Below, piece by piece: positions 1 through 64,000 of a stretch of 64,000 bases of DNA (position 1 is the first letter of the stretch; every line of letters begins with the position of its first letter). The notes beneath the pieces were generated by a model. It was not told the origin of the DNA, made no database searches, and worked only from the letters and a program-made list of their open reading frames with translations. The position numbers and the translations under genes were made by a program. This DNA is from Pelagomonas calceolata (taxonomy: Eukaryota). The stretch covers positions 2,852,001 through 2,916,000 of the forward strand of contig CAKKNE010000003.1 in assembly GCA_918797485.1 (NCBI GenBank). The letters are read 5' to 3'.

Positions 1-1
1 A

Positions 2-754
2 ACCTTCAAGAAGCCCGCTCGTTTAGAATGCATGATGCAGGACTACCCTCAGTTACTACAAGGTGGTTCGGTGGGCTTCGTTACTTTATCCCGGAAAGCT
101 GTGCGCGAGTACGCCCCGGTCAAGAACTCTCCGGCAAGTGCGATCGATAAAGTGAAGCAGGGGCTGGACGCGCACTGCGCTTCTTCGGGTGAGGCCGACT
201 TCTACGCGCTTCACGGCGATTTTTTGCGTTGCGGTCGCGACGTCGTGATTGGTGGCAAAGAACCTGGCGTATACCGAGGTCTATCTATCGAAATGCCGCC
301 GCGCATTGTTCTCTCTCCCTCGTTCGCTTTGATTGAGGATGATGTCATCAGTAAAGTAAAGGGCGTCACTGTGAAACAAGGAGCTACTCTAGTGATCGAG
401 GGCGAAGGCTCGGTCGAGCTCGAGGATGTTATAGTAGAGGAGGGTTCTGCATTGCGCATTTCTACTGGTGAAGGGGTGGTGCTGCGCGTGCTGGGTTTGA
501 AAGTTGCGAACGCCGGGTATCGGGTCGAGGCTCCGGGTGTTACAAAAGCGGAGGTGATCCGAGGCTTCCGCATTGTGAGAAGGGACGAGACTCATCTGAA
601 ATTTGAGGAGCCGGGGTCCTACGCCGTCGCGCCTTTGGATTTGAGTAGTGACGACGAGGACGAAGACGACGCGTCGCGCCTTCCTCTAATACTCGGCGCG
701 GCGGCGGTGGCGGTTTTGGCTGTTCTGTTGATGCGGTATCGTAGGATAAGTTAG
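2..754 (+). CDS. USP: UDP-sugar pyrophosphorylase, C-terminal part (5' end outside window), with C-terminal hydrophobic tail
   Basis: The frame is open from base 2. It reads TFKKPARLECMMQDYP...YAPVKN, motifs typical of USP, followed by a beta-helix-like region. Confidence 0.8.
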   Translation, partial: TFKKPARLECMMQDYPQLLQGGSVGFVTLSRKAVREYAPVKNSPASAIDKVKQGLDAHCASSGEADFYALHGDFLRCGRDVVIGGKEPGVYRGLSIEMPPRIVLSPSFALIEDDVISKVKGVTVKQGATLVIEGEGSVELEDVIVEEGSALRISTGEGVVLRVLGLKVANAGYRVEAPGVTKAEVIRGFRIVRRDETHLKFEEPGSYAVAPLDLSSDDEDEDDASRLPLILGAAAVAVLAVLLMRYRRIS

Positions 755-865
755 ACTTACATTAGACTTGCGCGAATCGCGGCAGTATATATGAACAGGA
801 CATGTACAGGTGGTCGTATGCGTCAATATGTGCAGGGGTATGGACAGGGCATCAAGACCAGAGAA

Positions 866-1450
866 TCACTCCGCGATCTCGGGCGACGCCGCGGAGTTGT
901 CGGCGGCGACCTGCTCGATGAAGGGCAGGAACTTCCCGTTGAACGTGATGACGACCCGCTTCTCGCCCATCTTGCCGACGGTCCCGCCCACCGTCATGTA
1001 GAAGTCGATGGCCGACATGATGCCGTCGCCGAACTTCTCGTTGATCAGCAGCTTGATGGCGTTGCCGTAGTGCGTGATGGCCTCGTACGTCCGGTAGACG
1101 TTCGGTTCCTTGAGGATTTCCGGGTCCCAGCCGCGGAAGGGCGCCTTGCTGATGGTCTCGAGGTCGGCGGCGGAGATGCCGGGCACGGCCTTCTTGAGCT
1201 TGGGCAGCGTCTCCGGTTTCAATTGGGCCTGTCCTAACAAAAGTTGCGTCGTGTACGTGTTCGTGAAACCCAGCTCGTCGGCGATCTGGTCGAAGGTCTT
1301 GCCCGACTTCTCCTTGGCGCTCAAGAGGCGATCAGCCAAGTCGCCGATGGGCGGCTCGGCCATCAGACGCGTACTACGGATGGCCGCACGTGGCGCCAGC
1401 AGTGCGGCGACGGACGTGAACATCAGGGAGAGCGAGAAGAGGGGGGCCAT
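866..1450 (-). CDS. cynS: Cyanate lyase (cyanase) with signal/transit presequence
   Basis: EPNVYRTYEAITHYG..IKLLINEKFGDGIMSAIDF..RVVITFNGKFLP is the cyanase signature. Probable ATG at 1450 (MAPLFSLSL). Confidence 0.95.
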   Translation of the reverse strand: MAPLFSLSLMFTSVAALLAPRAAIRSTRLMAEPPIGDLADRLLSAKEKSGKTFDQIADELGFTNTYTTQLLLGQAQLKPETLPKLKKAVPGISAADLETISKAPFRGWDPEILKEPNVYRTYEAITHYGNAIKLLINEKFGDGIMSAIDFYMTVGGTVGKMGEKRVVITFNGKFLPFIEQVAADNSAASPEIAE

Positions 1451-1786
1451 TTTCACTATATGTGCTGCTGCTGTGTGCAAGGGTTACGTACAAAGGGCTA
1501 TGCGACAGGAGTTTGGGCGTGTGGAACAATTGCACGGAGAGCGGCACTTGTGACAGCGATTTCGGGTTTTTCGTTGCACCACCGCCTCATCGCATACCGG
1601 CCCGCCCTCGGACGCATCGTAGATGCCCCGGGACGACTGGGCGTTTGCTTCGAATCGGCGCTTTCATGGCTGGGCCATCTCTTGGCTTGGCAAAAGAGGA
1701 TAAAGCCGCTCCGCCCGCGGCGTCGACGCAGCCCTCGGCACGAACGAAGCGGCAGCCCCAGCAAACGGGCTGCCCCGGCACCAGTC

Positions 1787-2686
1787 ATGGGGCTCCGCCT
1801 CCTCGCGGCAGCCCTCCTCACGGCCACAGCGCACGCGGCCTGCGAAGTATGCATGAAATACCTGGACGAGACCTGGGCGAACCGCAGCAAGTACCCATGC
1901 AATCAAACGTGGGCGGAGGCGCAAGGTTACGATGATTGTTCTCCACAAACATTAAGCTTTGAACAGGGAATGTACCTCGAAAGGACGTGCTCGGAGAACG
2001 AGGATTTGTGTCCGGAGCCCGCCGACCCCGAGCCGGCCTTTGAATTGGGCGCGCGCCTGGCCCCGGACACGGTCAACAGCGGGCGGAACTGGGTCGACAA
2101 GCACACGTACGCGGACGCGAACCAGGTCAGCCGGACGCTCTGTTTTACCGGGGCCGGGAACTACGCGCGGCAGCAGGCGTACTGCGACCTGGAGTGCAAA
2201 GCGAACCAAAAAACGAGGAAAGCCGTCGCCAAGGCGTCTGGCAGGGACGACGACGGCTACAATGAAGATTGCCGGGGCCCGTGGTACTGCAGCAAGATGG
2301 AGGTCTGCCACTTGTTCCACGACAAGACCGTGAACGACGAGGACAAGAGGGGCCCGAAGCGCAAGTGCATGACGGTCCGGTCCTGCGCGAACCACTCGCA
2401 GTGCTTTCCTACTGATTCGGACCAGGAGCGCATGCGCATCTCCTCGAACGCGTTCACGATCCGACCACGGAAAGTCGAGGACGGCTACTCGGAGTCGAAA
2501 TCCGCGTTGGGGACCCAAATTAGGGACCACGGCTTCACGATGCAGTACGGCGGCATGGAGCACACGACGCGGTGTTGTGTCAATAGAAACAACTTCCGGC
2601 CGACGATCGACACGCCGTGCAATAGCGGTGTTCGCGCTCGCTTGAGTCTGTCCGTCGCTGTAGTCGCGCTCGCGTGGTGGAGGTAA
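1787..2686 (+). CDS. Secreted or membrane-anchored cysteine-rich protein, function unknown
   Basis: Signal peptide MGLRLLAAALLTATAHA, many Cys, and a hydrophobic C-terminus. ATG at 1787 lies inside the longer listed ORF. Confidence 0.7.
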   Translation: MGLRLLAAALLTATAHAACEVCMKYLDETWANRSKYPCNQTWAEAQGYDDCSPQTLSFEQGMYLERTCSENEDLCPEPADPEPAFELGARLAPDTVNSGRNWVDKHTYADANQVSRTLCFTGAGNYARQQAYCDLECKANQKTRKAVAKASGRDDDGYNEDCRGPWYCSKMEVCHLFHDKTVNDEDKRGPKRKCMTVRSCANHSQCFPTDSDQERMRISSNAFTIRPRKVEDGYSESKSALGTQIRDHGFTMQYGGMEHTTRCCVNRNNFRPTIDTPCNSGVRARLSLSVAVVALAWWR

Positions 2687-2697
2687 TATATCTGTAC

Positions 2698-3787
2698 TTA
2701 TTCTGTGTAGACGTCGTTGAGGTACGCGACGATCGCCGCGCTTTCATAAAGCTCGGCGCCCGTGTTCGGGTCCCGGAGGAACGGGACCTGGAAACGGCCC
2801 ATTTCTTTCATCATGCGGTCCCGGTTCGGACTGCCGCGCGCGCACGGCACCTGTGTGGAAATCAACCAGTGCGTCGAGTGCTGCCACGCCATCGAGCAGG
2901 CGTCGCGACAATTTGATTTCTACACAGCACGGCACCATCACGTGCGGCAGCGTCAGCTCGACGAGAGTCTCGCGCACGGGTCGCACGAAGGGCGACGTCT
3001 CGTAGCCCCAGAGCTCGAGCGGCTTGCGCTCTTCGTTATCGGAACGCGCATCAGGCCGCCGCTGGCCGCCGGGGAGGCCCCGGACGATGGCCGCGAGCGT
3101 CGACGTGATGAGTTGGAACGGGCCGAAGGTCAGCGGCCACAGGGCCTTGGGATCGTAGGCGTCCTGTGCCGGGCCGTAGGTCTCGCGGAGATATTGGCAG
3201 ATGTCGTCGCTCTCGTACATGGCCACGTCGGCGTTTTCGTCGACCTGCGCGGGCACTGATCTACGCCATCGGCGCGACGCTCGGGACGGACGCCGGAGCC
3301 GGACCATGTATGGTACCATCGTTTTCCCTCCCGCAAACAACTCCTTCGCGAAGGCGCCGCCCCGCGCCCCGGGCACGGGCCGGTACTCAACTTCCAAATC
3401 CAGCAGACAGCACATCTCCCGGACCTTCCGGCAGAAGGGCGAGCTCTCGTACTCGTAGACTACTATGGGTTTTGAGGGTCGCGCCGCGGGCAGGACCGAG
3501 CTGTCGTCGCGAAACCGGACGGGTCCGAACGATAATGCATACTCGCCGGCGCCGGGCTCGCTTCCGAAGAGTTTGACGCCGCCGACCTCGGCAAAGCACG
3601 GCCGCCAGCCGAGGACGAAGGTGCCCGTCGCCAAGCGCACGGCTAATGCGGCAGCACCACTCAGCAGGTCCGGTATCTCGCTATCACCGATTTGCAGCGG
3701 TTTGGGCGTGGGTGCTTTGAAGCCGTCGGGCAGCTTGACGGGCGCAAGAGCTGCACAGCAGCCGATGAGTAGGAGTGCTCGCAGCAT
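2698..3787 (-). CDS. Tandem glutaredoxin/GST-N (thioredoxin-fold) domain protein, probably plastid-targeted; introns 3245-3304 and 2851-2935
   Basis: Two repeats: YEYESSPFCRKVRE..MVPYMVD..MYESDDI and WGYETSPFVRPVRE..FQVPFLRD..LYESAAI. Removing both GT-AG introns gives a continuous frame. Confidence 0.85.
2851..2927. mobile_element. Introner-like non-autonomous TIR element (copy 1)
   Basis: TIRs CTGTGTGGAAATCAA...TTGATTTCTACACAG. Perfect 8-bp TSD CACGGCAC at 2843-2850 and 2928-2935. Splices out as intron 2851-2935 (-). Confidence 0.9.
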
Positions 3788-3798
3788 GGTGTGCTGTC

Positions 3799-3888
3799 TG
3801 CAGCCGAGTAGTGAGGAGTGAGTGATGTGATATATGCAGCCTCAGTGGTGTGCGCGCTGTATGCAGCCGCAGTAGCGAGGAGTGAATG
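3799..3888. repeat. Imperfect direct repeats TGCAGCCG(C)AGTAG(T/C)GAGGAGTGA in a 5' flank
   Basis: Copies near 3799 and 3862, and a partial copy near 3835. Confidence 0.6.
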
Positions 3889-3957
3889 CGCGCAGCGTTG
3901 GACGATGCTTTATCACTCGTATACGCCTACGTGGTCAAAAAGGTCGGAGAGCGCTTT

Positions 3958-3979
3958 GCTAGCGGTGGTAAGACACTAG
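3958..3979 (-). promoter_or_regulatory. CTAG-box element (CTAGTGTCTTACCACCGCTAGC) in divergent gap
   Basis: Matches the window-wide consensus; lies between divergent genes. Confidence 0.75.
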
Positions 3980-4057
3980 AAATCTCTGCAAGCAAGCTGA
4001 GGCTGCTGAGCAAGCTCAGGACAAGCTAGCGCAATAGCAGCGCTGCGCCCAACACAA

Positions 4058-4426
4058 ATGCTGCTCGCCCGCCTCGGCCGCTCGCTGCGCGGCGCGGCGC
4101 CGTGCCGCTGGGCGCGGACGCAATTTAGCATCAGTCTGGAGGAGTTCCCCGCGGAGCTCGCCGTCGCGCGATTAAACAGGAAAGTACAAAAAGCGGGCCT
4201 GATGATGAAGTGGCGGCGGCGGCAACGCGGTTTTATCAAGCCGTCGCGCGTCAAGTACGACGCGCGCCTCAAGCGCCAGTACAAGCTGAGCTACCGACGC
4301 GTCCAGGACGTGCTGACCTGGATCGAGATGGAGCGCATGCTTTCGGCCTCGCAGCGGAAGCAGCGGCGGCGCGCGTCGAAGGGGGCGGGGCCCGCGGTCC
4401 AGGGCGGCGGCGGTGGGCCGCCGTAA
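4058..4426 (+). CDS. Mitochondrial ribosomal protein bS21-like
   Basis: Arg-rich presequence, then ELAVARLNRKVQKAGLMMKWRRRQRGFIKPSRVK, an S21-type motif. Confidence 0.75.
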   Translation: MLLARLGRSLRGAAPCRWARTQFSISLEEFPAELAVARLNRKVQKAGLMMKWRRRQRGFIKPSRVKYDARLKRQYKLSYRRVQDVLTWIEMERMLSASQRKQRRRASKGAGPAVQGGGGGPP

Positions 4427-4712
4427 GTTTATTGTGTGGTTTCTATTCCTGTTTGGTCGGAGGCCTAGCCTAGCCTCAATTTAACCGACGGGCTTGCGCG
4501 CGGTCTTGCGGACCCCTCCCCGCCTGTGCTAGTGTGTCTCTCGAGCTAGATAAAGTCAGCGCCTGAGATGTCAGAGCGGAGCGGATTTCGCGCCCCCTGG
4601 CCGCCCGTTTGAATGTTCGCCGCTGCCACGTGGCCATCAGACACCTGCCACCCCAGCCCGAAAAATAAATAACGCTAGCTGTGCCGAACCGGCTAAAAGC
4701 AGGTCCAGATGA

Positions 4713-5462
4713 GTGGTCCACTTTCAGCGTCCATTTCACGGAGCCGGCGCGCTAGACGGCGTAGCCCGACGACGCCACCGCGAGTTGAGGCCGCGCGCCG
4801 AGGCTGTGGCCGGAACGAGCCCTGGGGGATTTTTCAAACGCCGATCGGCAGGAGGGTCGTCCGCCAGATTTTTCACGCTGGACTGTCACGCGCGCCTCTG
4901 GACTGTCACGCGCGCCAACCACGCAGGCTTCTGGCAGGAGGCGCTCGCGAACCTCCAAAATACAATAGACGAGAAGGTCGAGGAGAGCGGCCTGCCGGAC
5001 AACCTCGCGGCGCTCCGCGACCGCGCGCTGAACACCGTCGACGCCGCGCGGGTGACGTGCCGGCGCGAGATAGAGGCCTTCCAGCGCGAGCAGGAGGAGC
5101 ATTTTAGTAGGCTCGACGCCGAGGCGGCAGCGGCCGCCGCGGACGCGGCCGACGCGGCGGCCGCGCAGCGCGCGGCCGCGGCGGCGCGAAGTGCCCTCGA
5201 CGCCATGGAGGCGCTGGCCGCGGAGCCGCCGTCGCCCTTACTTGACGAGCCTGCGCCGCCGCCACCACCAGAACCGCTCCACTCGCCGCCGACGGAGCGC
5301 CTCCTCGCGCGCCTCGCGGCCCTCAACCCGCTCGCCGACGCGCAGCCGCTCCCGCGAGCACAAAGCGAGGGCTCCGACTTGGTGGTCGTGGCGCACTCCG
5401 ACGCGGGCTCGTCCGTCGTCCTCGTCGACGCGGCCGACGCGGAAGACCCGCCACGACCATAG
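4713..5462 (+). CDS. Hypothetical coiled-coil/Pro-rich protein; 5' structure uncertain (possible acceptor near 4927)
   Basis: Coding-like, Ala/Glu-rich frame from about 4930 to the stop at 5462. Confidence 0.5.
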   Translation: MVHFQRPFHGAGALDGVARRRHRELRPRAEAVAGTSPGGFFKRRSAGGSSARFFTLDCHARLWTVTRANHAGFWQEALANLQNTIDEKVEESGLPDNLAALRDRALNTVDAARVTCRREIEAFQREQEEHFSRLDAEAAAAAADAADAAAAQRAAAAARSALDAMEALAAEPPSPLLDEPAPPPPPEPLHSPPTERLLARLAALNPLADAQPLPRAQSEGSDLVVVAHSDAGSSVVLVDAADAEDPPRP

Positions 5463-5661
5463 CTTTCCTGTCCCCGAAGTATACGTCTCTGTTTTTCTCG
5501 TATGTACTCTGCCGTGCCACTGCGCACGCACTGCATGCCTTCCAAAACCCGCGTTGACCAAAGTACTAGCCACAAGGGCACTTTCGACCGCGCGGCGATG
5601 GCGTGCTGGTCGAGTCGACCCCCACGCCGTCGACGCGGCACACGATATACTAGCAACACAT

Positions 5662-6261
5662 TTACTCGTCGTCGGCCATCGGCGACGACTCGGCCTGCGC
5701 CGCCGGCGAGCACCTCTCATAGATGTAGCGGTAGATCTCCTGGAACTGCGGCACGAAGCGCATCTCGAGCTTCGCGCCGTCGCGCAACGAGATGACGAGG
5801 TCGCCGACGTCCTTCGACCCTCTGTAGACGAACTTCATACCCGCGATGTCGCTATAAACAATCTCCGTGAAGTCCTGGCCGCCGACGCCGGACTGGACGC
5901 TGATTCTTCTAGAAGTGATCTTGTACTTGACCCAGGCCTGGCGCGCCGCGGCCGCGGCGAACGGCACGATGCCGATGACCGTGAGCACGGACAGGCCCGG
6001 CACGATGAGCTCCGTTTTGGAGGGCGGGCCCTCGAAGAACAATGTTTCGGGCTCGAGGACGGCCTTTTCCGCGACCGGGGCGGCCACGGGCGCAGTCTCC
6101 TCGACGGCGACGGGCGCCTCGCCGTCGAGGTCGGCGAGCTCGTCTAACAAGCGACCGCGCGCCGCCAATGCTGTCGGTGCTTTCACCCGCAGTCGCGGTG
6201 CGACTAATGCCGCGCCGGTCGTCAGCGCGGCAGCAAGGATGGCATTGGTTACTCGAGGCAT
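5662..6261 (-). CDS. Bacterial PH-domain (bPH_2/YdbS-like) membrane protein, plastid-type presequence
   Basis: FFEGPP..TM segment..KYKITSRRISVQSG..EIVYSDI..GDLVISLRDG, resembling cyanobacterial PH-domain proteins. Confidence 0.75.
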   Translation of the reverse strand: MPRVTNAILAAALTTGAALVAPRLRVKAPTALAARGRLLDELADLDGEAPVAVEETAPVAAPVAEKAVLEPETLFFEGPPSKTELIVPGLSVLTVIGIVPFAAAAARQAWVKYKITSRRISVQSGVGGQDFTEIVYSDIAGMKFVYRGSKDVGDLVISLRDGAKLEMRFVPQFQEIYRYIYERCSPAAQAESSPMADDE

Positions 6262-6504
6262 CGTGTTTTTGTTGAGCTGGTCGTGAGACTGCAAGATTCG
6301 GATGCGCACGAGCTATATCGATGTCAATATCAATATTAAGCTGTGTTTTGTGCTGCACAGGGGCTCAGACGCGGAGCTGGTGATGACACAGACCGATGAT
6401 GAGCACAGAGGTGGGATGGTCTCGGGCTCACGACGCTAGCGCCCGACGCCAGCCGCTTGCCTTCTTTGTCTACACCTCTCGTCGCGGAACAAAGGGTCCA
6501 AGAG

Positions 6505-6529
6505 GCTAGCGTACTGTAAAGACACTAGC
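6505..6529 (-). promoter_or_regulatory. CTAG-box element in divergent gap
   Basis: Reverse complement reads GCTAGTGTCTTTACAGTACGCTAGC. Confidence 0.7.
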
Positions 6530-6706
6530 CAGCAATTTATCGAGGCAAAACGCAGCCAACGCCATACGCGGCGTTGTCTCACTGCTGCTGAACGCGAGAC
6601 TCGCAGGGAACGCTAAGCGTCACCGTCGGCCAGCTGCTAAAAGAAAACCGAGCGATAAAAAGCGCTCCAAGCCAGCCAAGCCAGGAAAGGAGGCTGGAAA
6701 AAAATC

Positions 6707-9091
6707 ATGCGGCGCCTCCTGATAGGCGTCGTGCTGGCCTCGGCCAGCGCCCTCTGGCCCTTCAGCTCTTCAGAAAAGCAGGACCCGCCGACGCCGCACC
6801 CCGACGCCGTGCCTGTCGCTCAGCAGACGGCGCTGCCGCGACTATCCAATTACGACGCTGTCGACGAAGCCTTCGCCGAGGGCGGCGCCTTGGTGGATGA
6901 GGGCGAGATTGTGTTAGATGTTGATACCGCATCCAAGGCCGCCGCCGGCTTTGTTTCAGGCGAGCAGTGGCCCTCGTACGTCGCCGCGACTGATGTAGAG
7001 CCCGCGGCCTTCGTGCTCAAAGGCACTAATTGGAGCGACCAGGCACCTGAATCAGTAGTCAAGGCCGCGCGCGTCGCCTCGCAAGCTTTGGAGAAGCGCA
7101 AAGAGGCGTTGACCAAAGCATTGGCCAAGAAACCGGGCCTTTCACAACTTGAGAAACGAACCTCAAAACCGAGGATTTTCGGCGAGGTCCACGTCGCTTT
7201 GCATGAAGCGTCGTCCAAAACCAAGCGGTGTTTCGCTGTAGGGGAAGGCGATCGGGACGTCGACGGCGTCGCGCTGACGGCTGTACATGCTATCTCCCTC
7301 TCCGGCGCACCGGTCACGGTGTCGTCCTTCGGCTCCAAGTCCCAACAGTGGCGCGCGGCCGAACTCGCACCGAGTGATGTGTTTATCGAGGGTGGAGCCC
7401 CACTACCCATCCTGACGAATGGCCGATTACAAGCTTCATCACACAAGGTAGTGACCGAAGAATCAAACGATATCCTCACAATAGCGGTGCTGTGGTACAT
7501 GGACGGTGACCTAGAACCGGTCAATACCGTAGAGTGGCAGACGACGGATGGCCCCATCATAAAAATCGACAAGTACGGCCCGCCCGCCTATCCCTCGAAC
7601 TTGCAAGAGTGCTCGACGCTGGAAGCGAGGTCGCTGAGGATACGAGCTCGATTAAATGGCGACTTCGGTTCAGCATATGTGGGGCATGCCACAAGACCTT
7701 GCGACTACGACACGTTTGACGACTTCCTGGAGGTGGCCTGCGAGAAGGCGTCTGTCGAAACTATTGGTCGTTCAGATCTAGCTGGGGATGCCACGGGATC
7801 TGCACTGTCGAAGGCCGACGAGGCCACGTGTTTGGCCGCGGACGGTGCGCGGGCGTTCGACGCGCGCGGGAATCGACTTAGAAGTATTGACGATTTGTTG
7901 AGATTAGCTCGTAGCCAACCGGGCGTCGTCGGCTACCCCGCCCACTTCATCACCAATGATAACTCATGGGACAGTCGCGCGGCCGCGGACGTGTGGGTCG
8001 TGCCTGCTACCGTACATTTCGTCTGGCCTACGGTGCGGACCGGCCACGTCACGAGAACGGAGCTACGCGATGAAATCACGGGAGCCGACGCCGGTCACAG
8101 CTCCGTCATCACGACTCTGTCCATGAGGCCGCAGGTCTTCCGCATCTCGCAGTTCATGTTGGAGCATGAATGTGAAGCAATTATTGAAAGGAACCGACCG
8201 AGAATAAAACCGTCCGAAGTTGGGTTGGTGGGTAGAGCGGGTGATCGGACGAGAACATCTACAAATGCGTGGGACACGTCGTCGCCGACGGCTCGCGACG
8301 TCATCGGAAGGGCTTTCCGGTTGTTGAAGATCGATGCTCAGCGCAAATTGGAAGATGGATTACAGGTTTTACATTATGATAAAACGCAGTGGTACAAGCC
8401 CCACGTCGACTACTTCACGCAGCGCAACGCGGGCGGGGGCGGCGCCGACGAGGATGCGTTTTCGAATGCGGTGCCCATCGAAAGGAATGGGACGAACCGC
8501 TTCGCGACGGTCTTCTTGTATTTGAACGATGCGGCGAAGGGCGGCGAGACGGTCTTTCCCTTGTCTGATACTCATTCAACCTACAACGGTGGTCGGTTGA
8601 CGACTCCTGGCACGAACCGCACGGTGGGCTTCATCAGGGATTCGGACGCGGCCTGGGTTTGTAATGGGGAGTCGGAGGCTCTTAGAGTTGTGCCCCGCAC
8701 CGGCGACAGTGTATTGTTCTATTCGCAACGCGGCGACGCGTCGCTCGACGGTTATTCGCTCCACGGCTCGTGCCCGATGATTGAAGGAGAAAAATGGGCC
8801 GCGAACTTGTGGGTCTGGAATCGGCCTCGGGACGAAATAGATAGGGCCAAGTCGAAAGCAAGGGGCTCGAACGGCCTGAGCGTCGTCTTCAAGAACACGG
8901 GTTCTGATGAAGTGGAGCTCTTCTGGGCCGACGGGAGCGACCTGGCGCTGCAGGGCAAGATCGCGCCGGGGCAATCCGTGGACGTGAACACGTACGCGTC
9001 GCACCGGTTCGTCGCCAAGGCCAAGGGTGTGGATTTGGGGTCCTACGTCATGAAAAGGGGCATGGACCCCGTCGTGCGGATCGGGGGGTAA
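6707..9091 (+). CDS. Prolyl 4-hydroxylase-like 2OG-Fe(II) dioxygenase, secreted, with C-terminal VHL-beta-like domain
   Basis: Signal peptide; LQVLHY..YKPHVDYF; NRFATVFLYLND..GGETVFP; LHGSCP..GEKWAANLW. C-terminus FKNTG..VELFW..NTYASHRF. Confidence 0.9.
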   Translation: MRRLLIGVVLASASALWPFSSSEKQDPPTPHPDAVPVAQQTALPRLSNYDAVDEAFAEGGALVDEGEIVLDVDTASKAAAGFVSGEQWPSYVAATDVEPAAFVLKGTNWSDQAPESVVKAARVASQALEKRKEALTKALAKKPGLSQLEKRTSKPRIFGEVHVALHEASSKTKRCFAVGEGDRDVDGVALTAVHAISLSGAPVTVSSFGSKSQQWRAAELAPSDVFIEGGAPLPILTNGRLQASSHKVVTEESNDILTIAVLWYMDGDLEPVNTVEWQTTDGPIIKIDKYGPPAYPSNLQECSTLEARSLRIRARLNGDFGSAYVGHATRPCDYDTFDDFLEVACEKASVETIGRSDLAGDATGSALSKADEATCLAADGARAFDARGNRLRSIDDLLRLARSQPGVVGYPAHFITNDNSWDSRAAADVWVVPATVHFVWPTVRTGHVTRTELRDEITGADAGHSSVITTLSMRPQVFRISQFMLEHECEAIIERNRPRIKPSEVGLVGRAGDRTRTSTNAWDTSSPTARDVIGRAFRLLKIDAQRKLEDGLQVLHYDKTQWYKPHVDYFTQRNAGGGGADEDAFSNAVPIERNGTNRFATVFLYLNDAAKGGETVFPLSDTHSTYNGGRLTTPGTNRTVGFIRDSDAAWVCNGESEALRVVPRTGDSVLFYSQRGDASLDGYSLHGSCPMIEGEKWAANLWVWNRPRDEIDRAKSKARGSNGLSVVFKNTGSDEVELFWADGSDLALQGKIAPGQSVDVNTYASHRFVAKAKGVDLGSYVMKRGMDPVVRIGG

Positions 9092-9152
9092 GTGGAAATT
9101 GTGTGAAGCTACAGTGCCTACGCGTAGCGGGCAAAGCGCTCAAGCCCGTATT

Positions 9153-9174
9153 GCTAGTGTCTTAGCACGCTAGC
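9153..9174 (+). promoter_or_regulatory. CTAG-box element upstream of the 9349 gene
   Basis: GCTAGTGTCTTAGCACGCTAGC. Confidence 0.7.
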
Positions 9175-9348
9175 TCGCGCTGCCGGCGCCAACTCAAAAA
9201 GTCGCGCCACACACACCACCTCACAAGTGAGTGGCCGCAAGCCGCACGCCATCGCTGCGCATTTCACATCTCACAGCCATCGCCAAGGTCTTACAGCAAA
9301 CGCGCGACGACAAACGCAAAACCCCCAGCGCGCCAAGCAGCACAAAGC

Positions 9349-10080
9349 ATGCCTAAGCCGGCAAAGAAGGCCAAGACCACCAAAAAAGACGTCGCGCTGC
9401 TGGAAGATACACTAAGAGAAGCGCCCTTCGTCCCCGACGAGGGCCCCGGCGACTCCTTACTCGCGCTGCCCGGCGGCACGCGGAGCCGCGGCGTGTCCCC
9501 CGGCGCCTTCGCCGCGATCAAGGCGGCCCTCGAGCAGTGCGCCGAGGAGGTCGGCGCCGACTTCGGGCCCGAGGAGCGCCAGTGGATCAATCGGATTCGA
9601 GACGGCGCTCTTAGAAGGCTCGAGCCGGACGTCGCCGCCGCTAGGCGAGAAGCGAAGCGCAGGCTGCTCGCCGAGCTCGCGCAGGAGGCCGCCGAGGAGC
9701 GGGCGAAACTCGCGGAGCTGCGTTTGCAAACGGCTCGAGCGCGCGACGAGGTCGCCGCATGCCGCGCGGTCGCCGCCGCGCGCATCATGGCGGGCGCCGA
9801 CATTCCATCAACACCGGCCGTGCCGCCGGTGACGCCCGAGGAGAAGCAGACCTTCGATCGCGACTGCGACGCCGTCGAGAAGGCGTACGACGACTGCGCG
9901 GCGGGCGTGCCGCGGATCCGCGACCTGATCGCGTCCAGCGAAGAGGAGCTCGCGCGGCGGCGGCGCGGCGAGGCGCCGCTGCCGCCGCCGCCTCAACTCA
10001 AGCCGCCGGCGGAGCGCCTCGCGGACCACCTGAGCCGCGAGGAGACGCTCGCGGACTTCGTCGCCGACGGGGAGGACTGA
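9349..10080 (+). CDS. Hypothetical coiled-coil protein with basic N-terminus
   Basis: ATG in an A-rich context, GC3-rich coding pattern, and a CTAG-box upstream. Confidence 0.6.
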   Translation: MPKPAKKAKTTKKDVALLEDTLREAPFVPDEGPGDSLLALPGGTRSRGVSPGAFAAIKAALEQCAEEVGADFGPEERQWINRIRDGALRRLEPDVAAARREAKRRLLAELAQEAAEERAKLAELRLQTARARDEVAACRAVAAARIMAGADIPSTPAVPPVTPEEKQTFDRDCDAVEKAYDDCAAGVPRIRDLIASSEEELARRRRGEAPLPPPPQLKPPAERLADHLSREETLADFVADGED

Positions 10081-10320
10081 CCATCTAAGGTCGCGTGTGT
10101 TGCATTCGGTGCTTGTTATTCTTGCTTTGTTACGCCTGCCCCGGCGACGACGGACGGCGTCTCGCGGGCGGCGAGCGCGACTCGCCAGTTTTTTAGATCT
10201 TTCTCAATCCCCTTTGTGGTCGGGTGCGCGCCGCCGAGCACGCGCCGCGCGATCCGTTCCAATTCTTCGAGCGCCGTCACGCTCTCGCGGAGATCGTCGA
10301 GCGTGTCGTTGTCGTTCCAG

Positions 10321-10660
10321 GAGAGCGACCGCGCGTACGCAAGCGATAAATGAGATCCGGCGACGACCTGGGGCGGACCAGTTGCCCATCCTTATCATCA
10401 CGGCGATCGGTAAGCCCGGTCACGAGGCGACGCAATGGGTCGTCGACGAGCTCGTGAAAAGACTGCCCGCAGGCGTCGTCGCCACGCAGGGCGCCGTCAC
10501 CGGCGCGGTCGGGCGCGAGGTCGCCGCGGCGGCCGAGCTGGGAGTCCTCCGCGGAGCCGCACACGCTGTACTAGTCACGGGCTCGACGTTCTCGGAGGTG
10601 GCGATGCGCTGGCGCACGCAGTCCAACCAGTCCGCGCCCGTCGTCGTGAGATTGAGTTAA
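10321..10660 (+). CDS. Possible exon or fragment of a glycosyltransferase-like protein
   Basis: AAAELGVLRGAAHAVLVTGSTFSEVA resembles the STFS motif of GT-B fucosyltransferases. No clear start. Confidence 0.3.
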
Positions 10661-10758
10661 TAAGAGGCACAGGTGTTTCTTAGCACACACAGGGCACATT
10701 CAACGCAACGGGGGGAGGGGATCGCAGCCGTGGGGGAGGGGCGCGCGGCACAGTATGT

Positions 10759-13130
10759 TCAATCATCCAGAGCGGGGCGCCACGACCGCCGCGCCACTCT
10801 TTCAGACTTCTGCTCGTCGTACGTGTCGAAGTTGTGGGCGTCGCCATCGTTCTGGACCTTGACGTCGACCGGCGGCTTGAGCTTGCCCTCCAGTAAATCG
10901 TCCCACCCAAAGCCCGAGAACCACCGATGCTTCTTGATCGCACCGACGCCCTGGCGCCCATTACCTAAGCGCTTGGACTGGCACAACTTTAAGAGCTTGC
11001 GGACCACATCATTGAGATAACGGCCGAAATGCGAGGGAAAGGCCATATTAGCTGAAAGGATCTTCTCGTAGACGTCCATCGGGTCGTCAGCATAAAACGG
11101 AGGCACTCCAGCCACTAACTCATATATCAGAACACCTAGCGCCCAATAATCGACAGCCTTATCATGGCCCTCATTCAAAATAACTTCCGGGGCTAAGTAA
11201 TCAGGAGTACCACACAGGGTCCACGTCTTTCCGGGGACCACCTTGGCCAGGCCGAGGTCGACGAGCTTGACGTAGCCTCGGTTGTCTAGCACTAAGTTTT
11301 CCGGTTTTAAGTCTCGGTAGGCGACCTTCTTGGCGTGCATGTGCTCGAAAGCCAGCACGACACCAGCCGCGTAGAATTTAGCTGAAGGCTCGTCAAATCT
11401 ACCAGCACGTCGTAAATGAGAAAACAACTCACCTCCGATGAGTAGTTCAAGTAAGAAGTACACGTCGTAGTCATCTTGGAACGCACACACGAGCTTGAGA
11501 ATGAAGGGGTGGTCGAGCATCATCAGTATTTCTCGCTCCATCAACACGTGTTCCTGGAGATTGTTCTCGCAGATCGCGTGCTTGGCCTGCGACTTGAGGG
11601 CATAGTGTCGCCCGGACGCTTCATGGCACGCCAATGCTACCGTACCGAAGGCGCCGTGTCCTAACGTTCTTATCACTGTTAGATCCTTAAGTCCAATCTG
11701 GGCCGCGTCGCGCTTCGTTAAGTCAACCTCCACTTCTTCCGACGAACCACTTGAGATGAGAGCATCAATGTCACCTAACAACGCGACAAAGTCTTCCCGA
11801 TCAACAGCTAGTACCTTGGCTCCAGTTCTTCCCGCGGTTATGGTGGCGTTTCTCTTGTCATCCCTAATAAGAGCGACTTCGCCGAAGTAGCGACCTCTAC
11901 CCAACGTATTGACCTTACTATTATCGACGTAGACATCGACATCACCGTCCGCGATCACGAAGAAGGTATGGCCTTCGTCGCCCTGGACGATCACGTTCTG
12001 GCCCGCAGGGACCACATCTTCGTCCATGGCATCCGCGAGTTTCGTCATCTGCTGGTCCGTGATGCAGTGTTTGAGCGGGCGCTTCTTCGTGCCCTCTGAA
12101 TTGATCAACTCCACTTCAGCTAACAAAGCTTTATATTCATCACTCCGTTGCTTCGCGTGCGAAGCCAGTACTAAGCGATATTCAGATCTCTCAATCTTCC
12201 ACAATATGACGGGCGTGCGAGCCACGATCGTCGCCGCTCTGGGGGTGTTGTACATCAGTGCCAGCTCACCGAACCCCGAACCGGGCCCCGGAGACGCGAC
12301 AGCTTTGGACGTTCCTTTGATGAAGGCGTCACACACACCGTCCTCGACCACATAGAAGGTAGCCCCTTCGTCGCCCTGTTTGATAATCGTACTACCCTTC
12401 GTAAATTGGACTTTCTCGAACTGTCCTAACAATTCTTCTTTCTCCTCCGGGCGGCACCGCTTGAAGAGGGGGTTCGACGACAGGCACCGCGCAATGGCTT
12501 CTCGCACCAAAGGCGCCTTGTAGACCGCTGCTTTTTTGGGAGCGTTCAAATCAATTTTGTCATTAACTTTCTTGTTGTCCATCTTCGCGGTGACGCACGC
12601 GAGCGCGAGTTGTCGTAAGCGCGCGAGCTCGGCCTTGACCTCGGACGGCGTCCTCAAATCGTCGGCGTTGGACCAGGCCTCGGTATCTTGCACGTCGAAG
12701 GCCGCGTGGACCTGCGTCGCGTCGCGTCGTCCTGGCGTCGAAGGCCGAAAGCGTCGTCGCGTCGACGGCGTGCGGCCCCCACGCCATCGCCGCGACCGTC
12801 GCTTCGATGGCGTGAGGTGAGCGCTGTCCATACGCCGTCGCCGCGACGCGGAGAGATGAGACGAGAGTGGCGGCGGCGGACGCGCCTTGTGTGTGCGTCG
12901 CGCGACGGCGGCGCGCGGCGCGCCGTCGTGGTTGGGTCGGGACGCCGGTTCTCATACCTTCTGCTTCATGTCCGACGGGACGCTCGCGCCTGCGACGCGC
13001 GTAGCGAGGTGTTGGGGCTGCAATGTATGGGGGTGGGCGCGCGGGCGCGCGGCGGCTGCCCTTTTTTGGACAAGCGGGGCGCGCGGGGCGGCGGCGCCTC
13101 TGGACGAAGTTATGGCTCACCTCCGCCCAT
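10759..13130 (-). CDS. PKG: cGMP-dependent protein kinase-like (two cNMP-binding domains plus AGC kinase); exons 13121-13130, 12958-12989, 10759-12711
   Basis: Two FGE(L/V)AL..R.ATI cNMP domains; GHGAFG, YRDLKPEN, TWTLCGTPDYLAPE. Two GT-AG introns give the N-terminus MGGGASVPSDMKQKVHAAF. Confidence 0.92.
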
Positions 13131-13391
13131 GGTCGTCGCGTTGCGAGCACGTAAAGGCAGCCTCTGCGGCGTTCACTCATGAGCCTTGTAGCTGCGGCTC
13201 GCCGGCGCCCCGCCTTGGTTCGGGCGTCGCGCCCGTCGCCACCTCTACAAGGTGCTCGTCGGAGGCGCTGTACGGCTCCGGCGCCGCGGGTGTTGCTTTT
13301 CGGCCCGCGCCGCTGCATCGCGGCTCCGCCCACTAGCCCTAGCACCGTAACAGATACAACGCCCCCCTCCACGCCATCGACGCACAGTTAC

Positions 13392-14465
13392 CTAGTCCTT
13401 AGCCGCCAGCCCCGCGTTCACCGCGTCCAACGCCTCTCGATGTAAAGCCGGCGCGCCCGACGCGACGATGCCCTCGACGCTCGCGTCTAAGTATGTTCCC
13501 AATCCGACGTCGATGGGCCTACCCTTCAGGTCGGTGATGGCGCCGCCCGCCTCCTCCACCACGCATTTGGCCGCAGCAAAGTCCCAGACGCGCTCGACGT
13601 AGCCCGGCCGCGGCAGCCTCGTAAAAAGATCGCCGCGGCCGCCCGCCAGCAAGGCGTGCTTCGCCTGGCTGTCGAGGCGCACCGGCTCACTTTTTAGTTT
13701 GAGGGTTCGGGCCGCTCTCTCAGAAGCGCCGTGGTCCGAATGCGAGGCCGCGACGCCCTCGATCAACAGACCGTCGGTCCACGATGCACGTTGTGTGGTA
13801 GTTAACGGCGTCCAGTCATCCTCGGCGTAAGGAGTCATAAAACAACCGGCGCCGCGCGCCGCCGCCACCACGACCCCGTCGCCATCACTTCCCTCACGTA
13901 AGCTCCCGTCCCTTTCGAGATTTGGGCACCCTAACACACCAACGACCGCTTCTCGTTCATAATCTCCCTCATAAACGTCGATCAATGAGAGCGCCGTGCA
14001 GTACTGCGCGCCTCTCAGGAACCCTTTCGTCCCATCGATGGGGTCCAGGACCCACCATCTTTTGGAGTTTGGTCGGCGCGTGTCCACGATGTTGCAGAGC
14101 TCCTCGACGGACACATCAGCAGCTGCCGCCGCGGCCTCTATACACCTACGCTCGCCCCGCTCCAGCAGATCCGCCGCGCTCTCCTCGGCCACGAAGCCGT
14201 CGTCCGGAAATAATGATGATAGCGCATCGATGACGACGCACTGGGCAGCCACGTCCGCCACCGTCACCGGGGAGGCGTCGTCCTTGGTCGCACTTTCGAC
14301 GTTGGCGAGGTCCCTTTGTAATTTTGTCGTGATCTGTGCGGCTCGTCGTACTGCTGCCACGGCGGCTGTCAGTTCTTTGGAATAGGCGTGCGCGGGGAAG
14401 GTGGTGAGGCTCCTCGCATGGCGCACGAGTTCCAGCAGCATGAGTACGCGTTGGTATCGGCGCAT
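13392..14465 (-). CDS. 3'(2'),5'-bisphosphate nucleotidase (HAL2/SAL1 family)
   Basis: KDDASPVTVAD, AEES, WVLDPIDGTKGFLRG, DSQAK, ERVWDFAA..VEEAGG. Confidence 0.92.
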   Translation of the reverse strand: MRRYQRVLMLLELVRHARSLTTFPAHAYSKELTAAVAAVRRAAQITTKLQRDLANVESATKDDASPVTVADVAAQCVVIDALSSLFPDDGFVAEESAADLLERGERRCIEAAAAAADVSVEELCNIVDTRRPNSKRWWVLDPIDGTKGFLRGAQYCTALSLIDVYEGDYEREAVVGVLGCPNLERDGSLREGSDGDGVVVAAARGAGCFMTPYAEDDWTPLTTTQRASWTDGLLIEGVAASHSDHGASERAARTLKLKSEPVRLDSQAKHALLAGGRGDLFTRLPRPGYVERVWDFAAAKCVVEEAGGAITDLKGRPIDVGLGTYLDASVEGIVASGAPALHREALDAVNAGLAAKD

Positions 14466-14551
14466 CAGGCGGCACCAATGCGGTCACGGGAGACTGCGCG
14501 GATACGATTTGAGCTGTGGTTGTTGCATGCGGCCATTGCGCTCGGTTCTGT

Positions 14552-14575
14552 GCTAGTGCCTTACATGCCGCTAGC
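14552..14575 (+). promoter_or_regulatory. CTAG-box element in divergent gap
   Basis: GCTAGTGCCTTACATGCCGCTAGC. Confidence 0.7.
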
Positions 14576-14620
14576 TCCTCTGTGTTTTGCACGAGACGAC
14601 CCCAGCACTGCGCCAGCGCT

Positions 14621-15871
14621 ATGGCCGCTAGTCTTGAGGAGCTCAGAGGCCTTGGCGCCAGAGCCGGCCCGCGTTTTGTCGAGCCGCGACGCGGAATGGT
14701 CAAAGCTATGGCGCGGAGAGCCAAAATGTCGCACCTCGGAGCGTTTCAGATCCTACCGGAGCACGTCGTACTTTCGTGTCTTGCGCGGGTACCGCGCGAA
14801 GACCACGACGCCGTCGCGGATTGCTCGACCGGCTTTCGAGCATTGATGCGCAGCGAGCGCTTCGTCAAGGCGCGGCGCGCCGAGGACATCACGGAGGAGA
14901 CGTTCGTTGCTGTCACGCGCGACTGTGGCTTGCTGGCCCTGGTGTCCGGGCGAATGTGGCGGCGCCTGGCTCCGATGCCACCGGAAATGCGCATCGACTT
15001 AGACAGCGATATTAGGTTCTGGGGTTCGGGTATCACGGTCATTGGTACCGAGCTCTTTATCGCCGGCGGCGTGAGATCAGATGGCAGCTGTGCTGTGGCC
15101 GTGCACGACGCCGTTGACGATTCTTGGTTCAGCATGCAGCTGCCGCCTTCGTGCCCTATAAATTTCTTCGCACTCGGCTGCGCGGGCCGTCTCTTTGGCG
15201 GCGCATTCAAAGAGCACCCTTATGGTACTATGGCCCCGGCCCAGAACAGCATCCTTTTCTGGTCTTGGGATGCGAACTCTCAGGAATGGGTCGAGCTCCC
15301 TTCGATGCCGCAGTCGATGGGGTTGAGCTACCGCGTCTATGGGGATAATTTGGACTCATTGATCACGGTCGCCGCGGAAGGTGAAATTTTCATCTGCGAC
15401 CGTTATCTCTCCCACTTTTGTGTGTTCGACGTTCTTTCGGAGACGTGGAGGCGCGTCGACATTCCTTTAGCAGCTCGGTACCTTGATCAATACAGCCCGA
15501 GCCTCTTTTACCACAGGGGCCTCGTCCACGTGCTGCGTCATCGTAGCCCTATTCCCCGACGCCTGGGTTACGGTAATGACCACATGGCCTACGACACGAT
15601 TAGCGAAGTGTGGGTTAGCATTAATGGAGGCTTGCCGAGACATACGGCACGCGGCCCGAAATACGTGCTCGGGGTGGTCAACCACAACGGCCCGGACGAT
15701 TACTTAATGCAGTTAGAGAAAGGAGAGAGAGGCGCGTCGTCTTGTAGCGTACACTTCTACGTGCGGCGGGACAATAGTTTCGGGCATGACGTAGCAGCCT
15801 GGAAGAAACCGATCAATCTCCCGATCCGCTACGACGCCTTCGATCAGGTCGCCTCCGTCGCCATGCCCTGA
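14621..15871 (+). CDS. F-box/kelch-like repeat protein
   Basis: LPEHVVLSCLARVP F-box-like motif; LFIAGG..HDAVDDSW and WVELPSMP kelch-like blades. Confidence 0.75.
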   Translation: MAASLEELRGLGARAGPRFVEPRRGMVKAMARRAKMSHLGAFQILPEHVVLSCLARVPREDHDAVADCSTGFRALMRSERFVKARRAEDITEETFVAVTRDCGLLALVSGRMWRRLAPMPPEMRIDLDSDIRFWGSGITVIGTELFIAGGVRSDGSCAVAVHDAVDDSWFSMQLPPSCPINFFALGCAGRLFGGAFKEHPYGTMAPAQNSILFWSWDANSQEWVELPSMPQSMGLSYRVYGDNLDSLITVAAEGEIFICDRYLSHFCVFDVLSETWRRVDIPLAARYLDQYSPSLFYHRGLVHVLRHRSPIPRRLGYGNDHMAYDTISEVWVSINGGLPRHTARGPKYVLGVVNHNGPDDYLMQLEKGERGASSCSVHFYVRRDNSFGHDVAAWKKPINLPIRYDAFDQVASVAMP

Positions 15872-15911
15872 GTAAAGTATGTGAGTTCCTAGATTTACTA
15901 CTGCGCCGAAC

Positions 15912-16646
15912 CTACACCTCGCACGACTCCAAGTAAGGCGCCGACACCTTGCGGAAGGTCACGTCCATGGCGACCTCCGCGAGCTCGTCGAGCGGCTTCA
16001 CGATGAACGGGATCATCGCGAGGCCGCACGCGGTCGGCAGCGCCGAGATCACGCCGCTCTGGTCCACGCCTGATGCATCTAACAGAGCGACGACAATCGC
16101 CACCAGCTGATGAATGGTATACCCCGGCAGCGCGACGGAAGCCGCGAGCTGCCAGATCAGGGCATCCACACCTTCGATGGCAGCACAAGTGTTTATGTTG
16201 TCACCCGCGTACTTGGTCCCATCTAAGACTTTCTTCGTCTTATCAATAGTGTCCGCGATGACGTACGTGATCGCGACCGCATACGAGAAGGGCACGCACC
16301 AGCCCGGTGTTAATGGGGCGAAGGCCTCGCCGACTTCGTTCGCGTAGCCCGCATATCGTAATGCGGTATCCCTATAGATGTCCACCTCCCCCTCCTCGAC
16401 GGGGTCATTCGTCAATACTTCGCCGTTGTTGCCTAACAGCGCGCCTTCGAGTTTTGTGCCCTCCGGTTCTCTCCCGAGCAGGAACGCGCCGGTGCCCACA
16501 AAGCACGTGGGGATCGCCGCGTAGCCGGCGCACTGCTCGAGGACGACCGCGTCGATGGCGTGCAATTTTGTCGTTGTCCGTCGTGTCACCGGTGCGACTA
16601 ACGCCTCGGCAGTGGCGAGCAGCAGGAGAGTGCGTCGTCTGATCAT
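15912..16646 (-). CDS. MTFP1: MTP18/MTFP1-family protein with signal+transit-type presequence
   Basis: DIYRDTALRYAGYANEVGEAF..SYAVAITYVIADTIDK..WQLAASVALPGYTI..IPFIVKPLD. Confidence 0.85.
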   Translation of the reverse strand: MIRRRTLLLLATAEALVAPVTRRTTTKLHAIDAVVLEQCAGYAAIPTCFVGTGAFLLGREPEGTKLEGALLGNNGEVLTNDPVEEGEVDIYRDTALRYAGYANEVGEAFAPLTPGWCVPFSYAVAITYVIADTIDKTKKVLDGTKYAGDNINTCAAIEGVDALIWQLAASVALPGYTIHQLVAIVVALLDASGVDQSGVISALPTACGLAMIPFIVKPLDELAEVAMDVTFRKVSAPYLESCEV

Positions 16647-17235
16647 AGTGACGCGTGAATCGGTGAGTGGCGATTTGGGTCCACCGTTGCCTATAGGACG
16701 TATGGAAGCCTTGGCTAGCTTTGAGTGCAACGAGAGTGCGTATTTGGCAGCGGGGCGTGCAACAAAAGACAGGCGTGGCGCATTTTGATTCGGGTTTTGT
16801 CCGATGTTCGAATTACCTCTATCTCGTCGGAAACACGGATGCAAGACGAATTTGGACAGCTCGCGTGCCAAAAAACGGAGTTTCAGAGAGCTGCTCTCTT
16901 TGGTGATGAGGCTGCTGCAGGTTGGCAAACACACCGATCTGAAGCTCCACCAACACTCTGAGCAGCGCACGAGTCGCATTAATCACTCAAAGAAGCGCTG
17001 CCGCAAAAGCCGTCTGCTCTCTCGCAGAGCATACAGCACAAAAAACACAGCAAGCCCAGCAGCGTCCAGCAAACACGACGTCGACGCGGCGAAGACGACA
17101 CAACCAGATAGGGACAACAGAACTTATTGAATGTTGAGGAATTCTGCAGTGGAATCTCATTAGCTGAGCCGACACACAAAACACAAGCCGACGCGCGGCT
17201 CGAGCGAGACGCGACATAACACAGTTCACACAGGC

Positions 17236-18825
17236 ATGAGTGATTTAGTCATCGGCGTCGACGTCGGCACGGGAAGCGCACGAGCGGGCGTCTTCGACCT
17301 CGCAGGAAAGCGCCTAGGCAGCGCGACGCGGAACATCAAGACCTGGACGTATAACGGAGGTGACTTTGTCGAGCAGTCCTCGGAAAATATTTGGAGGAGC
17401 TGTTCGGAAGCCGTCAAGGAAGCTTTGGGGGATATCGCTAAAGATAGAGTCGTCGGCATCAGTTTTGATGCAACGTGTTCGTTGGTCGTGTTAGATAGCT
17501 CTGGGGAACCTCTATCCGTCTCCGACGAACAAGACTCGGCAAATGAGAGGAATATCATCGTGTGGATGGACCACCGCTCGGAACAGGAAGCGAGAGCTGT
17601 CAATGAAAAAGGCCACTCGGCATTAAACACTGTGGGCGGTGTCATCAGCCCAGAGATGGAGATCCCCAAGATCATGTGGCTTTCCAAACACAAGCCCGCA
17701 TGTGCACGGGGGAAATTATTTGATTTAGCTGATTACCTGACGTGGAGGGCTTCTGGCGTTAATGTGAGATCTTTATGTACGTTAGTCTGCAAGTGGAACC
17801 TCGACGCGGATAGTAACGGTGCGCGGTGGAACGACGACTTTTTGGCGAGTGTGGGGTTGTCATCCTTACGAGCGCAGTGCGACATCGGTGGTGAGTTCAA
17901 GGCGCCCGGTTCCGAGTTAGGAACGCTAACTCAAAAAGCATCTTCAGACTTGGGACTCAGTACGACAGTCAAGGTGGGCGTCGGCATTATTGATGCGCAC
18001 GCGGGCGGAATCGGGTGCGTCGGGGCGTCACAACACCCCATGGAAGGTAGATTGGCACTGATAGCCGGGACGTCGGCCTGCCACATGTGCTCGACCGAAC
18101 AGCCGTGCTTCGCTAAGGGTGTGTGGGGCCCCTACTGGGGGGCCATGGTCCCCGGCTACTACCTGAACGAAGGCGGCATCTCGGCCGCGGGTCAATTGTT
18201 AGACTTCTTAGTGCAGAATCATGCGGCATATGCTCAAATACCGGCGGACCAGAACGACTACGCTTACCTAAATAACCACTTGGCGACGATGGGTCCCTCC
18301 GTGGCTTTGCTCGCGCGGCACGTCCACGTCGACCCCGACTTTCGAGGGAATAGAGCGCCTCTGGCCGATCCGTCTAGACTAGGTTCTGTGGTGGGGTTGT
18401 CCTGCGACAACTCGATGGACGCTCTGGCTGTTTTGTATTTAGCAGCAGTACAATCAATAGCCTACCAGACGCGACATATCGTCGACCAACTCGTCGATTC
18501 AGGGAGAGCGCCGATCACGGAGGTGTTGATTACAGGAGGATTAGCGAAGAATCCGGTCTTCGTCCAGACTGTTGCTGATGCTCTACATGTGAATGTAGTA
18601 CTGCCCGAGGAAGAGGAGGCCGTGATGTTGGGGGCGGCCGTGCTGGGCGCGACGGGCGCCGGCAAATTTAAAGATGTGGAGACGGCGATGGCGGCGATGA
18701 CGCGGCCCGGCTCTACCATCAAACCGGACGCGTCTCTAGCAGCCTTCCACGACGCGAAGTACGCGTGTTATCGGAAGCTGTCGGCGGCGCAGAGTGAGTT
18801 GAGGGGGCTGATGGGGGCGGTGTAA
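17236..18825 (+). CDS. FGGY: FGGY carbohydrate kinase (D-ribulokinase type)
   Basis: IGVDVGTGSARA, FDATCSLVV, WMDHR, SPEMEIPK, IDAHAG, GTSACHM, PDFRGNRAPLADP. Confidence 0.95.
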   Translation: MSDLVIGVDVGTGSARAGVFDLAGKRLGSATRNIKTWTYNGGDFVEQSSENIWRSCSEAVKEALGDIAKDRVVGISFDATCSLVVLDSSGEPLSVSDEQDSANERNIIVWMDHRSEQEARAVNEKGHSALNTVGGVISPEMEIPKIMWLSKHKPACARGKLFDLADYLTWRASGVNVRSLCTLVCKWNLDADSNGARWNDDFLASVGLSSLRAQCDIGGEFKAPGSELGTLTQKASSDLGLSTTVKVGVGIIDAHAGGIGCVGASQHPMEGRLALIAGTSACHMCSTEQPCFAKGVWGPYWGAMVPGYYLNEGGISAAGQLLDFLVQNHAAYAQIPADQNDYAYLNNHLATMGPSVALLARHVHVDPDFRGNRAPLADPSRLGSVVGLSCDNSMDALAVLYLAAVQSIAYQTRHIVDQLVDSGRAPITEVLITGGLAKNPVFVQTVADALHVNVVLPEEEEAVMLGAAVLGATGAGKFKDVETAMAAMTRPGSTIKPDASLAAFHDAKYACYRKLSAAQSELRGLMGAV

Positions 18826-18948
18826 GGCTGCGTTTTGATCGCGTGGTCGCGTAGAGCGTTCGCGTGTTTTTTGTGCGTTGAAAAAATCGGGTTTTGCAAG
18901 CCGATCAAGCCGCCGCGCAAAGCCCAATAGCTCGCCGCAAAACGCAAG

Positions 18949-19542
18949 ATGATCCTCACAAACTGCGCCGCCTGCGCCGCCCCACTGGCCCACAACGCGC
19001 CGCGTTGCGTTAGATGTTGGACCCGCTACTGTGATTCCACTTGCCAGCATGGCGCATCGGAAAGCAGCATTCTCGTCGTGCAGACCAATCTCGCGGGCAC
19101 CTATAGATCACTTGGGAGACTTGAAGACTGCATACGTACGCAGGGAGACGTATACTCTGGAACATTGAAGCTATATGGCGAGGAAAGTAGAGAAACCCTA
19201 GGAGACGCCTGCAACTACGCGAATGCCCTTTGCGGTCTAAAGCGCTACGCAGAAGCCAGGTCACTGTTGCGCAAAACGATTCCCGTGGCGCGACGTGTTC
19301 TTGGCGAGAATCATGATCTCACGCTCAGGATGCGGTGGATTTACGCGATGGCGCTCTACGAGGACTCCGCCGCCTCACTCGACGATCTACACGAGGCCGT
19401 GACGACGCTCGAGGAGACGGAGCGGACCGCGCGGCGCGTGATGGGTGGCACGCACCCGCTCACAATGGGGATTGAAGGGGCTCTGCGAGAGGCGTGGGCA
19501 TTGCTCCGCGCCCACGAAACGCCGCCCGCCGGGGATAAATAA
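18949..19542 (+). CDS. Truncated MYND-finger/TPR-repeat protein (internally deleted family member; possibly a pseudogene)
   Basis: CAAC..CVRC..YC..CQH is joined directly to kinesin-light-chain-like TPR helices (RRVLGENHDLTL, RRVMGGTHPLT). Confidence 0.65.
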   Translation: MILTNCAACAAPLAHNAPRCVRCWTRYCDSTCQHGASESSILVVQTNLAGTYRSLGRLEDCIRTQGDVYSGTLKLYGEESRETLGDACNYANALCGLKRYAEARSLLRKTIPVARRVLGENHDLTLRMRWIYAMALYEDSAASLDDLHEAVTTLEETERTARRVMGGTHPLTMGIEGALREAWALLRAHETPPAGDK

Positions 19543-19566
19543 TCAACGATCAATATTACACATAGC

Positions 19567-21159
19567 CTACGCCATCTTCGCCTTGCGCCGCACCAACCGC
19601 AACCCACAAACCACCAAGCAAAGCCCCAACAAAAACACCCCAAAGCAACAAACGGCAAAATGCGCGTGCGCCTTGCGGACGTCGCGCCGCTGCCAGTCCC
19701 GAATACTATCCACCGATTTAGCTAACTGAGCTAAAGTGTTCACCAAGGCGACGACCTCGTTCCTCTGGAGGACACCATAGCCCAACACGTCGCCCTCCAT
19801 CAATAATATCTTGAGCGCCGTGCCCAACCCGAGCACCTGGAGCTTGCCCCACAGCCGACACTTCTCGCAGGACACGCAGTCCATGATCGTCGACACGTTT
19901 CTAAATCTTTGGACGAACTGCGCCCGCAATTCCTCGACGGACTCTCGCGCCAGTGCCCGTTCCAAAGGCGACATACCCGGCCGGTCGGGAGCCTTGAATA
20001 GTAAGCTCTCGTCGAAAGCCGCTCGCGCCGCTTGCGCGGCTTCACACGTATCGTCCTCCTTGCTGAAGGGATCCGAACGACTGGCGACGAGTCGCCGGAT
20101 CATCTTCGCCGTTTCCACGTCATCTGCAGCATCACCAGTATCAAAAGCGTAGTTCTCGAGCTCCGGTCCCGCTCTCGTGACTGCTCGTAATACGAATAAA
20201 TAGGCGAAGTACAGGTTCTGCAACCTGTCTTCATGGGCCCCGACCCTGTTAAGAAATATAGCGTCGTTCGACAGCGCGTGGCAGACCTTGTCATCTACCG
20301 CGCAGCGCGCTACTGTAGCGCCAATAAAGGCCTGCCATCTTCGACGTAGCGACGCCGGCGCACTCATCACGACCTCCCAGAAGGTGAAGGGCGAGACCGC
20401 GATGTGTGTTGATATGGAAGCTTGTAGACCACTAATCAGCTTGTAGAAGACTCTACGTTCCAAGCATTGGCCACTGTGCTTGGGTTCCTCGGACCGCCAC
20501 GCTAACAAAAGCTGTTCCTTGGGAGGCGTCCTCTCCAGGTCGAAGCAGTTCTCTTCATATATAGATCGCCAAATTCTATGAGCTTGTTCGCCGTCGTAGC
20601 CCGTGTAGCCCTCGGGATTCCTTAATAGGTCAACGTAGTTCATCTGCTCGTCGTCGCCCTGGTCGATCCAAACCTCGTCGCCGCCCTGCTCTTGCCATGT
20701 ATCCGAGTCTTCTTGCCGATCTACTACCTGTAACTCCGAAGAACAGAGGAAGCCCGGCGTCGCTTCGTCCTTGGGCTGCTTCCAGGCGGATCGGTTCCGA
20801 TCCTCCTCGACCCATTTCGACGGCGCCTCCTCGTCGGTGCAGACGCGCACGGCGCAGCTTTCCCGCGCACATTGCCCGTCGTCGGGCCAGTATTTGCAAG
20901 GTCGATCCAAAGCTACTTTAAAGTAGCGGAAGAAGCGACGTTGAGTAAGATTCCTCAACAAAGGTCCGAAGACCTCCGACGTCGCCGCATCCACCACGTC
21001 GAAACTGCACGCGCACGTGTCGACGTCGCCAGCCCTCGGAGCCATCTCGCAGTAGCCCATGGCGGCTCTGCTCCAGGTGTCTCTTAGTGAATGGAGGGGC
21101 GACGCGCGTGCTGCGGTGACTGTGAGGAGAGCGATGAGCGCTTTGCGCCGGCGCGCCAT
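19567..21159 (-). CDS. ERO1: ER oxidoreductin 1
   Basis: FRYFKVAL.RPC, YVDLLRNPEGYTGY, WRSIYEENCF, LISGLQASIS, MDCVSCEKCRLWGKLQ. ATG at 21159 with a signal peptide. Confidence 0.96.
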   Translation of the reverse strand: MARRRKALIALLTVTAARASPLHSLRDTWSRAAMGYCEMAPRAGDVDTCACSFDVVDAATSEVFGPLLRNLTQRRFFRYFKVALDRPCKYWPDDGQCARESCAVRVCTDEEAPSKWVEEDRNRSAWKQPKDEATPGFLCSSELQVVDRQEDSDTWQEQGGDEVWIDQGDDEQMNYVDLLRNPEGYTGYDGEQAHRIWRSIYEENCFDLERTPPKEQLLLAWRSEEPKHSGQCLERRVFYKLISGLQASISTHIAVSPFTFWEVVMSAPASLRRRWQAFIGATVARCAVDDKVCHALSNDAIFLNRVGAHEDRLQNLYFAYLFVLRAVTRAGPELENYAFDTGDAADDVETAKMIRRLVASRSDPFSKEDDTCEAAQAARAAFDESLLFKAPDRPGMSPLERALARESVEELRAQFVQRFRNVSTIMDCVSCEKCRLWGKLQVLGLGTALKILLMEGDVLGYGVLQRNEVVALVNTLAQLAKSVDSIRDWQRRDVRKAHAHFAVCCFGVFLLGLCLVVCGLRLVRRKAKMA

Positions 21160-21331
21160 GGTGTGGCTGTGGCTGCTTGTTTTGTTTTCGGGGCGCGCCG
21201 ATGGCGTTGCTGTCTTGCTGAGCGCTCGGTTAGCGTCGTCTGGCAGCGATGCGAACGTATGCGCTAGCGGCAATCAGTTATACCGAGCGGTATGGCTCTG
21301 GAGCGACACGCGGAAGCTACTCGACGAATTC

Positions 21332-21354
21332 CTAGCGGCCGGTAACATACTAGC
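21332..21354 (-). promoter_or_regulatory. CTAG-box element upstream of ERO1
   Basis: Reverse complement reads GCTAGTATGTTACCGGCCGCTAG. Confidence 0.6.
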
Positions 21355-21470
21355 ATACGGGAGGGGTACGGGGGACCCCGCGACGTAACTAGCCTGAGCC
21401 TGACGTCCCACACCCACGCCACCGCGCGGCGTTTGCCGCGTTTCCCCCGCCCACGAGTCCCGGAAACTCC

Positions 21471-22916
21471 TTACTCGCCCGCGGCGGCCTCGCCGACGCC
21501 AGATAAATCAGACTCGTTCGCCCCGAAGCAGATGCCCAAACAAGCGGCGCGAAAATCACCTTTCAAACTCTTCTCGAAGCGCCCCTGCAGGGGCTTGTCC
21601 GGGAACAGCTCGTCGTGGCGCTTCGCAATTTTAAAAACGAAGTTCTTGTCGTGGCGGCCCAAGACCCTTGATAAAGCCTTCTCGTCGACGCCGTCGAAGC
21701 CACCTCCTAAAAATCCTGCTTTCAGCGCGTGGTCGATGACGATCGCGCCGTAGGTCACGGGCTCGTGCAGCCTCGATAGCAACAGCATCCTGAGGTTGCT
21801 TCGGCCGTTCTCGCTCTCCCACATACTATCAAAACGTTTGTCTGTCCTAACCTTCTCGACGACGTCCTCGCCTCCATAAAGTTCGGCGTACTTCTTCTTC
21901 AGCGCTCGGATATCCGCCGCGGACGCCTCGGGCAGAAACCCTTCCAAAGGGGCGACGCAGTCCTCGGAATCCGGCTCCAGTCCATCATGGATGGAGGTAG
22001 CGTACATCTCGATGACGTCGTTGTCCTCCGGCTTGTCGCCTTCTCGTCGCGTGGGAATGGCGTCCACAAATGCTAACAATAACTCAGAGTACTTGCCCGA
22101 CGTGTCGCCGTCGACGGCGCTCCGCAGGTCCTTCCCGTACTTCTCCTTGAAGTTGTCTGAGGCATATTTCAGTTCAAAGGCCGACCGTGTCCCGAGCACC
22201 TCGATGAGCTGCCCGTCGTTCGTGCCCCAGCCCGCCATGCTGTCGTGCAGGAACTCCACATCCAAATCCTCGGAAGGTGTCAAGAGACACCTCACGAGGT
22301 ACGGCAAAGGCGAGTCCCAGAGGAACCCAGACAGCTCCGACTTGAGCACGGGCAACAACGCCTTGCCGTGCTTCGCCTCGTACTCCTGCGCGATACCTAG
22401 GAGTTGCTCCTTGGATCGCGCCGTCAAGACATCGAGCAGCATCCGTTCGTTCGTGCCCCACCCAGCAATAGCTCGTTCGATCCGTTCCACGTCGCGCCCG
22501 CAGTTGAAGGCGTTGATCTGCCTAATGTCACAAGCTAACAACTGGTGCATCTTGCCCAGCTTCAACCCCTCGGCGACGGCCTGGAAGTACTGGCCCTTGA
22601 GCTCCTCGACCTCCTGGCTCTTCTGCGCGATCTCCGCGTCGAGCTGGGCATTCTCCTGCTCGATCTGCGCGTTCTCGCCCTCGTAGTAGGCGTTCTGCTC
22701 GTTGTGGGCGGTCAGCTCCGCCTCCAGCCCGGCGATGGCCGCGCGGAGCGCCGCCTCCTCCGGATCGACGGCGGGCTCGGGCTCGGCGGCGGGCGTCTCG
22801 GGCGCGGGCTGGCCGAGGAGCTCGGCCTTCTTGGCCTCGAAGTCCGCCTCCGTAATAATACCATCGTCCAAGAGCTGCTTCGTGTCGCGCAGGGCTTGTA
22901 CTGTGGCCGGGTCCAT
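21471..22916 (-). CDS. Annexin with N-terminal SHOCT-like motif and coiled coil
   Basis: GWGTNE..LLDVL, GWGTND..LIEVL, GVDEKAL annexin repeats. N-terminal LLDDGIITEADFEAKKAELL. Confidence 0.88.
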   Translation of the reverse strand: MDPATVQALRDTKQLLDDGIITEADFEAKKAELLGQPAPETPAAEPEPAVDPEEAALRAAIAGLEAELTAHNEQNAYYEGENAQIEQENAQLDAEIAQKSQEVEELKGQYFQAVAEGLKLGKMHQLLACDIRQINAFNCGRDVERIERAIAGWGTNERMLLDVLTARSKEQLLGIAQEYEAKHGKALLPVLKSELSGFLWDSPLPYLVRCLLTPSEDLDVEFLHDSMAGWGTNDGQLIEVLGTRSAFELKYASDNFKEKYGKDLRSAVDGDTSGKYSELLLAFVDAIPTRREGDKPEDNDVIEMYATSIHDGLEPDSEDCVAPLEGFLPEASAADIRALKKKYAELYGGEDVVEKVRTDKRFDSMWESENGRSNLRMLLLSRLHEPVTYGAIVIDHALKAGFLGGGFDGVDEKALSRVLGRHDKNFVFKIAKRHDELFPDKPLQGRFEKSLKGDFRAACLGICFGANESDLSGVGEAAAGE

Positions 22917-23290
22917 CCTGGATGCCGGTTGCTCCGTCGATCAATGCGGTGGCGTGGGGTGCGGCTCCGTCCGAGCGAGGAGGGCTCCCTCCGTAGACGC
23001 TGCCGCCCAGTCCTGGCCGTGGCGGCGGGCCTGGGGCTGCCGGAGATGGGCACGCAAGCCTGGCGCTGGGAGATGCTTGGATTTTGGAATTCGCGCGAGA
23101 CGCGCGCATGCGTCGTCGCGGAGGGGTCGGGTCCGGCGACGGATCGCGGGAGCCTTTGGAGCGGACGCTCGAGGCTCTCCGTGCGGGCACAACACAAGAG
23201 AGGCTCTGCCCAAGCAAGGAAACAGTGCGCCGCAGCACGCCAGTCGCCAAGAGAGGCTGCCCACAACAAGGAAACAGTGGCAGTCTAGCC

Positions 23291-24205
23291 ATGCACCTCT
23301 CCCCGGAGTTCACCCAGGACAGCGCCCTGGCCGCGGCCGTCGGAGGCATGGGCATCGGCGCCGTGGCGACGATCTTCGCGCAGACGAACCAGCGCCTCCT
23401 GCCGTCGGCCACGCCGGACGCCGAGGTCTGGACCGGCATGGTGGCCGGCGCCTTCGCGTTGGTGTCGAACCCGTTCTTCGCCCTCGTCGACGACGCGTCT
23501 TTTGAGGGAGATTCATTACGGGGCCTGGGCCTCGTGAGACTCGGCGTCGCTGGGTTGTTAGTGGGGGCGGGTTCAAAAATGGGTGCGGGCTGCACCTGCG
23601 GCAACGGCATCCAGGGCCTGGCCTGTTTCTCCAAGGCGAGCTTTGGATTCGTCCTGGTGTTCATGGCCACGGGGGGCCTCGCCGCGTACCTGGTGGGAAA
23701 CGACTTCGCGCCAGCGGCATCATCAGGGTTCTCGTGGCCGCTCGCGCGCGCCGTCGCGAGTGTCGCCGTCGCCCAGTTCTTCACGCGGACGAACAAAAAA
23801 GTGAGCAACGTGTTGGGGGGCTGCGGCTTCGCCGCGTCGCTCGTGCTTGCGGCGATGGTGAAACCGTCGAAGATCGAGGGTTTCCTGCACTTCTCGGCGG
23901 CGCGGGGCTGGGACCCGTCGCTGGCCTTCGTCATGGGCGGCGCGCTGCTCGTCGTTGGTGTGGCGTGGCGCGTCCTCGGGCTCGTGGACCTGCCGCCGAT
24001 GCGGGCCTACGCGGGCCGGCCGCTCGACGCGAAGACGCTCGTCGGCGGCGCGTGTTTTGGCGCGGGCTGGGGCCTCGGCGGGCTGTGCCCGGGCCCCGGC
24101 GTCGTGAGCGTCGGGACGGGCTCACTCCCGGCCGCGGTGTGGCTCGGGGCGATGGTCGCCGGCCGCGGCCTCGCGAGTACGGCCCCCGCCGCGAAGGCGA
24201 GCTAG
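23291..24205 (+). CDS. YeeE/YedE-family sulfur-compound transporter
   Basis: LVGAGSKMGAGCTCGNG, MVKPSKIEGFL..WDPSLAFVMGGA, FGAGWGLGGLCPGP. Confidence 0.9.
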   Translation: MHLSPEFTQDSALAAAVGGMGIGAVATIFAQTNQRLLPSATPDAEVWTGMVAGAFALVSNPFFALVDDASFEGDSLRGLGLVRLGVAGLLVGAGSKMGAGCTCGNGIQGLACFSKASFGFVLVFMATGGLAAYLVGNDFAPAASSGFSWPLARAVASVAVAQFFTRTNKKVSNVLGGCGFAASLVLAAMVKPSKIEGFLHFSAARGWDPSLAFVMGGALLVVGVAWRVLGLVDLPPMRAYAGRPLDAKTLVGGACFGAGWGLGGLCPGPGVVSVGTGSLPAAVWLGAMVAGRGLASTAPAAKAS

Positions 24206-24481
24206 GGAGTAAATTTACGCGCGGCCCGAGTCGCATTGGTGGCAGCGGTACCGGAGGAGTCTCCCACGGCTACTCGCAAGTAACAGACGCTTCCGCGCCC
24301 CGCACCTTCAGCGCCTTGAAACTTGGGGAGAGCGGGCTGCCCTTTGCTCCCCGGGCGCGGGTCGACGCGTCGTGGGCTTCGCTTCGGGCTGCCGCGAGAC
24401 AGTCCAGCAGCCAGAGCGCACGACAGCCCCTTCAAGGACGCCTCGTGGGCTTAACTTTGGGCTGCTTAAAAGGCTGGAACC

Positions 24482-26155
24482 ATGGGCTGCATCTCGAGCG
24501 CGCCCGTCGAGCCCGAGGGCGACGAGTTCGAGGGCGACCCCCTCGCCGACCTCAAAAGGAGGAAGCGCGATTTAGAGCAGGAAGTCAAGGGCGCCCAGGA
24601 GTACGGCCAGGCGCTGCTCGCGTCGCAGGCCGAGCTCTTGCAAGCCCAAGCGCAGAAGGAAGCAGACAGGAAGAAGTACTATCGGGAGCACGCCTTCCTG
24701 TGGCGGGCCGTCGAAGTCTGTCAACGAAGATGGTCCGACGCCGATCACATGGTCGGCTGCGACGAGCACGCTCTGGAAGTCTATAAGCGCCACGTGATCC
24801 ATACGGACTACAAGGAGATTGTCGAGGCCTGCAAGGGCATGGGCTGCGATGAAAAACGCATCTCCAAAGTCACGAACGCGCGGACGCGGCACCAGCTGCA
24901 GGACATGCAGAATCTCGTGGAAGCGGAAAGCGGCGTGTCGATCTTCAAGATGATCCGCGGCGAGTCCTGGTCCTTCTGGACGCAGTTAGATGACGGGCTG
25001 TCGGACTTTGCGCGCTTGTGCACGTGGCGCATGATGCCCGACGCGCGGCAGACGGCCTACTTTTTACAGAGGAAGATGGGCGGCTTCTTCTCCGATCCCG
25101 CGGCGCTGTGTGAGATTTTATCTACTCGGACCAATGAAGAACTGCGAGCCGCGGCCCAAGTCTACGAGAAGGACACGGGCAAGTCGCTGAGCGACGCGTT
25201 GAAGCACGCGACGGGCGGCACGTTGTACACGGGCGACTACGGGAAGTGGATCGCGCGCCTCGCCGAATTTGACCGCGAGGAGGGCTGGGCCGGGAGTCCG
25301 CAGCAACTCGAGGACGAGGCCCATCGCCTGTACAAGGCCTGCGAGGCGAATCTGATTTCGACCGACGAAGGGCCCTTCCTCGAAATCCTGGCCAAGGCGT
25401 CGCCGGAGCACATCGCGTACCTCGAACAGGCCTACGAGAACCACCCCAAGACGAAGCGGTCGCTGAGAAAGACGCTCGAGAAGGGTCTCAGTGGGAACTT
25501 CCGGACGGCTCTACTCGCGCACTGCACGCCGAAATGGGAGTTCCTCGCCCATAGATTACACGTCGCTACAAAAGTCGAAGATTTGGTAGACACGGGCACG
25601 GACGAGGAGATCATTTGTAGAATTCTGGCCTCTTGCAGCAAGAACGACATCTTCTACAACCTCATCCCGACCTACGACCAAATGTACGCCGAAAAAGATA
25701 AAAAGGACTTTCAAGCCATGATGAAGAGCGAGTGCAGCGGCGACTTCCTCCAGGCGATCCAGGACGTGACTACATCTTACCCTCCGTGCGGTCATCTGTT
25801 AGAACCCGAACGGGCCACCTACGAGGGCACGACGGACGAAACGCGGGATTTGGCCTACCAGGCTCTACAAATGACGTACAACTACGAGACGGCCGGGGAA
25901 CTAGGTGCGCGCTACGACGCGCTGGTCGAGGCGACGGCGTGGGATTTGCCGTTTCCCACGGAGGGTATCGATTCGGCGTTGTGCCCGGTCCCCGACACGG
26001 AGCCGGGCTACTCCGCCCAGCAGTACATGTTCAACACGCCCGTCGGCGCGGGGGCCGTCCCGAATTCCGTCGTTGAGAAAGTTATGCAGGCGCCGCCGGT
26101 GCCCATCGACAACCTCATTGTGAGGTCCCAGCCCTACACGACGGAGGGCTGGTAG
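24482..26155 (+). CDS. Annexin, probably N-acylated (MGCISS)
   Basis: KGMGCDEKRI, EILSTRTNEEL, STDEGPFLEIL, GTDEEIICRIL..SECSGDF. Confidence 0.88.
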   Translation: MGCISSAPVEPEGDEFEGDPLADLKRRKRDLEQEVKGAQEYGQALLASQAELLQAQAQKEADRKKYYREHAFLWRAVEVCQRRWSDADHMVGCDEHALEVYKRHVIHTDYKEIVEACKGMGCDEKRISKVTNARTRHQLQDMQNLVEAESGVSIFKMIRGESWSFWTQLDDGLSDFARLCTWRMMPDARQTAYFLQRKMGGFFSDPAALCEILSTRTNEELRAAAQVYEKDTGKSLSDALKHATGGTLYTGDYGKWIARLAEFDREEGWAGSPQQLEDEAHRLYKACEANLISTDEGPFLEILAKASPEHIAYLEQAYENHPKTKRSLRKTLEKGLSGNFRTALLAHCTPKWEFLAHRLHVATKVEDLVDTGTDEEIICRILASCSKNDIFYNLIPTYDQMYAEKDKKDFQAMMKSECSGDFLQAIQDVTTSYPPCGHLLEPERATYEGTTDETRDLAYQALQMTYNYETAGELGARYDALVEATAWDLPFPTEGIDSALCPVPDTEPGYSAQQYMFNTPVGAGAVPNSVVEKVMQAPPVPIDNLIVRSQPYTTEGW

Positions 26156-26183
26156 TCTACTAAATACATTTACCGCCAAAGCA

Positions 26184-27197
26184 TCAGACCACGAACGTGT
26201 CCCCCGCGACCTGGATCACGCGGTGGTGCGTCTCGCCCGCGAGCGGCACCGGCCGCAGGAGGTGGGCCGTCGACGGTTTTACGGGCGTCGCCGGCCCGTC
26301 GGAGTCGAAGGACACCTCCGAGGCGCGCGACTCGGCGCGCATGAGGTAGGCCGGCTGCGGGGCCGGCTGCGTCGCGAGGTCCAGCGCGAGCTCGCCCGGG
26401 TCGACGGGCGCCGGCTTTAGGGGAGGCGGCGTCCGCGGCGAGCGCGGCCGCGCCGCCAGGTCCAACGCCTCGCGCAGCGCGGCGATGGTCTCGTCGCGCT
26501 CCTCGAGCTCCGTCTCGAGTTGGGCGATGGCCCGGCCGCGCTCCGTGCCCATGAGGCACCGTAGCTTCTTCTCGGCCGCCTCGAGGCGCTCTAACACTTC
26601 ATTATGTACCTTCGCATCCACGGTGTCATCCAGGGCGACGTCTTCCATGTTGTTCTCGAGCTCCTCAATACGTTGTCGGTAGAGCTCGCACTTCTCCCGC
26701 AGCCGCTCGCGCTCGCCGAGGGCCTCCAGCGCCTCGGCCCGGCCCGCCGCCTTCGCTGCGCTGATAGCCTCCTCGAGTCTGTTCGAGCCGACCCAGTCAC
26801 CGTCGCTCGCGTCCTCCTCGACGGGCGCGCCGAGGCGGTCGAGCGCGGCGTCTAATCTATCATCGACCTGCCGCCGCTCATGATCGGCGTCGCGCGCGGC
26901 GGCCGCGGCCGCGGCGGCGGCCTTCAAAGCAGCTCTGAGCTCCGCGGCGCTCGCCGTCTCCTGCGTAGACGCCTCGACGCACCGGCCGAGGCGCGCGTCG
27001 ACGACTAGACTCAGCTCGCGCCGCGCCGCGCGCAGCTGCTGGGCCTCGCCCCAGGCGCTCGTCGTCCGTTGGAGCGGCGGCGGCTGCGCCGGGCGGCCGC
27101 CGAGGACGCCCTCGAGGAACGCCTCCTCCGTCTGCTGCAGGGGGTGCGGGCTGAGCGTGTCCTCCTCGAAGCCGCCGACGCCCGAACCGCCGCCCAT
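26184..27197 (-). CDS. Hypothetical coiled-coil protein
   Basis: Heptad-rich frame; ATG at 27197 (MGGGSG); CTAG-box upstream. Confidence 0.55.
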   Translation of the reverse strand: MGGGSGVGGFEEDTLSPHPLQQTEEAFLEGVLGGRPAQPPPLQRTTSAWGEAQQLRAARRELSLVVDARLGRCVEASTQETASAAELRAALKAAAAAAAAARDADHERRQVDDRLDAALDRLGAPVEEDASDGDWVGSNRLEEAISAAKAAGRAEALEALGERERLREKCELYRQRIEELENNMEDVALDDTVDAKVHNEVLERLEAAEKKLRCLMGTERGRAIAQLETELEERDETIAALREALDLAARPRSPRTPPPLKPAPVDPGELALDLATQPAPQPAYLMRAESRASEVSFDSDGPATPVKPSTAHLLRPVPLAGETHHRVIQVAGDTFVV

Positions 27198-27393
27198 GAT
27201 GGCCGCGCGCTGTGAGCGCACCGCGGCGACGCGTCGGCTGCCCAAGTGCCCCTCCCTAGGTAAAGTTGTAAACGCCGGCGATGGCGTCGGGCGCAGCAAA
27301 ACTGTGAGCAGCAACGCCAAGTGAATTTGCGAAAGCAACTCACGCAGCGGTGCCGTAACACGACGATTTGACGCAACAGCTTGCCTTTGCCTT

Positions 27394-27417
27394 GCTAGTG
27401 TCTTTATAGACGCTAGC
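27394..27417 (+). promoter_or_regulatory. CTAG-box element in divergent gap
   Basis: GCTAGTGTCTTTATAGACGCTAGC. Confidence 0.7.
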
Positions 27418-28024
27418 TATCGCTGCACGGCAAAAATTCATTTACAAGCCGTTGATTTCCGCATGGCTGGCGACGGCGCGCTCGACGCGCACGCGTTTGT
27501 GTCATAGCCAGTGTCCGCGGCCGCGGCCGCGAAGCGAGTGTGCTTTGTTTTTGTTTTTTTTAGATATCATAGATAGACGGTTCACGAATTTATTATTATT
27601 ATTCTACTACTGGTCGTCTTCCGTCTTATAAGATGGGCACGTCGGCTGGCGCAATACTAGGGGGCATCCTCGTCTCCCGGGTCCCAGTCAGAAGGCGGCG
27701 GACAAAGGTGAACGGTCCACCTCGGTAGACTGGCCATCGACTCACACAATTTTTATAGCTTCAGGGATTTGACGCGTTAACGCCGGTTGGAGAAATGATG
27801 ATTTTATTAGATACACCCGAGTCGGTAGGACGGTCTACGGTCTACACTGGAGCGCAGAGTAACCCGACTTGCAGGCGAAGCTAGTGTGTCTGGTCGCTAG
27901 GTCCCGGCTTTTTTTGGCGCAGCGAAGCCACCGAAGAGGACCACCTGCAGATCAAAATTCGTCACTGTTCGTTGCGAACGACTCCTACAAAAAAGATCCG
28001 CACGCTGCTGCGGTACCGTCAGCA

Positions 28025-30032
28025 ATGTACTCTCTAAGGGAGGCGACATTAGCAATGCTGGTCTGGTCGCTTTGCGTCGGCAGCGCGATGGCCAAGTACG
28101 GGGGCCTTGGCATCTTCGTACAACATGGTATGAACAGGACTTCATACGTGTCGCGCCTCGTGGCGGCCATGCCGTGGACGGCGTTCACGGCCATGTGCGC
28201 GCTCGTCGGGGGCCACATGCTGTCCATAAAGACGTGGGCGTCGCAGCGCGACCGCGGCGTGTCCACCGTGGCGCGCGACTTCAGCATGAGCACCGGGGCG
28301 CTCACGACGGACTTAAACGACCTCAAAGAGCGCTGGACGAAGCGCGGCGTGTTAGGTTGGGCCGCGCGCCAGACTGTCTTTTTGTTATTACACTCGGGAG
28401 CCATCCTCTACAATTTCACCCCGGGACCGCTCGTCGACACCTTCGGCGGGGCGGTCGTGGACTTCCTCTTCGCGTGCCTCATGTCCGCGATTGTGTTACA
28501 CGTTCAAGGCGAGATCACCCTCAAGCGGCGGAAGACGTACGCCGCGGCGTGCTTCCACGGCTGCGTGATCCTCCTGACCATGACGTTCGGCTTCATATAC
28601 TTCGACCTGAACCACCAGCCGGTTGTGAACGCCCTCGCTGTGGCAGTGGTGAGAGCGGTGATGCACGGGGACTTGATCGAGTTCAAGATCACGGTGATCT
28701 GCTGCTTCGTGGAGATGAAGCGGGTCTCGACGTGGATCTACAACGCCGCCGTCTACCTCCCTCGCTTCAAGGCCGTCGCTAGAGTGATCGTGCCCGAGTC
28801 GCAAGTAAACGACGACGACGACGACGACGACGACGATGCAGGCGCAAGTATCAGCAGTGTTGTCATTGGCGGCGTTGTCGGCGGCGGCGACGGCCGAATT
28901 ACCTTCAGCTCCAATACCTTAGACCGCCTCGCCACCCAAGGCCGCGTGGGCGAGAACAAGGCTCGCGAGATCGTCTGGGACTCGGAGCAGAGCAAGAAGG
29001 ACGTCGCACACGCAATCTCTTTGAAGGGTTCGTTGCCTCCGTGGCTCCAGCCCGAAACCTTTAGCCAGGCCGGCCTCCTCCGCGCGCTCAACACGAAGTA
29101 CGCCAAGTGCGAGCGCCGCGCGGCCTTGCTTTTGCAGGAGAGCCCGCAAACCGACCTCGTCGTGCGCGCGAGCGGGCGGCGCGCGCTCGTCTTCCGCCTC
29201 CGGGAGCCGCGCCTGAACGTCAAGTTAGCTCCGTTAATTGTTGTGGACGACGTGCCGAATTATGTTCCCGAAATGCACAGCATGGACGCGGCGCGCTTCT
29301 TGGCGCACTACTGCTGCATACGGACGACGTCGATGTTTCTCTTGTTGGCTTTGGTCCACGCCATGCGCGAGGACTACGACTCCGAGCTGCCGCCGTGCAT
29401 CAGCGGCGGCTGCTGGGAATTAGATAGGTTCCGGTTCTCGGAGCGGGAGGTGAAGGACCTGCCCGACTTCGTACGGCGCTACAAGCAATTTATTGACGTC
29501 TGGTGGCCAGCAGTGTCCAAATCAAACGGAGTCCGCGCCGCAACGCGACGGCTCTTCGAGCGGAAGCGCCGCGGGTGTGACGTGCTGCGCGTCGATGACG
29601 TGGCGCCACGTCTCCGCGGGGGCGCGGCCCTGCGACGCCGCGCGTGCTGGAGTCGCGGGAACTGCGCCACGAGGAAAGAAGACCGCGCGCGCGACGGCCC
29701 TTCGACGCCGATCGGAACGGTCACTTGGATGTACGCACAGGTGGCCCGCCCTCATCATCGGCCTCCCCTACGAGGTGGCCTTGTTCCAAGCGAGCGCTGT
29801 TGACGGCCGCTACGTCCTCGTCGAGGGCTCTCTGGCCTCGCGGCGCGGCAGCACGGACGTCGAGCTCCCGGCCTTCCCGGTGCAGGTGACGCCGTACGAC
29901 GCCTACTCCGCGTACACCGCCTCCACCGTCCCCGCCGCCGAGCGCGCCCTCAACATCGAGGCCTTCCGCGAGTGCCTCGTGGAGCGTTCGGACGCCGAGC
30001 TCATCAATGGCGTGCGCGAGCACTTCGCGTGA
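28025..30032 (+). CDS. Multi-pass membrane protein of unknown function; probable intron 29575-29740
   Basis: Several hydrophobic segments and a poly-Asp tract. A phase-compatible GT (29575)..CAG (29740) joins the frame to WPALIIGLPYEV, which ends at 30032. Confidence 0.5.
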
Positions 30033-30113
30033 GTGATCCCGGGGCATATTGTGGTAAGGTGAGATGAGTGGCAGCCAGTATGCCTGCCAGTTAGGGCAGC
30101 CTCATTTGTAATT

Positions 30114-30137
30114 GCTAGTGTCTTACCTGCCGCTAGC
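30114..30137 (+). promoter_or_regulatory. CTAG-box element upstream of the sulfotransferase-like gene
   Basis: GCTAGTGTCTTACCTGCCGCTAGC. Confidence 0.75.
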
Positions 30138-30363
30138 TCGCTTGCAGGCGCAGCGGCGCACTGCGTGCATTCAAGCCCACAGCAGTCGCGGAGGACAGCA
30201 ATTGCTGTCTTTGGTGCGGACGCGCTGTGGCGGACATCGCTGCCCAGGTCTACACACTAAGACAGTGTAACTAAACTCTCGTTTTGGGACGACTGCGGAA
30301 CAATGTGGACCACCCACACAATGCTGCGGCAGCGCTACGGCTCCTAAAACTGCGTACACCACG

Positions 30364-31623
30364 ATGCCGCAGCAGCAGCAGCAGCGCGTCTGCACGCCGA
30401 TGGTCGTGGTGGCCTTCGTCATCGGCTGCCAGGTCGCCGTCATGGTCATGCACGCGGGCCGGCACGACGCGCACGTCGCGCGCGAGGGGGCGTCGTGGCG
30501 GCCGAGCGACTTCGCGGCGCCGGCCGTGCCGCTGCCGACGGAGCGCAGCGCAGCTGACAGCACACAACAAAAGACGACGCTCTCGGCCGCCGAGGAGGAA
30601 TTAATACAAGGATTACCGACGGCCGCCGAGCGCGCCGAAGCTAGGAAGATTTTTGAGGAGCGGCTCCAGGGCCCGCTCGCGTTTGGGAACGCCCTCGAGA
30701 GCAGCGTCGAGGACGACGACGAGGCCGATTCTATACCAGACTTTTATGGGAAGCCGGCGATTTTGGGATTGGAAAGATGTGCTGCATTTCGAGAAACAAC
30801 ATCAGAATTCAGAAGGGCGGCGACGGCCGGTCTGTTCAACACGGGTACCAACTTACTAACAAACCTCGTGAGGAAGAATTGCGTCGTGGACAAGGCGTGC
30901 CCCGAGAAAATGCCTCAAAAGCAGAAGATGGCCATGATGGCGCGCGGCGAGTGCATTGGCTACCCCTTCCAGGTGCCCTGGGGCAAGCACAACCCTTTGC
31001 ACTTTCGCGGGCGGCACGTCGTTGATAGATTGGATCATTTCAACATTTCTGAAGTTTTACCAGCGGTCTTGGTGAAAGACCCGCTGACCTGGGCGCGGAG
31101 CATGTGCCGCACGCCCTACGCGGCTAGATTCGGTAGAGGTAGTTGTTGTCCTTCGCCCTTGGATCCGAATCGCTTACGTGCTATGAGGAACGTGACCGTC
31201 AATTTTAAAAAAGGATTCCCCATGGAACGGTACGCCCATTTGCTGGATTTTTGGAATTCCTGGTACGCTCAGTACTACAATACTGCGATCCCGCGGCTGA
31301 TCGTGCGGTACGAAGACTTACTCTTCGCTCCGAAGCGCACGGTGCGCGCCGTCTGCGAGTGCGTCGGCGGCAAATTGAGGAGGGACTTCGACTCGTTTTC
31401 GGATGCGGCCAAATTCGGGCGGGGCCACGGGGGCGGCGACGGCACGGGCCGGGCCTCGGCTCTTTCGAGGTACGCGTCGGAGGCGACGCGCTACGCGAAT
31501 TTGGATGAGAATGATTTGGCCTTTTATACGAAAAGCGCCCATCCGGACCTCGTGGACCGGTTTCATTATGAAGCGGACGATGCGAGGCGGCGCGCGGTCG
31601 ATTCCAAGGCGTGCCCTAGTTAA
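30364..31623 (+). CDS. Type II membrane sulfotransferase-like (P-loop) protein
   Basis: N-terminal TM segment; AGLFNTGTNLL (PAPS-binding-like), WGKH, VKDPLTWARSMC, IVRYEDLL. Confidence 0.8.
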   Translation: MPQQQQQRVCTPMVVVAFVIGCQVAVMVMHAGRHDAHVAREGASWRPSDFAAPAVPLPTERSAADSTQQKTTLSAAEEELIQGLPTAAERAEARKIFEERLQGPLAFGNALESSVEDDDEADSIPDFYGKPAILGLERCAAFRETTSEFRRAATAGLFNTGTNLLTNLVRKNCVVDKACPEKMPQKQKMAMMARGECIGYPFQVPWGKHNPLHFRGRHVVDRLDHFNISEVLPAVLVKDPLTWARSMCRTPYAARFGRGSCCPSPLDPNRLRAMRNVTVNFKKGFPMERYAHLLDFWNSWYAQYYNTAIPRLIVRYEDLLFAPKRTVRAVCECVGGKLRRDFDSFSDAAKFGRGHGGGDGTGRASALSRYASEATRYANLDENDLAFYTKSAHPDLVDRFHYEADDARRRAVDSKACPS

Positions 31624-31896
31624 CCTTATTTTGTTTTTATCGATTGGTTCGTGCGTGGACTTGGCCTTGCCGGAGGCATCGACTAATGTGTAGACTCAGT
31701 CTTAGTCACCATATCTGAGGCGGGGAGGAGAGAGGAGGAGGAGAAGGAATGGCCCCGCGGAGTGCAGGCGCATCTTTCGCCGGGTAGAATCGTTGTAGCG
31801 AGTCTTGAGCTTCATCGGCCAGGTCGACGACCCAGACCTTCTTGCCGCTCTCTACACTACTTCTTCTTAACTTGGAACCGCCCGTCGAGTAGAGGC

Positions 31897-32039
31897 CTGT
31901 GTGGACATCGAATGTCAGGCGCCCCGCCACCGACGCGACGTCGTCCCCGTGACCGCGTCAGCTCGATGGCGTGGAGACTTTACGCTATCGATGCGACGTT
32001 GTCCCCGTAAACATAACTCACTGGTTGATTTCCACACAG
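31897..32039. mobile_element. Introner-like TIR element (copy 2, more diverged)
   Basis: CTGTGTGGACATCGAA...CTGGTTGATTTCCACACAG. Flanks GTAGAGGC/GCACAGGC are a degenerate TSD. The interior aligns by eye with copy 3. Confidence 0.8.
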
Positions 32040-32472
32040 GCACAGGCAGTCCCGATACGGGTCGTAGACAGGCCCAATGCCAAGGCAATTGCCTGCAAAA
32101 CAAGAATCGGGCTAAGGTACGGATGAGCTGGAGGTTTGCCTCGTCGGGACCTCCTCCGAGCCGTGGCTGACACCTGGTAAGAGCTAGAAGCGAAACAAAA
32201 ATGTGGGTGGTACTATACTGTATAGAGTATAGTACCCCTAAAAGTATGTTGCCTCTTGCTCTGACTGCTTCCTTGAGCGCTGCAAACGCACCGCCCAGGG
32301 CCAGACGAACTGACAGGACCATCTCAAAAATATCCTTGCTCGACGCGAGGCCGGTCGACCTGCACTAATGGCTGCGCGTCGGAGCCGCCGCGAGACGTCG
32401 CGCACGTCCAATTCAAATCCAGTAATTCGACACTAACGGGGACCCCGGTGGGTGGCTATTGTAAATATAATA

Positions 32473-33513
32473 TTAATCAGACCACGCGACGAAGGACTCG
32501 ATGCACATGCACGTGTCTGCCAAGCTCATGTCACGGGGGAAGTCCTCCCCGTTCTGCGAGTCGTAGAACACGAAGCGTACGTCAACCTCCGTCTCCTCAG
32601 AAAGGTCTGTTTCGCCCGTCCAGTCGACGTTCCAGATGATGCGAAGTTCTGGGTCTGCGTACTCAAAAGCACTAGAGTAATGCATCTTCCACGCCAGCGC
32701 CTTATTTCTCGGGTCTCGTGCAATTGGCAACCAGTCAAATTCGATTACGGGTCTGTCATCATCGTCGTAGTTGTCCGTCATGACCCCACCCTCATATAAC
32801 AAGGCGAAGTGCAACCTATTCCCGACTTGACGGGAAGCCATGACTTTTGCCCGCACATCGTTAAGTTGGCTCCGATCCGTGACCGCTCCACCTGGTACCG
32901 AAAATATATACCTCCCTGTGTTGTCGCCATCGGCATCCAGCACACCGGTTCCGGCGTGGAGCTCACCCCCATTGTGAGTGAGCGAGAGCATCAGCTGATA
33001 CTCAGCGAGAGTACATTGTGGCTGCGGCGGCCAGTCACTTAAGTAATCCAGGTTTTGTTGGTGGGCGCACCGAAACACTCTGATGAGGTCGCGTGGCGGT
33101 TGCGCAGCAATCGGTGCACTTGGTGCGACCGTGCGCAACAGAGGATAGTAATCCAGCGCGAGCCCTTGTAAGAGCAGCTGCGGCAGGTTCGCGTGGGCGT
33201 CGCGGAACGCGCGGCAGGTCACGGCGCAGTTGAAGAGCGCTCGGAAGCCCACAAAGGAGATGATGGTCTGGAACACCTCGGGCGGGAGCCCGGCGATGCC
33301 GTCGCGCAAGACGGGCTCCGCATCCGCGGCCGCGTGCGCGTTCGCGTCGTGTCCGGCGGCGGCCGCGAACGACTGGAAGGCCCGAAGCGCGTCGGCCTGG
33401 AGCGCTAAGCGAGCTCCGGCGCGAGTTGCTGGGCTGGCATCCCGCAATGCCAAGGCTGCATCTCGTAGCAATGCGACGAGGGGTGCGATCGCGGTTGCAT
33501 CGCTCTGCGCCAT
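32473..33513 (-). CDS. F-box domain protein
   Basis: LPPEVFQTIISFVGFRALFNCAVTCRAFRD F-box motif. Confidence 0.7.
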   Translation of the reverse strand: MAQSDATAIAPLVALLRDAALALRDASPATRAGARLALQADALRAFQSFAAAAGHDANAHAAADAEPVLRDGIAGLPPEVFQTIISFVGFRALFNCAVTCRAFRDAHANLPQLLLQGLALDYYPLLRTVAPSAPIAAQPPRDLIRVFRCAHQQNLDYLSDWPPQPQCTLAEYQLMLSLTHNGGELHAGTGVLDADGDNTGRYIFSVPGGAVTDRSQLNDVRAKVMASRQVGNRLHFALLYEGGVMTDNYDDDDRPVIEFDWLPIARDPRNKALAWKMHYSSAFEYADPELRIIWNVDWTGETDLSEETEVDVRFVFYDSQNGEDFPRDMSLADTCMCIESFVAWSD

Positions 33514-34272
33514 GCTTTTTGGTCACGATCGAAGCAGGAGTCGGCTTAGTTCGATCTGTGTGGTGCGATTGCGCTGCTTTTGCTTGGCTCGAGCTGGGGC
33601 TAGTAGGTCTATGACGCTAGGTGAGTGGCAAAAATATCCTTGCCTCCACCGTCGCGCGCGGCGTCCCCTCACCCCAAAAACTATACGTGGGCCCTCTCAC
33701 AGCCCGCGCTGAGCCTCCCTGAAACTTACAGGCCGCGCGAGGTCGCCTCCAGACAAAACCAGACATTTTTCCACACAATTGATTCAGACGTGGGCTTTGC
33801 GCGCGGCGGGCGGAACGCCGCGCGTCGCCTGCCTCTGAATACCCCGACGTAACCCCGGCAACCCCGCAGGCACCAAACCGGCCCGCTGCGCCCTACCGGT
33901 CCCACGTGCGCCAAGTACCGACGATCCAGCAAGCCGCGCATCCTCCTCCAGGGCACTCCTAGAAATGAAGACGAGGTCAAGGCGAAGCCCCCCTCCTCTT
34001 ATGAGTGGAGCGGCCAGCCCAAAATTTCCTCCTTCTTCTCGGCGAAGAAGTAGGCGTGCAAGTAGGCGCCGGGCCGCGCTCGAGTGCTCGCCCTCCCCAG
34101 GCCTCCGCAAGGCGGACCCCGAAACCTAAATTAGCGTTTCTTCTTATCTTAATCGTACTACCCCCAATCACGCAGAGCCCTTCGAGGCCGACACGCATCC
34201 GATGCGGCCACCCGGCGCCGAAGAAGCCTCAGGGCGCACGGCCGCCCCGTCGACCGCAGTGGGAACTCCTCC

Positions 34273-34430
34273 AGTGAGCCGACGCCCGAGCCCACGACGT
34301 CGCCGACGCCCGAGCCCATGACGTCGCCGACGCCTGCGCCGACCTCCAGTGAGCCGACGCCTTCGCCGACCTCCAGTGAGCCGACGCCGGAGCCCACGAC
34401 GTCGCCGACGCCTGTGCCGACCTCCAGCGA
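34273..34430 (+). repeat. Tandem repeat encoding a Pro/Thr/Ser mucin-like tract (SEPTPEPTTSPTP...)
   Basis: Repeated units AGTGAGCCGACGCC and ACGTCGCCGACGCC. No convincing host gene. Confidence 0.75.
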
Positions 34431-35217
34431 CCGGCGTCTGCGTCGTTCTCGTGCGTCTTGCGCGCGGCGTCCAGAGGCTCCTGAGTCGCGTCGACCCGCA
34501 GCGCATGGACGGCCTCGAGGGACGGCCGGAGAGCAACTGCGCCGCTCGCGACGGCGTCGATCATGCTCTACATTACATGCGGTGCGTGCTCGCGCACCGG
34601 AAGCGTGCGAAGCATATCACGAAGTGCAGCGGCGACGCGGGGGCGGCGACGCCGCACCCGTCGCCCAGCCGCTCTCTCGCCGAACCACGGCGCGCACACG
34701 GTCGGAGAGGACTGGGCATGCTGTGCGCAGTGGCCTCGAAGCGCCTCTCGCGCCGCGCTCGCGCTGCTCGCGAAGACCGCTCGACGGCCAGCGCTCGCGC
34801 GTGCCGCCGCCACCGCACCAGCGCAGCCAGCGACGATGCCAAGCGCCACCGCTCGCTGGGGCTCGAACCGCGTACAAAGCGCACCGCACTATGCCTGGAG
34901 CACCCGGGCACAATGCCACGGCTCGCAGCCGTCATCGTTCACGTCGTTCACAGCGACGCATCGATGCGCCGCACGAATCCGCCCAGGAGAGCAGGTGTTG
35001 CAGCAGCATGGCAGCAGACTGCTGCCGGGCGAGAGCCGCAGGCACGGGACGGCTCGACCTGAAGGTCCAAAATGGCACCGTTCCAGAACTCCAAATTCGG
35101 TGGGGTGTTGTTATCTGGGGATCTCAGTTCAGTCCGTCACAGTCCCTCGAGGCTGAGCTACTGGCTAGACATACTAGATTACAGCCAGGAGTAACCCGTT
35201 ATACGAATATCGGCCTT

Positions 35218-35280
35218 GGTAATTACCAGTAATTACAGGGTAATTACAGGTAATTACCAGGTAATTACCGGGTAATTACC
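35218..35280. repeat. Six tandem GTAATTAC palindromes at 10-11 bp period
   Basis: Copies start at 35219, 35229, 35240, 35250, 35261 and 35272. Confidence 0.9.
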
Positions 35281-36042
35281 TTACCGGAACTTAACCTGGT
35301 AACTCGCCGCTCTACTATATGCAGGGCAACACCCACTCCCAGTTTGGGCTTGGCATGGTCGTCCAGCCAAAAATCGCATCCGAGGCGTATCTCGGGATCC
35401 CCTCGCCGTCGCACAATCACCGGTAGCAGTGACGTGACCCGTCTAGGCCTCGCCTCAATCGTCGACACGCGCTTCGGCGACCCCAACGAGCCGCTCCCGT
35501 AGCGCGGCCGCCAGTGGGCGGGCCTCGACGAGAGTGACGACGACGAAGACGATGACGACGACTGAGCCGCTCCTGGAAATCACGCTTTCTACACACCACT
35601 TACATACATGTGCTCATGGCTTGCCAAAGCTCTCGACGATGTCAAGTCATCGCGGCGGCGGCGGCGACGGACGCGCTTTCAACTTGTATCGGCTCGAATT
35701 CCCTGTGCTGTGGCTCGACGATGTCAAGGCATCTCGGTGACACGTACTGCTCCTTCAATCCACACCCACAATCTCCACTCATCTTGGGACGAAGTGTGCA
35801 CTTCCTCGGGGGTCTTCCTTTACTCAATGAATGAATCTAAGCTGCTGACCAAGGCGGTCTCGGCGCTTGTCTTTCGCAGGTTTACGACAGCGGCGGCGGC
35901 GGCGACGTCCTCCTAGCATCGTACAACGACGCCGCCGAAGAGTAGGAGCGGCGACGACCGGACGGCGCCGGCGGCGACGGCGAAAACAACGAATAAATAA
36001 TAGCCTTCTTACAATATACAAGTGGGGGGGGAATATGATGAT

Positions 36043-37164
36043 CTACCGCGAGTAGGCGACGCTCCGGTCGCGCTTTACCAACTTGCGCGGCTCGACGTCC
36101 GTCGCGAAGAGCTCCTCGTTCTCGCGCGCGACCTTCGCCATCGTCGCGTTGAGGTCGGCCGCGCCGATGTGGATCTTCCAGGACTCGTGGACCTGTGTGG
36201 AAATCAAATTTCGAGCGCCCCACGCCACCGACGCGACGTGCTTTCCGGTAGCTGCGTCTGCGCGATGGCGTGGCGATTCCACGCCATCGAGGCGACGTTG
36301 TCTCTGTGGCCGCGTCGGCTCGATGGCGTGGAGGTTCATAACCTAACTCACTGGTTGATTTCCACACAGACGTGGACGTTCTTCTTGCGCAGGAGGTTGT
36401 GGACGGCGAGGCCCCGCGCGGCGGCCTCGAGCTCGTAGGCCGAGGGCGCGCGCGGGTTCGGCAGGCGCATGCCGACGGCCTTGAGTTGGGACGGTAATAA
36501 GGACGCCTTCTTCGCGTTGCAGGCCGTGCAGGCACACACGGTGTTCTCCCACGTCGACGAGCCGCCGTAGGCGCGCGGCACGACGTGGTCGCACGTGAGC
36601 AGCGACGGCGGGAAGGAGTCCTTGCAGTACTGGCAGCGGTAGCCGTCGCGCAGCATCATCAATCTTTTACTAAACTTGGGCGCCTTCTCGGCGCCGCGCT
36701 TCTCGTAGTTGCGGAGGACCACCACTGAAGGTATGGCGAACGAGGCCGACGCCGACCGCACGCGCACGTCGTAGGAGCTCACGACGTGGACGCGCTCCTG
36801 CCAGGCGGCCTTGACGGCGTCCTGCCACGACCAGACGCTGAGCCTGCGGCGCGTCGACGGCGTGATTAGTGCGCGTATATAAGTTTCTGACGCGGGGGCC
36901 GCGCGGGAGGTACGACAGGGGCTGCCAGTCCGCGTTCAGCACGAGGCAGGTGTGGCCCTGGAGCTGCGACAGGCGCCGCGCGTGGCCGTCGACCTTCTCC
37001 GGCGGCGTCGAAGGCATGCGCTGGGCCTGCTGCTGCTTTCGCGCGGCCCGGCGGCGCGCGAGGCCGCGCGCGAGGGGCTTCTGAGTCCCGAACGTCGTCC
37101 GTGGGATCAGGCCTCGCGCGGCGCCGACGAGGAGGCCCGTGATCGCCATCTGTTTCACTTTCAT
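36043..37164 (-). CDS. HNH endonuclease (McrA/HNH_5-like) with organelle-type presequence; introns 36844-36904 (GC-AG) and 36193-36377
   Basis: The spliced product reads CLVLNADWQPLSYLPLSVWSWQDAVK..PSVVVLR..RDGYRCQYC..LTCDHVVPRAYGGSSTWENTVCACTACNAKK..VHESW. Confidence 0.9.
36193..36369. mobile_element. Introner-like TIR element (copy 3)
   Basis: Perfect 15-bp TIR CTGTGTGGAAATCAA/TTGATTTCCACACAG. TSD TCGTGGAC/ACGTGGAC (7/8 match). Forms intron 36193-36377 (-). Confidence 0.9.
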
Positions 37165-37567
37165 GGCGTCGCGAACAAAAATCTGAGGCTGTGAGAGTGG
37201 ACAAGTTCGCAGGCGAATCGAGCGGCCTTACGCTTCGTGGCTGCGTAGGCGCGAACTATGCGAGAGGACCGCCTGTTCGCAGTCCCCCGGCCGTTATTAT
37301 GGCTGTCGCGAGCGGCAAAATTCGAGATTTGGCCCGCGCTGGATGCGATGACCTGGCCCTAACGTTCGGCCCTTTCTGGACGTTTGACGACTCTCCATGA
37401 CGCGTATTGAGGCCTCGACATCGGGGAAAGAGGCTTAGAATTCAAATTCTGTTTCGACGCGGGTTTTCTCAGGCCTAATAAGCTGCGCCGCAGCGTACAC
37501 AGCATCGCACGCACGCTGCGCACCTGTTTCGCAGCCTCCGTAGCCCACCGCACCACACTGCAACAAG

Positions 37568-38383
37568 ATGTCCAGCTTCTCCACGGTCCTCACAAGGCTG
37601 GGCCTCGATGAACACAGCCCATTGCTCGCCTCAGGAATAGCGCAGGACTTGGTTGATGGGAAGCGCACCATCGCTATTCATGACTACGCGCTGCCGGATT
37701 GGTGTAAGGACGTCGATATCGCCGTCGTCGTGAAGAATGACGACGACGCGGGTCTGATCGTGGGCGTCGTGCGCTTCGGCGAGGACATCGACTACGCCAG
37801 CGACGACGCTTCGTTCACGCGGGACGCGGCCTTGCACGGCACTACTGAAAATCTAGGACGGGGCTGGGTCGTCCGTGCTGCGCGGCGGTGCGAGCACTGT
37901 AACACAAAACTCAAACCAAAATACAGGGACTTTTTTGAGGCCGTCGCGGACACGGAGGGCCCTTCATTCGTCATTCTGCACCCGATCTACGGGAAGATCG
38001 CGTCCGTGGCCATCGATCACATTATCAAACGATTGCCCTCATTGCCAGTCCCGTCCGGCTCTAAGCAAGGTTACCTCGGCGCGTCGGTGCCCGCCGTGCT
38101 CGCGGCGTGCCCGCTGAACGTCGTCAAGGCGTCGGCAGTCTGCGCCGAGGGCGTTTTTAAAGCTGCGGACGGCGTCGCGACGGCGCCGATATCGCGGGCC
38201 GACCTGATGAAAGGGTTCCTCGTGCACAGCGACGAGGACGGGAAGCCGATCGCGAAGGGCGGGCCCCTGCGCTTAGCCTTCCCGGACGGCGTCGCGGTGC
38301 AGAGCGCGATCTGCGGCACGGCGAAGCCGCCGGACCTAAAAGACTGCGTCAGCCTCGAGCTGCGCGACGAGGTCCAGAGCTAA
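37568..38383 (+). CDS. Two-domain protein: ASCH/PUA-like N-terminus plus molybdopterin-oxidoreductase-like C-terminus
   Basis: LVDGKRTIAIHDYALP..IVGVVRFG..GWVV, followed by DGKPIAKGGPLRLAFP..LKDCVSLEL. Confidence 0.55.
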   Translation: MSSFSTVLTRLGLDEHSPLLASGIAQDLVDGKRTIAIHDYALPDWCKDVDIAVVVKNDDDAGLIVGVVRFGEDIDYASDDASFTRDAALHGTTENLGRGWVVRAARRCEHCNTKLKPKYRDFFEAVADTEGPSFVILHPIYGKIASVAIDHIIKRLPSLPVPSGSKQGYLGASVPAVLAACPLNVVKASAVCAEGVFKAADGVATAPISRADLMKGFLVHSDEDGKPIAKGGPLRLAFPDGVAVQSAICGTAKPPDLKDCVSLELRDEVQS

Positions 38384-38666
38384 TTGTTTGTTTTTTATGA
38401 TGTCGCGTCGACGGGGCGTCTAGGGGCCCGCGTTTGTAAAACGCGGTACGCGCGTCGAGGGCCGAAAACTTCGAGTGAAAAACCGGAGGCCTCACCAGCG
38501 GCTCGGGGCGCCCCCCGGCGCCTGAAGGGAAGCCTGGAGCTCTCCCTTAAGGTTGAGGAACTTTCGAGACACCCGCACGCAGCGAGATTGCAGGCTCTTG
38601 GAAGAGGCTGCCCTCGCGTGCCCAGCCATCGAAGTTTTCGCTGCCCGGCGCGTGGGAGGCTGCGGT

Positions 38667-39788
38667 ATGGCGGACGGCTTAGGCGTCGCCCTGTACCAGC
38701 TCCTCGCGAGCTCCCGCGGGTCGCGCGTCGTGGTGGCGTCTGTAAAAGATTACGAAGTGTGTTTTGATTGCAGAAAGGACCTTGCATGCCACCGCGACTG
38801 ATACGAGAAGTCGGGGCCGCGGGAGGGCTCGCGCGTCCGCGTGAGCTGGCGCGACGTCCCAGGAGATGATGACGACGACGTCGCCCCCGGTCTTCATGAC
38901 GCGACCGAATCAGACGATGATGCGGTTGCCGACCCGACCGGGGCGCGTCTCGCCGTGACCCTCGAAAACCTTGATGCTGCGTGCGAGATGCTTCGAGCTC
39001 AACCGCCGACCGAGCTGGAGATCGACTTCGAAGGGTACATTTGTCTTGATGAGTACAACCGCAAGTACGCGGAGAAACTCGAGCGTCCACGCGCCGAGGC
39101 GGCGGGGGCAGCGTCCGAGGCGTGGGTCCTGGGCGACTCGCTGGCCCGGCTGCGCGACGCGATGCTGCCGCGGCTGACCCGGGTTTCCTTGGCGGGGGCG
39201 GACCGACTGCCCGTCGCCATGCTCCGCGTCGCCTTTCCCCTCGATGGAGACGGCCTCGCCGCCCCGGCTCCCTACGACGACGGCAGCGGCTCGTTGCTGT
39301 CCATCGACTTCGCGCCCGGGTCCCCTGCCCGCGACGGCATCGAATCGTACGACTACTGCGATTATCCCCCTTCCATGTATGGCGGAGCAGGCGAAGATTT
39401 TGTTCGCGGCTCCGTGTGGGCCGCGGACCACAGCGCCCGGGGGGAATCAACCGTCCGCGAAAGGTTTCTCCGCCTCTGGAATTTCTTCCCCGCGGCCGCG
39501 CGCGTCCGCATGGACCTCCGCCGGTGGAACGCGTATCGGGGCCGCGACGCCGACCTCCACGACTTCGCGAAGCTGTTCCTGTGCGACCTCGACGGACGTG
39601 CCGTCGAGGTCGCCGGGGTGTGGGCGCACGACGGCTGGTACAAGAGTGTCCTTGTCCTGCACGACGGTTGGGCGAGCGTCGGACCGGAGGGCAATATGCA
39701 ATACCCACTCTTGGAACCACACGGCACGAAGGGACTCGAGGCCAAACGCGAGCAGGTGCATATATGGGGCCCCACATGGGGCCGATGA
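38667..39788 (+). CDS. Hypothetical protein with in-frame TGA at 38799-38801 (pseudogene or recoded)
   Basis: ORFs 38553-38801 and 38841-39788 are in the same frame, separated only by TGA: CFDCRKDLACHRD*YEKSG. Confidence 0.5.
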
Positions 39789-39974
39789 CCGCGGAGATAC
39801 TAGAAGATACCACTGGGGAATCCCGGATTAATAACTGCCTCCCACGGTCCTAGTTGTCCATAACACACTACGAATCGTATTAATGTACGCCGTGCCCCTA
39901 AAACGCAGCCCCCGCGGCGGGCCGCGGCTAGGCGGCCTAGCTCTTAAGCAAGCAACCTCAAAATATTTCAAATT

Positions 39975-39997
39975 GCTAGTATCTTACAAGCCGCTAG
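39975..39997 (+). promoter_or_regulatory. CTAG-box element upstream of the J/U-box gene
   Basis: GCTAGTATCTTACAAGCCGCTAG. Confidence 0.7.
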
Positions 39998-40228
39998 GTA
40001 TTATAGGGAGGCCCGAGGGTGACCTGCGAGCTCCTGCGCGCGTGCGGCGCGGGCGCAGCTCTGGACTCGCTTGCGTCTGCAGCCAGCGCAGCGCTGCGCT
40101 TGACCTACAGCACACGCGCCACAGCTGCGGCATAAAAAGCTTTTGGCGCTAAATACCCCAGCGCTGCGGATAACCCAGCGCTGCGCATACGGACCGCGTA
40201 GAACAGATAAGGACCGCGTAGCAACGAC

Positions 40229-43200
40229 ATGGATCTCGACGACATCCAGGACGGCGAGGTCTACGCCGTGGAGGAGAGCAAGCACGACGACGGCACGACG
40301 GCGCGCCTCTCCGTCGAGGCCGACGGCGCGATCGTCGCGCACCTCCGCGTGCCCGAGGGTTGTGTACAAGGCGACCCGATCCCGATCGTCATCGACACAA
40401 CACAATTAGGCGACCCGCATGGCGGCGTCAAACATGTGGGAGACTACCCCTGCCCCGACGACGTGAAGCCGGGCGAGGTCCTGCCGATCCTGATCAAGGA
40501 GGGCGACGGTCGAGGGATGCCGCCGCCGCCGCCGGAGGGATTCGAGCCGGAGAAGGACGTCGTGTTCGTGACCGTGCCCGCGGGCTGTAGAGAAGGAGAC
40601 GACATTCCCATTTTGGAGAACGGCGTCGAGACGGGATTAGTTGTTAAATGTCCACCGGGCAAGAAGCCTGGGGACGTCGTCGGCGTCAAGGTCACGGAGG
40701 AGGATCGAAAGCGCATGAAGGAGGGCGCCCAGCAGAACGGGAAGCGCCTTGATGAATTACAGGAGATCTGCCACGCGTTGCCGGTCTGTCTGGACTTTGG
40801 AGGGAAAGACGTTGCTGATTTGCTCGCGGAAGAGGCCTACTACCGGGAACAGGCGGAACGGACCGCCTCGATCGCCAACGCCGCGAAACATCAACGGGAG
40901 CGCTTCGAGGCGGCGCTCGCGGCCGCGCGGAAGGGCGTCAAGGAAGATAAAGAAGACAAAAAGAAGAAGGAAAAGCGCCTCAAGCAGGCCAAAGAGCGCC
41001 AAGACACGCGTCGGAAATTGGAGGCGAAATTAGCCAAGGCTAGGAGGGATGGTGATGCCCGAGAGGTCGAGAAGTACGCTCGGCTCGTCGAGGCTTGCAA
41101 GGAGAAAGTGATCGAGGAGAAGGTCTCTGCCGATCTGATCCGGCGGAGCGACTGGGAGGACGAGGCCAATCAAAGAACAGCCGTGGAGAAGCGGCTCGAG
41201 AAGTACCGCAAGGCCGTCGAGACCGCCGTCGAGAAGAGCGAAAAGGAGAAGGACCAGGCCAAGGCCCAGAAGTGCGAGGCCTGGCTCGCGAAGCACGATG
41301 AAGATTCGAAGAGTTATGTGTTCAAGGAAGATGAAGTGGTGCAAGCGAGGTATCGAGGCCGGGAAGCTTATGTCGAGGCTCGGGTTGTCAAAGTGCGCAA
41401 AGATAACAAGGGTACGTATACGTATGATTTAGAATTTGCCGACGTGGATGATGAGGATGCGAAAACGTTAGATGTCGACCAGGCCGAGAAACTCGCGACG
41501 CGGGCCAAGCAGGATCACGACGCAAAATATTTAGTAGCCCACAAGACCTCGGAAAAGGCTAAAAGAGCCGCTGATGATATTACGAAGCTCGTGAACAAAC
41601 TCTACAGAAGGAGAGCTCTACAACTGCACCCCGATCGGTGCGGCGGCGGCGAGGAGGCTCGTCTACGGTTCGAAAAGTTTCAGATATCGTCGGCCGTGCT
41701 CAAGGACCAAGAAAAAAGGTTGTTGTACGTCGGCGAGATGACGAGAGCGAGGGATACGGCTCTACGCGAGGATATCGACCAGGATCTGGAAGAGTCTGAA
41801 CGATACGGGAAGTGGCACGACGCTTGGTTGGCCAAGCACAAGGCGTCGCTCGGCTTGGAGGGCGACGCCGAGAAGGTCGCCCAGAAGCCTTTGCGGTTGG
41901 AGGCCGAGGAGGCGCTGCGGACGCCGGCGAAGGTGCAAATCGTGTCCAAGGTGCCCGGCAAGGATTGCCTGACAGTGACTGGCGAGGTCTCCGCATTATC
42001 AGTCTTAGCGGAGCAGTTCGTGGCGGCCGAGTGTCGGGTCGAGCAGAGTTGGGGCTACGGCGGTTTCGACAAGGCGCCTATGACGCAATCCATAAAATTG
42101 GAGCCTTCTCATGGAAGACATGTGGCGCAAGTGACGTTCAACAGTCTAACGTTCGGCGGCTGGGAGCTGAAGTGGCGCGTCGCGGTGGACAAGAACGGCC
42201 ACCAGTCCTGGTCGCCCTGGAGTGCGGGGAGTGCCGTCGACGTCATCGACCCTAGAGCTGATGAGAAGGACGCGAAGAGAAAAAAGGCCTCCGAGAAGTG
42301 CGCTTATGAAGCCTCTTCCTTAGAATCCCTACTCAAAGAGGCCCAGGGGTGGTCGACTTTACAGCAAGAGGCCCTGAAGCCGAACGTCGATTCGCTGGAG
42401 CGGGCCATTTCGCGGTGCGCGCAATTGTGTCGCGTGGCTTCTAGAGAGGCTTCCGTGCCGGCTAAACGCGTCGTGGCGAAGGCCATGGAGCTCCACAGCT
42501 CGTTAGAAGCTCGATTGATGAGAAGGGAGCAGCGGAGCGAACGGCGGCAGTTCGCGCACCTCGTGAGGCGCCGAGTCTGGAGCGGGGCCTTCGGCGCCTG
42601 GATTTCTACGGTCACCAAGGATGATTTAACAAGAGAAAACGGCGACGTCAATCGCTTGTTCCAGTCGCTGATCGGGACGGAGAAGAAGTCGCTAGTCGCT
42701 GCGAATTGGGCGTCGGACGACGTGCTCGACGCCGCTGCTACTAGGTCTGATCTATTCTCGAAGAAGAACGTCGAGGCGCTGAAGAAGTGCGCCCAGCAAC
42801 TCAGAGACAAGAGGAGAAGTGAAGAAGATAAAGAGCGCCAGCGTGAAATAGCGAAGGCCCGCGCGGCCAAGATGAAACAGCGCGCGGCGCCACAACAAGA
42901 CGACGACGACGACTTCGACGATGCGGCCTGGGACCAGTTCATGGCCGCGACGGCGCCGGAGCCGGCGCCGGCCGCCCTGCCGGCGGCCCCGCAATTCGTC
43001 TCTCAAGATTCTTCAGTATCAATCAAGGACCTCGAGTGCCCCATCACCTACGAGTTTTTTAAGGATCCGGTGACGCTCGAGGGCGACGGCATTGTGTATG
43101 AGCGCAGCGCCATCGAGCAGTGGCTGCGGGGGGGCCACATGACGTCACCCATCACGAACGTCACCTTAGGCGCGGGCCAGACGCGCCTCATCCCGAACGA

Positions 43201-43558
43201 GGCCGTTCGCCTGCGCGCGGAGGCGGCGCGGGCGCGGCAGGCCCAGGCGCCTCCCTCTCCCGTCAGAACCCACGTGCCAGTCACGATGCCGGCGGTCGTG
43301 TCGCCGCCGACGCCGCCGGCGCCGGCGCCGGCGCTGCCCACGAACGGCCACGGGCCGCTCCAGCCGTGCCTCGCCGAGTTTGTTGCGTCCTTAGGATTAT
43401 CTGATCATGCTCTGGCGACGCTCGTCGAGCAGCTCGCCACGGCCGAGATCTTCGATCTGGAGACGGCCAAGTTCCTCGAGGCTGCCGAGTGGCGCGACGT
43501 GGGCCTCAAGGTCGAGACGCGCAAGAGGTTGCTCGCGCGCCTCGAGGCGACGGCCTAG
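40229..43558 (+). CDS. Multidomain protein: Tudor-like + DnaJ + U-box + SAM-like
   Basis: VQARYRG..ARVVKV..TYDLEF; YRRRALQLHPDR..RFEKF..VLKD; LECPITYEFFKDPV..YERSAIEQWL..SPITN..LIPN; C-terminal EWRDVGLK. Confidence 0.85.
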   Translation: MDLDDIQDGEVYAVEESKHDDGTTARLSVEADGAIVAHLRVPEGCVQGDPIPIVIDTTQLGDPHGGVKHVGDYPCPDDVKPGEVLPILIKEGDGRGMPPPPPEGFEPEKDVVFVTVPAGCREGDDIPILENGVETGLVVKCPPGKKPGDVVGVKVTEEDRKRMKEGAQQNGKRLDELQEICHALPVCLDFGGKDVADLLAEEAYYREQAERTASIANAAKHQRERFEAALAAARKGVKEDKEDKKKKEKRLKQAKERQDTRRKLEAKLAKARRDGDAREVEKYARLVEACKEKVIEEKVSADLIRRSDWEDEANQRTAVEKRLEKYRKAVETAVEKSEKEKDQAKAQKCEAWLAKHDEDSKSYVFKEDEVVQARYRGREAYVEARVVKVRKDNKGTYTYDLEFADVDDEDAKTLDVDQAEKLATRAKQDHDAKYLVAHKTSEKAKRAADDITKLVNKLYRRRALQLHPDRCGGGEEARLRFEKFQISSAVLKDQEKRLLYVGEMTRARDTALREDIDQDLEESERYGKWHDAWLAKHKASLGLEGDAEKVAQKPLRLEAEEALRTPAKVQIVSKVPGKDCLTVTGEVSALSVLAEQFVAAECRVEQSWGYGGFDKAPMTQSIKLEPSHGRHVAQVTFNSLTFGGWELKWRVAVDKNGHQSWSPWSAGSAVDVIDPRADEKDAKRKKASEKCAYEASSLESLLKEAQGWSTLQQEALKPNVDSLERAISRCAQLCRVASREASVPAKRVVAKAMELHSSLEARLMRREQRSERRQFAHLVRRRVWSGAFGAWISTVTKDDLTRENGDVNRLFQSLIGTEKKSLVAANWASDDVLDAAATRSDLFSKKNVEALKKCAQQLRDKRRSEEDKERQREIAKARAAKMKQRAAPQQDDDDDFDDAAWDQFMAATAPEPAPAALPAAPQFVSQDSSVSIKDLECPITYEFFKDPVTLEGDGIVYERSAIEQWLRGGHMTSPITNVTLGAGQTRLIPNEAVRLRAEAARARQAQAPPSPVRTHVPVTMPAVVSPPTPPAPAPALPTNGHGPLQPCLAEFVASLGLSDHALATLVEQLATAEIFDLETAKFLEAAEWRDVGLKVETRKRLLARLEATA

Positions 43559-43648
43559 CTTATAACTATGTGCTAATGAACTCACACGAGGCTTATCACA
43601 GTGCTCAGGCGCCCTTCGACGGAAGTGTCGGCGGCGGCGGCGCATTGC

Positions 43649-44932
43649 TCAGGCGTCCGTCGGCGGCGGCACTTGCGGCGGCGGCGCCGTCGCATCGGCC
43701 GGCGCGGGCGGCGGCGCGGCCTCGAGGGCTGCGACGCGCGCGGCGCGCACGGCGGCCGGCGACGACGCGGCCGCGCCGCCGAGGGCGCTCCCCTCGTCGC
43801 GCGGCCGCTTCCGCGACTCCGCGAGGGACTCGGCGACCGCGGCGAGCGTCTCGAACGGGCGCGGCACCGGCGGGGCGTACGTAACTAAGCGCACGTCGAG
43901 GGGGTAGTCCACCGAAGCCAGAGCTTTTTCGATGGCGCGCGCGATCCACGAGAGGCCGTTGCCGAAGACGCCGCCGCCGACGGCCGTCAGAAACACCTTG
44001 GACGCGTGGGGCCGGTCCGGGTGGTCGAGCGCGTTTAGCGCGGAGGCGATGAGCGCCGCCTCGTAGGACGCCTCCAGGACCAGCGAGGCGAAGGCCTTCC
44101 AGAGGCCGCTGCCGTTTCCTGAATAGGCGACGGAACAGGCCGAGGCGAAGATCTGCGTGACGACGTGGTCGGTATCCCTCAACTGGTCGCGGCCCCAGTT
44201 CTGGGAGGTGACCTGGCAGTCCGTCTGGAGGCCGATGCGCAGGAGCGCCTTGACCGCGTCGCGGCCCGCTTCATCTAAACTCGCGACCTTCTCCGTTAGC
44301 GCCCGCAGCGCGGCGTCGTCGGCCATCGTGTAGCCGCCCCGGACGTCGAAGCGGCCGCCGAGCGGCCCTAGATGCGTGAGGACGTCGCGGAGGTTCTCGA
44401 TCTGTGAATCTCTGGTCTGCGGCGCGCCATTCAACCCAAAATAGTTCCGGTAGATCGTCGAGGCGCCGCAGGCGATGGCGCAGCAGGGGCCCTGCGTCTT
44501 GTCCCAGGCGTAGCCCGTGACGCCGTCCTCGGGCGTGACCGAAGGGCCCACGAACTCGAGGCAGTTGAATTGGCTCGCGACCTGGAACGTCGCGCCCGGG
44601 AACTCGCCGTGCAGGGCGCCCGCGTCGCCGATGACATTGGAGAAGGACGGTGGTTTTTTTTCGTAGGTCCGTGCTTTGAGTTGATTTCTTAGTTCGCCGA
44701 GGGACGGCGTCGTGAACGCGCCGGCCTTGTAGCGCTGGTTTAAGGCGGGCGCGACGAGGTCCGTGCCTTCGGCGGTGACGAGCGCTCTTACATCATTCGC
44801 GTCGCGCTCTCTGAAACCCACAAGGCGCTCGAACCAGTCCGACATGATGCTGCGGGTCTCTGGTGTGGCCTCACCGGTGGCGCGCGCAGGTCTAGCAGGC
44901 AATTTAACACTGCGGGACGAACAGGCTCCCAT
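43649..44932 (-). CDS. Macro/PARG-like fold protein of the FQVASQFNCLE family
   Basis: FQVASQFNCLE..Y.WDKTQGP..EASYEAAL..VFLTAVGGGVFGN. The Gly-rich motif resembles the macro/PARG diphosphate-binding loop. Start at 44932 (MGACSS) or 44845. Confidence 0.7.
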   Translation of the reverse strand: MGACSSRSVKLPARPARATGEATPETRSIMSDWFERLVGFRERDANDVRALVTAEGTDLVAPALNQRYKAGAFTTPSLGELRNQLKARTYEKKPPSFSNVIGDAGALHGEFPGATFQVASQFNCLEFVGPSVTPEDGVTGYAWDKTQGPCCAIACGASTIYRNYFGLNGAPQTRDSQIENLRDVLTHLGPLGGRFDVRGGYTMADDAALRALTEKVASLDEAGRDAVKALLRIGLQTDCQVTSQNWGRDQLRDTDHVVTQIFASACSVAYSGNGSGLWKAFASLVLEASYEAALIASALNALDHPDRPHASKVFLTAVGGGVFGNGLSWIARAIEKALASVDYPLDVRLVTYAPPVPRPFETLAAVAESLAESRKRPRDEGSALGGAAASSPAAVRAARVAALEAAPPPAPADATAPPPQVPPPTDA

Positions 44933-44974
44933 CAGCTGCGCTGCGGGTGTTTGTTATGTCCAAAAGCTGCTCTT

Positions 44975-44997
44975 GCTAGTGTCTTACAGCCGCTAGC
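44975..44997 (+). promoter_or_regulatory. CTAG-box element in divergent gap
   Basis: GCTAGTGTCTTACAGCCGCTAGC. Confidence 0.75.
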
Positions 44998-45185
44998 CAT
45001 TTAGCTCGGCCCGGCTGCGTTTCGGATTTATTCCGCCGTATACGTGGCCCCTCGTGCTGCCACACGCTGCTCGCAGCGCCCTCGACCTCTGCGCCACCCG
45101 TCGGGTCGCGTGGCGCCCGCAAAGCTCCGGCACAGACCGGTCCCCTGAACACGCCAGTTTTTACTCGCAGCGCCAGGGAAGAACC

Positions 45186-46563
45186 ATGGCCACGGAGTCG
45201 CAGCCGATCGACATTGACGACGAAAGCGACGTCGTGGACCTCTGCGACAAGTCGTCCGAGGACGACGACGACTCGGTCGTGGACCTGACGGCGGCGTCGC
45301 CGGCCTCACCGAAGCGGCGGCGGTCCGTGATCGACGTCGACGACGAGGCCGTCGCGCGACAGTTGGAGTTAGAAGAGCAGCGCGCGGCGAAGCGCCGCAA
45401 GAAGGCCGAGGAGCGCGACGCGCGGATCGCGCGCAAGCTCGCGGCCGAGGAGAAGCGCAAGGCCGAGGAGAAGAAACGCGCCGACGCCATCAAGCGCAAG
45501 AACGCCGCCGAGCGCGCCGCGAAAGAGAAACGCAAGAGCGTCGACACGGAGGAGCTCGCGTCGACGCCGACGGGCCTCGCCGCGATCGTCACCGAGTACA
45601 CGCGCGACTCGAAGAAGTGGGCCGTGGGTTTGGAGCTGAAAAACGCGTGCGCGAATTTTGATTTGGCGGTCAAGTTCTTCGAGAAGCACGCGGCCATGCT
45701 CGCGCGCGCGCCCTGCCCGCGGAGCGGCCGGAACAAGGGCACGCGCGCCACGCCTTTAGCGATTGTGTATCATGGGACGTCGCGGTCGAACTTCCGGGCG
45801 ATCATGGAGGGCAATCTAAAGGTGCCCGACGGGCGGACCGTGAGACATGTCACCGACGACGGTTTTTTTGGGCGCGGAATCTACACGACGACGGACCCTC
45901 GACTGGCGTTTGCCTACGCCAAGGACGCGATTGTGTTTGCCTGCTTAGCGCTGCCGGGGCGCCAGTACAAGGCCACGCAGAAGCGCGACCGGGGCGTGCC
46001 GAAGAAAGCTGGGTATGACTCGCACCTGGGCTACGTTTTGCGCGGTGTCCGAGAGGTGGCATTCAACAAACCGCGCGTCGCAAACGAGTCGCGTCGATGG
46101 CGTCACTCAATACCCCACGCAGGAGGGCGACGGCGCGCCCCAGCTCGTGTTTTTTGACACGGACCAGGTGCTGCCGTGCTACCTCGTCGACCAGCGGAAC
46201 CACACGCGGGCGCACGCCGCCCTGGAGCGTGCCGTGAAAGTGGTGGCGGAAAAAACGGGGAACGCGCGGCCGTCCGACGGCATCCCGAAGAACCGGTCGG
46301 GACGTCGGGCGATGCCCGCGCCCGGCGCCTACGCCGCCGGCGCCGGCGCGCCGGTCGCGCCGGGCGGCGCGGTGCCGCCGACGGGCGGCGTGATGCCGCC
46401 CGGCCTCGCCGCGTACATATCGATGATCACGGGCGGCGGCGGCGGCTACGGAGGAGGACCGCCTCCGGGCTACGGCCCGCCTCCAGGCTACGGCCCGCCG
46501 CCGGGCTACGGTCCGCCGCCGGGCTATTTCGGCGGCGGCGGGTACGGGGGCGCCGACTACTAA
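45186..46563 (+). CDS. PARP-like ADP-ribosyltransferase domain protein with N-terminal SIM-like motifs; intron 46035-46122
   Basis: YHGT..FFGRGIYTT..AFAYA..YDSH..QLVFFDTDQVLPCYLV after splicing. C-terminal (GYGPPP)n tail. Confidence 0.8.
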
Positions 46564-46628
46564 GTGCTTGTTATTGTTAGTCCGTGTGACGGGGGGCGCC
46601 GACTACTAAATTCTTGTATTGTTAGTCC
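46544..46628 (+). repeat. About 45-bp tandem duplication spanning the stop codon
   Basis: ACGGGGGCGCCGACTACTAAGTGCTTGTTATTGTTAGTCC, then ACGGGGGGCGCCGACTACTAAATTCTTGTATTGTTAGTCC. Confidence 0.85.
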
Positions 46629-46637
46629 TTCGGGGCT

Positions 46638-48299
46638 CTACGTCGGCGCGAGGCCCCCGAGGAGCTCGTCGAGCCGCGCCGCCTCGGCGGGGTGTTCGCC
46701 ACAAACACTCGCTTCGAGCGCCGCCACCGTACAACAACCGAGCGCGTCGCCGACAACGACGCGGCGGCCGTCTCCGGAAAAAGCGACGGATGTCAACGCG
46801 CCCGCCGACAGCTGCTCCGCGGCGCCGACGATTTGTCCCGACGCGGCCGTCCAGAGCCGCACGCACCCGTCGGACGCCGCCGTGCACAGTAACGCGGCTC
46901 TGGACGGCGACCACGCTATTGATGCCACGTAGCCGTGCGCGCCGTGGTCCAGGGGCGCGCCCAGCGGTGTACTGCCAACTCGCAATCTACAAGTCCAGTC
47001 GACCGACGCCGACGCGAGCAGATGCCTCCTTAATCCGAGCGTGTCGCTGGAAGCAGCCGCACCTTTCCGCGACGCCGGGTGCGCCGCGAGACACGTGACG
47101 CGGCCGCGGTGCGTGCCCAATGCGGCGCACGGTTCGCTGCCGCCGAACGTCGCCATTGATACGGAACCGGCTTCGCAGCCGACGTACGCCGTACTATCGT
47201 CGGCGAAGTCGGCGCAGGACACCGCGATCCCGAGCTGCCGCTTCTCGAGGGGCCTTTCCAAGTTTCCCGGCGCCCACAGACAACAAACGCCGTCGCTCGA
47301 CCCCGTCAATACAGTACCGTCGTCTCGCACAGATAAAGCGCAGATCGATGATGCATGAGGCGCGTGCCGGTCCAAGGGTGATCTGGCGACGCAGTTCTGC
47401 GTCCTACCATCAAACAGCAGGAGTTGCCCCGACGCCGCGCCACCTAACACCAGAGAAGGGTGCCGTGGGTCGCAGGCGATGGAGGTGACGCCGGCCTCGC
47501 ATCTGAATTGAGAATCGGGCGCTTTCGTGGAGGCGAGGGACCAGACGCACACACACCCCTCTTCTCCGACGTCGCCGTCAAACTCAGATGTAGAGGATGC
47601 ATACGAAGCGACAAAGGCCTCGGGCCGCTCTCTTATCACAGAGACGCCCGTGCACGCCGCCTCGAAGGGCATCGTAAAGGTCGTCCGTCCAGATGAAGGG
47701 AAGTTGGCACCGGCGCTCACATCGGTCTCGACGCTCACCGGCGCGAAAAGAGCGTCGAAGACGTCGCGCTCGCCCAGGCACTTCTCGACGAGCCTTGCTC
47801 GTGATGATAGCGACGAGAGGTCCACGGGTCTTTTCTCGACTTTGCGAATGTCCGCCGTTGCCTTGCGCGCGCTGTCTGAAGATGAATTGCTCCGGTTTTT
47901 CAGCGCCCGTTCCGAATTTTCCTTCTCCAGTCGTGCCTGGGCCGCGGCGGCCTCGTCAACATCTTCATGTGTCTCGGTCTGCGTCGCGGCCGCGAGCACG
48001 TCCACAATTTTTCTTTCGTATCGAGGCGACGTCGACGCGCGGGACGCGGCCGGCGGCGGCGGCGGCGGCAGCTGCGTGCCATTTGGGGTGGAAACTGGTG
48101 CTGCTGGCGCCGGCGCCTCGGACTTCTGCGAGAGCAGGCCGTCGACGTACGACCGCAGGTTCGCGGCCGCGGACGCGGCGCTCTTTTGGGAGGTGGCGGC
48201 CTGGCGCGCGCGCTCGGCCTTCTGCGCCTTGAGGGCCTCGATGCGGCGGCGCTTCTCCTCGAGGGCCTGGCGCCGCGCGACGAGCTCGTCCGAGGGCAT
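46638..48299 (-). CDS. Dynein intermediate chain (cytoplasmic type, WD40)
   Basis: N-terminal LEEKRRRIEALK coiled coil, ATQT light-chain-binding motif, and WD repeats (SASVDWTCRL, AWSPSR). Confidence 0.85.
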   Translation of the reverse strand: MPSDELVARRQALEEKRRRIEALKAQKAERARQAATSQKSAASAAANLRSYVDGLLSQKSEAPAPAAPVSTPNGTQLPPPPPPAASRASTSPRYERKIVDVLAAATQTETHEDVDEAAAAQARLEKENSERALKNRSNSSSDSARKATADIRKVEKRPVDLSSLSSRARLVEKCLGERDVFDALFAPVSVETDVSAGANFPSSGRTTFTMPFEAACTGVSVIRERPEAFVASYASSTSEFDGDVGEEGCVCVWSLASTKAPDSQFRCEAGVTSIACDPRHPSLVLGGAASGQLLLFDGRTQNCVARSPLDRHAPHASSICALSVRDDGTVLTGSSDGVCCLWAPGNLERPLEKRQLGIAVSCADFADDSTAYVGCEAGSVSMATFGGSEPCAALGTHRGRVTCLAAHPASRKGAAASSDTLGLRRHLLASASVDWTCRLRVGSTPLGAPLDHGAHGYVASIAWSPSRAALLCTAASDGCVRLWTAASGQIVGAAEQLSAGALTSVAFSGDGRRVVVGDALGCCTVAALEASVCGEHPAEAARLDELLGGLAPT

Positions 48300-48444
48300 T
48301 TTCAGTTTTGAGCTTGCTTTGAATTTGAGCCCTTGGCGAGCCGCGCCGGGCTGCGCTGTGATATATGCTCGTCCGAGCGATGCTCAGATTCAACTGTGTG
48401 GCACTCCTGCTGCCTTAAACACGCGGCGCGCGCTTGCTGATTTC

Positions 48445-48465
48445 CTAGTGTCTTACAGCGCTAGC
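48445..48465 (+). promoter_or_regulatory. CTAG-box element in divergent gap
   Basis: CTAGTGTCTTACAGCGCTAGC. Confidence 0.75.
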
Positions 48466-48571
48466 TAGACTGCCAAAGCCCGGGCGTCGACGGCGTAGGT
48501 TGGCTGGGCAGCCCCAAAAGCCCAGGCACCGGTCCTCCCACGTGAGCGCACCGCGCGGACCGCGAGCGACC

Positions 48572-49516
48572 ATGTCCCAGGCCGCCAACAACCAGTGCTG
48601 TGGGAGCAACAAGCGCTGCTCGGGCACGGCCGTTGTGGTCTGCGCCAGCATTGCCACGATCAGCATGACTATTTGCGCGCTCTTCACGTTCGACATACCG
48701 CTCTACGCGTGGTTCGGATGGATCAATGTGATTATGAACGTCACAGTCCTCGTCACGGCGTCGATTTTCGTCTGCCAGTGTTGTGGCGAGGAGGGCTGCA
48801 AGCCGCATCTGGTCCAAGGCATTATGATGGCTTATTGTGTCCTAGCCGTAATCAGCTTCATCGTCTGCGCGTCGGGCGCCGACGCCGCGATCCGCCACAA
48901 CTGCGAGGACACGATCAAGTGCGACTCGGCGGAGCCGTGGACTGGAGTTTCCTGGGACGACGACTGCGGCCAGAAGACCTCGCGGTTCCAGCTCTGTACG
49001 AACCCGGACACCGGGGGCGGGCACCTCTACTACTCGAAGTGGGGCGACGACTGCGACGACGGCGGGGGCAGCGACGACCAATGCCGCGCCTTCGCGACGG
49101 AAAAGGACTGCTGGAACTACTGCAACCCTCACGACGACGACATGGACGCGACTGATCAGTGCGACGGCGTCGGCGACCCGGATCGCTGCAACGACGGCTC
49201 GTCGATCCACGCCCACGCCCACCTCCTCGCCTTCTGGAGCTCCATCGCGATCGCGCTGCTCCTCGTGCCGAGCGTCATCTGGACGTTCTGCCTCTTCCAG
49301 CCGGACCCTCCCAAACCTAGTGAGCCGCCCACCGTACAAGCCGTCGAGATGGCGACGGTCCAGGTCCGCGCCGCACACGCCGCCGCGCCTTCTGTCGTCC
49401 TGCAGGCCGCGCCGCAGCCCCAGGTCATCTACGCGCCGCAGCCGCAGACGGGCCAGGTCATCTACGCGCAGGAGGAGCCCGTGAAGGGGTCTAGTGAAGG
49501 GGGCGTAGTCCTATAA
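48572..49516 (+). CDS. Four-TM membrane protein with Cys/Asp-rich large loop
   Basis: Three N-terminal TM segments, a Cys-rich loop, a fourth TM segment and a QVIYA-repeat tail. Confidence 0.7.
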   Translation: MSQAANNQCCGSNKRCSGTAVVVCASIATISMTICALFTFDIPLYAWFGWINVIMNVTVLVTASIFVCQCCGEEGCKPHLVQGIMMAYCVLAVISFIVCASGADAAIRHNCEDTIKCDSAEPWTGVSWDDDCGQKTSRFQLCTNPDTGGGHLYYSKWGDDCDDGGGSDDQCRAFATEKDCWNYCNPHDDDMDATDQCDGVGDPDRCNDGSSIHAHAHLLAFWSSIAIALLLVPSVIWTFCLFQPDPPKPSEPPTVQAVEMATVQVRAAHAAAPSVVLQAAPQPQVIYAPQPQTGQVIYAQEEPVKGSSEGGVVL

Positions 49517-49538
49517 TTAATTCAAAACTTAAGTGACG

Positions 49539-50915
49539 TCACTCGTCGAGGCGGATGTCCCCGAGCTCCTCGCCGATCGCCTCGTAGCCCGCCAGCGGAG
49601 TGTACGCCTCGTCCGGCGGGATGGGCGACTCGTCGAACAGGTCCGGCCGCCGCTCGCGCAGGCACGCGTCGATGCGTTTGATTGCATCCAGCCCGCCGGC
49701 CATGATTGATACAACGCGGACGCGGCCCGCCGCTAATTTGTCAACGTCGTTGTCCGGCAGCGGCAGCTCGGGGTTCACCCTGATTAAGGTGGTGGCCACG
49801 GCATCGACGTTGCGAAACACGTGCTCCGACTCGTGCCTGACCGTGGTCACGTTGCCGCCGGCGCCGACCTCGAGGATCACAACCCTTAATGGATTTGATG
49901 CAGAGCGCGTCTCCGTCGCGAGCCAGCGCACCGCCGCCGTCCACTCGCGGTAGCGCCGGTCCTGCAAGGCCGAGTCGACCCAGTCGTTATCCTCGAACAT
50001 GAGGATGGCCGGCCGCGCGCGGCCGCCGCAGCGCGGGCAGATTGGCCAATTTTTGTCGAACGTTTTTGAGCGATCATTCAGCGGAGGCGGCATGTGCTGG
50101 AGCGTGGTGGACGGGTCCCTCGTCTCACCGCCCGTGTGGCCGATCGTTGCTTTATCATCCACATCCGTTTTCGCGGCCAGTGATGACGCGCGGGTGCCGT
50201 CCTCCGCCAGCATCGTTTCTGTGGAGACGGCGTAGGGCGCCAGATCTGATGGAGCGCGCCACACGCTCCGCGAGCACTTCTTCGACATGTACAACACCTT
50301 CTCACCTTCTTCATCCTCGACAACAACTCGCCGCCCGCCGCACTGATACAACTCGACATTGCCGTGGCATTCCCGGATCTCGCCCGCGTCGAGCACATCA
50401 TAGAAATGCGCGTCGACGTTCGATGTGTAGGAGAAGAAGGCGCCCGGCGGTGTGACGTGATCATTCGACCACGCCTCCTCCTCATTTTTTAAATCCTCCA
50501 GTGATGATTGCTTCTCCTGCTCCGCAACCCTCAAACCGATCACGTCCGCCACGTCAGAAGTAGAAAACATCGCATCCCGCCATTTTTTAACGATGCCATA
50601 CCCGTCGTGGGGCCTCGTCTGCCGGTAGTCGTTGAAGCACAGGCCCCAGAAGCCCCAGAATAATTCGGGTTCGTCGCGCAGCCACGACGGCACGCACAGT
50701 TCTCTATATGTAAGATCTCTTTCAGCATATGCTTTGACGTTCGCGATGTCCCTGTATACAGCTAAGCCACTTTCAGCGGACCAGCCGGCGCCCGTCGCGA
50801 GCAATAATACATCAGCATCCAGGATCGCGTCGGCCGCCTCGGAGCAGGCCTGCGGCACGTTCTTTCGCAGCTCGTCCGCCTCTTCTCTTTCTGGTTTCGT
50901 GGGCTGGGCGCCCAT
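49539..50915 (-). CDS. SIR2-family NAD-dependent deacylase-like protein
   Basis: TGAGWSAESG, YTSNVDAHF, ECHGN..QC, CPRCGGRARPAILMF, LEVGAG, IRVNPE. Confidence 0.9.
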   Translation of the reverse strand: MGAQPTKPEREEADELRKNVPQACSEAADAILDADVLLLATGAGWSAESGLAVYRDIANVKAYAERDLTYRELCVPSWLRDEPELFWGFWGLCFNDYRQTRPHDGYGIVKKWRDAMFSTSDVADVIGLRVAEQEKQSSLEDLKNEEEAWSNDHVTPPGAFFSYTSNVDAHFYDVLDAGEIRECHGNVELYQCGGRRVVVEDEEGEKVLYMSKKCSRSVWRAPSDLAPYAVSTETMLAEDGTRASSLAAKTDVDDKATIGHTGGETRDPSTTLQHMPPPLNDRSKTFDKNWPICPRCGGRARPAILMFEDNDWVDSALQDRRYREWTAAVRWLATETRSASNPLRVVILEVGAGGNVTTVRHESEHVFRNVDAVATTLIRVNPELPLPDNDVDKLAAGRVRVVSIMAGGLDAIKRIDACLRERRPDLFDESPIPPDEAYTPLAGYEAIGEELGDIRLDE

Positions 50916-51136
50916 GCTTCGTTGTTACAGTGGAGTGAGACTCGCCGACACTAGGGCGAACGCGACAGATTCGGTGCGTGATACTTTGTGCTTGGTGTTT
51001 TGTGTTTTGTGTGCCGGCTCGCTGCGATTGCGCAGCGATGTCGTGCGAGCTATGACGGTCTATTTATGCTGATATTCCGCAGCGCTGGCTCACATTACCC
51101 GGTTTTTTTGTATAAGTTGGGGGGCGACGATTGCGT

Positions 51137-51160
51137 GCTAGTGTCTTACGTGACGCTAGC
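51137..51160 (+). promoter_or_regulatory. CTAG-box element in divergent gap
   Basis: GCTAGTGTCTTACGTGACGCTAGC. Confidence 0.75.
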
Positions 51161-51231
51161 TTTGGCACCGAGCGTGGATAGCGTGTATAGGTGCATGTAA
51201 GCATTGTATAGGCAAGCTATAGCTTTCTGCA

Positions 51232-51395
51232 CGCTGCCGCAGCGATCCCCTGTACGCTGCCGCACCATACGGGCAGTGCAGCGCTCATCACTGCAGCTGG
51301 CTGCAGCAGCCGTCGACGAGCCGCAGCGATCGACGCGGTTCCGTGGCGATAGACGAGCCGCCGCAGCGGTCGACGAGCTGCCGCAGCGATCGACA
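51232..51395 (+). repeat. Clustered GCCGCAGCG(A/G)TC repeats in a 5' flank
   Basis: At least four copies, near 51236, 51320, 51360 and 51380. Confidence 0.6.
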
Positions 51396-51400
51396 CAAAG

Positions 51401-52255
51401 ATGCGCAGAAGCGCGCGCTGGGCGCTCGGCATTCTCGGCGAGCTGCTGTCGAACGCGAAGCCGGGGCGGCGCTACGCCGGCCCGCCTATGACAACGAACG
51501 GCGGCGGCCGCGCGTTGGTCACTGGCGGCACCGGTGGGATTGGGGAGGAGGTGTGCCGCGGCCTCGCGGCACGCGGCTACGACGTCCTCGTGGGCGCTCG
51601 CGACCCAGCAAAGGGAGAAGCCGTCGCCGCACGGCTGCGCGAGGAATTTCCGGGTGCGCACAAGTGCGCCGTCTGTGACCTCAATGAAGGCGACGCGGCG
51701 CTGCCGAGGGGCGTCAACTTGCTGGTGAACAACGCCGGAGTCATGGGCGCCGCCACCGATGAGACGATGCGCGTCAATTTATTAGCGCCGGCGCGGCTGA
51801 CCCTCGGGCTCCGCGCCCGGAACCGGAAGCTGAGAGTCGTCAACGTGGCGTCGTCCTCGCACCTGCGCGCGAGGGCCTGCCCCGTGGCTCGCATGCTCGA
51901 CGACCGGCGACGGGACAAGTCCCTGAGTGCCTATGCGGCCTCCAAGCTAGGTCTCCTGCAGTTCACGGCAGCGCTGCGCAACAATGGCGTCGACGCGCGG
52001 GCATGTCATCCCGGACTCGTGTGGACACCCATGCTCAAGGGCTTCTTCCCGGCGCCCGTGCGCGCGGTGCTTCCGCGGCGCCTCTTCAAGACCCCCGCCG
52101 AGGGCGCGGCGACGGTGCTCCTCGCCTGCGTCGACGACGAAGCGGGCACGTACTACATGGATAGCGGGGACCGGCCGGCGGCCGCATCGCCCGAGTGCTC
52201 CGCGACGGGCGCGCTCGTCGACGAGCTGGGCGCACTAGGACTCAACATTAGGTGA
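51401..52255 (+). CDS. Short-chain dehydrogenase/reductase (RDH-like)
   Basis: VTGGTGGIG, LVNNAGV, VNVASS, YAASK, HPGLV. Confidence 0.92.
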   Translation: MRRSARWALGILGELLSNAKPGRRYAGPPMTTNGGGRALVTGGTGGIGEEVCRGLAARGYDVLVGARDPAKGEAVAARLREEFPGAHKCAVCDLNEGDAALPRGVNLLVNNAGVMGAATDETMRVNLLAPARLTLGLRARNRKLRVVNVASSSHLRARACPVARMLDDRRRDKSLSAYAASKLGLLQFTAALRNNGVDARACHPGLVWTPMLKGFFPAPVRAVLPRRLFKTPAEGAATVLLACVDDEAGTYYMDSGDRPAAASPECSATGALVDELGALGLNIR

Positions 52256-53033
52256 TTAGGCTCCTCGCCCAGGCGTCGTCGGCGAGCGCCTCGCACGCGC
52301 CCTCGGCGAGCTCGCCGAGCAACACGTCGCCGAACCGCTCGCGCCGCAGGCCGACGACGGGCGCGCCGACGTTGGCGAGCATCCGCCGCACCATGCGGTG
52401 TTTTCCCTCGCGCACGACGAGTCTCACCGTGACGCGGTCGTCGTCGGCGACCCGCGCCTCCAGCACGTCGCCGACGTGTACTCCGAGCGTCGTCTGCACG
52501 CCGGCCGCGAGGCGGTCGCGCAGGAACGCCTCCGGCGTCCGCGCGAGCGCGGCGTCGGCGCCGGCGGCGACCTCGCACGTGGCCACGTACTCCTTCTCGA
52601 CGGCCGCCCGCGGCGAGAGCAGCTTGTGCGTGAGGGCGCCGTCGGACGAGAAGAGGAGGAGGCCCGACGTGTCCGCGTCGAGGCGGCCCACGGGGTGCGC
52701 CTTGCGCGGCGCCACGGCCGCGAGGTCGGGCCGGCCGCGGTCGTCGCTCAGCGTGCTGTGCACCCCAATGGGCTTGTGGTACACCCAGAGCAGCGGCAGC
52801 GGTTCAACTAGAACGTCGTCGACCGTCACGCGCGCGTCCGCGGGGACCTTCGCCGCGGCTCGCTTCGCGACGACGCCGTCGACGGCGACGCGCCCCTGCT
52901 TGACGAGCTGGCTGCAGGCGGCGCGGCTCGCGGCGACGGATGCGTCGTTGAGGAACTTGTCCAGGCGTACGCTGCTGCTCGTCGAGAGCGCTCTCGCTGT
53001 AGTTGTCGCGCATGCGACGAGGAGCAGGCGCAT
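52248..53033 (-). CDS. rsuA: RsuA-family pseudouridine synthase, organelle-targeted
   Basis: S4-like RLDKFL; HKPIG; PVGRLDADTSGLLL; EGKHRMVRRM. Confidence 0.92.
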   Translation of the reverse strand: MRLLLVACATTTARALSTSSSVRLDKFLNDASVAASRAACSQLVKQGRVAVDGVVAKRAAAKVPADARVTVDDVLVEPLPLLWVYHKPIGVHSTLSDDRGRPDLAAVAPRKAHPVGRLDADTSGLLLFSSDGALTHKLLSPRAAVEKEYVATCEVAAGADAALARTPEAFLRDRLAAGVQTTLGVHVGDVLEARVADDDRVTVRLVVREGKHRMVRRMLANVGAPVVGLRRERFGDVLLGELAEGACEALADDAWARSLIT

Positions 53034-53162
53034 ATGGGCTTGGGCTCTGTGTACAATGGCTAAGACATCGTTGAACTTTGTTTGCGGCGTTGCTGCTGTG
53101 ATATCTCAATGCCTAATACTGTCATACGCTGCACACAGCGTCTCGGGGCCATATTTTTGGTA

Positions 53163-53185
53163 GCTAGCGGCATGTAAGACACTAG
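53163..53185 (-). promoter_or_regulatory. CTAG-box element in divergent gap
   Basis: Reverse complement reads CTAGTGTCTTACATGCCGCTAGC. Confidence 0.75.
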
Positions 53186-53338
53186 TTTTCTCCAGGCCTT
53201 CCACTGTATCGATTGATAACCTGCATTGTGGTCGAGAAGGCTCGGCACCCAAGGTCTCTCGTAGTCCACTCGTCGACAGCAGATCACTAGTTGGCCACCA
53301 TAGTTTTACTGGGGGGTCCAAAACACCAAAAAAACACC

Positions 53339-54114
53339 ATGGGCCAGTACGAGAAGGATAAGAAGGAGCTGCTCGAGAAGATCGAACAACTAGAACACAA
53401 GCTGAAAAAAGCTAAGCAGAGCGGCGACAAGGACGACGTCGACAAGTACTCGCGCAAGCTCGCCGATAGGCGCGCGAAACTCGCGTCGGACGGGTGCCGC
53501 CTGACGTCGGTCATGGACTGTCGGCGCCGGCGTCGCGGGGCCTTCGCATCGCGGCGATCGCCGCGAGACCGATCTTTCGCGCAGGCTGCCATTCCGGTAC
53601 CGGTTTGGACCTACCGTTCACCTACGTGCAGGGGCGCGGCTGGTCCGTCGACAGCCTCCCGGCCTTCTCGCCCGGCGACGTCCAGATGTTCAGTGGTTGT
53701 AGAGATGATCAGACGTCGGCGGATGTAGTGGCGGGCGGGCAGGCCGGCGGCGCGATGACGAACGCGTTCCTCGCCGTGCTCGACAACGCGCGGCACGACC
53801 TCAAGTACCACGAGCTCATGGACGCCTTGCACCGCGAACTCCGCCGCAAGCGCATGAGCCAGAAGCCCCAGCTCTCGTCGTCGCAACGCTTCGACCTGCG
53901 GGACCGCGTCTTCTGCCTCACCGACGGCTTCGTGCCGAACGGCAACGCGAACCTCGGCCGGCCGCCGCGCCAGCCGGGCCACCGCCCGCACCGCAAGCAC
54001 GGGCAGGCCATGGGCGGCATGAACCTCGAGGACTTCCTCGCCGGCGGCGGCGGCGGCATGGCCATGGCGGCGATGGGCGGGCTCCTGCTCTCCATGGCGT
54101 TAGGGGACCACTAG
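53339..54114 (+). CDS. N-terminally truncated metacaspase-like protein; intron 53520-53584
   Basis: Spliced: CRLTSVMDCCHSGTGLDLPF..MFSGCRDDQTSAD..GGAMTNAF..QKPQLSSS. No His-Gly catalytic motif upstream. Confidence 0.75.
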
Positions 54115-54145
54115 GCAGGTCCGTGTAGTTAGATACTTCGAGTAC

Positions 54146-54928
54146 TTAGACGTCCCCCTTCCACGACACGGCGAGGTCGCCCGCGCCGACGCGCGGCTTG
54201 TTGAAGCCGGACGCCCCCAGCAGCGCCGCCGAGTCGTCGGGCACGCAGGAGATCTGGAGCGACGACTTGCCCCGCTGCAGCGCGCCCGACAGGTTGATGT
54301 TCGTGGCCGGCACTCGCGCGGCGAGGCCGGCGTCGCAGTCGGCGTCGTTCCCCAGTCTCTTGGCCGTCGCCGCCGATAATTCTAGAACGAGCTTGCGCAG
54401 CACGGCAAATACAGAAGCGCGCTGCTGCGCCGCGGCGATCGTCGCGTCGCGCGCCGCGGCGCTGGCCCTGCTGACGGCCAATAAGGCCGCCTCGAGCTCC
54501 CGCTCGTCCTCGTCGTAGGTCCACTCGGCGCGCGACGCGGCCTCGGCGAGCGCCGTGAATTCCTCGCGTGCTTTGATCAGCGCGTCGTACTCGCCTCCGA
54601 GCTTCGCACGGCGGAAGGCCTGCACGGCCGCGGCCCTTGCTGTTCTCAACTGTTTGGCGTAGATGCTCCTCAATAAAGCATCTAATCGTTTTTCGACGTC
54701 GCGCACCGCCTTGGCGTCGCCGCCACTCTCTTTTACTCTTGCCTCGGCCGCGGCGCAGAGGGCGTCGGCCTTTGCTCCTAAATCGGGCACGCAGGCGCCG
54801 CCGTCGACGTGCGCCCTCAGGGAAGCGATCTCGTCGAGCGCGGGGCGGAGGGCGGCGTACTGGGCGGAGCCCGGGGCCTTGGCGGCGTCACTCGCGCAGA
54901 GCGCGGCTGCGGCGAGGAGGAGGCGCAT
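54146..54928 (-). CDS. Hypothetical secreted/ER helical protein
   Basis: Signal peptide MRLLLAAAALCASDA; GC3-rich frame. Confidence 0.6.
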   Translation of the reverse strand: MRLLLAAAALCASDAAKAPGSAQYAALRPALDEIASLRAHVDGGACVPDLGAKADALCAAAEARVKESGGDAKAVRDVEKRLDALLRSIYAKQLRTARAAAVQAFRRAKLGGEYDALIKAREEFTALAEAASRAEWTYDEDERELEAALLAVSRASAAARDATIAAAQQRASVFAVLRKLVLELSAATAKRLGNDADCDAGLAARVPATNINLSGALQRGKSSLQISCVPDDSAALLGASGFNKPRVGAGDLAVSWKGDV

Positions 54929-55172
54929 GCTTGCTTGCCAACGATTGGTGCTCGTTCGGCGTCTGTGCAACGCGGCGTTTGCGGCAGCAGTCTCGGTGAT
55001 GCTGCAGGGCTTGCTGTGCCAGCGATGGTGAGTTTGCACGGCACCGCGATTTCTTTGCAAGCCTCGTTGCCACAGCGTCTTGGTGATGCAGTAGGGCCCT
55101 TCGTGACGGAGTAGCAGTGGCTAGCGAGTTAGCAGCGGCGGCCTGAGGCAAGCTCAAGGACGAGGGCTGAGC

Positions 55173-55195
55173 GCTAGTGTCTTACGACTGCTAGC
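55173..55195 (+). promoter_or_regulatory. CTAG-box element in divergent gap
   Basis: GCTAGTGTCTTACGACTGCTAGC. Confidence 0.75.
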
Positions 55196-55369
55196 TGCAT
55201 GCCGCTCAGCGTGCTACGCGCCGGCGTGACCTCGCGAGACCCGCATCGGTCATTTTCTGTGCCGTGCCAGCGATTCGTATCGTTGCGGCACGCTCCAGGC
55301 ACAGTGCTCTCCGGATGTGCTCTTGTGCTCTCACAGCCTAAAAGCCGCAGCGACAAAGCGCAGCGACAA

Positions 55370-56455
55370 ATGTTGTTACGCGTCGCGGCGCTGCTCGCCG
55401 CGGTTGCTGCGAAATTACCCTGGCAGAATACCGACTCACCGCGCGCGGCCGCGCGCCGCGCCTTCTCGACGCTCCAGGACGGCTGGTCCGCGACCTACGT
55501 GCCATCCAAGAACGCATCATTTATCCCGAGGACAAAGGCATCGGAGACCTGGTTCTCCGTCGTGGCCGCGACGGACGCCGAGGAATTGAGGCTCCTGCCT
55601 CATTTGTTAAAACACTACGCCTGGATTCCGCCGTCCCGGTTTGTGGTCGTCCTCCACGCGCCGAAACGGACGGCAACTTATAGAGAAATGGCGCATCATG
55701 TCGAAGCGTTTGGAGCCATGGGCCACGTCCGCTGGGCGTCGCCCTACTCCGGCGCGCACAAGGAAGCCGTGAGACGTTTTGCGTTTGCGCGGTTGCTGCA
55801 AAGCAAACAGATGAAATTCGGGGACTGGGTCGTCCACGCGGACTCCGATGAATTCGTGGTCTTTCCTGATAGATCTTTTGAGGAGGTGCTGTCGCGAGCC
55901 GGAAAAGCCGACGTGGTTGGTGGTATGTGGACCGATAGGGTCGCGGACCAGGGGGCGTTGGCACCCATACCAGAACAAGATCTGTGGGAGGCGTTCCCGC
56001 TGAACTGCGCGTTTCGGAGAAAACCGAAGGTCGTGGCCTACAAGTTGCCGCGCCTGGTCACGGACGGCGCGCACGCGCCGCTTGGGAAGGATGCGGTCTT
56101 CGCTTCCGATAGAGGAATAGTGTACCACTTCAAGTGGCATTCGCATGTCTTGGAGCGATTGAAGGAGCGCGTCGAGGTTAAAAAACGGCCGCGCCAATTC
56201 GGCGGGCGGGGGAAACAAGGAGCGGCGCATTTGGTGGAGGCCCTGCGCGCCTATTTAGTTGATCACGACGGCATTTGCGTCTCATGCAAAGACATGCGCG
56301 CCGTCTGCTGCCGCGCGCCGTGCGACGTTGATTCGTTGCGGCCCTACGAGGCGTTCCTGCGGACGGACCCGTCGAAGCCTCATTATTTCGCGTTTGGCAT
56401 CTTGTTGCTGTTGTGTGGTTGTTGTTACGCGTACCTTCGGCGTCGCGCTGCGTAA
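55370..56455 (+). CDS. GT-A fold glycosyltransferase-like protein
   Basis: Signal peptide; LLPHLLKHY; WVVHADSDEF (DxD); YHFKW; C-terminal TM segment. Confidence 0.75.
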   Translation: MLLRVAALLAAVAAKLPWQNTDSPRAAARRAFSTLQDGWSATYVPSKNASFIPRTKASETWFSVVAATDAEELRLLPHLLKHYAWIPPSRFVVVLHAPKRTATYREMAHHVEAFGAMGHVRWASPYSGAHKEAVRRFAFARLLQSKQMKFGDWVVHADSDEFVVFPDRSFEEVLSRAGKADVVGGMWTDRVADQGALAPIPEQDLWEAFPLNCAFRRKPKVVAYKLPRLVTDGAHAPLGKDAVFASDRGIVYHFKWHSHVLERLKERVEVKKRPRQFGGRGKQGAAHLVEALRAYLVDHDGICVSCKDMRAVCCRAPCDVDSLRPYEAFLRTDPSKPHYFAFGILLLLCGCCYAYLRRRAA

Positions 56456-56685
56456 GTTGGTTGTGCCTTTTGAGGGTTGTTTGGATATGCAAGAGTACTC
56501 CATTTATCCCCCCCGCCCTGCTCTGCCGCGGCTGACCGGCGTATGACTGGCACCTCAAGTTCGTTGGCCCACCACCGCGGAGCAGGGCTCTCGCATTTGT
56601 TTTGGCGCATCGACCAGCTCCCGCTGCCATAAACACCACGCAAGGTGCCGCACAGCTCACTGGACGTCGACAGCAAACAGTAATC

Positions 56686-57318
56686 ATGAAGCTTGCTCTT
56701 GCCTTCCTTGGCGCGACGGCCGTCGCGTTCACGGCCCCGCAGACGACGTCGACGCGCGCCGCCACGCAGCTATGCGCGTACGTACCGTCGGGCATGGACC
56801 CCGCCGCCTACGCGGCCCTCAAGAAGAAGGAGGCCGCCGCGTCGAAGAAGTCGGACCGCAAGGCCTACAAGTCCCGATCGTTCAACTCCTTCGTCGAAGC
56901 GATGGAGAAGGGCGAGGCCACGCACCTCTTCGCCGTCGACCCGCGCAAGATCAAGTCCGGCGAAGTGCCCATCGAGGAGGTGCCGTACATGCAGCGACGC
57001 GGTGGTTCGTGGGACGGGTCCGACCTCAAGGGCGCCGCGCTCCGCCGCGCGAAGAAGAAGCAGTCGCAGGGCATGTACACGGCCGGCAAGTGGCTCGACT
57101 CGGACCGCGAGTACGAGAAGAACGGGCCGGGCGTGATGTCGTTCTTCACGCAGTTCAACGGCGGCAAGCAGGACAAGGTCGAGGACCGCGCGAGGCAGAA
57201 CGGCATCTCGCAGGACGCGCAGCTCTGGCGCGACGCCGGCGCGCTGTCGGCGAAGCAGGCCTCGAAGATCAAGGCGTCGAAGCTCGGCGAGGAGAAGAAG
57301 TTCTTCGGCCTGTTCTAG
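56686..57318 (+). CDS. Conserved-looking plastid-targeted hypothetical protein
   Basis: MKLALAFLGATAVAF-TAPQ bipartite presequence; YVPSGMDPAAYAALKKKE; strongly biased codons. Confidence 0.75.
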   Translation: MKLALAFLGATAVAFTAPQTTSTRAATQLCAYVPSGMDPAAYAALKKKEAAASKKSDRKAYKSRSFNSFVEAMEKGEATHLFAVDPRKIKSGEVPIEEVPYMQRRGGSWDGSDLKGAALRRAKKKQSQGMYTAGKWLDSDREYEKNGPGVMSFFTQFNGGKQDKVEDRARQNGISQDAQLWRDAGALSAKQASKIKASKLGEEKKFFGLF

Positions 57319-57396
57319 GTCCCCCGGTCTGTACCCTGTTGTGTGTGTCGCGCATCGGAATCATAAATATAGTGAAAACTTAACTTACACGAATCT

Positions 57397-58419
57397 CTAA
57401 GCGGCGCAGACGCCCGTCACGCCACCGTGGCCGCCTCTGGTAAACACGATGAAGTCCGCGACCGTATCCAAAGACGGGTCGTCCCAGACGTCCACGAGCG
57501 ACCTCCTTAAAAACGACGGCCCGTCCATCGGCACGCAGACCACGACCCGAAACTCGTCTCTATCTAAGGGCTCGAAGGGCCCGCCCGACTCGGTATACTT
57601 CTCGACGTGGTCGACGACGCCTAGGAAGTGTTGCACGTGGAAGGCGCCACAGACCAACATGATCGCGTCGCGCGTGTTCGTCTTGAGGAAGTCGAGGCAC
57701 GAGTGCGCCATCGCCGCGTCCCACAGGCACTGGGCCGCCACCACATTCTTCGACCGGAGGCCGACCATCTGTAGGCGCTCCGCGTAGGCCTCGGAGAGCG
57801 GCGTGTGGTGGTAGGGGAGCGGTGGTAGTTTTGCGACGTCATCACCAGAAATGGTGTCTAGAGCACTCACACCTTGTTTCGCCACTAAGCGCGCGTGCCT
57901 TCTCGGCGCGTTCGCCGCGACGATCGGGCCGCCCAGGGCCCGGGCCAAAAACGCCAGCGGCCCGTAGCGCTTCGTATCACCCTCGCCTCAAAATAACTTT
58001 GCCACGTCGTTCGACCGACCGGACGCGAAGGACTCGGCGTCGCGCCGCGCGTCCGCGTCGACGAACTCTAGAGCTAATGCTACTCTTCTACGGGAGTCGC
58101 GCTGGCGCCGCGCCATACCATCGTAGACGGACCGTTCCACATCTTGAGCTTTCGCATCGTCGTGGTGCTCGCCGAACATGACGAGCTTGCGCGAAGGGTC
58201 CGCGAGGTCCTCGATCATCTCCTCCAGGTTGATGCGTTTCAAGGGTTCGCCGGCGACTTGTCTTTCTAAAACAATCACATCTCTCTCCAACTCTCGGACG
58301 GGCGTCACCCTTCGCTGCGGCTTCTCGACGACGTCGCAGCGCGTCGTGTACTGGCCCGCGGCGGCGGCGGACGCGACCAAGCCCGTCGAGACGTTGAGGC
58401 GCACGGCGGCGCGCAGCAT
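57397..58419 (-). CDS. ChaN/PhuW-like haem/iron-uptake domain protein with in-frame TGA at 57988-57990
   Basis: VMFGEHHDD..LALEF..KLF*GEGDTKRYGPLAFLAR..IVAANAP..AQCLWDAAMA..CGAFH..ADF. Both halves are in one frame. Confidence 0.75.
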
Positions 58420-59130
58420 CGTTTCGCTTTCTCGCCGCGCACGCGGTCTCAACGGGTCCGCGCGCGGCGTAGCACGTGGGGATCCTTTGTTCGCAAGGCT
58501 GGAATCGCCAACTGAGCCGGATTTCGCCGTGCACGCTTCTCCCGCTACAAGCTGCGTATAGATGCGCTACGCGCACAGCGTGGCGCGCGGATACGACCGC
58601 CGTGCAGCAACTACAGGCGCTCTGATGTGTCTGCCTGCGGGCATGATGGACTCGTGCCGCGCAAAATCGAAGGTACGGCAAACGTGGTAAAGGAACGAAT
58701 GGAACATAGACGCATCGCCCGCGACGCGTGGCGTGCGCGATTGGAGGCAGGATGGGGGAGAGACAACCAGCAAAACACCACAGCTCCCTCGCGACGCAAG
58801 CGTCGGCTTTCGGGACGGAAGGAGTCCTCGAGCGTTCCTGTTCTCGCGCGGTGGCCGTGGGCACGCGCAGACACAGGCCGCTCGCTTTGGCAATTGGCAA
58901 GCGGCGGCAGCGTTCCTCCCTGCTCTGTTTTATCGCTTCCGTGTGCCGCTTTCGAGCCGCTTTTTTTTGGCGGTCCGGGCAGCATATCGGTTTCGCTGCG
59001 TCACAGTGCGTACAAAGCACACATAACCTCAAAGCACAGCCGAGCTTCGAAGACTGCTGCGCAAAGAATAAAAGCGGATATTTGCGGATCCGCGCTACCG
59101 CCGTCAAGGAACGAATAGAAGCAGTGACCA

Positions 59131-59540
59131 ATGGGCAAGGGCGACAAGGGCGCGAAGATCTTTAAGACCAAGCGCGGCCGCGGCGCCGTAACCGCTTACG
59201 AGCAGTCTTCTGCACGCACTGATACGCGCGTCGATGGCGCCGCCGTTAATCTCCGAACGCGCGCAGGTGCAGCCAGTGCCACACGATCGAGGCCGGCGGC
59301 GCGCACAAGCAGGGCCCGAACCTCCACGGCGTCTTCGGGCGCGCGGCCGGCACGGCGCCGGGCTTCGGCTTCAGCGGCGCCGTGTCCGGGAGCGGCGTGA
59401 CGTGGGACGACGAGACGATGGACAAGTGGCTCACGAACCCCAAGAAATTCATCAAGGGCACGAAGATGGTGTTTGCCGGCATCAAGAAGGACAAGGAGCG
59501 GGCGCCGCTGCTCAAGTACCTCAAGGAGGCGTCGGCGTAG
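59131..59540 (+). CDS. CYCS: Cytochrome c; GC-AG intron 59172-59266
   Basis: Spliced: [41 protein letters not shown]. Confidence 0.96.
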
Positions 59541-59815
59541 TGAGTGGGGTAAATAAGATTATTTTGTAACTTTTCATGTTAGACGACGCCCCTAGCGTGT
59601 GATAAGAATCCGCAGAGCGGAAATTAAGCTCTGAACTTCACTATTCGGAGGTCAGTCGGAGAGGTCTGTTTTCAAAAGCCATCCGCCTAGGCCTGTATAC
59701 ATGCATACTATATTTATGTATATATATTGATTCCTAGTATGTCCATACGCTAGCTCACTAGGTCTTGCGGCTCGCCAAAGTACACCAGCGATTGACGGTG
59801 TCTTCTACCGTCCAA

Positions 59816-60423
59816 ATGGTACATCATATCAGCTCCAGTCCAGTTTTCATACACATTCGACGGAACCGGAGCCGACGGCCGGCGCGGCTACGCCGCCTGG
59901 CCCGGCGCGCGCGGCCCCGGAGTTCGCGGTCCCGCGTCGCCTTCTCCGACGCGGACCTCGCATCGGCGGCGGACGCGGACGCGGCGGCGGCGCTGGCATC
60001 GCACGCTCCCGCGGACGCGGCGGCGCCCGCGGCCGGCCTCGAGCGCGAGAGTTGCGATACGACGCAGGGCGACACCGACGTAGACGTCGCCTCGCAACTC
60101 TCGCGCCTCTCGGTCGCTGGGGCCGAGGCGGAGCCCCGCAGCCCCCGGTCGCCGCGAACGCCGAAGGACGCGTGCGTCGTCTGCTGGGAGCGGCGCCGCG
60201 AGGTGGCCTGCTACCCTTGCATGTGCGTCGCGGCGTCCCGGAGATTTCCGCTGATACTTCACTTGACACCTCGATTGCGCGGAGACACGCCATCGCCGCG
60301 GTCGTCTCAATGTCTGATCCGCGCAGGCACGTCTGCCTCTGCGCGGCGTGCGCCGGCGCGGCGGACGCCTGTCCCATGTGCCGGCGGCCCGTCGAGGACG
60401 TGTTCCGCGTGTTCCTGTCTTGA
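59816..60423 (+). CDS. C3HC4 RING-finger protein; intron 60223-60326; start uncertain
   Basis: Spliced: CVVC..PCMHVCLCAAC..CPMCR. Confidence 0.75.
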
Positions 60424-60634
60424 TTTCTTCATCATCATCGTCGTCGTCGGCGTTCCGCGGCTCTTATCTATATATGAAGCATCTTCTAAGCATCTTCTGC
60501 TAGTGTATCGACATACTAGGCTTAAAGGAGCTTTGGTAAGCCAGCTGCACTTCAGGCAAGGCTGCTGGCGGACGAGCGGCGATAATAAGAGCGTTGCCGC
60601 GTTGCCAAGGCTGCTGTGACGAGCGCTGCAACGG

Positions 60635-62646
60635 ATGCGCGCGCCGCAGCTCGTCTACACCGCGACGGCCTGTGCAGCACTGCGGGCCGCGGCGGTGCGA
60701 CGGCTGAGGCCGACGCGCCGCCTCATCAACATGCGGGGCCTCGACGCCTTTGCCGCCGCCGCCGACGCGAGCTGGACGCGAGCATTGAACGCCGACCCCG
60801 AATCCAAGCAGCACGAGCCGAACAAGAGCTCGCGGCGCGTGAAGAGCGGCCACTACGTCCCCGTCGTGCCCACTGCTTTACAATCGCCGGAGCTCAAATT
60901 GCATTCGAAAGAACTCTGCGAGGAACTAGGCTTGGCGGAGGCCGACGTCAAAGACGAGCGCTTCGCGCGCTTCTTCTCGGGTGATGTGGATGCGCTGAGC
61001 CTGGGCGCGACGTGGGCGACGCCCTACGCGCTGAGCATCATGGTGCCGACTCAGCGTGAAATGAACTTGAACCTGACGCGGTCGCGGCGATGGCGTCCTC
61101 GCGATGCCACCTCGCGTCGATGTCGTCTTCACGATCACATGAGAGTCGACGCGTCGCGTGGATGTATGACGGCGTCCGTGCCACACAGGGCGAGCCGCAG
61201 ACGCGCAACTGCCCCTTCGGCACGGGCGAGGGCTACGGCGACGGGCGGGCCGTGTCGCTCGGCGAGGTTGTTGTAGATGACAAGCGGTGGGAGCTCCAGC
61301 TGAAGGGCGGCGGGCGGACACCGTTCTGCCGGGGCGCGGATGGCAGGGCCGTTTTGAGATCTTCTCTCAGAGAATTTTTAGCGTCGGAGGCGATGCATTT
61401 TCTCAGAGTGCCTACTACAAGAGCTTTGTCGTTGGTCGTATCGCGGACGGAAACGACGAAGCGGCCGTGGTACTCGGGCGCGCGCGACGACGCCGTGCCC
61501 GCTCCGAGTATAAGCGAGGACGACCCTCGCTTGGCCAAGTTCCCGCCACAAGTCCGGAAGCAGCTCATCAGACAATTGATGAGGCAGGGCGGCGACGATC
61601 CCGACGTGATGATCGAAGAAAGCTGCGCCATTACCTGCAGGGTGGCTCCTTCTTTCTCGCGAGTGGGCCACGTCGACTTGTTTTCCAGAAGGGCGCGCCA
61701 GGACGCCATGCGGATGACTGAGTATGAGAAGATCGTGCAGCACGTCATCGCGCGGGAGTACCCGGAATTACTTGGTGAGGACGCTACTAGATTGCCCCAA
61801 GTCGACGACTTAAAACCGGTCGCCCTGAAGTTCGCCGAAGCGTCTCGAGAGAAACTCGCGTCCCTCGCGGCGAACTGGCTGCGCGTCGGCTTCTGCCAGG
61901 GCAACTTCAACGCCGACAACTGCTTAGTTGGAGGAAGGACCATGGACTACGGCCCCTTCGGCTTCCTGGATCAATATGATCCTTCCTTCGCGAAATGGGT
62001 GGGGTCTGGCGACCACTTCGCCTTCGCCAATCAACCTGGCGCTGCTTTAGCGAACTGGGGGACCCTTGTGAGAAGCTTGGCCCCGTTGTTCGATGACCCG
62101 GCGCCTTTACAAGCTTTGCTAGATGATGCGCACGGTTATTTTCAAGCCGCGGTCGACGATTGTTATAGACGCAAGCTGGGCTTTCCTGATGGTGTGGATG
62201 CTTCTGATAAACCCAAGTCGTTGTGGCGGCGGCTCGAGCCTCAATTAAGGGGCCTGGACTACACGATCTTTTTCCGGGAACTGATGAACTGCGTCGAGGG
62301 CGGCGACGCGTCTGTACTAGAGAAAGCGTGCTACGAGCCGCTGACGGAGGAGAAGCGGTCGTTCTTGAATGAATGGTTAAATGACTGGCGTTCCGCATTG
62401 GGAGACACGGCGGGTGTCGCGGAGCGCATGCGTCGCGAGAACCCCAAACATATATTGAGGGAGTGGATGCTCGTCGAGGCGTATGATGCCGCCGGCGCGG
62501 GCGACTGGTCCGTGGCCGAGGAGCTCCACGAATTGATCAGAGAGCCGTACGCTGATAGGGCGCAACTGGACAAAAAGTACTACCGGCGGGCGCCCGATGC
62601 AGCTTTACGGCGGCCGGGGACGGCCTGGATGACCTGATCCTCGTAG
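60635..62646 (+). CDS. SELENOO: Selenoprotein O (SelO/YdiU AMPylase); intron 61043-61188; Sec at TGA 62635-62637
   Basis: YGDGRA, ELQLKGGG.TPF.RGADGRAVLRSSLREFLASEAM, QGNFNADN, DYGPFGF. Ends MT-U-SS-TAG, like the TUSS end of animal SelO. Confidence 0.93.
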
Positions 62647-62667
62647 GTCCCCGTTTGCGTTCTCCAC

Positions 62668-62728
62668 CCCCGCGTGATATATGACGTCGATGCGCGCTTC
62701 GTTGGCGCGTATTGGCCGAGCCGCGGGG
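62668..62728 (+). promoter_or_regulatory. SECIS element in SELENOO 3' UTR
   Basis: Helix I CCCGCG/CGCGGG; core ATGAC (62681-85)/CGAG (62717-20); 12-bp helix II GTCGATGCGCGC/GCGCGTATTGGC; loop TTCGTTG. Confidence 0.8.
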
Positions 62729-62835
62729 TTTCGGGAACGCACCGTGCTCCTAGTGTCTTAAGGGAGCGTTCGTGTTTTATGTTGTTTCGTCGCGGCGATG
62801 GCGTCTACTTGGTAGTGTTTTCGCGAGGAATTTAC

Positions 62836-63450
62836 TTAATCAGGCGCGAGCACGACGTCCAGCACCCGGTCGTGCGCCTCGCGCGGCACGCGCTCGGAGG
62901 ACGGAAGCACCTGCGCGCCCAGGCACACGCCGACGGTCGCCGGCCGCGCGACCGCGGCGGCGTCGGCCGCCGCGTCGGCGCGCGCGAGCCAGTTGTCGTA
63001 GAAGCCCGCGCCGTGGCCGAGGCGGCCGTTGTCGCAGTCGAAGGCCACGCCTGGCACGACGACGAGGTCCACGCGCGCGTCGAGCGCGTCCTCCCGACTA
63101 TCGTCGCGCGGCGGCTCGGCGATGCCCCAGTTCGAGCGGGGAAACGCGTCAATGTCCGCCATGGAGAAGGCCTCGACCATGGCCATGTCCCGCGCCTTGA
63201 CGTCCTCGACGCGGGGCAGGAAGACGCGCTTGTTGGCCGCGAAGGCGGCCTCGAGGATGGGCGCCGTGTCAAGTTCGCCGGGCATGCTGCAGAAGGCGCA
63301 GACCTTCGTGGCGCTTTTCCAATTGTCCCGCGCGAAGAGGCGCTGGGCGACGCGGGCGCTCTCGCTCTGGATTTGAGTAGCTGGCAACGCAGCACAGACT
63401 GCCTTGATGGACCGGCGCAAGGCCTTTTTTGCGGCCAGGATTTCGACCAT
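62836..63450 (-). CDS. MTHFS: 5-formyltetrahydrofolate cyclo-ligase
   Basis: KKALR, ELDT, WGIAEP, DLVVVPGVAFD..RLGHGAGFYD, HDRVLD. Confidence 0.95.
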   Translation of the reverse strand: MVEILAAKKALRRSIKAVCAALPATQIQSESARVAQRLFARDNWKSATKVCAFCSMPGELDTAPILEAAFAANKRVFLPRVEDVKARDMAMVEAFSMADIDAFPRSNWGIAEPPRDDSREDALDARVDLVVVPGVAFDCDNGRLGHGAGFYDNWLARADAAADAAAVARPATVGVCLGAQVLPSSERVPREAHDRVLDVVLAPD

Positions 63451-63627
63451 ATTGAGCTATTACAGCTGCACGGCACTTTTGCACAGCTACACTGGCTTGA
63501 GTGTGAACGCTCGTCCAGGCGTCGCAGCGATGGCGTGCTGTTCTCTGTGCTATCTGAGGCGCCTCTGCCAGCACGGCTGACCTTCGACGGCCGCCGTAAC
63601 TCGTGCTTTTGCCGCTGGCAAGTGCTT

Positions 63628-63650
63628 GCTAGTGTCTTACAACACGCTAG
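63628..63650 (+). promoter_or_regulatory. CTAG-box element in divergent gap
   Basis: GCTAGTGTCTTACAACACGCTAG. Confidence 0.75.
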
Positions 63651-63824
63651 GTGCGGAGCGGACACCCGACGCGTGTACGCGGCACACACATCGCTGCACG
63701 ACGCGTGCTGCTATACACTCCTTCGGACTGGTGACTCGCGCTGTTCGACTCTTTGGGCATCCATCGACACCCAGCAGCTCGGTTACACGTGTAGACTGCC
63801 AGGTGTCGTTGCTCGGCGTCGCAG

Positions 63825-64000
63825 ATGCTGCTGATGCGCCGCGCAACGCGCCTGCAGCGGCGCCACCGCGCGTTCCTCGGCACCCTCGCCCTGGCCCAAG
63901 CGCGCGCCCGGCCAAACATCGTCGTATCCCCGGCGGACGGCCAACGCGTCGTCGCGCTGGACGGCAGTGCGAGCCTCACGCTGCGCCTCAGCACGCGACG
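63825..64000 (+). CDS. 5' end of an unidentified gene running off the window
   Basis: ATG at 63825 is open to the window end (MLLMRRATR..VVSPADGQRV) and lies downstream of a CTAG-box. Confidence 0.4.
   Translation, partial: MLLMRRATRLQRRHRAFLGTLALAQARARPNIVVSPADGQRVVALDGSASLTLRLSTR

Follow-up and report, generated by a model that had tools for sequence, protein, structure and literature searches.

A bipartite CTAG element at gene starts in Pelagomonas calceolata, probably the site of a general promoter factor

What does a sequence built around two CTAGs do in the genome of Pelagomonas calceolata, an abundant open-ocean picoeukaryote? The question was raised by a stretch of 64,000 nucleotides (hereafter the window), in which 14 close copies, five variants and a half-site at 62750 had been described; every one of these was recovered. 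The original prediction took them for a lineage-specific bidirectional promoter element bound by a dimeric factor, or for a domesticated transposon end.

Occurrence and architecture of the element

The pattern CTAGTGTCTTAC, allowing at most two mismatches, matched the window 15 times, compared with 1.65 times on average, and at most 6 times, in 100 shuffles. Among the 125 CTAGs present, 19 pairs were found at the predicted distance of about 16-19 bp, where about 0.24 are expected per distance. A two-part weight matrix, for whose training 42 copies were used (those of the window among them), returned 21 matches of at least 18 bits and none between 10 and 18 bits, while 20 Markov simulations gave an expectation of 0.1 matches at 14 bits or more. 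These 21 comprise the 19 predicted sites and two weaker ones (35158 and 39850), each lacking one CTAG. The density in the window is one site per approximately 3 kb. The sites and the half-site are as follows.

3959..3979, minus strand: element, CTAG to CTAG; spacing 17; 30.7 bits; divergent gap flanked by GST and ribosomal S21 genes
4529..4549, plus strand: variant element; 19.7 bits; plus-strand RNA 5' ends at 4563-4571
6506..6528, minus strand: element; spacing 19; divergent gap
9154..9173, plus strand: element; spacing 16; tandem gap; ATG 9349 lies 176 bp downstream
14553..14574, plus strand: element; spacing 18; divergent gap flanked by IMPase and Kelch genes
21332..21353, minus strand: element; spacing 18; tandem gap; ERO1 ATG 173 bp downstream
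27395..27416, plus strand: element, the first in an 827-bp divergent gap that has two; spacing 18
27881..27900, plus strand: variant element, second in the same gap; spacing 16
30115..30136, plus strand: element; spacing 18; tandem gap; homologous promoter segment, element included, in locus L083
33600..33620, plus strand: variant element; spacing 17; F-box gene ATG 87 bp downstream
35158..35177, minus strand: weak and doubtful site with one CTAG broken; 19.1 bits; annotated neighbours 594-866 bp away; may not be a promoter site
39850..39871, minus strand: weak site with one CTAG broken; 18.1 bits; shares its gap with 39976
39976..39997, plus strand: element; spacing 18; tandem gap ahead of a DnaJ/U-box gene
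44976..44996, plus strand: element; spacing 17; minus-strand RNA 5' end at 44937
48445..48464, plus strand: element; spacing 16; divergent gap
51138..51159, plus strand: element; spacing 18; minus-strand RNA 5' end at 51094
53164..53185, minus strand: element; spacing 18; RNA 5' ends on either side, 53139 (minus) and 53205-53234 (plus)
55174..55194, plus strand: element; spacing 17; minus-strand RNA 5' end at 55135
59734..59753, plus strand: variant element; spacing 16; ahead of a RING gene
60500..60519, no strand assigned: near-symmetric variant; spacing 16; minus-strand 5' ends of antisense RNA at 60468-60470; SelO gene start at 60635 on the opposite side
62750..62761, plus strand: left half-site only; convergent gap
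63629..63650, plus strand: element; spacing 18; ATG of a 5-formyl-THF cyclo-ligase gene 179 bp downstream

The consensus, TGCTT-GCTAGTGTCTTACAGGCCGCTAG-CT, is an imperfect 24-bp palindrome in an overall unit of 24-30 bp, the two CTAGs lying at a variable spacing of 16-19 bp. The motif first proposed, two halves separated by N(3-5) and ending in CGCTAG(C), is real, and its true consensus is longer. The left arm reads GCTAGT and the right arm GCTAGC (109 of 127 copies). At the two free spacer positions the bases counted in 89 copies were G58/T19/C9/A3 and C58/A28/G2/T1, whereas at four-fold sites transitions outnumber these transversions (CT 10 vs AC 5, AG 11 vs GT 3). Keto/amino degeneracy is compatible with base readout, and the permitted G/T and A/C variants fit reading by a protein. 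The information content of about 28 bits, where 12.6 bits suffice at this density, is beyond what one ordinary factor needs. Between homologous promoters the arms are kept while spacer and flanks drift, the spacer differing in seven of eight pairs and its length in three, a comparison biased because both members were picked by the search pattern. Subfamilies of spacer variants were sought by linkage; the best p value among six tests was 0.026, not significant after correction.

Since the two arms are able to base-pair (two of the pairs being G-T), and one of six folds was better than shuffled sequences (z -3.2), a REP-like hairpin, a cruciform or a small structured RNA was considered. The other five folds (-1.8 to -2.7 kcal/mol) were no better than shuffles, however, left-arm C-to-G variants are uncompensated, and the T...G asymmetry was retained in 35 of 45 unbiased pairs against four with a perfect T...A. 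Mapped RNA 5' ends fall outside the element, and the preference of REP-type sequences for 3' or convergent gaps is not seen (0 of 65 convergent gaps). No Rfam match was obtained in the window, nor in 10 loci at E 0.1. This reading is already largely refuted and scarcely credible.

Position relative to genes and RNA 5' ends

The genome-wide figures given here refer to the window and 123 metagenome loci (2 of 64 parts of the collection). None of the 21 sites falls in the gene bodies of the window (49.8 kb, p=2e-14), whose gaps carry the element in 0 of 15 convergent, 9 of 14 divergent and 9 of 14 tandem cases. With the loci added and pattern-chosen gaps left out, the counts were 0 of 65 convergent against 35 of 72 divergent or tandem gaps (Fisher p=1e-12; per-base p=3e-4), locus genes having been called with our own HMM, by which 4 of 149 locus matches lie inside predicted genes. 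Two of the 47 pattern-chosen seed gaps are convergent. The only trace in a convergent gap of the window is, as described, the left half-site at 62750. Promoters of the window without the motif were checked for degenerate sites, and only isolated half-matches (33723, 58873 and 62749) appeared. The three divergent gaps named as lacking the element do lack it, and two more (16646-17236 and 22916-23291) bring their number to five. A mark of head-to-head promoters is too narrow a description because tandem gaps have the element about as often.

In 34 tandem gaps the distance from the element to the downstream ATG has a median of 186 bp and an SD of 62, compared with an SD of 278 for the distance to the upstream stop; none of 20,000 random placements was equally tight. 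The use in either orientation claimed at the outset was borne out: gene starts make up 79 of 106 neighbours on one side and 77 of 107 on the other, at median distances of 182 and 190 bp, and within tandem gaps one orientation was taken in 15 of 34 cases (p=0.61). GC skew at the element is G-rich on the left and C-rich on the right, as expected of divergent transcription.

RNA 5' ends, taken from ordinary poly(A) RNA-seq of one sample and not cap-based, were located near 6 of 14 covered sites, separated from the closest CTAG by 39, 44, 39, 30-32, 25, 20-49 and 14-22 bp; the other eight showed no pile-up among the 5' ends listed. Some pile-ups sit within genes (47679, 47850, 61762 and 15402). 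At five promoters the SD was 8.6 bp from element to 5' end, compared with 54 bp from element to ATG. The opposite starts at 53164 are 66-95 bp apart with the element in between. On the gene-start sides, no bin has TATA-like words in more than 1% of flanks, while TTTTT 8-28 bp outward of the element was counted 25 times against 6.9 expected; promoters with the element are TATA-less and flanked by T-tracts. A splice-site or RNA reading of the reverse-strand GTAAG was rejected, as no joint begins at an element and 5' ends fall outside it.

TATA-less promoters with 5' ends merely 14-49 bp from the edge of the element, and the closely set opposite starts at 53164, would suit a core-promoter element standing in for TATA, whose factor would set the start by bringing in the general transcription machinery itself rather than by clearing nucleosomes. 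M1BP and SNAPc are factors of this kind. Classical core elements are, however, directional and placed at a fixed distance, whereas here there is no side bias and no fixed orientation to the gene, and the 5'-end distances spread over 35 bp (RNA-seq ends, not cap-based). About half of the promoter gaps, among them those of the majority of the highly expressed genes examined, also lack the element. This role is distinctly unlikely. Median RNA depth was 23.5 for genes with the element (n=22) and 117.5 for genes without it (n=8; p=0.007), the values being visual estimates from 667-bp bins and some genes being affected by cross-mapping.

The element might also be a boundary, roadblock or replication-origin site that sits at promoters only as the open DNA of a very compact genome. 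One site per 3 kb would agree with this, as would five antisense RNA molecules in one run that end at 59734, exactly on a site, and there is a precedent in the yeast general factors, which act as roadblocks too in the available part of PMC5052057. The coupling to the ATG downstream rather than the stop codon upstream, the convergent gaps without the element and the GC skew typical of divergent transcription nevertheless render such a role very unlikely.

A sequence proxy, for which the bulk sequence also lacks a period, showed no CG or AT periodicity at nucleosome length in phase with the element (P 0.22-0.61); an apparent signal was discarded because it was due to the UTR-to-coding transition.

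Spread through the genome and possible mobile origin

Some 6,500 metagenome stretches match the element, on contigs encoding P. calceolata proteins, and the element is genome-wide in Pelagomonas-type DNA. A GcvT search with the JACLAA contigs found the nearest clusters at 86-99%, followed by Chrysophaeum (64%) and Aureococcus (63%). Viral contigs yielded no match to the full pattern; 11 looser and two extension matches on contigs of 37-62% GC lack the full consensus and are read as chance, so that viral origin or mimicry was rejected. A prokaryotic element was likewise rejected: prokaryotic DNA (596 Gb) gave eight matches, of which six, in marine bins, are read as chimeric because five are no more than approximately 420 bp from the end of a contig and the sixth sits in a 3-kb contig end that is eukaryote-like, and the other two look like chance. 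A description of this element was sought in the literature and none was found, and the P. calceolata genome paper does not mention a promoter motif.

Flanks had been described as unshared between copies, which holds for the window (0 of 21 with an extension) but not genome-wide, where 13 of 175 matches (12 of 170 distinct copies, about 7%) continue into a common right-hand extension of about 45 bp, GATTTCCTAAACGCGGGAGCCCTGGAAGCC, invariably placed to one side of the core and in one orientation in those 12. Because these copies extend into longer shared sequence, an outcome that the original prediction had listed against itself, a mobile-element origin may be entertained. What looked like a common 'left extension' is a distinct repeat lying at varying distances of 45-177 bp.

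The element could then be the surviving core of a mobile or duplicating cassette of about 75 bp (core plus GATTTCCTAAACGCGGGAGCCCTGGAAGCC) that spread into promoters and is now a regulatory site or a neutral relic. Among 27 copies that the search pattern did not pick, 3 have the extension, inserts with short duplications separate core and extension at loci L021 and L028, L100 and L111 hold tandem units, and the promoter segment at 30115 recurs in L083 ahead of a different gene; the surplus information (28 vs 12.6 bits) points the same way. On the other hand, target-site duplications of k=3-8 in 162 copies were not above shuffled pairs, cores with the extension are no nearer the consensus (35.3 vs 34.6 bits, p=0.61), the linker between core and extension is anything from a few to about 50 bp long, and L033 has the extension inverted on the opposite side of the element, 123 bp off. 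The position tied to start sites, the avoidance of transitions among variant bases and the lack of a transposase beside any copy inspected (not a systematic search) also count against it. Mobility is accordingly an unlikely main reason for the pattern, although as an origin it is compatible with the best explanation; the predicted transposon end, as a present explanation, is not supported, given the missing target-site duplication and the tie to gene starts.

A combined account, likewise unlikely, is that one protein recruited from or with the cassette took over about half of Pelagomonas promoters, the unit of about 75 bp having seeded them, the 24-bp core having been domesticated and polymerase II being positioned on both sides in replacement of TATA. 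This would explain the excess information, why the family is discrete rather than trailing off into weak sites, and why a minority of copies is longer.

Proposed function and comparison with known systems

Probably, the element is the site of one abundant putative protein, dimeric or two-domained, that opens TATA-less promoters both ways in the manner of Abf1 or Reb1. Each half (GCTAG-Y-G-K-C) would be read in the major groove by one domain, and a flexible link between the domains could accommodate the 16-19 bp between CTAGs. By analogy with yeast Abf1 and Reb1, the bound factor together with the T-tracts may hold a short nucleosome-free gap, on either side of which polymerase II would load, giving moderate constitutive expression. 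Of the original prediction, the lineage-restricted promoter element is upheld, being excluded from genes and convergent gaps, anchored to both RNA 5' ends and start codons, used on both sides and restricted in its bases, while the dimeric factor is a putative partner. One may speculate that this factor belongs to the AP2/ERF-domain proteins, of which the annotation table of P. calceolata has at least 30 entries (IPR001471).

The Abf1 site is bipartite with a fixed spacer; the element is bipartite too, with a spacing that varies by 3 bp. NRF1, BANP, ZNF143 and the Drosophila factors M1BP and DREF recognise palindromes or two-part sites a short way upstream of TATA-less housekeeping promoters, in many cases shared by two genes, each on a smaller share of promoters than the element, and with other sequences and other protein families. 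MITEs and bacterial REP elements are short, numerous and intergenic with inverted ends, longer copies being a minority; unlike them, the element has no target-site duplication, has a weak and uncompensated hairpin, and is anchored at 5' ends rather than in 3' or convergent gaps.

In the available portions of PMC2897762 and PMC3875857, yeast Abf1, Reb1, Rap1 and Cbf1 sites occur in many but not all promoters, upstream of starts and helped by poly(dA:dT), and the repertoire of general regulatory factors is lineage-specific. To the extent of those portions, the element resembles such sites in its occurrence in 35 of 72 promoter gaps, near starts, flanked by T-tracts and in both orientations and on both sides, and differs in its unrelated sequence, its length of 24-30 bp and about 28 bits, nucleosome depletion being here a prediction. 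GCTAGC, the right arm in most copies, is also the TgAP2XI-5 site, and GCTAGC and GCATGC are described as Toxoplasma promoter palindromes, single 6-mers linked to cell-cycle timing, in the accessible parts of PMC13734140 and PMC6631176. Compared with the 6-mers as described there, the element consists of two inverted arms around a conserved, asymmetric centre, lies nearer the start, is far longer and belongs to a stramenopile host; a 6-bp likeness across such distant groups may be chance. The Toxoplasma word CAAGACA did not occur in the Toxoplasma paper checked for it.

Extrapolated from 21 sites in 64 kb, the genome would contain around 10,000 copies, and the element would be its main recognisable promoter signal. 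It offers a precise bait for the first general promoter factor of a pelagophyte, and may be used to predict start sites and as a building block of bidirectional expression cassettes. Algal DNA attached to prokaryote genome bins can be recognised by it as well. Being long, variably spaced and present in a longer minority form, the element is also suited to testing whether a housekeeping promoter network was seeded by mobile DNA.

The CTAG-pair element and its position relative to genes

All 19 copies and the half-site that the original prediction had placed in the window were found at their positions, as a recurrent near-palindrome with two CTAGs 16-19 bp apart. The 12-mer used in that prediction has 15 matches in the window (1.65 expected), and CTAG pairs spaced 16, 17, 18 and 19 bp apart number 5, 5, 8 and 1, against 0.24 expected per distance. 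A two-part matrix, partly trained on the window's own copies, returned 21 sites of at least 18 bits and none between 10 and 18 bits, the chance expectation at 14 bits being 0.1. The window is gene-rich eukaryotic DNA with 44 curated genes.

The element is largely absent from coding regions and convergent gaps, in keeping with the promoter position claimed for it: none of the 21 matrix sites lies inside a window gene, and it occupies 0/15 convergent, 9/14 divergent and 9/14 tandem gaps. Gaps of metagenome loci free of the search seed (the copy by which a locus was picked) gave 0/50, 12/26 and 5/18, respectively, while the seed gaps comprised 2 convergent, 23 divergent and 22 tandem; four of 149 locus matches fell inside predicted genes. 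Convergent gaps are short, and depletion from them was significant per base (p=3e-4). Within tandem gaps (n=34) the downstream ATG lies a median of 186 bp from the element (SD 62), and 60-300 bp from it in 97% (59% by chance); the distance to the upstream stop has an SD of 278 and varies with gap length. Both element ends face gene starts at the same frequency and distance, and divergent gaps mostly hold a single copy serving two genes.

Right-half matches without the left arm were observed at 33723-33738 and 58873-58887, the latter immediately preceding the 5' ends of cytochrome c RNA (58891-58908), within one of the gaps that had been described as lacking the element. A poorly annotated 2 kb with tandem repeats (33999-36043) contains a doubtful site, 35158, and the following:

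Window 34263-34430: tandem repeats
Window 35219-35285: GTAATTAC repeats

Sequence anatomy and associated repeats

The consensus TGCTT-GCTAGTGTCTTACAGGCCGCTAG-CT was derived from 127 distinct pattern matches and, independently, from 22 unbiased (non-seed) copies with 18-bp spacing. The 24 bp at its centre are imperfectly palindromic, with GCTAG-Y-G-K-C as the half-site; the asymmetry (T after the left CTAG, G before the right) is kept in 35 of 45 unbiased pairs, a perfect T...A occurring in four of the 45. Predicted folding is weak, which argues against a hairpin. Among 89 copies, one free spacer position is restricted to G/T (G 58, T 19, A 3) and the other to C/A (C 58, A 28, T 1); the keto (G/T) and amino (A/C) classes are each of bases indistinguishable to a protein in the major groove. 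At four-fold codon sites transitions are commoner, an imperfect baseline since codon bias acts on such sites. In eight homologous promoter pairs, both members of each selected by pattern, spacer sequence differs in seven and spacer length in three; the 60-bp flanks of seven diverged homologous pairs are 32-77% identical, compared with 36% for unrelated pairs. Information content is about 28 bits, with 12.6 bits needed.

Longer shared sequence, the expected mark of a transposon end, does exist in a minority of copies: 12 of 170 distinct copies (seed 9/122, non-seed 3/27, window 0/21) run on, on the CGCTAG side, through a linker of variable length into a common ~45-bp extension with the core CCTAAACGCGGGAGCCCTGGAAGCC, inverted and on the opposite side in one case. 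However, no target-site duplication was found around element copies, and extension-bearing cores are not younger than others. The extension is either the site of another factor, which would make the element composite, or a remnant of a seeding cassette. The element failed the feasible tests for MITE and REP identity.

A separate ~80-bp intergenic repeat containing GTGCTAGGACTAGTGGGCGG, in tandem in some places, frequently lies 45-177 bp from the element and is also found alone. It is possibly a MITE; four loci tested gave no Rfam match.

Window ~13325-13365, minus strand: GTGCTAGGACTAGTGGGCGG repeat
Metagenome loci (locus:position): GTGCTAGGACTAGTGGGCGG repeat in L028:3202, L053:2179, L064:2080, L085, L089, L090, L049, L011, L029

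A further repeat, common to two loci (L021:3884 and L088:15) and adjoining a GC hairpin, has CTAGs 18 bp apart as a perfect inverted pair with a middle unlike the element's; telomere-like repeats lie near it in L021.

Occurrence beyond the window

The exact pattern matches an estimated 6,500 or so metagenome stretches, extrapolated from 2 of the 64 parts of the collection, from which 123 loci were retrieved. Ten proteins from the loci were looked up: two match named Pelagomonas calceolata proteins exactly, another two share clusters with these, and four fall in clusters without that name. The window therefore probably comes from P. calceolata or a near relation. In L012 and L030, which share just 82-87% identity in coding DNA, the element lies between one and the same pair of genes, so it is present in more than one lineage. 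The element is genome-wide in Pelagomonas-type DNA. Viral and prokaryotic origins were rejected after searches of viral sequences and prokaryote genomes. Six loci (L124-L128, L131) belong to marine prokaryote genome bins, with the element at contig ends and eukaryote-like genes in several; these contigs are probably chimeric, and the element could serve as a contamination marker for such contigs.

RNA starts and a proposed mechanism

The proposed link to transcription starts is supported by four stranded poly(A) runs from one sample, covering 40 of the 64 kb: among the pile-ups listed, RNA 5' ends lie 14-49 bp outside at least six of 14 covered sites, with none listed at the other eight; at least four pile-ups lie within genes.

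Window 44937, 51094, 55135, 60468-70, 53139, 53205-34 and 4563-71: RNA 5'-end pile-ups near sites (poly(A) RNA-seq)

At five promoters the element-to-start distance has an SD of 8.6 bp against 54 bp for element-to-ATG, the 5' UTR being variable. Transcription begins on both strands about 25-49 bp from site 53164, and site 60500 has the SelO start on one side and a strong antisense start on the other. The flanks lack TATA boxes; sense-strand T-tracts lie 8-28 bp outward on both sides. By rough bin-read values, median depth is 23.5 for element genes (n=22, moderate) and 117.5 for element-less genes (n=8, mostly high; p=0.007). A sequence proxy for nucleosome phasing around the element was negative.

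The antisense RNA (59734-60470, minus strand; depth 81-211 in bin 60009-60675) has 5' ends at 60468-60470, 30 bp from site 60500, and covers a scarcely expressed RING gene (59816-60423, plus strand); in one run five of its molecules terminate at site 59734. Cyanate lyase and the gene head-to-head with it (866-1450, 1787-2686) are highly expressed without the element, with sharp 5' ends at 1521/1528 and 1695-1717. Repeated introner-like introns occur at 2842-2927, 3242-3301, 36195-36369 and 61042-61187, and 2849-2881 is matched by thousands of reads originating elsewhere in the genome.

Alongside the element's demonstrated sequence, spread, position and two-sided use, a putative dimeric or two-domain protein, with the T-tracts, probably holds the promoter gap open for moderate two-sided initiation. 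One such protein would read both arms across the flexible spacer; once bound it would, together with the T-tracts, keep the short gap open, and polymerase II would initiate at a moderate level on either side. This way of working may resemble that of yeast general-regulatory-factor sites, as described in PMC2897762 and PMC3875857. AP2/ERF proteins are a candidate family and a lead, since GCTAGC is the TgAP2XI-5 site (PMC13734140, PMC6631176) and the PMC9481584 annotation table contains at least 30 IPR001471 entries; many of the 23 entries examined also carry Myb, PHD, CW, SET or MBD domains.

In the P. calceolata genome paper, 'motif' and 'CTAG' are absent from the preprint, 'motif' and 'promoter' from the published text and GCTAG from four supplements (one covered in part); 'motif' is likewise absent from a Hi-C preprint mentioning Pelagomonas. 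A full-text search with the 12-mer in both orientations gave nothing but an unrelated yeast paper, and literature searches, with most subscription papers outside their scope, found no description. The element is real, genome-wide and apparently undescribed, and is unusual for its length, its spacing flexibility and the proportion of promoters that carry it.
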